From contig NC_047018.1 of NCBI RefSeq assembly GCF_902652985.1, forward strand, positions 36,270,001 to 36,334,000: a stretch of DNA of 64,000 nucleotides, read 5' to 3'. Of this stretch, positions 1 to 64,000 are shown piece after piece; within the stretch, counting starts at the first letter, position 1; each line of letters begins with the position of its first letter. Origin of the DNA: Pecten maximus (lineage: Eukaryota). A program made the position numbers and the translations under genes. The notes beneath the pieces are model-generated. The model saw only the letters and a list, made by a program, of their open reading frames with translations. It searched no databases and had not been told where the DNA came from.

Positions 1-1200
1 TTTACGCCAAATACAATACACACTGACAACAGATATTGATCAAACATATTTGTGTCTATATGTTCAACTGCCAAAACAAGTTTGACGGCTTTGTTTTAAG
101 GCTAAATATGGATGTTATCCGATTAGTTACGGATCAGAGTTCCGTCTACGGTTCTGATATTTAGACAGTCCATCATCGCAATCTCGAACATAAATTGCGT
201 CAACTTGAATTCATGGAAATTACGTTTTGAAAACAAATGGACCCCGTTTGGACGAATGACAGATGGCCAACGGTAAATAACGTGCGTAATAAATAAATTC
301 GCTCATATGTAATTATACTGTTAGCTAAGACCAAAATTTTAATTAATTCGGTAAAAAAGCTATGTAACCTTTTCAAATGGCATGTTCAGCGTGTTAATGC
401 ATTCGAGAGGTTAGACATTTACTGTTTATTTTATAATCTCACGGGTACGTTACGAACACACTGCTGCCTTCGACGTCTCTACTCATGATATCTACATTAT
501 TGCAGTCTCCAACACAGGGGCTTGACAGGAATTCCCAAATAGCGATCCGTATTTTATGATACATGTACATATCAAAATAAGGAAGATATGGATTGGAAGT
601 TCGTGTCGGGTCCCTGTGGCCACACAACATATACATATCGACTTCTATGACATGTTGTTTTGAAAACTGCATTTAAAAATGACAAAACAATTAATTATCC
701 AGCACATAGAGAAATTACTGTACAAAACACGTACACTAGATCAAACAGTATCCGGGCAATTCTGATGTTCCCTGGCCTGCTACTTAGGTCAACCGGGACA
801 TTCACGTGCAGACAATTTATAGATACACAATGTTATATGACGATGATAAAACACAATAAATGATAAAATGCCACCAGAACCAAGGTACCATAATGATCAG
901 TCACATTGAATTTTATGAATACTTGGACATTAAAGGCCCGATTTCATGGCTACCACAGTTGTTGTAGAGTAATAAAGACTTAAATTCTGGGTAGTCGGGC
1001 ACTCAAATGTGTAATATATGCAGACGAGTGTCTCTGTATAGTCATCCCATTGAATGTCGCTAGGTTTGTTTTCATATCGAACGTGTGATATATCATTGGT
1101 GACAGTTTTATTGGATTAGATAGGACACATCATGAAGCGTCCGTACCTGTAATTTGGACAGAGACACTTATATATATCAACATATTTCAAACGTTAGGCC

Positions 1201-4200
1201 ACACAGACACTTTCTACACCAATAACCCGGTACACACAGATCCACAAACACTTTTTACACCAATAACCCGGTACACAGATCCACAGACACTTTCTATACC
1301 AATAACCCGGTACACAGATCCACAGACACTTTCTATACCAATAACCCGGTACACAGATCCACACAGACACTTTCTATACCAATAACCCGGTACACAGATC
1401 CACAGACACTCTCTATACCAATAACCCGGTACACAGATCCACAGAGACACTTTCTATACCAATAACCCGGTACACAGATCCACAGAGACACTTTCTATAC
1501 CAATAACCCGGTACACAGATCCACAGACACTTTCTACACCAATAACCCGGTACACAGATCCAGACACTTTCTACACCAATTACCCGGTACACAGATCTAC
1601 AGACACTTTCTATACCAATAACCCGGTACACAGATCCACAGTGACACTTTCTACACCAATAACCCGGTACACAGATCCACAGAGACACTTTCTATACCAA
1701 TAACCCGGTACACAGATCCACAGAGACACTTTCTACACCAATAACCCGGTACACAGATCCACACAGACACTTTCTACACCAATAACCCGGTACACAGATC
1801 CACACAGACACTTTCTACACCAATAACCCGGTACACAGATCCACAGAGACACTTTCTATACCAATAACCCGGTACACAGATCCACAGAGACACTTTCTAT
1901 ACCAATAACCCGGTACACAGATCCACAGAGACACTTTCTACACCAATAACCCGGTACACAGATCTACAGAGACACTTTCTACACCAATAACCCGGTACAC
2001 AGATCGACAGAGACACTTTATATACCAATAACCCGGTACACAGATCCACAGAGACACTTTCTACACCAATAACCCGGTACACAAATCTACAGAGACACTT
2101 TCTACACCAATAACCCGGTACACAGATCCACAGAGACACTTTCTATACCAATAACCCGGTACACAGATCCAGGCACTTTCTATACCAATAACCCGGTACA
2201 CAGATCCACAGAGACACTTTCTACACCAATAACCCGGTACACAGATCCACAGAGACACTTTCTACACCAATAACCCGGTACACACTGATCTACAGAGACA
2301 CTTTCTATACCAATAACCCGGTACACAGATCCACAGAGACACTTTCTACACCAATAACCCGGTACACAGATCCACAGAGACACTTTCTACACCAATAACC
2401 CGGTACACAGATCCACAGAGACACTTTCTACACCAATAACCCGGTACACAGATCCACAGAGACACTTTCTATACTAATAACCCGGTACACAGATCCACAG
2501 AGACACTTTCTACACCAATAACCCGGTACACACAGATCTACAGAGACACTTTCTATACCAATAACCCGGTACACAGATCCACAGAGACACTTTATACACC
2601 AATAACCCCGTACACAGATCCACAGAGACACTTTCTACACCAATAACCTGGTACACAGATCCACAGAGACACTTTCTACACCAATAACCCGGTACACAGA
2701 TCCACAGTGACACTTTCTACACCAATAACCCGGTACACAGATCCACAGACACTTTCTACACCAATAACCCGGTACACAGATCCACAGAGACACTTTCTAC
2801 ACCAATAACCCGGTACACACAGATCCACAGAGACACTTTATATACCAATAACCCGGTACACAGATCCACAGAGACACTTTCTACACCAATAACCCGGTAC
2901 ACAAATCTACAGAGACACTTTCTACACCAATAACCCGGTACACAGATCCACAGAGACACTTTCTACACCAATAACCCGGTACACAGATCCAGACACTTTC
3001 TATACCAATAACCCGGTACACAGATCCACAGAGACACTTTCTACACCAATAACCCGGTACACAGATCCACAGAGACACTTTCTACACCAATAACCCGGTA
3101 CACACAGATCTACAGAGACACTTTCTATACCAATAACCCGGTACACAGATCCACAGAGACACTTTCTACACCAATAACCCGGTACACAGATCCACAGAGA
3201 CACTTTCTACACCAATAACCCGGTACACAGATCCACAGAGACACTTTCTACACCAATAACCCGGTACACACAGATCTACAGAGACACTTTCTACACCAAT
3301 AACCCGGTACACAGATCCACAGAGACACTTTCTACACCAATAACCCGGTACACAGATCCACAGAGACACTTTCTACACCAATAACCCGGTACACAGATCC
3401 ACAGACACTTTCTATACCAATAACCCGGTACACATATCCACAGAGACACTTTCTACACCAATAACCCGGTACACAGATCCACAGACACTTTCTATACCGT
3501 ACACAGATCCACAGAGACACTTTCTACACCAATAACCCGGTACACAGATCCACAGACACTTTCTACACCAATAACCCGGTACACAGATCCACAGAGACAC
3601 TTTCTACACCAATAACCCGGTACACAGATCCACAGAGACACTTTCTACACCAATAACCCGGTACACAGATCCACAGACACTTTCTATACCAATAACCCGG
3701 TACACAGATCCACAGACACTTTCTACACCAATAACCCGGTACACAGATCCACAGAGACACTTTCTACACCAATAACCCGGTACACAGATCCACAGGGACA
3801 CTTTCTATACCAATAACCCGGTACACAGATCCACAGGGACACTTTCTACACCAATAACCCGGTACACAGATCCACTAGACACTTTCTACACCAATAACCC
3901 GGTACACAGATCCACAGGGACACTTTCTACACCAATAACCCGGTACACAGATCTACAGAGATACTTTCTACACCAATAACCCGGTACACAGATCCACTAG
4001 ACACTTTCTACACCAATAACCCGGTACACAGATCCACAGGGACACTTTCTACACCAATAACCCGGTACACAGATCTACAGAGACACTTTCTACACCAATA
4101 ACCCGGTACACAGATCCACTAGACACTTTCTACACCAATAACCCGGTACACAGATCCACTAGACACTTTCTACACCAATAACCCGGTACACAGATCCACA

Positions 4201-6672
4201 GAGACACTTTCTACACCAATAACCCGGTACACAGATCTACAGAGACACTTTCTACACCAATAACCCGGTACACAGATCCAAAGAGACACTTTCTATACCA
4301 ATAACCCGGTACACAGATCTACAGAGACACTTTCTACACCAATAACCCGGTACACAGACCCACAGAGACACTTTCTACACCAATAACCCGGTACACAGAT
4401 CCACTAGACACTTTCTACACCAATAACCCGGTACACAGATCCACAGGGACACTTTCTACACCAATAACCCGGTACACAGATCTACAGAGACACTTTCTAC
4501 ACCAATAACCCGGTACACAGATCCACAGAGACACTTTCTACACCAATTAACCGGTACACAGATCCACAGAGACACTTTCTACACCAATAACCCGGTACAC
4601 AGATCCACAGGGACACTTTCTACACCAATAACCCGGTACACAGATCCACAGGGACACTTTCTACACCAATAACCCGGTACACAGATCTACAGAGACACTT
4701 TCTACACCAATAACCCGGTACACAGATCCACAGAGACACTTTCTACACCAATAACCCGGTACACACAGATCCACAGAGACACTTTCTATACCAATAACCC
4801 GGTACACAGATCCACAGGGACACTTTCTACACCAATAACCCGGTACACACAGATCTACAGAGACACTTTCTACACCAATAACCCGGTACACAGATCCACA
4901 GGGACACTTTCTACACCAATAACCCGGTACACAGATCCACAGAGACACTTTCTACACCAATAACCCGGTACACACAGATCTACAGAGACACTTTCTACAC
5001 CAATAACCCGGTACACAGATCCACTAGACACTTTCTACACCAATAACCCGGTACACAGATCCACAGACACTTTCTATACCAATAACCCGGTACACAGATC
5101 CACAGGGACACTTTCTACACCAATAACCCGGTACACACAGATCTACAGAGACACTTTTTATACCAATAACCCGGTACACAGATCCACAGAGACACTTTCT
5201 ACACCAATAACCCGGTACACAGATCCACAGGGACACTTTCTACACCAATAACCCGGTACACAGATCTACAGAGACACTTTCTACACCAATAACCCGGTAC
5301 ACAGACCCACAGAGACACTTTCTACACCAATAACCCGGTACACAGATCCACAGAGACACTTTCTACACCAATAACCCGGTACACAGATCTACAGAGACAC
5401 TTTCTACACCAATAACCCGGTACACAGATCCAAAGAGACACTTTCTATACCAATAACCCGGTACACAGATCTACAGAGACACTTTCTACACCAATAACCC
5501 GGTACACAGACCCACAGAGACACTTTCTACACCAATAACCCGGTACACAGATCCACTAGACACTTTCTACACCAATAACCCGGTACACAGATCCACAGGG
5601 ACACTTTCTACACCAATAACCCGGTACACAGATCTACAGAGACACTTTCTACACCAATAACCCGGTACACAGATCCACAGAGACACTTTCTACACCAATT
5701 AACCGGTACACAGATCCACAGAGACACTTTCTACACCAATAACCCGGTACACAGATCCACAGGGACACTTTCTACACCAATAACCCGGTACACAGATCCA
5801 CAGGGACACTTTCTACACCAATAACCCGGTACACAGATCTACAGAGACACTTTCTACACCAATAACCCGGTACACAGATCCACAGAGACACTTTCTACAC
5901 CAATAACCCGGTACACACAGATCCACAGAGACACTTTCTATACCAATAACCCGGTACACAGATCCACAGGGACACTTTCTACACCAATAACCCGGTACAC
6001 ACAGATCTACAGAGACACTTTCTACACCAATAACCCGGTACACAGATCCACAGGGACACTTTCTACACCAATAACCCGGTACACAGATCCACAGAGACAC
6101 TTTCTACACCAATAACCCGGTACACACAGATCTACAGAGACACTTTCTACACCAATAACCCGGTACACAGATCCACTAGACACTTTCTACACCAATAACC
6201 CGGTACACAGATCCACAGACACTTTCTATACCAATAACCCGGTACACAGATCCACAGGGACACTTTCTACACCAATAACCCGGTACACACAGATCTACAG
6301 AGACACTTTTTATACCAATAACCCGGTACACAGATCCACAGAGACACTTTCTACACCAATAACCCGGTACACAGATCCACAGGGACACTTTCTACACCAA
6401 TAACCCGGTACACAGATCTACAGAGACACTTTCTACACCAATAACCCGGTACACAGACCCACAGAGACACTTTCTACACCAATAACCCGGTACACAGACC
6501 CACAGAGACACTTTCTACACCAATAACCCGGTACACAGATCCACTAGACACTTTCTATACCAATAACCCGGTACACAGATCCACTAGACACTTTCTACAC
6601 CAATAACCCGGTACACAGATCCACTAGACACTTTCTACACCAATAACCCGGTACACAGATCCACTAGACACA
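1201..6672. repeat. Minisatellite A, ~41-bp unit CACTTTCTACACCAATAACCCGGTACACAGATCCACAGAGA (37-43 bp variants)
   Basis: About 130 directly visible tandem copies; source of the many WICVPGYWCRKC pseudo-ORFs. Confidence 0.98.
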
Positions 6673-9102
6673 CGTGGGGCAAAGTCCACATTCGAAACTA
6701 CCACCCCCTCTTAACTCCCGTCACATGCTTAAAATTATCTTCAAATTGGAAAGTTTAACTCAAGACTTCGTCTGTGTTAACGACAGGATGGTTAGAAAAA
6801 GGACGTCTTGACCCCAAATTGTCTGTTAAAAATGCTAATTAACAAACATAAATTTGAACGCAATATTAAAAGAATCAGATCGAAGTCAATGTAATTCTTC
6901 GACGAGTAGATCGTCGAGTATTTAATTTAAAATTACATAATACGGATAGTGGTTCCTTCAGCTCAGACTAATTGTCGGCCAACCAATCTAACACAATGTA
7001 GTAGTTGTTACGTCAAACCTCGGGGCGGTTTTCAGGTATCATGTCTCACTATTTTATATCAATATATCCAGCAACTTTGATAATTCTATACCTGACCGAT
7101 TCCGAGTCTGTTGGACCCCAGAGCATTATCTGTCAGAGAAAGATTACACGTGCTTATACCACTTAATCAATAATTCATGGAAATCAATGAAAAATACTCA
7201 CATTTTTTTTCGTCCGCTTTCCTTTCCCGATTAAAAATGTTCTCCGTATTGATTAATTGTAATTTTTGTTATATTTAATGAACTGTGTTTCTCTATACAT
7301 ATCCCGATAATATACAGGTGTGTCTCGATACAGTCTAGTGGCTAGTTTCCAATAAACATCACTGTTGAGTCAAATGTTCTACTCCTTAAAGGCGTACGTT
7401 CTGAATTCCGTCCTGAACGAAGACGTACTTGTTCTGGGGAGGGTGGTTGTTGTTCTAACCTAACTATAGGTCAGTGTTTGTTGACAATTCACACAGGTAT
7501 TCGGTATTTAAAGATAAGACAGTAGAATATCGAGAACATCTTCATTGTTTGTAGTTTAAATCTGCACAACAATTGTCGTGTCAGGTTCCCCAGGGGTCAC
7601 GCCATTGTTCTTCAATCAAATTGACTCGTAAAACTAGCTATCCGTTTGTAAACAAGTCTGTATGTACTTTACAAAATACAGAATGACCGATTAGAAGATA
7701 GCATGGGGGTTTATATTTTCACAACCACTATAGAATTCAGTTTGTCTATTAGAAAAATGTTGGGTTTTTTTTTATAAATATAATCAACAACCCGTGATTT
7801 TTTGCAAGTTTGATCTCTTTGCAACCTGTCGTCACATTACAAATATGGAATTTTAACAGTTGCGCCAAAACGTAATTGGAGATAGATTTTGGCATAAAAT
7901 CTAAGTTTGACTACAGTCCAACAAGCTAAATACTAAACGCCATGCCGGTAATTGTATTCCTATAAATACGGCTCTTTTCTGAAAGCCGTGAAAAAATAAA
8001 ATAAAAAGAAGGATAAATGAAATATACAGGGGCTAATAGATTAAAAGCTCATTGTAATGGCGCGTTGTCACATTGGCTCATAATTTTTTGTCGCGTTGTC
8101 GCACTGTCAAAGCGAGATGGCCGAAACTAGTGACCATCACTATGCCTGTTTGTTCCTTCGAAACAAGCGGCGGTAAAGTGACAAGGAATTAAATGCTCTA
8201 TTGGCATTAGGCATGACCATAACACAACATTAATTCATATATAATGGCTACCAGGTGAAATGACATTGAAAAATAATCAACTTCATTCTTGCACATCGTC
8301 TCTTGTTTCACATAACACAAGACTACATAAGAAGCAAACATTTCGCTGATGTAAAGATGGATAACTTCAAAAACCGGGATAAAATGTAGAAAAATGATAA
8401 TTGTATACCTACTGCCAGTGTGGTTACGAATAGTTTGACAGTCCTATTCAAATATTTATAAATTTTGTATCGCATTTGTCTCATAGTCGTATATTGAGAC
8501 CAATCGCTGAGCTGCCATATTTGTTATATAAGAGCCTCACACAACTCATATAGATGTGGGACATGGGTATCACTGTTTGCACATTTTGTCTGTGTTTGCT
8601 TTAAATCTCTTTGTAGAGGATTATTCAAATAAAACGTCACCATTAATGACCGATATAGGTTTGTGAGACTTCCATAAATTATGACGAAACGATTCTTTCA
8701 AGATAGATTTAAATTCACATCCATAATTTATATAACTCGTTCGTACCGGAGTATCGCATTAAGTTGTTAACTTGTCATATGTATAGGCGAGGTGTCCTCC
8801 ATAGGTAATACTATAGGTAACGGACACTTAAACAAGCGATTGTCGCCTAGATCTTTATCCAATGTTTTTCTCACTTGTAAAATAACTATGTACATTTATA
8901 TGATCCTCATCTGAATCAGAGACGTGTATATCTGATATACTGTTATTCTGTTAATGAAATCTGCATTATTTGGAGGAAATAAAGAGAATGATAATGATAA
9001 TGACGGCTACTAGCTATACATTTCCCAACTTGACACCTGTACATATAATTATCTAACATAAGGTATTGAATTGAACTAGATGAGTTATTACGATACATGA
9101 AC

Positions 9103-10235
9103 AGTGTCTCATGAGTCAGGCGATTTTATTACAATATATCCGTAGTGTCCCACGAGTCTGGCGATTTCGTTACAATATATCCTTAGTGTCTCATGAGACA
9201 GGCTATTTTATTACAATATATCCGTAGTGTCCCACGAGTCTGGCGATTTCGTTACAATATATCCTTAGTGTCTCATGAGTCAGGCGATTTTATTACAATA
9301 TATCCGTAGTGTCCCACGAGTCAGGCGATTTTATTACAATATATCCGTAGTGTCCCACGAGTCTGGCGATTTCGTTACAATATATCCTTAGTGTCTCATG
9401 AGTCAGACGATTTTATTACAATATATCCGTAGTGTCCCACGAGTCAGGCGATTTTATTACAATATATCCGTAGTGTCTCATGAGTCAGGTGATTTCGTTA
9501 CAATATATCCTTAGTGTCTCATGAGACAGGCTATTTTATTACAATATATCCGTAGTGTCTCACGAGTCAGGCGATTTCGTTACAATATATCCGTAGTGTC
9601 TCACGAGTCAGGCGATTTTATTACAATGGATCCGTAGTGTCTCATGAGTCAGGCGATTTTATTACAATATATCCATAGTGTCTCACGAGTCAGGCGATTT
9701 CATTACAATATATCCGTAGTGTCTCACGAGTCAGGCTATTTTATTACAATATATCCGTAGTGTCTCATGAGTCAGGCGATTTTATTACAATATATCCATA
9801 GTGTCTCACGAGTCAGGCGATTTCGTTACAATATATCCGTAGTGTCTCATGAGTCAGGCGATTTTATTACAATGGATCCGTAATGTCTCACGAGTCAGGT
9901 GATTTCGTTACAATATATCCGTAGTGTCTCATGAGTCAGACGATTTTATTACAATATATCCGTAGTGTCTCATGTGTCTGGCGATATTATTACAATATAT
10001 CTGTAGTGTCTCATGAGTCAGGCGATTTTATTACAATATATCCGTAGTGTCTCACGAGTCAAGCGATTTAGTTACAATATATCCGTAGTTTGCCATGAGT
10101 CAGGCGATTTTATTACAATATATCCGTAGTGTCTCACGAGTCAGGTGATTTTATTACAATATCTCCGTAGTTTGACATGAGTCAGGTGATTTAGTTACAA
10201 TATATCCGTAGTTTGCCATGAGTCAGGCGATTTTA
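9103..10235. repeat. Minisatellite B, 41-bp unit GTGTCTCATGAGTCAGGCGATTTTATTACAATATATCCGTA
   Basis: About 27 tandem copies. Confidence 0.97.
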
Positions 10236-11584
10236 ATTCGATACAGTTATGACATCCCGTGAGTTACTTTAAACACTGTTTATACATAGTGTCTCCATCA
10301 TTAAGATCCTCGCATAGCCCACTGTAAACTAGTGTATTGTTACGATTCAGTCAGTTTTGGTACAGTTTATGGTATGTGTATTGTTTCCTTAACCAGTGAG
10401 TTTTATGATAATTTATCAAGTGTTTGGTTACAGAAGTCAAGTAGGGTGTGTACTCTCTTGAATCTGCGATTACTTATTCATATGAGTCCCAAATTTACAC
10501 TTGATTAGCAAATTTTGTTTTAATATTCAAATAAGGTAAACAAGCACACTGCGTGTCTACCGACATGTTGAAACCTGATGTGGCCAGGCTGGGATATCGA
10601 TACAGTATATTAATAATATCCCTAACTCAGCACCCCGGTGTTACGATCACGTGACGGACCCCGTTACACCCGCCTCACTGTTTAGTTATCATAAACTTTA
10701 ACACTACACATTAAAAACCATTTAAATTTTATTACATGTGTTTACTGAACAATGGACTTGATAAAGTAACCGCTGGATATGTATATACAGTCAGCAGCCT
10801 TATAAACCACCTGTTAATGTATATAATGTATTTTGTGAAATATTTCAATTTTCGCTTTCGTTTTTGCGTGATGCTCCTCACCCCCTGTTCAAATATGCAT
10901 AGTTAGGGCTGAGATCATAAAACATTATTTTAATTAAATAAATCCTTTATGATAAAATATCAATTTCGAAGTTTTTTGTGATTTCTGTATGTCATTATAC
11001 ACAACTCCTTTAGAGCTCTATAATCACAGTGTGAAACTCTTTAGTTTACTAGTATATATGTAGAATTATATAGAACTTAGTTATTAACATTACAGTTAGG
11101 GTATCGTGAAACCCCATACATCTATATGACAAAGTGAAATCTCCTTTATAACTCTTAATAAGAAGACGATTTCAATTACTTATTTACAGTTCGGATTCGT
11201 TTGAAAAAACTCATAAATTCACAGTCACAAATGGTATCGTGAAAATGATCCTGTCCGTGGATGGACACATCCCAGTATCCATAACGGTACTGCATCCACA
11301 TTAATTTTACTGATTTTAGAACTTTGCCGCTTGTAAACAAATTCAAACATTTTATTATTATTATTTTTATAAATTCTATACAAAAGATAATTAAAACTAG
11401 CTGTCGTTAAGATATCTACGTGGTAGGGTTTGTAGGGGGTCACATTAATGGGGCGTGGACGATACAGGTACATAGCCAGGAAATTATCTAGTGGTATTAT
11501 GTTTTTCTTTCATTACTGGTCATCCATTTTGTGTAGGCTGACCTATCGTCGATAAATAACGGTGCAAAACAAGCAAAGTACGCG

Positions 11585-12826
11585 TACAATGGTAAATGAC
11601 CGTCCTGTGTTGTCGTCCTGTACAATGGTAAAGGACCGTCCTGTGTTGTCGTGCTGTACAATGGTAAAGGACTGTCCTGTGTTGTCGTGCTGTACAATGG
11701 TAAAGGACCGTCTTGTGTTGTCGTGCTGTACAATGGTAAAGGACCGTCCTGTGTTGTCGTCCTGTACAATGGTAAAGGACCGTCCTGTGTTGTCCTGTAC
11801 AATGGTAAAGGACCGTCCTGAGTTGTCGTCCTGTACAATGGTAAAGGACCGCCCTGTGTTGTCGTCCTGTACAATGGTAAAGGACCGCCCTGTGTTGTCG
11901 TCCTGTACAATGGTAAAGGACCGTCCTGTGTTGTCGTCCTATACAATGGTAAAGGACCGTCCTGTGTTGTCGGTCTGTACAATGGTAAAGGACCATCCTG
12001 TGTTGTCGCCCTGTACAATGGTAAAGGACCGTCCTGTGTTGTCGTCCTGTACAATGGTAAAGGACCGTCCTGTGTTGTCGTCCTGTACAATGGTAAAGGA
12101 CCGTCCTGTGTTGTCGTCCTATACAATGGTAAAGGACCGTCCTGTGTTGTCGTCCTGTACAATGGTAAAGGACCGTCCTGTGTTGTCGTCCTGTACAATG
12201 GTAAAGTACCGTCCTGTGTTGTCGTGCTGTACAATGGTAAAGGACCGTCCTGTGTTGTCGTCCTGTACAATGGTAAAGGACCGTCTTGTGTTGTCCTGTA
12301 CAATGGTAAAGGACCGTCCTGTGTTGTCGGTCTGTACAATGGTAAAGGACCACCCTGTGTTGTCGTCCTGTACAATGGTAAAGTACCGTCCTGTGTTGTC
12401 GTCCTGTACAATAGTAAAGGACCGTCCTGTGTTGTCGGTCTGTACAATGGTAAAGGACCGTCCTGTGGTGTCGTCCTGTACAATGGTAACGGACCGTCCT
12501 GTGTTGCGTCCTGTACAACGATAAAGGACCGTCCTGTGTTGTCGGTCTGTACAATGGTAAAGGACCGTCCTGTGTTGTCGTCCTGTACAATGGTAAAGGA
12601 CCGTCCTGTGTTGCGTCCTGTACAATGATAAAGGACCGTCCTGTGTTGTCGGTCTGTACAATGGTAAAGGACCGTCCTGTGTTGTCGTCCTGTACAATGG
12701 TAAAGGACCGTCCTGTGTTGCGTCCTGTACAATGGTAAATGACCGTCCTGTGTTGTCGGTCTGTACAATGGTAAAGGACCGTCCTGTGTTGTCGTCCTGT
12801 ACAATGGTAAAGGACCGTCCTGTGTT
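11585..12826. repeat. Minisatellite C, 36-bp unit TGTACAATGGTAAAGGACCGTCCTGTGTTGTCGTCC
   Basis: About 34 copies; explains the 12-aa periodic ORFs on both strands. Confidence 0.97.
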
Positions 12827-14594
12827 AGCTTAGTCTTGTCCTTGTACAAAACAGTTTACTCAAGTTCGTCTAGATAGCAAACACTATGTCTCATGTGGTT
12901 TTTTTTCATTGAGGTAGCCACCAGCTACTACAATGAGACCCCGTGTCAATATGTTCCCGGTTCTTCACACGGCTTATATATGCGATAAAGAAAATGTATA
13001 CAATAATGATATATGAGGGTAGATATTTTCTGTCAGTGTTTGTTAATTCGCCGTCTATCAAAGTTTGACAGATATATGTGTTATATAGGACCATAGGGAT
13101 ATGTGTTAAATGTAATCTCATTAAAATTGGATGATGAAATTCTAATTTTAATTTGGTGTTATATGAGACCGAGAGGTGGTAATGTTCTGTGGAACGTGGA
13201 GGTGGGGGCTGATATGTTTTAAATAGTTACTGTGACTGTTCAGCCATCCTGGAGTATATAGATACAAACTACGTCATGACAACACTTCATTTCTCGACAA
13301 AATAAAAACAAATCTACATTGAAGTTACATCATGGGATATCCCTAACAGAACCTTTTTATTTCGGACGTAATTACAATTTTGTGGACGCCGCTTTCTTAA
13401 TGTGACACCATTGCAATGTCTAACAGCACCTGTTTGTAAGGATAAAGGAATTCCGTGACTGATTTTGATTAATTTTACCTACAAATCTGTGTCTAGCAAT
13501 GTTCTATATGGAATCGAGACTAATGTGTATCATACAAGTCCGTGGTGCTGTGAGAACAGGTGCCCGGTGGGTACACCGTTAATAACCCCGTGATGTTATT
13601 TGTCACAAAATACTTCTCAATAAAAATAAATAAATAAATAGCTGAAAAGAAATTATGTTAATCATTAAACATGTACTATGTGGAATCATTATACGTCGAA
13701 TGGGATTCAATCCTTAATTATAATGGAACTCTTCAAAACACGGAGGAAGAAAAGGTATGAGACGACGGTACAGCTAACTTAAGGGGATTTGTCACACCGT
13801 CGGAGTACGGTTTTATACAAATACTAATCGATAGGCAATCAGTATCCATCATGCTTAGTGCTAAATGTACATATGAATGGAATGCACGGCACAGCTTATA
13901 CCTCAGTATAATGCAACAGGAACTCTTCTTTGTGGAGGAACAAACAGCCTGGTTGATCCACGTGAGCCTTTAATTGGACTGAAGAATGATCACGTCTAAG
14001 CCGAAAGTTATAAAAGTTCACACGATAATATTTGTATCATAGAAAATATCTTCAGTAGATCACAGGGACGGTATCTTTAATCATATTTAATATGACTAGA
14101 TGTAGAAACTGGTACCGTGTAATTCCGTGTCGCTAAGTAAATAATGTTTGAGTATGATTGGTAGACCGCTGTGATCAAACGCCTACACGATGTACATGTA
14201 CATTCGGGTACAGTGTATATTATAAAGTATTCACTTGTTAAACAAATCAAATTACACACGAGTGTAAAACATGTGGTTTTTACAGTTCCTTACATAAGTA
14301 GAGATATGATAATTTGATCAAGTCGATGTGTACTTCGATATCATAATGCGTACACAAACTATAAATAGACGTATAAGTTGATTAAATCAACACCCGGTGA
14401 AATTGGCATCTCGTAATTGGTCAAAAATTTAACTTACATATGTATTAAGTTCTTTCTAACGTCATTGTGAGTATAGCTGTATAAAACGATACCAATACCA
14501 ATCTTATAATTCAGAAAACTTCATCAATCACAAAAAGTTCGATATTATAACTGTATGGCACTAAATATTTTATAGGGTAACACTAAATTGTTGC

Positions 14595-15090
14595 TGTTAC
14601 AGGCCCCTGTCCGGGTCCGTGTATACTGATTTGACATACACTGTTCAGTATTATAAATGAGACTCTTTACGGGCCCCTGTGGTCGGGGTTATAACGTGTT
14701 GTTACACTCTTTATTATTGTAAATCATTGATGTTACATGCCCCTGTGATCTGCGTAATGACTTTGTGACGCACTATTTAGTTTTATAAATATCATGTTAC
14801 AGGCCCCTGTGATCTGCGTAATGACTTTGTGATACACTATTTAGTTTTATAAATACATGTTACAGGCCCCTGTGATCTGCGTAATGACTTTGTGATACAC
14901 TATTTAGTTTTATAAATATCATGTTACAGGTCCCTGTGATTTGTTCAATAACTTGATGATGCACTGTTTAGTATTATAAATAACACATGTTATAGGTCCC
15001 TGTGATCCTGGTAATGAGTTCATATGACTTCAAATTACACTATTTAGTAATATAAACAACATCTCATCTGTTACAGGCCCCTGTGGTCTG
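14595..15090. repeat. Degenerate minisatellite D, ~62-68-bp unit containing TGTTACAGGCCCCTGTG
   Basis: About 8 diverged copies. Confidence 0.88.
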
Positions 15091-15504
15091 TGTAATAGCC
15101 ACATGTTTACACAATATCGATGTGGAAATAGCACAATCCATCACCACAATGTACTTTCACTGGCGATAATGTATTGACTGCACATAAACGGAGACCGCTT
15201 TAAACAAATCAATGTCCCAGATGATGAAAAGAGTAAGGTATATAAAATAAAATAATTAAATCTACAGAAACAATTAAATACGTTTGTATATACTGGGTTT
15301 GTGCCAAATCATTGAAACAATGAAAAAATAAAACAAATACGGATTACATCAACGTCGCAATCTCCGGGAGATATGTCGAAATGTTGATACAGCTATATAC
15401 ATATACAAACAAATTATGTTTTATGAGCAAACAATCCACATATGTACTGGGCCCCAAAACATCCCCGGACTAAATCCCTGATACAGATTTGTTATAGAAG
15501 GCGT

Positions 15505-17162
15505 GGTTTATACCACAGGGACCTGAACGTTATAGACCGCGGAATGGTTTATACCACAGGGACCTGAACGTTATAGACCGCGGAATGGTTTATACCACAG
15601 GGACCTGAACATTATAGACCGCGGAATGGTTTATACCACAGGGACCTGAACATTATAGACCGCGGAATGGTTTATACCACAGGGACCTGACAGTTATAGA
15701 CCACGGAATGGTTTATACCACAGGGACCAGAAAGGTATAGACCACGGAATGGTTTATACCACAGGGACCTGACAGTTATAGACCACGGAATGGTTTATAC
15801 CACAGGGACCTGAACGTTATAGACCGCGGAATGGTTTATACCACAGGGACCTGAACGTTATAGACCGCGGAATGGTTTATACCACAGGGACCTGAAAGTT
15901 ATAGACCGCGGAATGGTTTATACCTCAGGGACCTGAACATTATAGACCGCGGAATGGTTTATACCACAGGGACCTGAACATTATAGACCACGGAATGGTT
16001 TATACCACAGGGACCTGAACATTATAGACCACGGAATGGTTTATACCACAGGGACCTGAACATTATAGACCACGGAATGGTTTATACCACAGGGACCTGA
16101 CAGTTATAGACCGCGGAATGGTTTATACCACACGGACCTGAAAGTTATAGACCGCGGAATGGTTTATACCACAGGGACCTGAACGTTATAGACCGCGGAA
16201 CGGTTTATACCACAGGGACCTGAACATTATAGACCGCGGAATGGTTTATACCACAGGGACCTGAACGTTATAGACCGCGGAATGGTTTATACCACAGGGA
16301 CCTGAAAGTTATAGACCGCGGAATGGTTTATACCTCAGGGACCTGAACATTATAGACCGCGGAATGGTTTATACCACAGGGACCTGAAAATTATAGACCG
16401 CGGAATGGTTTATACCACAGGGACCTGAACGTTATAGACAGCGGAATGGTTTATACCACAGGGACCTGAACATTATAGACCGCGGAATGGTTTATACCAC
16501 AGGGACTTTACAGTTATAGACCGCGGAATGGTTTATACCACAGGGACCTGACAGTTATAGACCACGGAATGGTTTATACCACAGGGACCTGAACGTTATA
16601 GACCGCGGAATGGTTTATACCACAGGGACCTGACAGTTATAGACCACGGAATGGTTTATACCAAAGGGACCTGAACGTTATAGACCGCGGAATGGTTTAT
16701 ACCACAGGGACCAGAAAGTTATAGACCACGGAATGGTTTATACCAAAGGGACCTGAACGTTATAGACCGCGGAATGGTTTATACCACAGGGACCAGAAAG
16801 TTATAGACCGCGGAATGGTTTATACCACAGGGACCTGACAGTTATAGACCGCGGAATGGTTTATACCACAGGGACCTGAACATTATAGACCGCGGAATGG
16901 TTTATACCACAGGGGCCAGAAAGTTATAGACCGCGGAATGGTTTATACCACAGGGACCTGAAAGTTATAGACCGCGGAATGGTTTATACCACAGGGACCT
17001 GACAGTTATAGACCGCGGAATGGTTTATACCACAGGGATCTGAACATTATAGACCGCGGAATGGTTTATACCACAGGGACCTGAAAGTTATAGACCGCGG
17101 AATGGTTTATACCACAGGGACCTGAACATTATAGACCGCGGAATGGTTTATACCACAGGGAC
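15505..17162. repeat. Minisatellite E, 41-bp unit GGTTTATACCACAGGGACCTGAACGTTATAGACCGCGGAAT
   Basis: About 40 copies; internal inverted repeat TATAGACC/GGTTTATA. Confidence 0.98.
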
Positions 17163-18752
17163 ATACTATTTGTAATAGATGGCATGGTTGGACTTTCCTG
17201 TAGATTGCCATGGTTATATGACATACGTTGTCTTTGTGCTTTGGTTTCCTTGAGTACTGGAAACGGTTTTATGTCGACCCCCCCCCCCCCCCCCCCCCCC
17301 GATTAACGTTGGGTACTACTTTTCCCCTTCCTGTGATGACAATAGCGACACACACATGTTTGCTGGGTTTATTGCCCCGTGAACAGCCAATGTCCTTGTC
17401 CATGTAGTAGCTGGTGACTACCGCACTAAACAATACACTGAAGGTCCGTCGCATTCCAACTGTATATGTGCATAGAGCAATCAGGGTAAAGTGCCTTTCA
17501 TGGCACAACCACGACAGTACAGAACGGTCCGTTTCTCAGCTTCCTGAGAAACACAAACCAACATGGGTCGGGAGCGTTGGACCTCGGATCTTCACCACAC
17601 GTTATCGCGGTCCCCTTACCACGTGCTAATCTAAACCTGAAGAATTCTAACACTTCTCTCACTTCACTTAAGTAACCACCATGTCCCTGTGGGTTACACT
17701 GCTCTAGACTGTTGTCTTTGTATATTATACATGTTACAACGTATATCAATAAGTACAGGGATCCGTGTCAAGTCCCTGTGTCAAATCACCTATAAAATAC
17801 TGTATAAATCAAAACTGATTGACTGATCAAATACGAGCACTGCAAAGAGTACATGGAAACTTACCTACCTGGTATACAGTTATCCCTCTGGAATGCCAGG
17901 TATTCCCAGCTACGGTTATCCTTTAGTGGGACATATATGGTGGAATGACGGATATAGCTCCTCTGTTGTGAGGAACAACTCGGCAATAAAGCCGATCATT
18001 GGCGGTATTGGTATCGATCGGTTGGTGAGGCGGACCGTGACTCTATGCCACCTACATGCATATTTCTGTATTAAGAAGTTCACTGACTTTTTAATCAGTA
18101 AAATATTTACCAGTATAGTTTAATATATGTTTTACAAGCCAAAACACCAAATAAGACCTGGCTACTATTAGGACTAGTGTTCGATTCTGGCCATGTAAAT
18201 CCCTTCTATACTCTTGGCCAGATATCAATATATCTTGCCTGTTTTCATCAAAATCATTTTATAATGTAATAATTTCACGGGTATGTTCATTGATGTGTAA
18301 CACTAACCCCCGTGGTTTCTGAAGAAGTGTAGATTCAGATTCAGATTCTGTATTTCTTTGTGTTTTTCAACACATCAGGGAGAGTCCGACATTACAAAAC
18401 AATAAGACCTATTACTGTTTCACCGCAAATGCTATAAGAAGAATACAAGCGACTGTTCTAACGATATCTGTAGTATTTGGAGGAAAATCCGATGGAGTTA
18501 CTGTCTGGTATGTAGAAGTATGATATCTAGTCTGTGGATCCCACATTATTTCTTCTGTAGATGATTATTTAATTGATTTAGAATCAGAACAGATGTGTCG
18601 ATTCCCCGATATTTTCTTTAGCTCTTAGATATAGCAGTTCTTAAATATAGTCTGTCTTTGCTTTATCCTTTGCTGATTCCCAATAATCTCTTGAGGAGAT
18701 ATTAACTTCCCGCTCTTGACGATGATTTAAGCTATAGTCTATGGATTTCCCG

Positions 18753-20720
18753 CACTTTGTGGAGAGATCTACATTATAACAAGTAGAGATGTCACACTTT
18801 GTGGAGAGATCTACATTATAACAAGTGGAGATGTCACACTTTGTGGAGAGATCTACACTATAACAAGTAGAGATGTCACACTTTGTGGAGAGATCTACAT
18901 TATAACAAGTGGAGATGTCACACTTTGTATAGAGATCTACATTATAACAAGTGGAGATATGTCACACTTTGTGGAGAGATCTACATTATAACAAGTGGAG
19001 ATGTCACACTTTGTGGAGAGATCTACATTATAACAAGTGGAGATGTCACACTTTGTGGAGAGATCTACATTATAACAAGTAGAGATGTCACACTTTGTGG
19101 AGATATCTACATTATAACAAGTGGAGATGTGACACTTTGTGGAGAGATCTACATTATAACAAGTGGAGATATGTCACACTTTGTGGAGAGATCTACATTA
19201 TAACAAGTGGAGATGTCACACTTTGTGGAGAGATCTACATTATAACAAGTGGAGATGTCACACTTTGTGGAGAGATCTACACTATAACAAGTGGAGATGT
19301 GACACTTTGTGGAGATATCTACATTATAACAAGTAGAGATGTCACACTTTGTGGAGAGATCTACATTATAACAAGTGGAGATGTCACACTTTGTGGAGAG
19401 ATCTACATTATAACAAGTGGAGATGTCATACTTTGTGGAGAGATCTACACTATAACAAGTGGAGATGTGACACTTTGTGGAGATATCTACATTATAACAA
19501 GTAGAGATGTCACACTTTGTGGAGAGATCTACATTATAACAAGTGGAGATGTCACACTTTGTGGAGAGATCTACATTATAACAAGTGGAGATGTCACACT
19601 TTGTGGAGAGATCTACAATATAACAAGTAGAGATGTCACACTTTGTGGAGAGACCTATATTATAACAAGTGGAGATGTCACACTTTGTGGAGAGATCTAC
19701 ATTATGACAAGTGGAGATGTCACACTTTGTGGAGAGATCTACATTATAACAAGTAGAGATGTCACACTTTGTGGAGAGATCTACATTATAACAAGTGGAG
19801 ATGTCACACTTTGTGGAGAGATCTACATTATAACAAGTGGAGATGTCACACTTTGTGGAGAGATCTACATTATAACAAGTAGAGATGTCACACTTTGTGG
19901 AGAGATCTACATTATAACAATTGGAGATGTCACACTTTGTGGAGAGATCTACATTATAACAAGTAGAGATGTCACACTTTGTGGAGAGATCTACATTATA
20001 ACAAGTGGAGATGTCACACTTTGTGGAGAGATCTACAATATAACAAGTAGAGATGTCACACTTTGTGGAGAGACCTATATTATAACAAGTGGAGATGTCA
20101 CACTTTGTGGAGAGATCTACATTATAACAAGTGGAGATGTCACACTTTGTGGAGAGATCTACATTATAACAAGTAGAGATGTCACACTTTGTGGAGAGAT
20201 CTACAATATAACAAGTGGAGATGTCACACTTTGTGGAGAGATCTACAATATAACAAGTGGAGATGTCACACTTTGTGAAGAGATCTACATTATAACAAGT
20301 AGAGATGTCACACTTTGTGGAGAGATCTACATTATAACAAGTAGAGATGTCACACTTTGTGGAGAGATCTACATTATAACAAGTAGAGATGTCACACTTT
20401 GTGGAGAGATCTACACTATAACAAGTAGAGATGTCACACTTTGTGAAGAGATCTACATTATAACAAGTGGAGATGTCACACTTTGTGGAGATATCTACAT
20501 TATAACAAGTGGAGATGTCACACTTTGTGGAGAGATCTACACTATAACAAGTAGAGATGTCACACTTTGTGGAGAGATAAACATTATAATAAGTAGAGAT
20601 GTCACACTTTGTGGAGAGATCTACACTATAACAAGTGGAGATGTCACACTTTGTATGGAGAGATCTACATTATAACAAGTAGAGATGTCACACTTTGTGG
20701 AGAGATCTACATTATAACAT
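18753..20720. repeat. Minisatellite F, 42-bp unit CACTTTGTGGAGAGATCTACATTATAACAAGTGGAGATGTCA
   Basis: About 47 copies; explains the 526-aa VTLCGEIYIITSGD pseudo-ORF. Confidence 0.98.
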
Positions 20721-21344
20721 GTGGATTTTCAGCCTTTTGTGGAGAGGCGAGGTCTGACCTTTGCCATTGTATAGATAAGATCTGGTCAGTCAATTTCTTT
20801 TTATTTCTGTAGATCTAAGAGATATATAATAAGATGGACAGAAAGAGAGAACTGTAAATGTACTTGTTAACTTAACATAAGGATGGTGTCGTTTAATATA
20901 AAACAGATTAGTAGATTAAATATTAACCGTTAACAGCTTTCAATTTAGATATTTAGTGACCGTTCAAGCTGCAATAACAGCCTTTATATATAACCACAGA
21001 CTAAGCTATAAAACGTTAATCCAGCAACAAAACCAACGGTCCTTTAAACAGAATCTTATAAAAAAATCAATGCTTTTCAAAAGTGTCCATCACAAGAACC
21101 AACGGTCTGTGATAATATGCCACAAAGCCAATGTCTACAGTAAAATTCTCGGTCAATTCCGTCAAGGCCCGGAAAAAACGTCTTGACCAGATTCATTGAG
21201 ATGTTGCGATTGAGTTCACAAGTGCATGTGGCAATGTTTCCAGCGAAATACCAGAGAGAAATTCACCTGTCTTAGAAAATTAGGCGTTCCCTTTACTATT
21301 TATAGTACATGTATACTACAAAAGCCCACTCCTCCAGAATAATT

Positions 21345-22795
21345 TTGTTACATGTCCCTGTGGTCGAGTCGCTCTCCTCCCCCAGAAAACATTGTTGCAT
21401 GCCCCTGTGATCGAGTCGCTCTCCTCCCCCAGAAACATGGTTATATGTCACTGTGATCGGGTTGCTCTCCTCCCCCAGAAACATTGTTGCATGTCCCTGT
21501 GGTCGAGTCGCTCTCCTCCCCCAGAAACATTGTTGCATGTCCCTGTGATCGAGTCGCTCTCCTCCCCAAGAAACATGGTTATATGTCCCTGTGATCGAGT
21601 CGCTCTCCTCCCCCAGAAACATTGTTACATGTCACTGTGATCGGGTCGCTCTCCTCCCCCAGAAACATTGTTGCATGTCCCTGTGGTCGAGTCGCTCTCC
21701 TCCCCCAGAAACATTGTTGCATGTCCCTGTGATCGAGTCGCTCTCCTCCCCCAGAACATTGTTATATGCCCTGTGATCGAGTCGCTCTCCTCCCCAAGAA
21801 ACATTGTTACATGTCCCTGTGATCGAGTCGCTCTCCTCCCCAAGAAACATTGTTACACGCCCCTATGATTGAGTCGCCTCCTCCCCAAGAAACATTGTTA
21901 CACTCCCCTGTGATCGAGTCGCTCTCCTCCCCCAGAAACATTGTTGCATGTCCCTGTGATCGAGTCGCTCTCCTCCCCAAGAAACATTGTTACACTCCCC
22001 TGTGATCGAGTCGCTCTCCTCCCCAGAAACACTGTTACATGCCCCTGTGATTGAGTCGCTCTCCTCTCCCAGAAACATTGTTACATGCCCATATGGTCGA
22101 GTCGCTCTCCTCCCCCAGAAACATTGTTGCATGTCCCTGTGATCGAGTCGCTCTCCTCCCTAAGAAACATTGTTACATGCCCCTGTGATCGAGTCGCTCT
22201 CCTCCCCCAGAACATTGTTATATGCCCTGTGATTGAGTCGCTCTCCTCCCCAAGAAACATTGTTACATGCCCCTATGATCGAGTCGCTCTCCTCCCCCAG
22301 AACATTGTTATATGCCCTGTGATCGAGTCGCTCTCCTCCCCAAGAAACATTGTTACATGCCCCTGTGATCGAGTCGCTCTCCTCCCCAAGAAACACGGTT
22401 ATATGTCACTGTGATCGGGTCGCTCTCCTCCCCCAGAAACATTGTTACATGCCCCTGTGATCGAGTCGCTCTCCTCCCCAAGAAACATTGTTACATGCCC
22501 CTGTGATCGAGTCGCGCTCCTCCCCAAGAAACATGGTTATATGTCACTGTGATCGGGTCGCTCTCCTCCCCCAGAAACATTGTTACATGCCCCTGTGATC
22601 GAGTCGCTCTCCTCCCCAGAAACATTGTTACATGCCCCTGTGATCGAGTCGCGCTCCTCCCCAAGAAACACTGTTACATACCCCTGTGATCGAGTCGCTC
22701 TCCTCCCCCAGAAACATTGTTACATGCCCCTATGATCGAGTCGCTCTCCTCCCCCAGAAACATTGTTACATGCCCCTGTGATCGAGTCGCTCTCC
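21345..22795. repeat. Minisatellite G, ~46-bp unit GTCCCTGTGATCGAGTCGCTCTCCTCCCCCAGAAACATTGTTACAT
   Basis: About 31 copies. Confidence 0.97.
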
Positions 22796-22964
22796 ACACA
22801 AACTAAAGGTCGACCAGAAATTGTTTCATAGTTTCTATACATCCACTCTCACATGAAAAAACCCCCAAACGATTTCAGACAATAATCCATTATACACACG
22901 TTACTTTATCGCATAGCACGTGCAAGTCCCTCCCTAGTGTAATTTCCTTCTCTATCCGAGTACT

Positions 22965-23155
22965 GGGACGGTACGAGGACGGTACAAGGACGGTACGAGG
23001 ACGGTAAGGATACGAAGACGGTACGGGGACGGTATGGGGACGGTACGGAGACGACGGGTAAGGTACGGGGACGGCATGAGGACGGTATGGGGACGGTACT
23101 AGGACGGTACGAGGACGGTATGGGGACGGTATGGGGACGGTACGGGGACGGTATA
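22965..23155. repeat. G-rich 11-bp tandem repeat GGACGGTAYGR
   Basis: About 17 imperfect copies. Confidence 0.9.
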
Positions 23156-23520
23156 GACCCTACAGAGACAAGGCCTCTGCGGTGACCAGGAGACCACAGA
23201 GTGGAATATACCTGTTCGAACGTAACAATCTAAGGGTGATTTAAACCCCAAACTTTAATATCAGAAATTAAATAATACGAGTAGGATCCATCTCTGTCAC
23301 CACCAACAATGATGGCTGGGGGAACATTGGAAGTTTTTTCTTTGTTGTCTGTTCAATTAATAACCGTGACTGTTGACTGTTACGTATAACATGTACCGTT
23401 TTTCTTAAATTTCAATAGGCCATCAGCGCTTGTATTTCTTGGCATTTAAACAATTTTATGTAAGTAGAAATTATATTGGAATTCCGGGAATATTGAAACT
23501 AATGCATCGCTTTTTTTGTC

Positions 23521-23628
23521 AGATGGCACAGTAGTAACACGCTTGTCTTTCACATAGGCGGCCGAGGTTCGATTCCCAGACCGGACGTTAAAAGGTATCG
23601 AGTCACCTACCCGACCACGCGGGTTTTT
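23521..23628 (+). mobile_element. tRNA-derived SINE head, 3'-truncated
   Basis: A box TGGCACAGTAG and B box GGTTCGATTCC, then ACCCGACCACGCGGGTTTT where a V-domain would start. I could not fold a full cloverleaf. Confidence 0.7.
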
Positions 23629-24634
23629 GAAATTGTAAAATAAATAGTTAATATCATATAACAACAATTCTGTGATATAGTACATACTTGGTGTTATCAA
23701 CACGAACGGTAACTACAGAAACCTTCTTTGTATTTAAAACACTCACAAAAAAAAAAACTCACAAAAAGCCTAAACGAAGGTTTATGTGATTAAACGATAA
23801 TTGAAGACAATGGCATTGAAAATATCATGTGTCCCTGAAATGAATCTACTGTTGCAAATTTTGCCCTAACCTTGACCCAAGCACTATACAACTTATAGAG
23901 TAGTGTCCAGAGCTCTGAAAACACTGAGTACGTAAAAGGTTCTATAAATAGTGAATATAAAAAGTGACTACCTTGATATTGACCTTGACATTGACCTTGT
24001 CCCTGACCTTGTCCTTGACATTGATTAAACGTAATTCAGAATTGACGTTACTAGGCGTGATACGTCGGATATGCTTTTACTGGATTTTTTTTAGAATGGA
24101 GGAAGGGGGCACCTAATTTCTTTTTATTATCACTGACTTTAAAACAGAATATGTGTAAGGTCTATCTGTTCACATACCGGATGTTACCATGGTAAAGGTC
24201 AAGGCAGATAGTTAACCCCAATTGTTCGTGCAGTGCCGGTACAATTGGAGTAGGTGAACAAACACAGACATACCTGCCGAACCCACCACCTCATCGTCAG
24301 GGGAAACACTTCAAATGAATATCAGTGTTGTAACAGTTTGTGTCAACAACGATAACAAAACAGTTGTTTACTCTTCATAACAGACATTCCACACACAGTT
24401 TAGTTTCTCTTTTATGGCAATTTCAATTGGATCTGTATGACATGAATATCGAATATGATATGAACTGTTCATGAGTAAGTAGTCAATGGACATAAACTGT
24501 GGGTTATAGGCTACACGTGTAAACGTTACACAATATGTACAATATAGGTAACACGACTTACATACACAAACCACAATAGTGTGAGGACTGGTTACCAGGT
24601 TAGTTTCTCATAATAAAGACTGGCGTCTTGATGA

Positions 24635-24698
24635 TTGGCTTGGTTTAGTAATGGTTAACGTCCTATCAACAGCTATGGTCAATTTTAAAAGAACGACA
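24635..24698 (-). mobile_element. Degenerate SINE tail fragment
   Basis: Reverse complement of the same tail (TTAACGTCCTATCAACAGCTATGGTCA). Confidence 0.6.
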
Positions 24699-26048
24699 GA
24701 GAATGACAAGCAAAACATTACATGTACACTGTCTGAAAATGTTTCGTTTTAATCTCTACAATTACAAAACAAATTCTTATTGTGCACGAGTTGTATTCTA
24801 GCCTTTTTCCCCTCGAGTTGATTTCTACAGATTAGAAACAACTTTCTTTCATACCATTTCCAATAATACTATTAATAAATATCTATATTAACTGTGTCGG
24901 TTTAAATCCCAACCTGTAACCTAGTGCATGTCAAACACTTTTAATCATGTAAGCGAAACGAAATATCAGAACAAAGTCTCGAGATTTCAATTAAAGGTAT
25001 GACGTGATGAAAATCACGTGCATTTAAGACAGGTGTACATTTGTAAGTATAGGCGTTACCCTAGTCTATAGCTAAACACACACGAAAGAAATTATTTCAA
25101 GTAGCTGCTAGGCGGCTAAAAACACCAGGTGTTTGTTACCAGAATCTAATACCTGTTTTTTTAATACTAATTTTGAAAACTAAATAAAAAAGCGACCTCT
25201 TATGTGAAAACATTTTGGAGTCAACAGAGGTACAGATGATTACAAACAAACAAGTCATATTACCAGACCATAGTGTTATATAACACCATCAAGGTAAAAT
25301 ATTTGCAAGTTATGTTATTGATACGAGTTCTTTATTTGTTTGAAGTATACTGTGTCTGTATGTCATGCCTTTGTTAGGATTGACATCGAGAACGAGACAA
25401 AATAATCTTCAATTTCTGAAAAAAATAACATTTTGGACTACTTTTCTAGTGTCCTATATATGATGTTTAACACTGGATTGGAACTCGTGCTCTCAGACCA
25501 TTGTCTAGTGTCAGTGATGACAGGTTTCGCATAAAAAAATACATTATTTTTTTGTTCACATACTTCACAATAAACTCAGGTTTTAAATTACAGAGACCAT
25601 GAAGTAACTAACCCAAGAGTTAAGCGATTGAATTTATCTGACGTTAATTCGTCTGGCTATTTAACCAATTTGTATCGACCTATGTAATTTATTGTTCAAC
25701 AAAATCATATCGCTAGATCTGACAATACGGTTAGTTATAACCACTAGGGAAACGTATTCCTTACACTGTTCCACAGGGATTTGGTAAAAATTCTCTATCA
25801 AATTAGATACGTTAATACCCACATACAGAGAGCGGACCAAGATCATGTGTCACATCCCTGTGCCCCGGTACAAAACCTTAGTTACCCCGTGAACACAGAA
25901 GAAACACTGTTTACAAGTAAGATACACGAAACCTTATTATTACAGGTCTATATATCATCCAGGAGTTTTATCGAGGAGTAAAATATAAAACGGGTACACA
26001 TTAGCAATGAGCAGCTAGAAATAAACGAGTAGGGAACATGTACAACCC

Positions 26049-26106
26049 TAGTCCGAGTTTCCTCTGGCCCTGACACCATGTCTAGGACCAGAGGAAACTC
26101 GGGCTA
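26049..26106. mobile_element. Palindromic TAGCCCGAG mini-element copy
   Basis: Same arms; right arm internally shortened. Confidence 0.78.
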
Positions 26107-26398
26107 ATGCATCCCCAGTTCCGAGTATACTGCCAGAGAACTCCAGATGCTCGTGTTCAAAATTGGTACTACCAACATGATATTTTTCCTGTTGTAGTGA
26201 TTATATTCAATATACTGTGACACAATTCAGACTTCGTACTGTCAAAATGGAGGTAATCTGTCCGACTTTGACGCCACCAACACTGATGTTCTAATGTGAT
26301 TCCACCATTAATGAAGCCATGTCCAACCACTTGATGCCATCAAAGTTGATGCCCAATAATATGTGTATAATGCAGGTAAACGATCGTGTTCAACATCC

Positions 26399-27570
26399 GT
26401 GATGTCGCCTTTATATAGTATCTATAAATGGACCGTGGGCCAATCCCCTGTGATGTCGCCTATTATATAGTATCTATAAATGGACCGTGGGCCAATCCCC
26501 TGTGATGTCGCCCATTATATAGTATCTATAAATGGACCGTGGACCAATCCCCTGTGATGTCGCCCATTATATAGTATATATAAATGGACCGTGGGCCAAT
26601 CCCCTGTGATGTCGCCCATTACATAGTATCTATAAATGGACCGTGGGCCAATCCCCTGTGATGTCGCCCATTATATAGTATCTATAAATGGACCGTGGGC
26701 CAATCCCCTGTGATGGCGCCCATTATATAGTATCTATAAATGGACCGTGGGCCAATCCCCTGTAATGTCGCCTATTATATAGTATCTATAAATGGACCGT
26801 GGGCCAATTCCCTGTGATGTCGCCCATTATATAGTATCTATAAATGGACCGTGGGCCAATCCCCTGTGATGTCGTCCATTACATAGTATCTATAAATGGA
26901 CCGTGGGCCAATCCCCTGTGATGTCGCCCATTACATAGTATCTATAAATGGACCGTGGGCCAATCCCCTGTGATGTCGCCCATTACATAGTATCTATAAA
27001 TGGACCGTGGGCCAATCCCCTGTGATGTCGCCCATTACATAGTATCTATAAACGGACCGTGGGCCAATCCCCTGTGATGTCGCCCATTATATAGTATATA
27101 TAAACGGACCGTGGGCCAATCCCCTGTGATGTCGCCCATTATATAGTATCTATAAATGGACCATGGGCCAATCCCCTGTGATGTCGCCTATAAATGGACC
27201 GTGGGCCAATCCCCTGTGATGTCGCCCATTATATAGTATCAAATGGACAGTGGGCCAATCCCCTGTGATGTCTCCCATTATATAGTATCTATAAATGGAC
27301 CGTGGGCCAATCCCCTGTGATGTCGCCCATTATATAGTATCTATAAATGGACCGTGGGCCAATCCCTTGTGATGTCGCCTATAAATGGACCGTGGGCCAA
27401 TCCCCTGTGATGTCGCCCATTATATAGTATCTATAAATGGACCGTGGGCCAATCCCCTGTGATGTCGCCCATTATATAGTATCTATAAATGGACCGTGGG
27501 CCAATCCCCTGTGATGTCGCCCATTATGTAGTATCTATAAATGGACTGTGGACCAATCCCCTGTGATGTT
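26399..27570. repeat. Minisatellite I, 52-bp unit GTGATGTCGCCCATTATATAGTATCTATAAATGGACCGTGGGCCAATCCCCT
   Basis: About 23 copies, two with the same internal deletion. Confidence 0.97.
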
Positions 27571-28289
27571 ACCAATGTGGGTGTTCCATCACAGACCTAC
27601 TATCAAAGTACTACAATCAGTGTAGATGTTCACCATCATCCGCGACATTAAAATCACTTGTGTTGGTGTAATTTTTGTTCAGAAAACTGTACAAATTACG
27701 AGATATACATGTTTTTTTCGACATATCTATCATGCATGTGACACGACTATCAGACAATGCTATAGACAACTTACTCATCCCTTTTCCTAAATACATGAAA
27801 ATGTACTAACTGGATTAGAAATAAGAACGTTTTATACACACCTGTCGTAATGAACCGCTGGTATCTTGTCCAGGTACGTCTTCCTGACTACTGGGGATAA
27901 AGGATACACCAGCGGAGATAAGCCTGGTAGTCAGGCACAAGTATTTTCGCCGAGTGTTATCGCGCCCCACTCGTACCTCTCGATACCGTAGTAATACCAG
28001 CCTGTCAAACCTAGATCTCAATGTTTATACTAGAATAGGCAACTCGAATATGATTAAATATATGTACATATAAATCGAAAGTGGGATTTAAATATATTAA
28101 TGGATATGCGTTTTGAACTAAAATGGAGTCACTGAGTCGAGATCACGAGCAAAGAGACGGAATACAGCTATTTTCATTGGAAATCGATTTCAGCGACTCT
28201 ATAGTAAAATGGAGCCACGACATGAAACACGGGGAACAGGTCATCATCTTACGACAGCACGACCACTTAGAGAGGATGTTAATTGCTTA

Positions 28290-29600
28290 AACGTTGTGAG
28301 AGATGATTTTATGTCTCTGTGAACGTTGTGATAGTTGACGTTATGTCTATATGAACAAAATGAGAGATGATATTATGTCTATATGAACGTTGTTAGAGAT
28401 GATGTTATGTCTATATGAACATCGTGAGAGATGATGTTATGTCTATATGAACGTTACTAGAGATGATGTTATGTCTATATGAACGTTACTAGAGATGATG
28501 TTATGTCTATATGAACGTTACTAGAGATGATGTTATGTCTATATGAACGTTACTAGAGAGGATGTTAATACAAAATTAAAACCACTGTTAATTGCTGAAA
28601 CGTTGTAAGAGATGTCTATATGAACATCGTGAGAGATGATGTTATGTCTATATGAACGTTGTTAGAGATGATGTTATGTCTATATGAACGTTACTAGAGA
28701 TGATGTTATGTCTATATGAACGTTGTGAGAGATGATGTTATGTCTATATGAACGTTGTGAGAGATGATGTTATGTCTATATGAACGTTGTGAGAGATGAT
28801 GTTGTCTATATGAACATTATTAGAGATGATGTTATGTCTATAAGAACGTTATTAGAGATGATGTTATGTCTATATGAACGTTATTAGAGATGATGTTATG
28901 TCTATATGAACGTTATTAGAGATGATGTTATGTCTATATGAACGTTGTGGGAAATGATGTTATGTCTATATGAACGTTGTGGAAAATGATGTTATGTCTA
29001 TATGAACGTCATTAGAGATGATGTTATGTCTATATGAACGTTGTGGGAAATGATGTTATGTCTATATGAACGTTGTGGGAAATGATGTTATGTCTACACA
29101 TGTATATGAACGTTGTGGGAAATGATGTTATGTCTATATGGACGTCATTAGAGGTGATGTAATGTCTATATGAACGTCATTAGAGATGATGTTATGTCTA
29201 TATGAACGTCATTAGAGATGATGTTAGGTCTATATGAACGTTACTAGAGATGATGTTATGTCTATATGAACGTTGTTAGAGATGATGTTATGTCTATATG
29301 AACGTTGTTAGAGATGATGTTATATCTATATGAACGTTGTTAGTGATGATGTTATGTCTATATGAACGTTGTGAGGGGTGATGTTATGTCTATATGAACG
29401 TTATTAGAGGTAATGTTATGTCTATATGAACGTTGTTAGAGATGATGTTATGTCTATATGAACGTCATTAGAGATGATGTTATGTCTATATGAACGTTAT
29501 TAGAGATGATGTTATGTCCATATGAACGTTGTTAGAGATGATGTTATGTCTATATAAACGTTATTAGAGATGATGTTATGCCTGCATGAACGTTATTAGA
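28290..29600. repeat. Minisatellite J, 32-bp unit AGAGATGATGTTATGTCTATATGAACGTTGTT
   Basis: About 40 copies with an interruption near 28565-28610. Confidence 0.96.
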
Positions 29601-30775
29601 AAATTCATATCGATGGATCATTGGACATTGTTCAATGTACAAAATAATAGTAATTATGACTAAAAATAATTTAAAAAAAAGTTGAAAAGTCATATTGTGC
29701 TATTTTTGTATCGGACCACACCACTGACGTAACCGTATTTGGCGCGAAACAAAACTTTCTGATTGGCTATCAAATGGCCATATTAGCAGCAACTGCAGAC
29801 AGTAGCCACAGATGTCACTGGTGTGTGCCGAACCAGATGTCATGAAAATTATTTGGTAAAGTAGAAGTTGTCACATATCATGTTTGATATATATGTTACG
29901 ATTTTGTTATCTAAAATTCATGACAATGAACAAATGATACCAATTTTTTTTATCATAAATATATTATCTATCTGAATCAGACGTTTAACAATACTCTATA
30001 CACACCAGGAACACATGCCCAGGCCCGTGTACAGTGATCACAGTCCTATCAGAGAGGAATTATCTTAAATACAAGAAATCGGCTGAATGTCTTGCAGCTT
30101 TTTTCCTCATGAAGTCAAATAATTTCCAGCACGACCGACCGGCAGATCATGGATACAATTTAACAAAGCTTGGCAGATAATGGCACTACTCTCAACCAGA
30201 GACTTGTATACACAATCCCAACCCCTCTGTACTTATACATCTATAGACCGTTGGGGTCGGGACTTTGTGCCACTAATAGTTAGGTATATTGACATTGGGG
30301 AAAGTCCTTCGATACACAGGGATCGACTTGGAGACGAGTCCCCACATCATCAACAGCGTATGATCCACCTGTCAGAAATTGCATAAAATGACATCTACGG
30401 CTTAGAAATATATAATTAACACAAATGAAAAATAATAACAATAACCTACAAATGATCGCCTATATGTTCTTAATTATAGAAATATAGAGGCGAACTATCA
30501 TTGGTTTTTCGGTGCCATTAATTAATTATTCATTCATTCATTTTCAATCTAAAGGATGAAAAGAAAACTAAACTTTTTGATAATGGTAATAACATAAAAA
30601 GTACAGAGTTGTTTGTAACTTTTGGTATTATAGTATGCACAAGCCTGTCCAAGTAGCACATGTACCACAAACAGAGTGATATGTATATTGGTAATATGTA
30701 TTTCAAGGTTTTCTAGGAATAACTTAAATCCTTAATAAATATGTAAAAAGTTTTATTTTCAGTAATAACAAAATA

Positions 30776-32769
30776 TTAATGTACAACAGTAAAATAACTC
30801 GAGAAGAGTTCTTCCCCTTCTTCAATCTTCCTCAATGACACAAGAACCACAACTCTTGTCAACCTGCAGAAATGATAAAAAAAACATGCTGATCAAATGA
30901 TCATTGACGGACATTACAGAATTTTATTTTTTTGTTCTTTAATGAAATATAAAACACATTTTGTTCATAGTTCTTGCTTTGTGAACTTTAACACAACATA
31001 TTAACCAGATCATCTTACAATATAATGCCTAAGATTATATATATAGTTTTGCTAACACAACATATTAACGCGATCTTCTTATAATATAATGCCTAAGATT
31101 TGTCCTTCAACTCTAATCTCACCTGTGCTCTTCCAGACAATCCTGTATGGATGAGCTGTAGTTTATATTAGGGATATATTTTTGCAGGTGAAAGGGGAAC
31201 TTCTCAGGTATGTCAAATTCCTGGTAGGCCACATTAGCAGGGAATTCTGCAACATATAATTTTAATTCATCAGCTCATCCATGTCAAGTTTATTAAATTC
31301 ATCAACATAATATATTTCAAAAATATTTTTCGCATCAGCAAAAATTGTTCTTATCATAGTGAATACAATAAGGTAATCTGATTGAAATACAGATCATATC
31401 CTTATACATATTTTAATCAGACTGGACAATAAGAGTTCATATACATACTACACTTTACCATAAAGTAACTATTCAATGTAAAACTCATTTCCCATGTAGC
31501 ATCCTATTCAGGAGTATCAAATCAGTACGTGACTGCTATTTCATCTTTTAAAAATCTAAAAGCATGAACTTGTCTTGTTCTGCATATACAAACGTTTTGA
31601 TTGGTTGTTAACATACTGGCCAACAGCCAATGGATTGACTGGGTTTCGTGTTACCCAGGTCAGGTCACAGGTCAAATAAGGTCCATGTCTGTCTCTCTGA
31701 CCACACGACCTTGAAGTGTATAAACATGACATTCAACATACTAACATGTCCTATAAAGTTATGATATAACATATAATATGCAGATATCGTCTAAACATGA
31801 CATAGGTACATAATGTTTAAAATTTTGATTTAATGTTTGATTCGAAAAAAACTAATACAGAAAATATATATATTACTTACTTATAAATGTATTTAGAAAT
31901 ATTCTTATCATTTCCATCAATGAGGACAGCATCAATACAGCGGAATATAAATGGATTGGCCAGGCTCTGAAACAAGATGGGTTCCCCGGCCCTGTATATT
32001 GTTCCTGGGTACATAGAGACCACTGTTTGTTTAGGTATTTCACCTTTGGTCACAAACACACCTGTTCCACACCCAGGTATTAAACTTGGTTTTCTTTCTG
32101 TAATAAATCCAACACATTCCTCCATCACCCTCAGGTTACTTTTGTATTGTACAAATTGTTCTTCTTCGGTGAGTTTCTGTGATTTCCACAAATCAGAGGT
32201 ATTCTCTGTTGAAAGTCTTTCATTTTCCAGATTTTCAAAAAAGTGTAATAGAAATTGTTCTACTTGTGAATTGGTTAATATCTTATCACTTTCACTGGGA
32301 GCGACTGCTCTCATGCGCCTGAAAATAAAAAGACAGACAATTAAATAATATATTCATTTTTGATAAAAGTCCCGTGGGTTAAATAAAAAAAATCTACTGT
32401 TTCTTTCCTTATAATCTTGATATTGTACCATTTTTAATGTCATTCAGTCTAATTTGGGTTCCTGGTGTAATAATCTATGGCTCAATACAATTGAGCAAAT
32501 GAATGACATACACCAATCTATAGCTCAATACAATTGAGCAAAAGAATGACAGAGACAATATTTAACACGATGTACATGTCACCTCGCATTTGTTCTAGCA
32601 GACGACACGTGTTTTGCCACAATGATTTGGACATTCAAAGAGATCGACACCGAACAGATTGTACGCCCAAAAAAAGTACACTACACCTGTCTTTAAGGTT
32701 GAATGCAATCCATGGTACCAATCGGTATCTATAATGTTTCCATTTGTTTCGCAGAGTCTTTAAAAACAT
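30776..32769 (-). CDS. SETD9: SET domain-containing protein 9 (5 coding exons, 282 aa)
   Basis: Exons (minus) 32769-32687, 32318-31881, 31709-31594, 31246-31123, 30863-30776. All introns are GT-AG with consistent phases; total 849 nt. Translation MFLKTLRNKWKHYRYRLVPWIAFNL...GTGVFVTKG...YPGTIY...NPFIFRCIDAVLIDGND...NPLAVGQYVNN...ANVAYQEFD...VVLVSLRKIEEGEELFSSYFTVVH* matches recalled SETD9 motifs. AATAAA on the minus strand at 30752-30757. Confidence 0.95.
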
Positions 32770-32969
32770 TACTTTTATATTTCACACGGTGTTGGATGTT
32801 GACAGCATGGGCGCATCCATCTTGGAATTCCGCAGAAAACACCTGTCCTGATTGGTCGAAATTGGGGATTTCTACTTCCGGTTGAAAGGGGATTGCCTCA
32901 AGTAGTGACAATATATTGCATGAGACTGTTATGAAGACAAGTTAAACACATTCATTATATTTGTTTAAG
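32770..32969. promoter_or_regulatory. Bidirectional promoter SETD9/EIF2B2
   Basis: Divergent ATGs only 200 bp apart. YY1-like CCATCTT 32817-32823, ATTGG (CCAAT) at 32851 and 32861, ETS/GABP site ACTTCCGG 32874-32881. Confidence 0.75.
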
Positions 32970-35900
32970 ATGCCGAGCGAAAGTGACAAGAAGGACGAAC
33001 TAAAGGAAGAGATAGAGAGTTTCATTGCAGAACTCAAACAAGGGTAAATGGCAGAATTTAAACTCAGACCTGCATCATATTTGACATATGGTCGAGGTCT
33101 ATGGTCTAGCCCGAGTTTTCTCTGGCCCTCCTACACCAGACATGGTGACAGGGCCAGAGAAAACTCGGGCTAATGGCCATGTGATTTATGCATGTACTCC
33201 AACCACAGAGACAGTGGCATGTCTAGTCTTATATTGACTATTTCTGGCTGTATTTTAATGTAAGACTAGACATGCCCCTGTGCTCCAACACGAGTATAAT
33301 TATTTAGCTGCAGCTGTGATATGTGATATCGTACTTCTTACAATATAGCCTAGTTGATGTATAACCTCTTGCACAAGGAGCGATTATATGTAACCATAAT
33401 TGCCGACAATCCATTAGGCCTTCCTGTCATTATGCAAAAGCTAAATAACCGAATATTAAAACAATTTAGGCTAGCCCAAGTTTCCTAACCCTAAGACCCC
33501 AGGCCATGACATGGCAGAGTCTAAGACCAGAGTTTCCCTACACAGGGTATCCAGTTAGCCCTGACTTTTAGCAATTTCAAAAGTCAAATAATTATTTCTT
33601 AAAAATCTGAAGGGTCAAAACATACATCAAATAGACATGTCGATCCCTTCAATCTCAAGAGTCGGATTTCATTTTGGGGAGTCAATAATATACCCTCAAG
33701 GGTCTACTGGATGCCTAACCCGAGTTTCCTCTGGCCTGACACCATGTCTTCCAGACATGGTGCCAGGGCCAGAGGAAACTCGGGCTACAGAATGCTCTGT
33801 CTACACCAGACATCTCTTTATTAACATGTCTAAATCTGGTGTCAGGGCAAGTGGAAACTCTAGCAACATGGAGACTTGTACACTTGAACTAGCTGCAATA
33901 ACAAAGATCTCCCGTGATGTCTTTTGTATGTCTTCAGTCGGTCAGACAAAAAGGTGGTACGGTAAGATTATTCACACTACACTAAAATAGTCTGAATAAT
34001 TCTGACTTTCTATCCGCATTAATTTACTGTAGGAAGCTGATGATATCCCCTACCTGCAGTATATTATAAATAGATAGCCTGAATGAAAGATAATTACATA
34101 TTTCTATGACAGCTGGACTGTTTCAGGGATGCTTAGCTCTCAAAAAAGTGTTATTTCCTGTATGATACCTACGTATGTACATATATTCACCTAACATGCA
34201 TGTGCAGATATCTTCAATACAAGCTGGAGTAAAAACACTTTTTTAAGTGTATTTAAAGTTATCTACAGGCTAGTAGTCAGTGGTATGCTGTACATATTAT
34301 TCACTGAAAAAAATAAATATCTATTGTTATATTGTTAAATGCTAAATATGTAAATTAACATATGTAACTAAATATAATAATATGTAGAATATTTATTAAA
34401 AATTAAAGCCAGCTTAAGGTCTCATTATCTATTGATGTGAGCTGAAAAATGAAGAAAAAATATAGGCCATGATACCATAGATTTATAAAACATTCTTTTT
34501 AGAGAAATGGTTTATCGAAGTGTCTATTTATCTCTTCAGAACCAGCCAAAGTTCCTATTATGTTGCCCTGAAGACTGTTTGCCTGTTGAAGAAGATTATA
34601 GCACAACGGAAATGGCAAACTGCAAAGTAAGTCGCAGCCTCCACTTTTCAAATTATTATAATATACATTGTATTCTTAACCTGAAATAACTTTTACACAT
34701 ACCAGGTATTTTAAAATTTTAGTATTATCATTGGATATGTTGGTCTCCTCTGGAAAAATTGATTTTCAGAAATGTTTAAATTATGACACATATATAGCCA
34801 TGGTTAGTGTCATGCAGATCCTCTTCCCTTTGATTGCCTTTAGCTTTCTACTATGACTTGGACTAAGTTTTGAAGTATTAAGATGTTTACGTGATGTAAT
34901 GACAATAACAGTGTACAAAATATATAATGTATATGTAGCAGAGCGCATAATTAATTAAATTTAAATCACTGCCTCCGCTAGGGGTCGAACCTGGGACCTC
35001 CACGGCTTACTAGTTTTACGTTCAACCGATGGAGCTAAAGAGAAGATCTCTCTAGTCGAGCGGCATATTGCGGCTAGTATTTTTACCAGGGAAACATATA
35101 CATGTATTATAAGAACTCATTTCTTAAGCATTTGCTGATATACATGGACAGTTAACCTGAATATATGAATATTTTTTCAAGTAGCTAGTTTGCATTTGAT
35201 TACCATGCATATTACTGCTACTGAGATATTTTTGCTTATTGTGTCAAGATAGTTTACTAGTTAAGGATATGATTAATTCATGTGCTATTATCACTAATAA
35301 TCTGTTGGATTTAAAAAAAAACTAATGTCTGTTTTAGTTTAACAAATGATATAAATCATCTTAAGAATTTGATCAGATTTATGATAATTGATTTGATAGC
35401 CATACTTATTAGATGTGTCTACCATTGAATCAGGGATGTGATGGAGGTACTGAGGGATGATGGCAGGAAGATGATGATGTCACAGCCATCAGAAACAGCA
35501 ATAGGAAATATGGTACGACGTGTACTGAAACTTGTACGGGAGGAATATGCCAGGTCTGCATTGTTTATAAATATTTGTTTTAATATTTGTTTGTGATTTA
35601 TGTGCACATGTAAACTTGTAATAAAACACGAAACCTGGATGTTGATGTTTCTTATTATATATTTAATTGGTTTTAAAAGAAGATATCATGACAAATCCTG
35701 AGATGATCAGTGACGATTCACAGATTTTAATGTAAGGTACACTAGTTGGCTTTAAGACATCTTCACTTGCCAGAGAAGTTCATCAGGATATTGGATCATA
35801 ATCCGTCCTAGGCGAAGGTGGCTTTATGACAAAATATCTTGTTCTTGGTGTTTGACCTTTTAATTGGTTTGGTTTACTCTACATTGAAATTAAAATCTTC

Positions 35901-38900
35901 AATTAAATAGTTAAATGATGTATGACAAGTTGTATAATATTGTAATTTTCCTTGGCTAGTTGAAGCTGCAATATCATTATGTTAAATTAATAGTATACAC
36001 ACCACTGGTGTCTTTGGCTAGGATTAATTTACACTGTAGTTTTGTGATTGTAGCGCTTGTGCAGGGAAGTCTGAGGAGGGCGATCCACAGGAATCCTTAC
36101 ATGTAAGTCTGATGTGTTGGATAGTATCCTTGTTATCATAGATTCAATGTTTTCTTGTCGCATATTGTTACTGTTACAATAAATATATAATATATGTACA
36201 TTTCTGAACCAATTCACAGAGTTATAGGGTAATATTTTGATATCCTGATATAAGAGGATTTGAAAAAAGAAAATCTCTGTTCAAAATTGGCTCTCACACC
36301 AGCTGGAGAAATTGCAATATCAATTTTATATCAATTTTGCAACAAATTTTAGTTCTGTCAGGATTTTCAGTTTGGCCTTTAACATTTAGAAGTCAAATCT
36401 CAAATCTGAGAGTGTCAAAACAAGTGTATTAGCGGGATTCAAAACATACTTTTATGGCTGACATCGTCATGAAAGGCCTGATTTGTCTATACATGTCTCT
36501 TTCCAGAAACTGTTATTAGCTGAGGGAGAAATAGATGACTACAGCAGAATGGTACCAACCCTGAAGGTAATTATATAACCTGGTCCACTGTAACAACTCA
36601 TTACATGTTAAGTCATGTTACTGAGTATAACGCTGACAGAACACTGACTATATAGACGGTGAGGCGGAACCTAGCAACAGGCAGAGTCATGTAGGTGGTA
36701 AACCAGTAATTAATGCCAACAGAACACTGACGATAGTCTGTGAGGCGGAACCTTACAATAGGCAGAGTCATGTAGGTGATAAACCAGTAACTAACTAACG
36801 CCAACAGAACACTGACTATATAGTCTGTGAGGCGGAACCTAGCAACAGGCAGAGTCATGTAGGTGATAAACCAGTAACTAACTAACGCCAACAGAACACT
36901 GACTATAGACGGTGAGGCGGAACCTTACAATAGGCAGAGTCATGTAGGTGGTAAACCAGTAACTAACTAAAACTTTAGGAATCAGTGACATGTTTACAAC
37001 ATGTTTTCAGGACGAAACAACAAAAGATGTACATTCAGTATAATATACACTACAGTTAGCCCCGAACTTCAATTTGAGATTTGTTACAGTCTATAATATA
37101 TTACTTAATCTCCTGGCAATTTTATTACAAAAAAATTAATCTTTCATGAGATTTATAGGGAAATTGTATGTCTCTAGCTTATTTTGTCAGTTATTTATCG
37201 ATAAGTACATGTCTGTACATGTAAACATGTAATGTTAACTAATCTTTATTTCTTTTGGGTGTAGTTGTGTTCCTCCTTTATTTAGAAGTGGATTCAAGAT
37301 TGAGAAATATTTTATTGTAATCATCCTTCAATAAACCCATACCTAGGAAGAAGTCTACCCATATCTATTGCTTCTCAGTGAAACAACCCACAAATGTTAT
37401 TTGATTGTTCTGTAATAATTAAGTCTGCCCCCTGATGTTTATTCAGAGGTTAGACATTACATTCCATGATTATCAAAGCATAAATACGATAAACTCTTTC
37501 TCCAAACAAATTTTGTTTCTAATTAGCGATATTTTTTTCTTCTAATAAGACATCTGTGATTGAGGCACTCAATGAACTGAAGGTGGAGTTAGAGAACAGG
37601 TCAGTATATGGTTTACCTGTATGTATCTGGTATTGTGTTTTTGTATCAGGGGGAACTGTATTGTATAATTGTTAATATCAAATTATATATTTACACTTCT
37701 CTAGGATGTGTGTATACCATAATGATCTGGTAATAAGCCCATGTCTGGGAATAAGCTCATAAAATAACATGCCTGGTCAAAGGCCCATGCTGGGAAATAA
37801 GTCCATTTCTGGCAATAAGCTCATAAAAGGTCCATGTCTGATAATAAGCCAATGTCTGGCAATAAGCTCATCAATGGCCCATGTCAGGTAATAAGCCCAT
37901 GTCTAGCAATAAGCTCATAAAAGCCCATGCATGTCTATTACAGATAGAATACTGTAATTGTCCTGCACAAATCAGTGTCAAGTCAGTGTGTTGGCCCCCT
38001 GGTTATTACAATAGGTAAAGGCATGGACATTCTACACCTGACACTTATTGTTTTGACAGCCACTGGTTAAGACAGTAGTTAGGAACTTTGGAAGGGAAAC
38101 TACATCTAAATATTTGTAATCAAGATGATCCTTGTCATGCAGTCATTGCTCAACCCGGCTAGTCCACATAAGCTCGGGAAGCAGGTGACAGCATTGACCA
38201 CTCTAGTTTTTAGTGATGTTATATTTATCAAGAGTTTAAAGAATTTGAGTGTCACGGGTTAAGGTTCAAGTACATTTGTATTATCTGTTTAGAGTTTAGA
38301 GGTAGTTAAGATGCTTGACTTGTTTCTTTGTTGTTTCAGTGCTGACAATATCGCTGGACAAGCATTAGAACATATACACTCCAATGAAGTGATTATGACT
38401 GCAGGCAAATCCATAACAGTAGAGGCTTTCCTTAAGGTAGGTTGTGTGTGATAGGTTTGATGTGGGGACTTTCCTTAAGGTATGATGTGTGTGGTAGATA
38501 TGGTGTAGGGACTTTTCTCGAGGTAGATTGTATGTGACAGTATGGTGTGGGGATTTCCCTCAAGGTAGATTGTATGTGGTAGGTATATTGTGGGGATTTC
38601 CCTCAAAGTAGATGATGATATGTGATAGGTGTTGTGTGGGAATGGTGTGATGTGGGAACTTTTCCTAAAGGTAGGTTTTGTGTGGGGATTCCCCTCAGGG
38701 TATGTTGTGTGTGATATGTATGGTGTTGAAGCTTTCCTCAAGGTTGGCTGTACATGTATATGGTTGATGCTATGTGAGGACTTTTTTTTCTAATTACATA
38801 TGAAAGTGCCCTTGATCATTATTCAAGGTCACAGGGGTCAAATTTCTTAGAATCTTAACTTAAAATTTGTTGATATAAATGATAGGCATGGAAGATATTC

Positions 38901-41900
38901 TCTAAATATAAATACATTTCACCTCCACAGAAAGCAGCAAAGAAGAGAAAGTTCCAGGTGATAGTAGCAGAATGTGCACCATTTTATCAGGTGAATCAGG
39001 AAAATATTGAATTAATTTGTCAGAACTTTATTTGGGCATATTTTTCAGTGTATTAATTAACCAATTAAATATAATAGGTATTTTCAGAATGATTTCTTTT
39101 ATTGTGAAAACCTGTTCCTTATTTATCCAACAGCAAGCTCATATCTGGTAAAACTCAATCTTATACATGTTAACTTCAGTTTAGTTAAAATGTTTACATA
39201 GTAGTATATTTCATCATCCAGCAATAAGCCAACTCCTAGCTTTACCAGGTAAGTCAAAAACTGATTTTTTGGAATAACAGGAGAATACATTAGATAGATT
39301 TTGGTTGGGTAGGAAACAATGGCAGGATTATGATGGGGCGGGTAGGAACAAGGTCTGATATAGATTTCAGGTGGTGGGTGGACAAGGCGAGTATAGATAG
39401 GCATGATAGGAACAAGTAGGAGTATAGAGTAGGGCTGGGTAGGAACAATGAGGAGTATAGGTGTGGGCTGGGTAGGAAATGGGCAGGAGTATAGAGTAGG
39501 GGCTGGGTATGAGACAAGTCAGGAGTATTAGGTAGGGCTGGGTAGGAACAAGGATGCAGGAGGTGATTAGGTAGGGTGGGTGGAACAAGGAGATGATAGT
39601 GTGGTGGTAGGACAAGGTAGTGATTAGGTAGGGGCTGGTGAAAATGGTGGAGTTAGAGTGTGGCTGGAGGAACAGGTGAGGATTAATACTGGGTGGAACA
39701 AGGTACAGGGTAAATAGGCTATAGAAAGGTTGTGGAGTATAAGTAGCTGGTAGGAACAAGGGCAAGAAGTAGAAATCAGGTATAGTAGCAGTATTTTTCA
39801 GAATGCTTCTTTTATTGTCTTGAAAACCTGCTTCCTTATTTATCCAAAAGCAAGACTCATATATGGTCGTAAAAACTCAATCTTATACATGTTAACTTCA
39901 GTTTAGTTAAAATGTTTACATAGTAGTATATTTCATCATCCAGCAATAAGCCAACTCCTAGCTTTACCAGGTAAGTCAAAAACTGATTTTTTGGAATAAC
40001 AGGAGAATACATTAATAATATTTTTTTGGTTTTTCTGACAGGGTCAGGAACTGGCAGTCAGTCTAGCAAAGGCAGGAATTGAGACCACTGTTATCAATGA
40101 TTCTGCAGTGTTTGCCATCATGTCTCGAGTAAACAAAGTCATTATAGGCACACACACCGTCATGGCTAATGGAGGGTAAGTAGGGGCTGGGTAGGAACAA
40201 GGGTAGGAGTATAGAGTCGTGGCTGGGTAGGAACAAGGGTAGGAGTATAGAGTAGGGGCTGGGTAGGAACAAGGGCAGGAGTATAGAGTAGGGGCTGGGT
40301 AGGAACAAGGACAGGAGTATAGAGTAGGGGCTGGGTAGGAACAAGGACAGGAGTATAGAGTCGGGGCTAGGTAGGAACAAGGGTAGGAGTATAGAGTAGA
40401 GGCTGGGTAGGAACAAGGACAGGAGTATAGAGTAGGGCTGGGTAGGAACAAGGGTAGGAGTATAGAGTAGGGGCTGGGTAGGAACAAGGACAGGAGTATA
40501 GAGTAGGGGCTGGGTAGGAACAAGGACAGGAGTATAGAGTCGGGGCTAGGTAGGAACAAGGGCAGGAGTATAGAGTAGGGGCTGGGTAGGAACAAGGGCA
40601 GGAGCATAGAGTAGGGGCTGGGTAGGAACAATGACAGGAGTATAGAGTAGGGGCTGGGTAGGAACAAGGACAGGAGTATAGAGTCGGGGCTAGGTAGGAA
40701 CAAGGGTAGGAGTATAGAGTAGGGGCTGGGTAGGAACAAGGGCAGGAGCATAGAGTAGGGGCTGGGTAGGAACAAGGGCAGGAGTATAGAGTAGGGGCTG
40801 GGTAGGAACAAGGGTAGGAGTATAGAGTAGGGGCTGGGTAGGAACAAGGGTAGGAGTATAGAGTAGGGGCTGGGTAGGAACAAGGACAGGAGTATAGAGT
40901 AGGGGCTGGGTAGGAACAAGGGCAGGAGTATAGAGTAGGGGCTGGGTAGGAACAAGGGTAGGAGTATAGAGTAGGGGCTGGGTAGGAACAAGGGTAGGAG
41001 TATAGAGTGTAGGGGCTGGGTAGGAACAAGGGACAGGAGTATGAGTGTAAGGGGCGTGTAGGAAGGAACAAGGAGCAGGAGTATAGAGTAGGGGCTGGGT
41101 AGGAACAAGGGACTAGGAGTTATAGATGTAGGGGCCTGGGTAGGAACAAGGGTAGGAGTATAGATGTATGGGCTGGGTCATTGGAACAAGGTACAGGAGT
41201 ATAGAGTAGGGCTGGGTAGGAACAAGGGCTAGGAGTAAGAGAGTAGGGGCTGGGTAGGAACAAGGGCATGAGTATAGAGTAGGGGCTGGGTAGGAACAAG
41301 GACAGGAGTAGAGAATAGGGGCTGGGTAGGAACAAGGGCAGGAGTATAGAGTAGGGGCTGGGTAGGAACAAGGGCAGGAGCATAGAGTAGGGGCTGGGTA
41401 GGAACAATGACAGGAGTATAGAGTAGGGGCTGGGTAGGAACAAGGGCATGAGTATAGAGTAGGGGCTGGGTAGGAACAAGGGCAGGAGTATAGAGTAGGG
41501 GCTGGGTAGGAACAAGGGCAGGAGTATAGAGTAGGGGCTGGGTAGGAACAAGGGCAGGGTATAGAGTAAGGGCTGGGTAGGAACAAGGACAGGAGTATAG
41601 AGTAGGGGCTGGGTAGGAACAAGGGCAGGAGTATAGAGTAGGGGCTGGGTAGGAACAAGGGTAGGAGTATAGAGTAGGGGCTGGGTAGGAACAAGGTAGG
41701 AGTATAGAGAAGGGGCTGGGTAGGAACAAGGACAGGAGTATAGAGAAGGGGCTGGGTAGGAACAAGGGCAGGAGTATAGAATAGGGGCTGGGTAGGAACA
41801 AGGGTAGGAGTATAGAGTAGGGGCTGGGTAGGAACAAGGACAGGAGTATAGAGTAGGGGCTGGGTAGGAACAAGGACATGAGTATAGAGTAGGGGCTGGG

Positions 41901-44900
41901 TAGGAACAAGGGTAGGAGTATAGAGTAGGGGCTGGTTAGGAACAAGGGTAGGAGTATAGAGTAGGGGCTGGGTAGGAACAAGGGTAGGAGTATAGAGTAG
42001 GGGCTGGGTAGGAACATGGGTAGGAGTATAGAGTAGGGCTGGGTAGGAACAAGGGTAGGAGTATAGAGTAGGGGCTGGGTAGGAACAAGGGCAGGAGTAT
42101 AGAGTAGGGCTGGGTAGGAACAAGGGCAGGAGTATAGAGTAGGGGCTGGGTAGGAACAATGACAGGAGTATAGAGTAGGGGCTGGGTAGGAACAATGACA
42201 GGAGTATAGAGTAGGGGCTGGGTAGGAGTATAAAGTAAGGGCTGGGTAGGAACAAGGGCAGGAGTATAGAGTAGGGGCTGGGTAGGAACAAGGGCAGGAG
42301 TATAGAATAGGGGCTGGGTAGGAACAAGGGCAGGAGTATAGAATAGGGGCTGGGTAGGAACAAGGGTAGGAGTATAGAATAGGGGCTGGGTAGGAACAAG
42401 GGTAGGAGTATAGAGTAGGGGCTGGGTAGGAACAAGGGTAGGAGTATAGAATAGGGGCTGGGTAGGAACAAGGGTAGGAGTATAGAGTAAGGGCTGGGTA
42501 GGAACAAGGGTAGGAGTATAGAGTAAGGGCTGGGTAGGAACAAGGGTAGGAGTATAGAGTAGGGGCTGGGTAGGAACAAGGACAGGAGTAGAGAGTAGGG
42601 GCTGGGTAGGAACAAGGGCAGGAGTATAGAATAGGGGCTGGGTAGGAACAAGGACAGGAGTAGAGAATAGGGGCTGGGTAGGAACAAGGACAGGAGTATA
42701 GAGTAGGGGCTGGGTAGGAACAAGGGCAGGAGTATAGAGTAGGGGCTGGGTAGGAACAAGGGCAGGAGTATAGAGTAGGGGCTGGGTAGGAACAATGACA
42801 GGAGTATAGAGTAGGGGCTGTATAGGAACAAGGGCAGGAATATAGAGTAGAGGCTGGGTAGAAACAAGGGTAGGAGTATAGAGTAGGGGCTGGGTAGAAA
42901 CAAGGGTAGGAGTATAGAGTAGGGGCTGGGTAGGAACAAGGGCAGGAGTATAGAGTAGGGGCTGGGTAGGAACAAGGGCAGAAGTATAGAGTAGGGGCTG
43001 GGTAGGAACAAGGGCAGGAGCATAGAGTAGGGGCTGGGTAGGAACAATGACAGGAGTATAGAGTAGGGGCTGGGTAGGAACAAGGGCAGTAGTATAGAGT
43101 AGGGGCTGGGTAGGAACAAGGGCAGTAGTATAGAGTAGGGGCTGGGTAGGAACAAGGGCAGTAGTATAGAGTAGGGGCTGGGTAGGAACAATGACAGGAG
43201 TATAGAGTAGGGGCTGGGTAGGAACAAGGGTAGGAGTATAGAGTAGGGGCTGGGTAGGAACAATGACAGGAGTATAGAGTAGGGGCTGGGTAGGAACAAG
43301 GGCAGTAGTATAGAGGTATAGAGTCTTATATTTACCTAATATTATCAATCCATATGTTGGTAACCTGGCAATGAGGAGCTGTAACAATTTATACAATATA
43401 TATATATATGCATGTACCAAAATATTGCATTTTATACTTGTGCCAAAAACTACACTTATTATACATGTGCTAAAAAGTTACATTTCTAACCCTGCATTCA
43501 ATTATCACAAATTTGTTATAACCTTAAATAATGTTGAAGAAATTGGTCAAATTAATCTCAAATACACAGCCAATGTTATAATTAGTGCTATTGAATGGTG
43601 ATCTTATTATATAATTGCAGCTTAAAGGCCATCAATGGAAGCCATGCGCTGGCCTTAGCAGCTAAACATTATTCTGTACCGGTAAGTAACTCATTAATGA
43701 TAGATTGAACAGAACTAGAACTTATGTGACAGAATTACCACTGTATGTGACAGGATTACCACTGTATGTGACAGATTTACCACTGTATGTGACAGAATTA
43801 CCACTGTATGTGACAGGATTACCACTGTATGTAACAGGATTACCACTGTATGTGACAGATTTACCACTGTATGTGACAGGATTACCACTGTATGTGACAG
43901 GATTACCACTGTATGTAACAGGATTACCACTGTATGTGACAGGATTACCACTATGTGACAGGATTACCACTGTATGTGACAGGATTACCACTGTATGTGA
44001 CAGGATTACCACTGTATGTGACAAGATTTACCACTGTATATGACAGATTTACCACTGTATGTGACAGGATTACCACTGTATGTGACAGGATTACCACTGT
44101 ATGTGACAGGATTACCACTGTATATGACAGAATTACCACTGTATGTGACAGGATTACCACTGTATGTGACAGATTTACCACTGTATGTGACAGAATTACC
44201 ACTGTATGTGACAGGATTACCACTGTATGTGACAGGATTACCACTGTATGTGACATAATTACCACTGTATGTGACAGGATTACCACTGTATGTGACAGGA
44301 TTACCACTGTATGTGACAGGATTACCACTGTATGTGACAGAATTACCACTGTATGTGACAGAATTACCACTGTATGTTCCATATTCTGCATGGTTAACTG
44401 TAAATATGAATCAGGTTTATTTATTTCTAATCAGGAGATATTCTCTGATTTATGCCTTGATGTCATCATTAAAAGTCACAGAGATATAGTCATGTTTTAT
44501 CTTTACAGTTGATAGTGTGTGCAGCCATGTTTAAATTATCACCTCAGTACCTCTGCTGTTATGACCAGGTAAGGGAGATAATTCAGATTTTGATACATTA
44601 ATCCCTAATATAAGTCTCCCCACAGTTCCATCTACCATATACAGTGTACTGTCTTTGTTATCGTGATTGTTGTGGAACTACTACTGTTTTCCCAGCTAGT
44701 TTAAGATAGCTGACCGTTTCTGAAGGAGCTCATTTTGTAATCGGACTCTTCTCCTTGTTTACCATTCTCATCTACTGAAGTCAAAACTCACAGTCCTGTT
44801 TTAAAAAGCCAGTAAATCTATATTGACACATCAAAGAATTATTAAACCTAGTCCCCTTTTCATGACTACTTCTCTACTAAAAAGCAACAATTTACAAAGA

Positions 44901-46309
44901 TGTTGATCTGAAAAAAAAACCCATTTTTTTTGGATTTCAATTTTCTTGATACTTTTTTTGAAAATAAAATGAAAAACCTAATATGTAATAAATCAGTTAC
45001 TGGTTTTTTACCCAGTGAATATGTATGCTGGGATGTTCACCTGACACAAAACTATTAAAGGGGCATCCCTTTGTTTGAATAAAGTTTAGGTTGTCACAAT
45101 TAAACTTAATGGAAAATATGTATTTTTCCAAATAGTTAATGTTATAATCTTACATTAATAAAGCAGTTTTACTCTCAAGATAAACCAAAGTTCTTCGAGT
45201 TTTAAGTCCTAAAAATTCTTAATTCAACCCGAAGTATCACTTATTACCGCAAAGACATACGGTATTTGTATATGATATGCCTTTTTCCTGTATATTTCGG
45301 GGTTTATTTCATTACTTGTAGGCACAAACACTCATATTTATCATTGTTCGGACATAGATTTCATCAATAGAAATTCTGCATGTTCTGATGCGAAGGAATG
45401 CCCCTTTAACTGAATTGGTAACATATAATATGATATCGCCATGTAGTAAGATGGTGTTGTTTCCCTTTTACAGGATGCCTTTAACAAATTCGTGAGTCCA
45501 CACAATGCCATGAACTTCTCTGAGGGAGAGATTTTATCAAAGGTCCAGATAGCTAACCCAGTGTTTGATTATGTACCTCCAGAACTCGTCACCCTCTTTG
45601 TCTCCAATATGTGAGTTTGAAAAAAAAAATTGTTTATAGAATTTTTGTTACACAACCAAATTAGGGCAAATGTATTATTTTACTGGTACTTTATTAACAG
45701 CCTATTCTTGTTTTCAAATGATCATCATTACTCTTTGTTAAATAAAAAATGTTTTTTTTTACCGTCTTATTAATGACTGGCACTACCATTCTGGCTGTTA
45801 GTTCAATGACTGTATAAATTACAATGTGTGTTTTTAGTTATCATTCAATATAAATTGCAATACTTATGGAAGGAAAATATGGAAAGCTGTCATTCAACAT
45901 AAATTACAATACTTATGGAAGGAAAATATGGAAAGCTGCAGCATAGGTGTTTATCGAGACATTGAATTTTTATCAGAGAAATTTGAACAAAGTACATAAC
46001 TACCGTGAGAGTATTTTAGTGTTTGTCATTCTAGTCATGAAAGTTGCATAGAAAAAATGCATTAGAAATGATAAGTAAATGCCAAATTATAAGAATGTTT
46101 TAATATTGTTATCTTTAAAGCATTCATTATAACTATTAGAATTATCCATTGTTATTCTCTATCAGAGTCCTTGCTATTGTCTTATTATCTAATTGTGTGT
46201 ACTTCATATCATACCTTGATGTCATTTATCTTGCAGAGGAGGAAATGCACCATCATATGTGTACAGACTTTTAAGCGAACTTTATCACCCAGATGATCAT
46301 GAACTTTGA
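32970..46309 (+). CDS. EIF2B2: Translation initiation factor eIF2B subunit beta (13 coding exons, 353 aa)
   Basis: Exons 32970-33043, 34540-34626, 35434-35553, 36054-36102, 36507-36566, 37550-37599, 38340-38436, 38931-38990, 40042-40175, 43621-43681, 44509-44568, 45474-45610, 46237-46309. All GT-AG; total 1062 nt. Motifs [95 protein letters not shown] match eIF2B-beta. AATAAA at 46324-46329. Confidence 0.97.
33107..33172. mobile_element. Palindromic TAGCCCGAG mini-element copy
   Basis: 23-bp perfect inverted arms TAGCCCGAGTTTTCTCTGGCCCT / AGGGCCAGAGAAAACTCGGGCTA. Confidence 0.8.
33204..33282. mobile_element. CACAG-terminated hairpin mini-element with 7-bp TSD (P-element-like remnant)
   Basis: CTCCAAC|CACAG...GGCATGTCTAGTCTTATATT...AATGTAAGACTAGACATGCCCCTGTG|CTCCAAC. 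Confidence 0.7.
33716..33787. mobile_element. Palindromic mini-element TAGCCCGAGTTTCCTCTGGCC...GGCCAGAGGAAACTCGGGCTA (fullest copy)
   Basis: Near-perfect 72-bp hairpin; homologous copies at 26049-26106 and 33107-33172. Confidence 0.8.
34934..35096 (-). mobile_element. tRNA-like-containing element with TG...CA ends and TATA flanking duplication
   Basis: Minus-strand A box TAGCTCCATCGG (35026-35037) and B box GGTTCGACCC (34982-34991). Termini TGTAGC...AAACA; TATA on both sides. Confidence 0.65.
36635..36970. repeat. ~85-92-bp tandem repeat (about 4 copies) in EIF2B2 intron 5
   Basis: Repeated AACAGAACACTGAC...GTGAGGCGGAACCT...GGCAGAGTCATGTAGGTG...AAACCAGTAA. Confidence 0.92.
37730..37930. repeat. 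Degenerate short tandem repeat (AATAAGCCCATGTCTGG-like) in EIF2B2 intron 6
   Basis: Recurrent AATAAGCYCAT / CCATGTCTG motifs. Confidence 0.75.
38425..38748 (+). repeat. Degenerate ~42-bp repeat made of the EIF2B2 exon-7 end plus 5' splice site
   Basis: CTTTCCTTAAG|GTAG-like motif recurs about 8 times. Confidence 0.85.
40178..43316. repeat. Minisatellite N, 36-bp purine/G-rich unit GAGTATAGAGTAGGGGCTGGGTAGGAACAAGGGCAG in EIF2B2 intron 9
   Basis: About 87 copies; explains the [12 protein letters not shown] pseudo-ORFs. Confidence 0.98.
43723..44376. repeat. Minisatellite O, 21-bp unit TATGTGACAGGATTACCACTG in EIF2B2 intron 10
   Basis: About 31 copies. Confidence 0.97.
45059..45405. mobile_element. 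Non-autonomous DNA transposon (MITE) with TTAA TSD, Kolobok-like
   Basis: TTAA|AGGGGCATCCCTT ... AAGGAATGCCCCT|TTAA. Purine-starting TIRs with a TTAA duplication fit Kolobok better than piggyBac. Confidence 0.8.
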
Positions 46310-46974
46310 CCTTTTCTTCCAAGAATAAAGATAAAGACAATATTTTGCAGCTTTTAATTCTGCTTCAGATATATATGGACTGGGTATCTGGATGGTGGAT
46401 AAGATTTAAGATGTAAATTGTTTTTATTAAACAAAAAATTGATCTGAATGAGATCTGTGTACTATCAACAATATTTACGTTGTGCTCATACAAAGCAGAA
46501 CTTACTTTTTGTTCTCTTGGTCAAGAGAGAGTTACTCCCCCTTGACATCAACAAGCTGTTCAGTGAAGATCGACTTTTAATTGAAAAAGTTTCAGAGGTA
46601 AAACCTGGTGATATTTGTATAATTTTACACAGGTCTTGTGGATCTTTGCCAAGGATTTCCACAAAACATCATAACCACAACGTTATCCTGATTTCTTCTT
46701 AAAGTTGCAGAAATTCCTGTCTACACTGTAAATGCTCAAATTAAATGAAAATGTCAGATCCGCATAACAAAAATCTGGTTGAAACCTTATGAACTGGTGG
46801 AGAAGAAATGAATTGGTTGTGAGCTATTTGTAAATGAACATAACTCAGGCTAGCAGGACATTCCCAAAAGCCTAGTGATAGGATGTTTGCCTTGAGAGCG
46901 AGAGGTCGCTAATTCAAGGCTTGGCACCGGCGGATATTCTTCATTCCTATTACATGTGTATAAACGATGTCTCA

Positions 46975-47157
46975 TGAGTGGCAGTAATCCATGTAGGATC
47001 TGTGTACATGAGTTTGAAACCCATGTTGGGCTGGTGTTGACCGTATACCGGTGTTTTTTCTCCGGGTACTCCGGCTTTCCTCCACCTCCAAAACCTGGCA
47101 TGTCCTTAAATGAACCTCGCTATTAATAAGACATTAAACAAAATAAACCAAACCAAT
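46975..47157 (+). mobile_element. V-SINE-type retroposon copy
   Basis: Degenerate B box GAGTTTGAAACCC, V-domain-like core TTTTCTCCGGGTACTCCGGCTTTCCTCCAC, and tail GTCCTTAAATGA...TTAAACAAAATAAACCAAACC. Confidence 0.8.
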
Positions 47158-49513
47158 CACCGTCTGACATAACATTAAGATCATTTCCCTCAGATGTCGT
47201 AGAAAGTATCTCATATCTATAAATGGATTCGTAGCGTTATTGTTTACCGAAGTCCGTCTAGTATTATGTATTATTACGAAACATTTTCCTGGTCACACTG
47301 GCATTGTGGTGACATTTTGTCCTCCCATTTTAACACCGATGTCTTAGAGCATACATTCTGTATATGATCTATTTGTAGGTACATCTTTGCATGGTTTGAA
47401 TCGGTTTAGATAATTTTGTGGTTCAAACTTCTTTGGATATTTCATGTGAGACAAACACTAGTGAAGCATCACTAATTTTTGTGGTTTTTAAAAAACAATA
47501 AAACCATAAGAGTGTTTATATCTAACAAACACTTTATGTTATACAGTGTTGTTTTGGTCAAGGTCATTTGAACAAAGGAAAATGCTTTACAGCAAAGTTC
47601 AAAGACAAAGCTTGAAACTGTATTTAGATTCACAGGAAGAAATAAAAGCGATAAAATAAGTTTCATATTTTCAAGATTTTATTCTCAAAATAATTGCTGT
47701 GTAAAAAATCTGCAAAAATAAAAAAAAAACATGGATATCAAAATCTCAAATGCTTTTTTTTGTTATATATATTTATATATAGGGTTGAACACTGTTTTTG
47801 TGTTAGCACTAACACACCAATATGAAATGACTCTAGCTAAGTTACACTCGTATACGTACAGAACCACACATTTACAGGCAAATACATAGGTTAGCTCTAA
47901 GTCAAAACTGGTAACTGAACACAGGGTTATTGTTGGACCAGCTACAGCCAAACCTCGTTAATATGAACAATCTAGTTTCTGAAATTTTTTTTTTATTGAA
48001 GCAGAGAATTACAATCTCATTATACATCCCTGATTGAAGAATTAACTATCTTTCTGATATTTTGATTCTAAATGCCGATTTTAAAAAACATTCCATTACA
48101 ATAGTCCAGATTTCTGAGGTAATGCTGTTTATAGAAATAGTCCAGCGTGTTTTGTGCTTTAAGTTACAAGTTTCCTTTTTATTGGTAACAAAGGCTATTG
48201 ATTGCAAATATTCTTCAGAACATTACAGTAGTTTTGGAATTCCTACATATTTTGACAATATGCATGAATAGATTTCACAAAACTTTGGAAGACTGATTTG
48301 AAACCAGTTCGATTTCACTTTTATACAAATCAAAATTTGACCATTTATGGATAAATGTTAAAGCTATTTTGAACACAGAATAAGAACATGCAGACACTAG
48401 AAATGATTGACCCATCCTCCAGCTAAGAAAAAAAAACCCCAAAAAACCTAGTATTGGTGCAAGACTCCTAATTTCAGATAAAAATTAGATACTGATATCA
48501 TTGTGGTCTTTCTCAACAGTAAGCAGTATTTAATCCCCTGTGGATAACACCAGAGGGATTGAAAGTGCCTGAGGTTTTCACTTCTCTAATAGTCAATTAC
48601 TATTTCACTTTTGTCTAGACCAAACTGAGTTTTGTGTCATACTACCTCCAGTAAACGTGAGTTTCGGATCTTGTTACATTACAGAGTTACAGCCCTTGTT
48701 ATGTTTCTGACATCACAATTTCCTTAGACAAACATTACTTTTCTTGCCTTCTGAAGGGAAAGGTCAAACAACTCCAGCATCTGTGTAAGAAAGGCTTTAC
48801 TTTCTTGGAGGATTACATGTAGAGGTAACAACAAATTTCACAACCATTAGGAGATAGAGTAAGCTGCATGCATTCATTTATACTTTGTAATATGGGAATA
48901 CATTCTATATCAAGTCTATGAAAAATATTGCTTGTATTTATTGTGTATAATTAACAAATTGTTTGAATAACAAAAAATATTCATGATCATAATGAAGAAA
49001 CGCAAAAATGAAGGATTTCGTGATGTATCAATAAACCAAAATAATAATAAAAAATAATCTAGAAAGTATTTAAGTCGATGGTGTAGTATTATTATGAAAA
49101 TGAGTTTTAAATGGTAATTTTAAGGAAAAGAGACAAAATGGTTGGGAAAAAAATGAAATGGGAGATATAGCCTAGAAAGCAGCACCAGTATCAACTTGTA
49201 GTATAATTCACATCCGAAGCAAACTGTTAATGTAAACATGTCTGAAAGGGTGATGGATGACATGATGAATCTAATGTTAAACTAGTATTTTATCTCTAAA
49301 GAGAATGGTTAAAGACTAAGCCTGCATACTATGATTGATAAAATAACAAAAAAAAAAGCAATGGAATGTTACAAATGTAGAAAATGTCTTTGTCGACACA
49401 AGATGGACCCTAACATACGGCCCATCATTCTATTATCACATAGTATCCAACATTGTCTCCAGTACATATTAAAATACAAACTTTTATCAAAGAGACAGTT
49501 TTTTGACAGAGAG

Positions 49514-49602
49514 CACAGGGACCTGGCATGAACTTCCAACCCCTGGTACATATAATACATATATATGGACCATGGTTTGAAAACTTGTGCCAAGTCCCTG
49601 TG
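49514..49602. mobile_element. CACAGGGAC-terminated mini-element
   Basis: TIRs CACAGGGACCTGGCA / TGCCAAGTCCCTGTG (14 of 15 match); flanks ACAGAGAG / ACCGAGTAG resemble a decayed TSD. Confidence 0.65.
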
Positions 49603-50701
49603 ACCGAGTAGTATTCACAGTATAGCTGATGTCAATCCCTATACTCAGCAGTCATATAATTGTAAATTAAGTTGTTTATCTTAACAATATTTTCAGATCT
49701 ATAGGAAAAAGGGAATAACAAAGAGACATAAGTTCTATATATTCTGCAAACTAATATCTGGAATATATATTCATGTTAATGTAAAACTCAACAATATTAT
49801 CATCTATTACAGGTAAATGATATTGATTATGTGTTGTTCACTCTCACACTTATATGGACGGCAGACTTCTCATCACACATCTAAGGATTTAACAAAATAA
49901 CATAAAAAACAACTCTATTTTACATATATATATACATCTATAGCCACTAACCTTTGCCCTGGAGCATCCGTCGCTATGACGACCGTTCCCTAAAGCATTA
50001 AACCCTCTATTATTAAAAAAAACACACCCTATAAATGTTAACATGCCTCTATCAATTCTCCTTATTATGAAGAAATGAATCCATAACAAACATTAAGTAT
50101 ACCACTTTGTGCATTACCATGGTAATCATAAATAAATTTTATAAATATATACACTAAAATTGCCAAATTTTGTATAAATAAATAAAGTTATGTACAAGAT
50201 TTCTTTTGTATATATCTTTTAACTGTTATATTTCTATGGTTATATTTACAATAACTATTCCAACTTTATATATAGATCTATGGATTTCTGCTGTGTCGTA
50301 TTAACATTAAGGTGAAGAACTGAAGGGCTTTCCATGGATTTGTATCTCAATAGACTAATAATCTAACATGTATTATCACTTTCATTTCTTGTCTCGCACA
50401 CAAATTTGATGGAAATGTTTAAGGAATGTTCATATGATTTTATACATACAAGGAATGTTTATCGGTACACATGCAAAAAAGTATACATGTACAATATAAT
50501 ACAACATTATTGGTCTGGATTTTATGCAGGAAAAAAAAAAAGTATTGATGAAATAAGACCATTAACTCATCAGGTCCAAGCACTTTAATATACTGGTCAT
50601 AGGAATATATTATATAAATAATATTCCTATAACTGTTATCAAAATGTCTGGCTCTAATAGAATATGATATACTATCTGGTGTTGCAGCCAAACCTGGAAA
50701 C

Positions 50702-51042
50702 TCAAAGGTCAAGTTCGTTGACAGGAGTAATCACTAATCAAATGCAAAAAGTAATTGACTTGTGTAATCAAAGGTCAAGGTCATTGACTTAGCAACCAAA
50801 GGTGAACAGTCATTGACTTCTGTAATCAGAGGGTCAAGGTCACTGACAGGACTAATCACAGGCCAAAGATTATTTATTTGTGTAATCAAATGTCAAGGTT
50901 AATTACCGAAGTCTTAAGTAATCAAAGGCTAAAGGTCATTGACATGTGTAATCAAAGATCAAAGCCGATGACTTGAGTCATCAATGGTAAAACGTCATTG
51001 ACTTAGTAATTGGAGTTCAATGTCATTTACTTGAGTAATCAC
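50702..51042. repeat. Degenerate ~30-bp repeat AATCAAAGGTCAAGGTCATTGACTT
   Basis: About 11 diverged copies downstream of the ZNF367 stop codon. Confidence 0.75.
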
Positions 51043-52206
51043 AGATAGGCGACACCAATGCAATAAAAAACAATTTTAAACGTGATTATGGTTCATAAAA
51101 TCTCCAAACATGCGTCAAACATAACAAGGATCTTCACAACACAGTGGGTCATGTGAAGGTCATGTGAAGGTCATGTGCAGGTCATTCACTAGCCCTGTCC
51201 TCTTGGCAACGTGAACTGGTTGCTATAAGTATACAGTAAGTATATATATAGCATACCCAGTATGTCAGTTCTAGTCTGGCTCTACTGTATACAAGTCTAC
51301 AAGAGTAAGATATCTTTTGACTGATGTACAATTTCAGAGATATATGCCATCACACAAAGACTATCAACCAGTATCATTTAACAACCAGCGTTCAGAACAA
51401 CTCTAACACGCGTAAATATATTGTATCAGTAAAATTAATTTTTGATTTTAAGAACATTAATTTTCATTTTGTTGAAGAAAAAATATGTATTGTTCATTAT
51501 GGAATGAAAAGTCTTAACAAAAATAAACAAAATATATCGGTAAAAATTGAGTTTTTGATGGAATGTACTAAATAATGAGATGAAAGCATTATAATACTAC
51601 CAGGATATATACATAATAATTAATTGGACGTTTATTGCAGTATATGTACTGAAAACAAAACAGTAGGGCGAGATACACATTGACTGATATTGACTGGGTA
51701 CCACGCCCAGATGACTGGACAGGATGGACGGTCAACTAAGGTGTAAAGCTTTAATCTGTCTTCACTGTTGAAGAGCTATGTCAAGGGAGGTAAATGTTAA
51801 AAGAAATAGACAAGAAAGGTTATGAGACATGATATACGAGTATTATAACAGATCTATATTGAACAGTAGTAAAATAACTACTACTTAAAATATAAAGGAG
51901 AGAAACATTTCATATGTAAGGAAAGCCATAATTGATGGATTTCTAATTTTGATCAGAATGCTGATGAACATGTGGACACAAGAACAATAATGGATGCACT
52001 CTCTTGGCAATCTTGTGGCAGTATGGAGTTTACATTAACGGAAAATATAGCTATGAAAGATATCTCACAATCTTTGAAATGTGGACAGCAACCATAGCCA
52101 TATGAGAACAGTCCATTGTTACTGTCCACGTCCAAAGTGTTGTGAGGTTCTGTAACAGTCAATTATGGCCTTGGTTAGTGATGTCGCTATATATAGGGTC
52201 AATAAT

Positions 52207-59821
<7,615 letters not shown>

Positions 59822-60356
59822 GGTGTGACTGTCTCTTGTGCTTTCCTCTTCCCTTGTGAAATGGTATTTAACCACGTTTCATGAATAAACCCGTTATCAT
59901 GCCCATACCTGTAACGGACCAGTAGTTCCTTTGTTGCTATAAATAAACCAAGGGGGTGATTCCCGTACACATTTTCTAATAAACTATTGAATTCTGGGAT
60001 TGCACTATACAACTTCGCAGATTTACATTGCTTTTACAAGTTAAAACAGAATGCATTGCATTATTTTAATATATGTCATGTTGTAAATATGTTAAATAAA
60101 TGCAATAATTGTAATATCATTTACGCTATTAGTGAAAATCAATGTAACAAAGGTGATATTCCCGCCAACTTTACTAAATATGGAAACACTTACCAGCTTC
60201 TCATTCGGAATACCTCTAGATTATGCGTCTAATTCAGGCTGAGTTAAGGTATTTCCCGAGCATGCTTGGTATCGAGGAAGAAACACGCCATATTGACTCC
60301 AGCTAAAGAAATAGGGCCGTAACAATCCATTGCCATCCTCTACAAGAAGAGGAACA
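59822..60356. promoter_or_regulatory. Shared promoter region ZNF367/SERBP1
   Basis: Divergent ATGs 535 bp apart. E2F-type TTCCCGCCAA 60159-60168 and YY1-type CGCCATATT 60286-60294. Confidence 0.65.
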
Positions 60357-63020
60357 ATGGATAGCCACTACGGCGTAGAGGTTACTAACAAGTTTGCTCT
60401 AAACATAGATGATGATGATGATCCCTTTGAGATCATCCAGCAGCAAGAAGAGCTGAAAAAGAAGCTGGACACTCAGGACAAAACCAGCCAGAAATCGAAG
60501 AAGGCCAAACAGGCCAAGAAAAATGTCTTGCAACCTGAAAATAAGAACAAACAGTCAGAACAATCTGTTCTAAAAAAGGAAGGTAATACTTGAAATGAGT
60601 CTATTTAATAATTGCACGACATATTTAGCTAAATACGCATTTGTATTGTGTGTACTGCGCAGCACATCGAGCTGAAGGCCACATGGTGTTTTGACATGTT
60701 CTGCCAAGTAAACCCACGTGTTTGGACGAACAACTTTTCCACTTCGTCCTCCTAGTTACTGTTGATAGATGGTCGTAACTTTTGAAGTAAAATGAAGGTG
60801 TTGTATCCCCAAGGCCCTGAAGAAATTTGTGGCGATTTTATATCTATATACAACAATGCTTTCAATGCATTCGCTCAAGTTTTAAACTGGGTGATTATGT
60901 AGGACTCAATTTGTCGGGACCTGTCAGGCGGACAATATTAAATTATTTAAAAAAATAGAACGTTATTAATAAATGCAACACCCAATTGGCCGACGTCTCG
61001 ACACCGCGTGTTGCGTAAATAAATGGTACTCAATTTAATTAACTTTTGAAGGTATGGTGTTCAAAAATGTGTACTTCATCCAAATACATTCCAGAATCTT
61101 CCACCCTATGTTTTTATTTGGGATATTTGACGGGGTGGTTGGATTGGAATGGAAGAAACATTGTCACCTTCACCAAAAAATGTCTGCTAGTCTGGTTTCT
61201 AAGTCTCAAATCTTGTTTTCATTATTCCTGCTGTAAGGACCTTTTGAATGTGTATTCCCACTACTGTATTTCAGATTCGGTATTTGGGGTTAATATTTGT
61301 ATTTTTTCAGAATTTGTACTTAATTATAATGATTGACAGCCCAAAGCTTGTTTTTTGTAATGAAATATCCATCAGTGTCTTCAAAAGCCAAAACACACAT
61401 ACGCACTCACCACAAGCATGCATGTCGCACGCACGGGAGGCCGTCCTTAAATGACCTTAGCTGTTAATAGGACGTTAAACAAAATAAACCAAACCAAACT
61501 TCAAAAACGCAAAATGTTTGCAGCAACTTCGTTCTTCCCAAAATGTTATTTGGAACTGGTACTCCCGTGCAAAGTTGAGTTCCATTTTGTAAGATATCTT
61601 TTATTTTATGCAAGAAGCACGAAAAGGTGGGTTTTCAGTATGGCATCTTTGAATTGTGCTTCTCTTTTACCATTGTAATCAAATTAATAATAGGGAGAAA
61701 AACGTGTGGCTACCATATTTACATTTGGGACAATTTTGATTATTAAGTATGTTTTTGATTTATACTTGCAGACAAAATAAACAATCAGTCACAGTCGAGA
61801 CAGGATCGTCCACCTCGCAGTGCAAGACAAAACAGGGAGCCTAGAGATTCCAGAGGAGATGATGACCGACGGCCGCGAAGACGAGACGATAATGTCTCCA
61901 ATGAAAATAGGTAATACTTCATATTGGTTATGACGGTGCTTAATTGTTAACCATATTCAGTAGGTTTCTGTCATTAGTTAGGTTATTCCATCCATCACAC
62001 TTTGAACTGGCGTGACATCTGGGTCCATTTTTCAGTCAAAAATGATTCAAGTATGTTCTCTCAAGTCTGACATTGATAAAATGGGGCTAAATTGGTGAAC
62101 ATTAATTTTCTGACATGCATCTTTTATGGTGAGGAAACTTTATGTCATCAAAGATATATCATGCATGTTCATCTGAGAGTAGATCATAATTTGAGCATGG
62201 ACTTTTTGAGGGTTTCCTCAAACGTGTGTCAAAGTATTTGAAATCAGTTATGTAAAGCATTTTCTGTTTTATCAATTCTAAAAAAATCAATCTGTTCTAT
62301 AAAGGAATGAAGGTGGCTTCCAGAGGTCAGAAGGTGGTGGCTTCAACCGACCAGACAGTGGATTTGGCGGTGGCCGAGGTGGGTTTGGCGGCCGTGGACG
62401 TGGAGGCATGAGAGGTAGCCGTGGTGGAAGAGGAGGCTCCCGAGGTGGTGGTGGCTTTGGTGGCGATAGAGTTGACCGTGGCGACCGCAAACGGGAATTT
62501 GAACGACACAGTGGCAGTGACAGAACGTTAGTAGCATATTTTGATTATTGGCTTTTAGACATGTAAAATAAAATACCCAGATGTGTAATGGAGCACTCTT
62601 TGTTTCACAAACCAGGTGGCATTGAATTAATTGTGTGCAATTGAGTGTTAAATGAGCCAGTATCCTTGAGTACCAAAAATATTCTGCTCCAATATAAAAA
62701 GAAAATTGTGAAAGGCTCAATTTTAATAATGCTTAAGTTTCTTTAATAATTTAAGAAACCTAGATATGTGGAAACAACTTTTGATGTGTACTAATTCAGT
62801 AAAAAAAATGTTTCCATTATCTGTGATGGATATTTTAGTTTAAAGCTGCTTTGGACTTGCAGACGACAGGTGGCTGTTATCTCCAAAGGTTTTGTTGAAG
62901 TAAGTAGGGAATGCAAATAAATTTTTGTTTACTGTCTTGCTTTAGCAGTGGTGTGAAGGCTACAGAAAAGCGAGAGGGCAGTGGATCACACAACTGGGGT
63001 ACCTTTAAGGATGACTTGGA
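60357..63020 (+). CDS. SERBP1: SERBP1/HABP4 (PAI-RBP1, Vig-like) RGG RNA-binding protein, 5' part; continues beyond window
   Basis: Exons 60357-60582, 61772-61910, 62305-62526, 62949 (or 62946)-63020. N-terminus YGVEVTNKFALNIDDDDDPFEII, an RGG-rich block, and [36 protein letters not shown] match the HABP4_PAI-RBP1 family. An invertebrate gene is probably co-orthologous to both SERBP1 and HABP4. Confidence 0.93.
61398..61500 (+). mobile_element. SINE 3' fragment in SERBP1 intron 1
   Basis: Tail GTCCTTAAATGACCTTAGCTGTTAATAGGACGTTAAACAAAATAAACCAAACC is shared with 47102-47155 but has a different upstream body. Confidence 0.75.
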
Positions 63021-63688
63021 GTAAGTCGAGCTGTGCTTGGTTGGTGAGGCTGTATTGATCAGAGACCTATGGTCATATTTGGATGCTTTTTGAGCTGCAT
63101 GCTGCTGAATACCCACAGAGCATTTGTTTCATGGTTTTAACAAACTACCAACATTACTAAATTCTGTGAAATTATGATTCATAATCTCATTGAATTTATA
63201 AATGCAACCAATGTTTTGATCTTTACTCTGAAGTTTGGTTTAATTATGTAAACAAAAGAATGAATATGGTATCACGGCTAGGCATGCTTCTAATTAAGCA
63301 TATCCACATCAACATGCGTTTCCAATGTAACTTGTTTTTTAATCCCGAACTATTAACATTGGTTTTGATTGCGGTTTTCAATGTGAAAAATGAATGAAAG
63401 GTTATCAAAGCCAGGAGTTTGCACCCAGTTCATCACCTCCCTTTCCTGTGTTGTCACCCGAAAGTGAAATTCCTAACTTGTCACAGATTTGCCCTAGGAG
63501 ATGCTAGTGTTCCAAATTGCTTACCTTGAATTTAGAGAGAACCTTGAAAACAGCACACAACTATATCCTAAAATATGCAGGATAAAGATGAGTTTAAAAC
63601 AAAAAAAGGGAAAGCCATTGTTGACATTTTCCTGAGAGAAAAAAACTGCAACATAATTTTCACTATGAATTCCTCCAGAAGTAAATTT

Positions 63689-63854
63689 GGGCTATTCCAT
63701 TAAAATGTCTACCTGACACTAGGTATCCACAATAAATGATAATCACTTCTTTACATGGTTGGATTACCTTCCTACTACTATTGTGTAATTTATTAAATGC
63801 CCTTAACCAAACCTGGAGTCCTGGGGTTGGGTAGATGTTTTGCTGGAAAAGCCC
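63689..63854. mobile_element. MITE with ~35-bp imperfect TIRs (GGGCTATTCCA...TGGAAAAGCCC)
   Basis: GGGCTATTCCATTAAAATGTCTACCTGACACTAGG versus the reverse complement of CCTGGGGTTGGGTAGATGTTTTGCTGGAAAAGCCC. Confidence 0.65.
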
Positions 63855-64000
63855 TTGTGAAACTGCTAACATTATGATTTCTTGTATTTAAATACTGAAT
63901 GTCCTTGAAGTATCAATTCTAGCCACTTTTGATGTTCATCAATAATATTGGCATATAATTAATTTTCCTTTGTTTTCATGGTAAATACTCGAATGTGATT

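Follow-up and report, generated by a model that had tools for sequence, protein, structure and literature searches.

P-superfamily transposon ends as components of minisatellite arrays in Pecten maximus

We analyzed a 64,000-nucleotide stretch of the Pecten maximus genome (hereafter the window; NC_047018.1, positions 36,270,001 to 36,334,000), in which minisatellites of different unit lengths had been proposed, from the letters alone, to share a transposon-terminus motif, CACAGRGRC, with dispersed mini-elements. The arrays lie where this sequence-only reading had placed them (positions are those of the window):

1199–6673, plus strand: array A, 134 × 41 bp; CACAG(A/G)GAC, without further element homology
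11584–12826, minus strand: array C, 35 × 36 bp; CACAGGAC only
14560–15085, minus strand: array D, about 8 diverged units of 63–81 bp
15504–17162, plus strand: array E, 40 × 41 bp; 9–13 bp of element end plus flank-derived sequence
21345–22795, minus strand: array G, about 32 × 46 bp
26399–27569, minus strand: array I, about 23 × 52 bp; opens with CACAGGGGAT, not the exact motif
54731–55609, plus strand: array R, 25 × 35 bp; 25–33 bp resemble a MITE arm, core degenerate

The element-like features of the window are the following:

513–618, no strand assigned: hairpin MITE, 106 bp; ends 19/25 alike, without recognisable target duplication
14061–14069, plus strand: unpaired element end
17154–17691, no strand assigned: element with 11-bp identical inverted ends; target duplication 6/8 (chance 0.007)
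17772–17780, minus strand: second unpaired element end
21217–21362, minus strand: decayed P-type MITE, 146 bp, adjoined by array G; target duplication 6/8
25772–25862, no strand assigned: decayed MITE, 91 bp; ends 16/25 alike, without recognisable target duplication
33204–33282, no strand assigned: hairpin MITE, 79 bp; exact 7-bp target duplication
49514–49602, no strand assigned: hairpin MITE, 89 bp; 75% identical to family member L015, flanks 5/8

CACAGRGRC occurred 142 times in the window vs 1.25 by shuffle, and nearly all of these matches were copies within four arrays (A, D, E, and G). The motif, noted for all of these arrays (in weaker versions for C and R), was exact in those four; arrays I, C, and R contained no exact copy. 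In array A, the motif copies comprised 54 CACAGAGAC and 18 CACAGGGAC. All five mini-elements proposed to bear it as a terminal inverted repeat (513–618, 17154–17691, 25772–25862, 33204–33282, and 49514–49602) do have inverted CACAG ends, but an exact target duplication was found only at 33204–33282, and the flanks of the three at 513–618, 25772–25862, and 49514–49602 match at 4–5 of 8 positions. Within 17154–17691, positions 17269–17635 are a high-copy insertion missing from one allele, and the element proper is therefore about 175 bp long.

Similarity beyond the 9-bp core was scored against 181 isolated element ends, with 200 nulls for each array; this library had been enriched for the D/G family by search, which makes the D and G scores partly circular. 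Similarity was clear for G (35 bp) and R (25–33 bp), neither of which was reached by any of the 200 nulls, and marginal for I (1/200) and D (17 bp, 3/200), while none was detected beyond the core for E (58/200), C (46/200), and A (122/200). For arrays A and C, both counted as members by the sequence-only reading, nothing extends past a chance-level core, their membership appears unsupported, and the core match of C is likely due to chance.

Two arrays, G and E, lead directly into elements that are complete but decayed. In each G unit, 32 bp of element end are joined at a 4-bp GGAG microhomology to 14 bp of upstream flank, of which the 8-bp target duplication is part, and the final unit continues into the 146-bp element at 21217–21362, which had escaped the sequence-only reading and whose target duplication matches at 7/8 in other alleles vs 6/8 in the window. 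The last unit of array E is the left end of the element at 17154–17691. Contigs of four runs contained no array-free allele at the ends of G and E, although such contigs show presence only. Homology at arrays D, I, and R is weaker or confined to the end. Each D unit opens with 17 bp of the G-family end and includes about 11 bp of flank, whereas array I contains about 8 bp of flank and weakly matches MITE arms. The search for partner ends gave none for I, and none with a target duplication for D; the candidate partners at 14061 (for D) and 25772 (for I) were ruled out as target duplications were absent.

CANRG is the consensus start of terminal inverted repeats in the P superfamily. CACAGGGRC is the terminus of P-superfamily transposons and their MITEs, an identity resting on several observations. 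Inverted CACAGGGRC…GYCCCTGTG pairs numbered 513 vs 3 for the control. Target duplications of 7 or 8 bp accompanied the ends: among 29 elements, 13 had an exact duplication, 2 had one mismatch, 4 had two, and 10 had none. One 8,485-bp element (L063) combined CACAGGGRC-type ends and an exact 7-bp duplication with a PF21787 match above the cut-off. Finally, a profile built from 11 transposases matched only the Drosophila P transposase (6p5a) in the PDB, with an E value of 4e-26, while a single transposase frame searched by phmmer matched nothing there. The proposed P-superfamily identity was thereby borne out, as was the expectation of a P transposase with these termini in the genome. Of the transposase loci retrieved, 2 of 20 had borders defined by ends plus duplication, a long perfect TIR was present in L063/L145, and MITE L012 corresponded to the first 73 bp of the 8,485-bp element plus a short end. 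No THAP domain was matched in the 11 transposase frames or in other frames of this element, all taken without exon assembly, and tblastn of 54 frames revealed no P transposase remnants in the window.

End-bearing arrays elsewhere took three forms: flank plus end, element arm only inside a duplication bracket, and micro-element plus target duplication. The proposal that each unit is a flank plus an element end held for G, L101, and L221, which adjoin a whole element, but not for L103, L186, L210, L213, and L220, whose units are arm-only, lie inside the element, and lack flank. At the latter, the target duplication lies outside the whole array (exact at L103, L186, and L220, 7/8 at L210). The third form is exemplified by L276, with five copies of 35 bp plus an 8-bp duplication. 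A 59–61-bp unit recurs at unrelated sites (L141, L186, L213, L214, and L217); its length equals the distance between the terminal and an internal CACA, and arrays of this family are bracketed by one target duplication (L186 exact, L210 7/8, L213 6/8). Microhomology was present at unit boundaries of G (4 bp), L101 (5 bp), the 59–61-bp family (4 bp), and L276 (the 8-bp duplication), and absent from the junctions of L096, L099, and L277. Several long arrays containing the 12-mer had degenerate ends and no element (L205, L209, L215, L216, L223, L225, and L229). Ordinary MITEs, 15 of which were inspected, never carried an array at an end, and no single-copy ancestral allele was seen for any array.

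Next, we evaluated how common such arrays are and whether the end is favoured. The motif was detected in 4 of 224 unselected arrays (800 kb sampled), i.e., about 2%. Since the other 220 lacked it, P-end arrays do not account for most minisatellites of this genome, contrary to the suggestion of a general mechanism behind its locus-specific minisatellites. Enrichment over null expectations, also predicted, was about threefold overall but ranged from none to 25-fold by choice of null. In a 17-mer census, 10 of 23 loci were tandem vs a 15% null (P = 0.001), whereas the 12-mer displayed no excess under a permissive null. In C1 0–22 Mb, 6 of 68 loci were tandem vs 8 expected under the permissive null and 1–2 under a null matched to that count. 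Motif arrays numbered 8 in 7.9 Mb, compared with 8 arrays of the control word across 43 Mb of C1. The 25-fold figure from the unselected arrays (4 observed vs 0.16) was not accepted at face value because two of the four arrays share one 59–61-bp unit, a third opens with the end of that family, and the permissive null yields P = 0.07. Array starts coincided with the terminus at about twice the expected rate: in an automated phase test of 47 arrays, of which 4 were excluded, two for lying at the end of a stretch and two because their first motif lay further than one period in, 18 of 43 began there vs 7.4 expected, and with the 59-bp family left out, 12 of 35 started within 4 bp of the terminus vs 6.2 (P = 0.013). 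The automated test replaced hand-read phase values (12/30, with degenerate-start arrays dropped).

Taken together, these data point, with moderate confidence, to P ends having been duplicated as 25–65-bp pieces across microhomology at dozens of examined loci and then expanded. An element inserts with a 7–8-bp target duplication, as the data show, after which a 25–65-bp piece that includes the end would be duplicated, likely across 4–8 bp of microhomology; the short-match unit boundaries of G, L101, L276, and the 59–61-bp family may mark this founding event. Slippage or unequal exchange, the same process that yields the other minisatellites of the genome, would then likely drive expansion, as in established models. 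Depending on the piece, the product would be flank plus end beside the element, an element arm repeated within the target-duplication bracket (such copies being apparently able to transpose with their array), or a micro-element plus target duplication. Relative to other DNA, ends are preferred about two- to threefold, probably through events at the end of the element that involve transposase (aberrant transposition, nested insertion, or interrupted gap repair) or else through the hairpin shape of the elements.

Alternatively, most end-bearing arrays may be direct scars of transposase cuts, as the sequence-only reading had suggested, with 17-nt 3′ tails or sister-end joining and the first duplicate made by repair or aberrant transposition. 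Such tails and templated inserts are documented for Drosophila P (PMC2895639), and several observations are consistent with this scenario: the twofold excess of arrays beginning at the terminus relative to controls; the 17+18-nt micro-element repeated in L276; the 27-bp micro-element in L260 and L290, as expected from two 17-nt tails joined over 7 nt; the units of L098 and L277, which contain exactly 17 nt of end; and 35 micro-elements of 22–48 bp vs 2 controls, 9 of them at 24–28 bp. A hand count in which homology stopped by nucleotide 19 also favoured it (8/12 vs 2/13, P = 0.015); however, the scripted test did not reproduce this count (8/12 vs 7/13, P = 0.69). Moreover, 32–54 bp of element are retained in G, L148, L208, L275, and L269, array G adjoins an unexcised element, no micro-element falls at 29–33 bp, where Drosophila-type footprints are common, and contact with an array was seen for only 2 of 15 micro-elements. 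With the nucleotide-17 test negative and a terminus bias of only twofold, we consider seeding by transposase cuts unlikely as the origin of most end-bearing arrays; direct founding of minisatellites by a P-superfamily transposase, through end cuts (17-nt tails, sister-end joining) at hundreds of loci independently, is likewise rather unlikely.

Pure chance uptake, in which any sequence may become a minisatellite, the window is simply unusually rich in MITE ends, and the end has no advantage, appears distinctly improbable. Arrays do make up about a quarter of the neighbouring DNA, dispersed sites are dense in the window (9 in 42 kb vs 13 in 595 kb elsewhere), ACAGG is in any case the most over-represented 5-mer in unselected units, and the 12-mer lacks an excess under the permissive null. 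The share of hits in triplets was also no higher for the motif (17.6%) than for the backwards word (18.9%), a control that partly overlaps the motif, and reached 7.1% and 11.3% for two other control words; the backwards comparison was set aside as an enrichment test, being dominated by large arrays and uninformative given this overlap. Against chance uptake stand the 17-mer census, the phase test without the 59-bp family, and the higher frequency of motif arrays than of control-word arrays. A host protein-binding or recombination core that destabilizes DNA, with elements incidental, would fit the presence of CACAGG in 12 of 224 units vs about 4 expected from non-array density and might apply to A and C, but is very improbable overall and largely refuted for G, L101, L186, L221, and L276, as unit homology reaches 25–60 bp into specific element families and arrays are bracketed by partner ends with target duplications.

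Minisatellite births can seldom be observed, as the sequence from which an array arose is usually not known. Here, many loci retain a record of their state before duplication in the element end, its partner end, and the target duplication; the position of the junction, the microhomology, and the growth of the array can therefore be compared between loci of a single genome. Should the end bias be the work of transposase, new VNTR loci would arise directly from cut-and-paste transposons, and if transposase founds the arrays, a readable series would lead from footprint to dimer to 100-copy array, i.e., sequence-tagged, datable births. If the bias is not transposase-made, the same loci would still allow microhomology-mediated birth to be tested cleanly in a natural setting. 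In both cases, about 2% of sampled arrays are concerned.

Insertion of P hybrid elements produces a single, mostly large duplication with one junction exactly at the transposon end. Bivalve tandem repeats carried by Helitrons or Helentrons have conserved modules around a central array and no 7–8-bp duplication; the 7–8-bp duplications around L186, L220, and L103 point away from this class. Alternative transposition of maize Ac also places the duplication junction exactly at the transposon end, as in L103 and L220, but the duplications described in the accessible text are single and mostly large, and it reports no minisatellite expansion (PMC3744419). Transposon-end-derived tandem repeats are already published: a review describes TIRs and LTRs, in the portions available, as the prevailing sources of TE-derived monomers and suggests as one route the repair of transposition breaks, including NHEJ and TSD microhomology, although those portions include neither a P-superfamily case nor a flank-plus-end series (PMC9659126). 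We found no description of the many-locus P-end pattern in the literature covered, which largely excludes subscription papers, Repbase, and supplements, and a prior description is possible. P-element MITEs of Anopheles gambiae are alike, as far as the open text of that study goes, in being short and non-autonomous, with P ends, 8-bp duplications, unrelated AT-rich centres, and autonomous partners, while the present elements have 7- or 8-bp duplications and gave no THAP match; end-built arrays are not analysed in that text (PMC1562414).

Further parallels are the TIR repeats of Galileo, another P-superfamily element, and the satellite CDSTR177, which, in the available sections of these reports, likewise involve tandem amplification inside the element, with a repeat number that varies from one element copy to another (PMC3573991, PMC13553610). 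Galileo repeats are described there as about 210 bp long and located 264–467 bp inside the TIR, and CDSTR177 as derived from the central region, whereas the units here begin at the terminus or cross into flank, at many independent loci. The 59–61-bp family fits this foldback/Galileo type (an in-element array, one duplication bracket, several loci), but G and E, with flank in their units, do not. Finally, microhomology-mediated tandem duplication, or a Haber–Louis origin, as outlined in the accessible parts of PMC13167724 and PMC6947457, shares the short-match unit boundary followed by expansion and fits G, L101, L276, and the 59–61-bp family; as presented there, however, this model predicts no terminus preference, which in this genome is two- to threefold.

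Tandem arrays cover one third of the window and, in the surrounding 400 kb, roughly a quarter of the sequence, and TRF recovered the arrays where the sequence-only reading had placed them:

1199-6673 (+), array A
11584-12826 (-), array C
14560-15085 (-), array D
15504-17162 (+), array E
21345-22795 (-), array G
26399-27569 (-), array I
54731-55609 (+), array R

The motif said to be common to these arrays, CACAGRGRC, is present in 142 copies, vs 1.25 expected by shuffle. Nearly all copies lie in A, D, E and G, for which the shared core holds; I, C and R contain no exact copy. Beyond the core, we compared the arrays with 181 isolated element ends and 200 nulls, a test that is partly circular for D and G. 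Matches extended over 35 bp in G and 25-33 bp in R, with scores reached by 0/200 nulls in both cases, while I and D were marginal (1/200 and 3/200 nulls) and E, C and A showed no significant similarity to these ends. No partner end with a target duplication was found for D, I, R, A or C. Of the five dispersed mini-elements named in the sequence-only reading, one carries an exact 7-bp target duplication and another a 6/8 match (chance probability of 6/8, 0.007); the remaining three matched at 4-5/8. Dispersed ends are about ten times denser in the window than usual, making it an extreme case.

P-superfamily terminal inverted repeats (TIRs) start with the consensus CANRG. Across the 918-Mb assembly searched, inverted motif pairs 73-103 bp long numbered 513, vs 3 for a backwards control word. 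Among 29 fetched elements, 13 had an exact 7- or 8-bp duplication, 6 had one or two mismatches, and 10 had none. PF21787 matched at 44 places in the genome, and 2 of 20 fetched PF21787 loci were delimited by ends and a duplication. Two families with transposase are as follows:

L063/L145, 8,485-bp element, long TIRs starting CACAGGGGC, exact 7-bp duplication
L058, transposase-locus family, ends starting CACAGGTAC, 8-bp duplication

A MITE at another locus (L012) joins the initial 73 bp of L063 to a short end. A profile built from 11 transposases had Drosophila P transposase as its sole PDB match (E 4e-26); the translated frames scanned gave no match to a THAP domain. Taken together, the inverted pairs, 7/8-bp duplications, PF21787 element and PDB match show that the motif is a P-superfamily end, as had been proposed. 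L063 additionally encodes a PIF1-like helicase, divided between two frames, and a frame with a PHD finger (1900-2553, 6865-8364, 8297-9229, +), all running opposite to the P-type transposase; the literature searched held no relevant account of P elements with PIF1. Another locus, L053, contains a 2.9-kb inverted duplication (2146-8120, 99.7% identity) with two P-type transposase frames.

Arrays G and E each adjoin an element. In minus-strand order, G is arranged as follows:

Flank, then about 32 units (each with 14 bp of flank and 32 bp of end), then a decayed element
21217-21362, read on the minus strand, the decayed 146-bp element

The far flank of this element is identical to the last 8 bp of the G unit at 6/8 positions, or 7/8 with the C found at 21216 in contigs from all four runs. 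Contigs from three of the four runs have C at 21220 and G at 21221, and these allele differences (21220-21221) indicate that each allele retained a different part of CACAGG. The G junction lies on GGAG, common to element and flank. Array E terminates in the left end of element 17154-17691 (target duplication 6/8). One contig fuses 17268 directly to 17636, skipping the sequence between, which points to an element proper of about 175 bp and a later high-copy insertion. Short interspersed high-copy repeats lie at 17348-17590, within this element, and at 23530-23620, 46980-47150 and 61420-61500.

The window also contains genes:

31877-32353 (-), coding-looking frame without Pfam match, divergent from the IF-2B gene
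~32970-46310, IF-2B-family gene, with the 33204 MITE in its first intron
54265-54468 (-), C2H2 zinc-finger gene exons
60315-63020 (+), IHABP4/SERBP1-like gene exons

Two arrays (38419-38640; 40179-43315) start at exon ends/5' splice sites of the IF-2B-family gene, with exon end and donor repeated in a 43-bp unit. A stretch of about 190 bp (39085-39280) is found again at 39790-40010, around a degenerate version of the 40179 array (region 39270-40040); either the DNA was duplicated locally or the repeat is an artefact of assembly.

Elsewhere in the genome, doublets of a 12-mer end word numbered 1,492 and 1,058, vs 19 and 30 for controls. Among 25 such loci fetched, seven long arrays had no element found. 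A search for partner ends preceded by a doubled end returned 9 matches, spread over 8 loci of which 7 are independent. Several architectures were distinguished:

Form 1 (flank + end): L101, three 26-bp units with microhomology of 5 bp, then a whole MITE
Form 1: L221, nine 56-bp units and a whole element, with a 6/8 duplication
Form 2 (element arm only): L103, L220 and L186, exact duplication bracketing the entire array
Form 3: L276, 5 x (35-bp micro-element + its own 8-bp duplication)
Form 3: L260 and L290, 27-bp micro-element inside
Nested insertion: L206, two ends 48 bp apart
59-61-bp unit: L141, L186, L213, L214 and L217, in differing flanks

The different flanks of the 59-61-bp unit, and a length fixed by an internal CACA, suggest that an array-bearing subfamily was transposed whole. 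Two further arrangements were a compound cluster of at least five nested or tandem CACAGG ends (L271-L273, L286-L287; two loci on different contigs) and, at C13:26.84 Mb (L159), two motif-bearing 31-bp arrays (about 96 and 117 copies) that face one another, forming a large inverted pair.

We then asked how far such arrays exceed chance uptake. In 800 kb fetched blind to the motif, CACAGGGRC occurred in 4 of 224 arrays, vs 0.16 expected from 13 dispersed sites (P 0.07 against a permissive null); two of the four have the 59-61-bp unit in common, and another has that family's end. Triplets made up 17.6% of genome-wide motif occurrences, compared to 18.9% for the backwards word, which overlaps the motif; two further control words gave 7.1% and 11.3%. 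On C1 (0-22 Mb), 6 of 68 12-mer loci were tandem, for 1-2 expected under a matched null and 8 under a permissive one. A 17-mer common to D and G had 182 matches, the first 100 of which gave 25 loci, 12 of them tandem; excluding D and G, this was 10/23 vs a 15% null (P 0.001). Arrays started ≤4 bp from the terminus in 18/43 cases vs 7.4 expected, and in 12/35 vs 6.2 with the 59-bp family left out (P 0.013). We take this to be a genuine end bias of modest size, about two- to threefold. In the unselected units (L105-L144, L165-L204; n = 224), ACAGG was the top over-represented 5-mer (41 vs 10.5 shuffled), and CACAGG occurred in 12, with about 4 expected from non-array density.

The sequence-only reading had attributed the arrays to amplification at a transposase-cut terminus. 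Drosophila P leaves 17-nt 3' tails, repaired via microhomology and templated inserts in the events described in PMC2895639, and such cuts could hypothetically seed a subset of arrays: units at L098 and L277 carry exactly 17 nt of end, arrays contain 17+18 and 27-bp micro-elements, and micro-elements number 35 vs 2 in controls. However, a scripted test for a homology break after nt 17 was negative (8/12 vs 7/13, P 0.69), where a hand count had given P 0.015; G and four further arrays contain 32-54 bp of element; micro-elements of 29-33 bp were not found; and array contact was seen for 2/15 micro-elements and 0/15 ordinary MITEs. Nor is the mechanism a general source of minisatellites, as P-end arrays account for about 2% of those sampled. 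Overall, the feature is real and the superfamily correct, and the mechanism was overstated.

For P itself, there is a hybrid-element insertion model. Published systems include P-MITEs that have 8-bp duplications, in an account that mentions TIRs within tandem repeats in passing (PMC1562414), and Galileo is described as having tandem repeats within its TIRs and as the source of a satellite (PMC3573991, PMC13553610). A review states that TIRs often supply monomers and names break repair as a route (PMC9659126). Microhomology-mediated duplication is presented as a general process (PMC13167724), and alternative transposition as yielding duplications that end at a terminus (PMC3744419). The literature searched held no account of minisatellites recurrently built from P ends, and P-end arrays are a variant of transposon-derived tandem repeats that we take as new.
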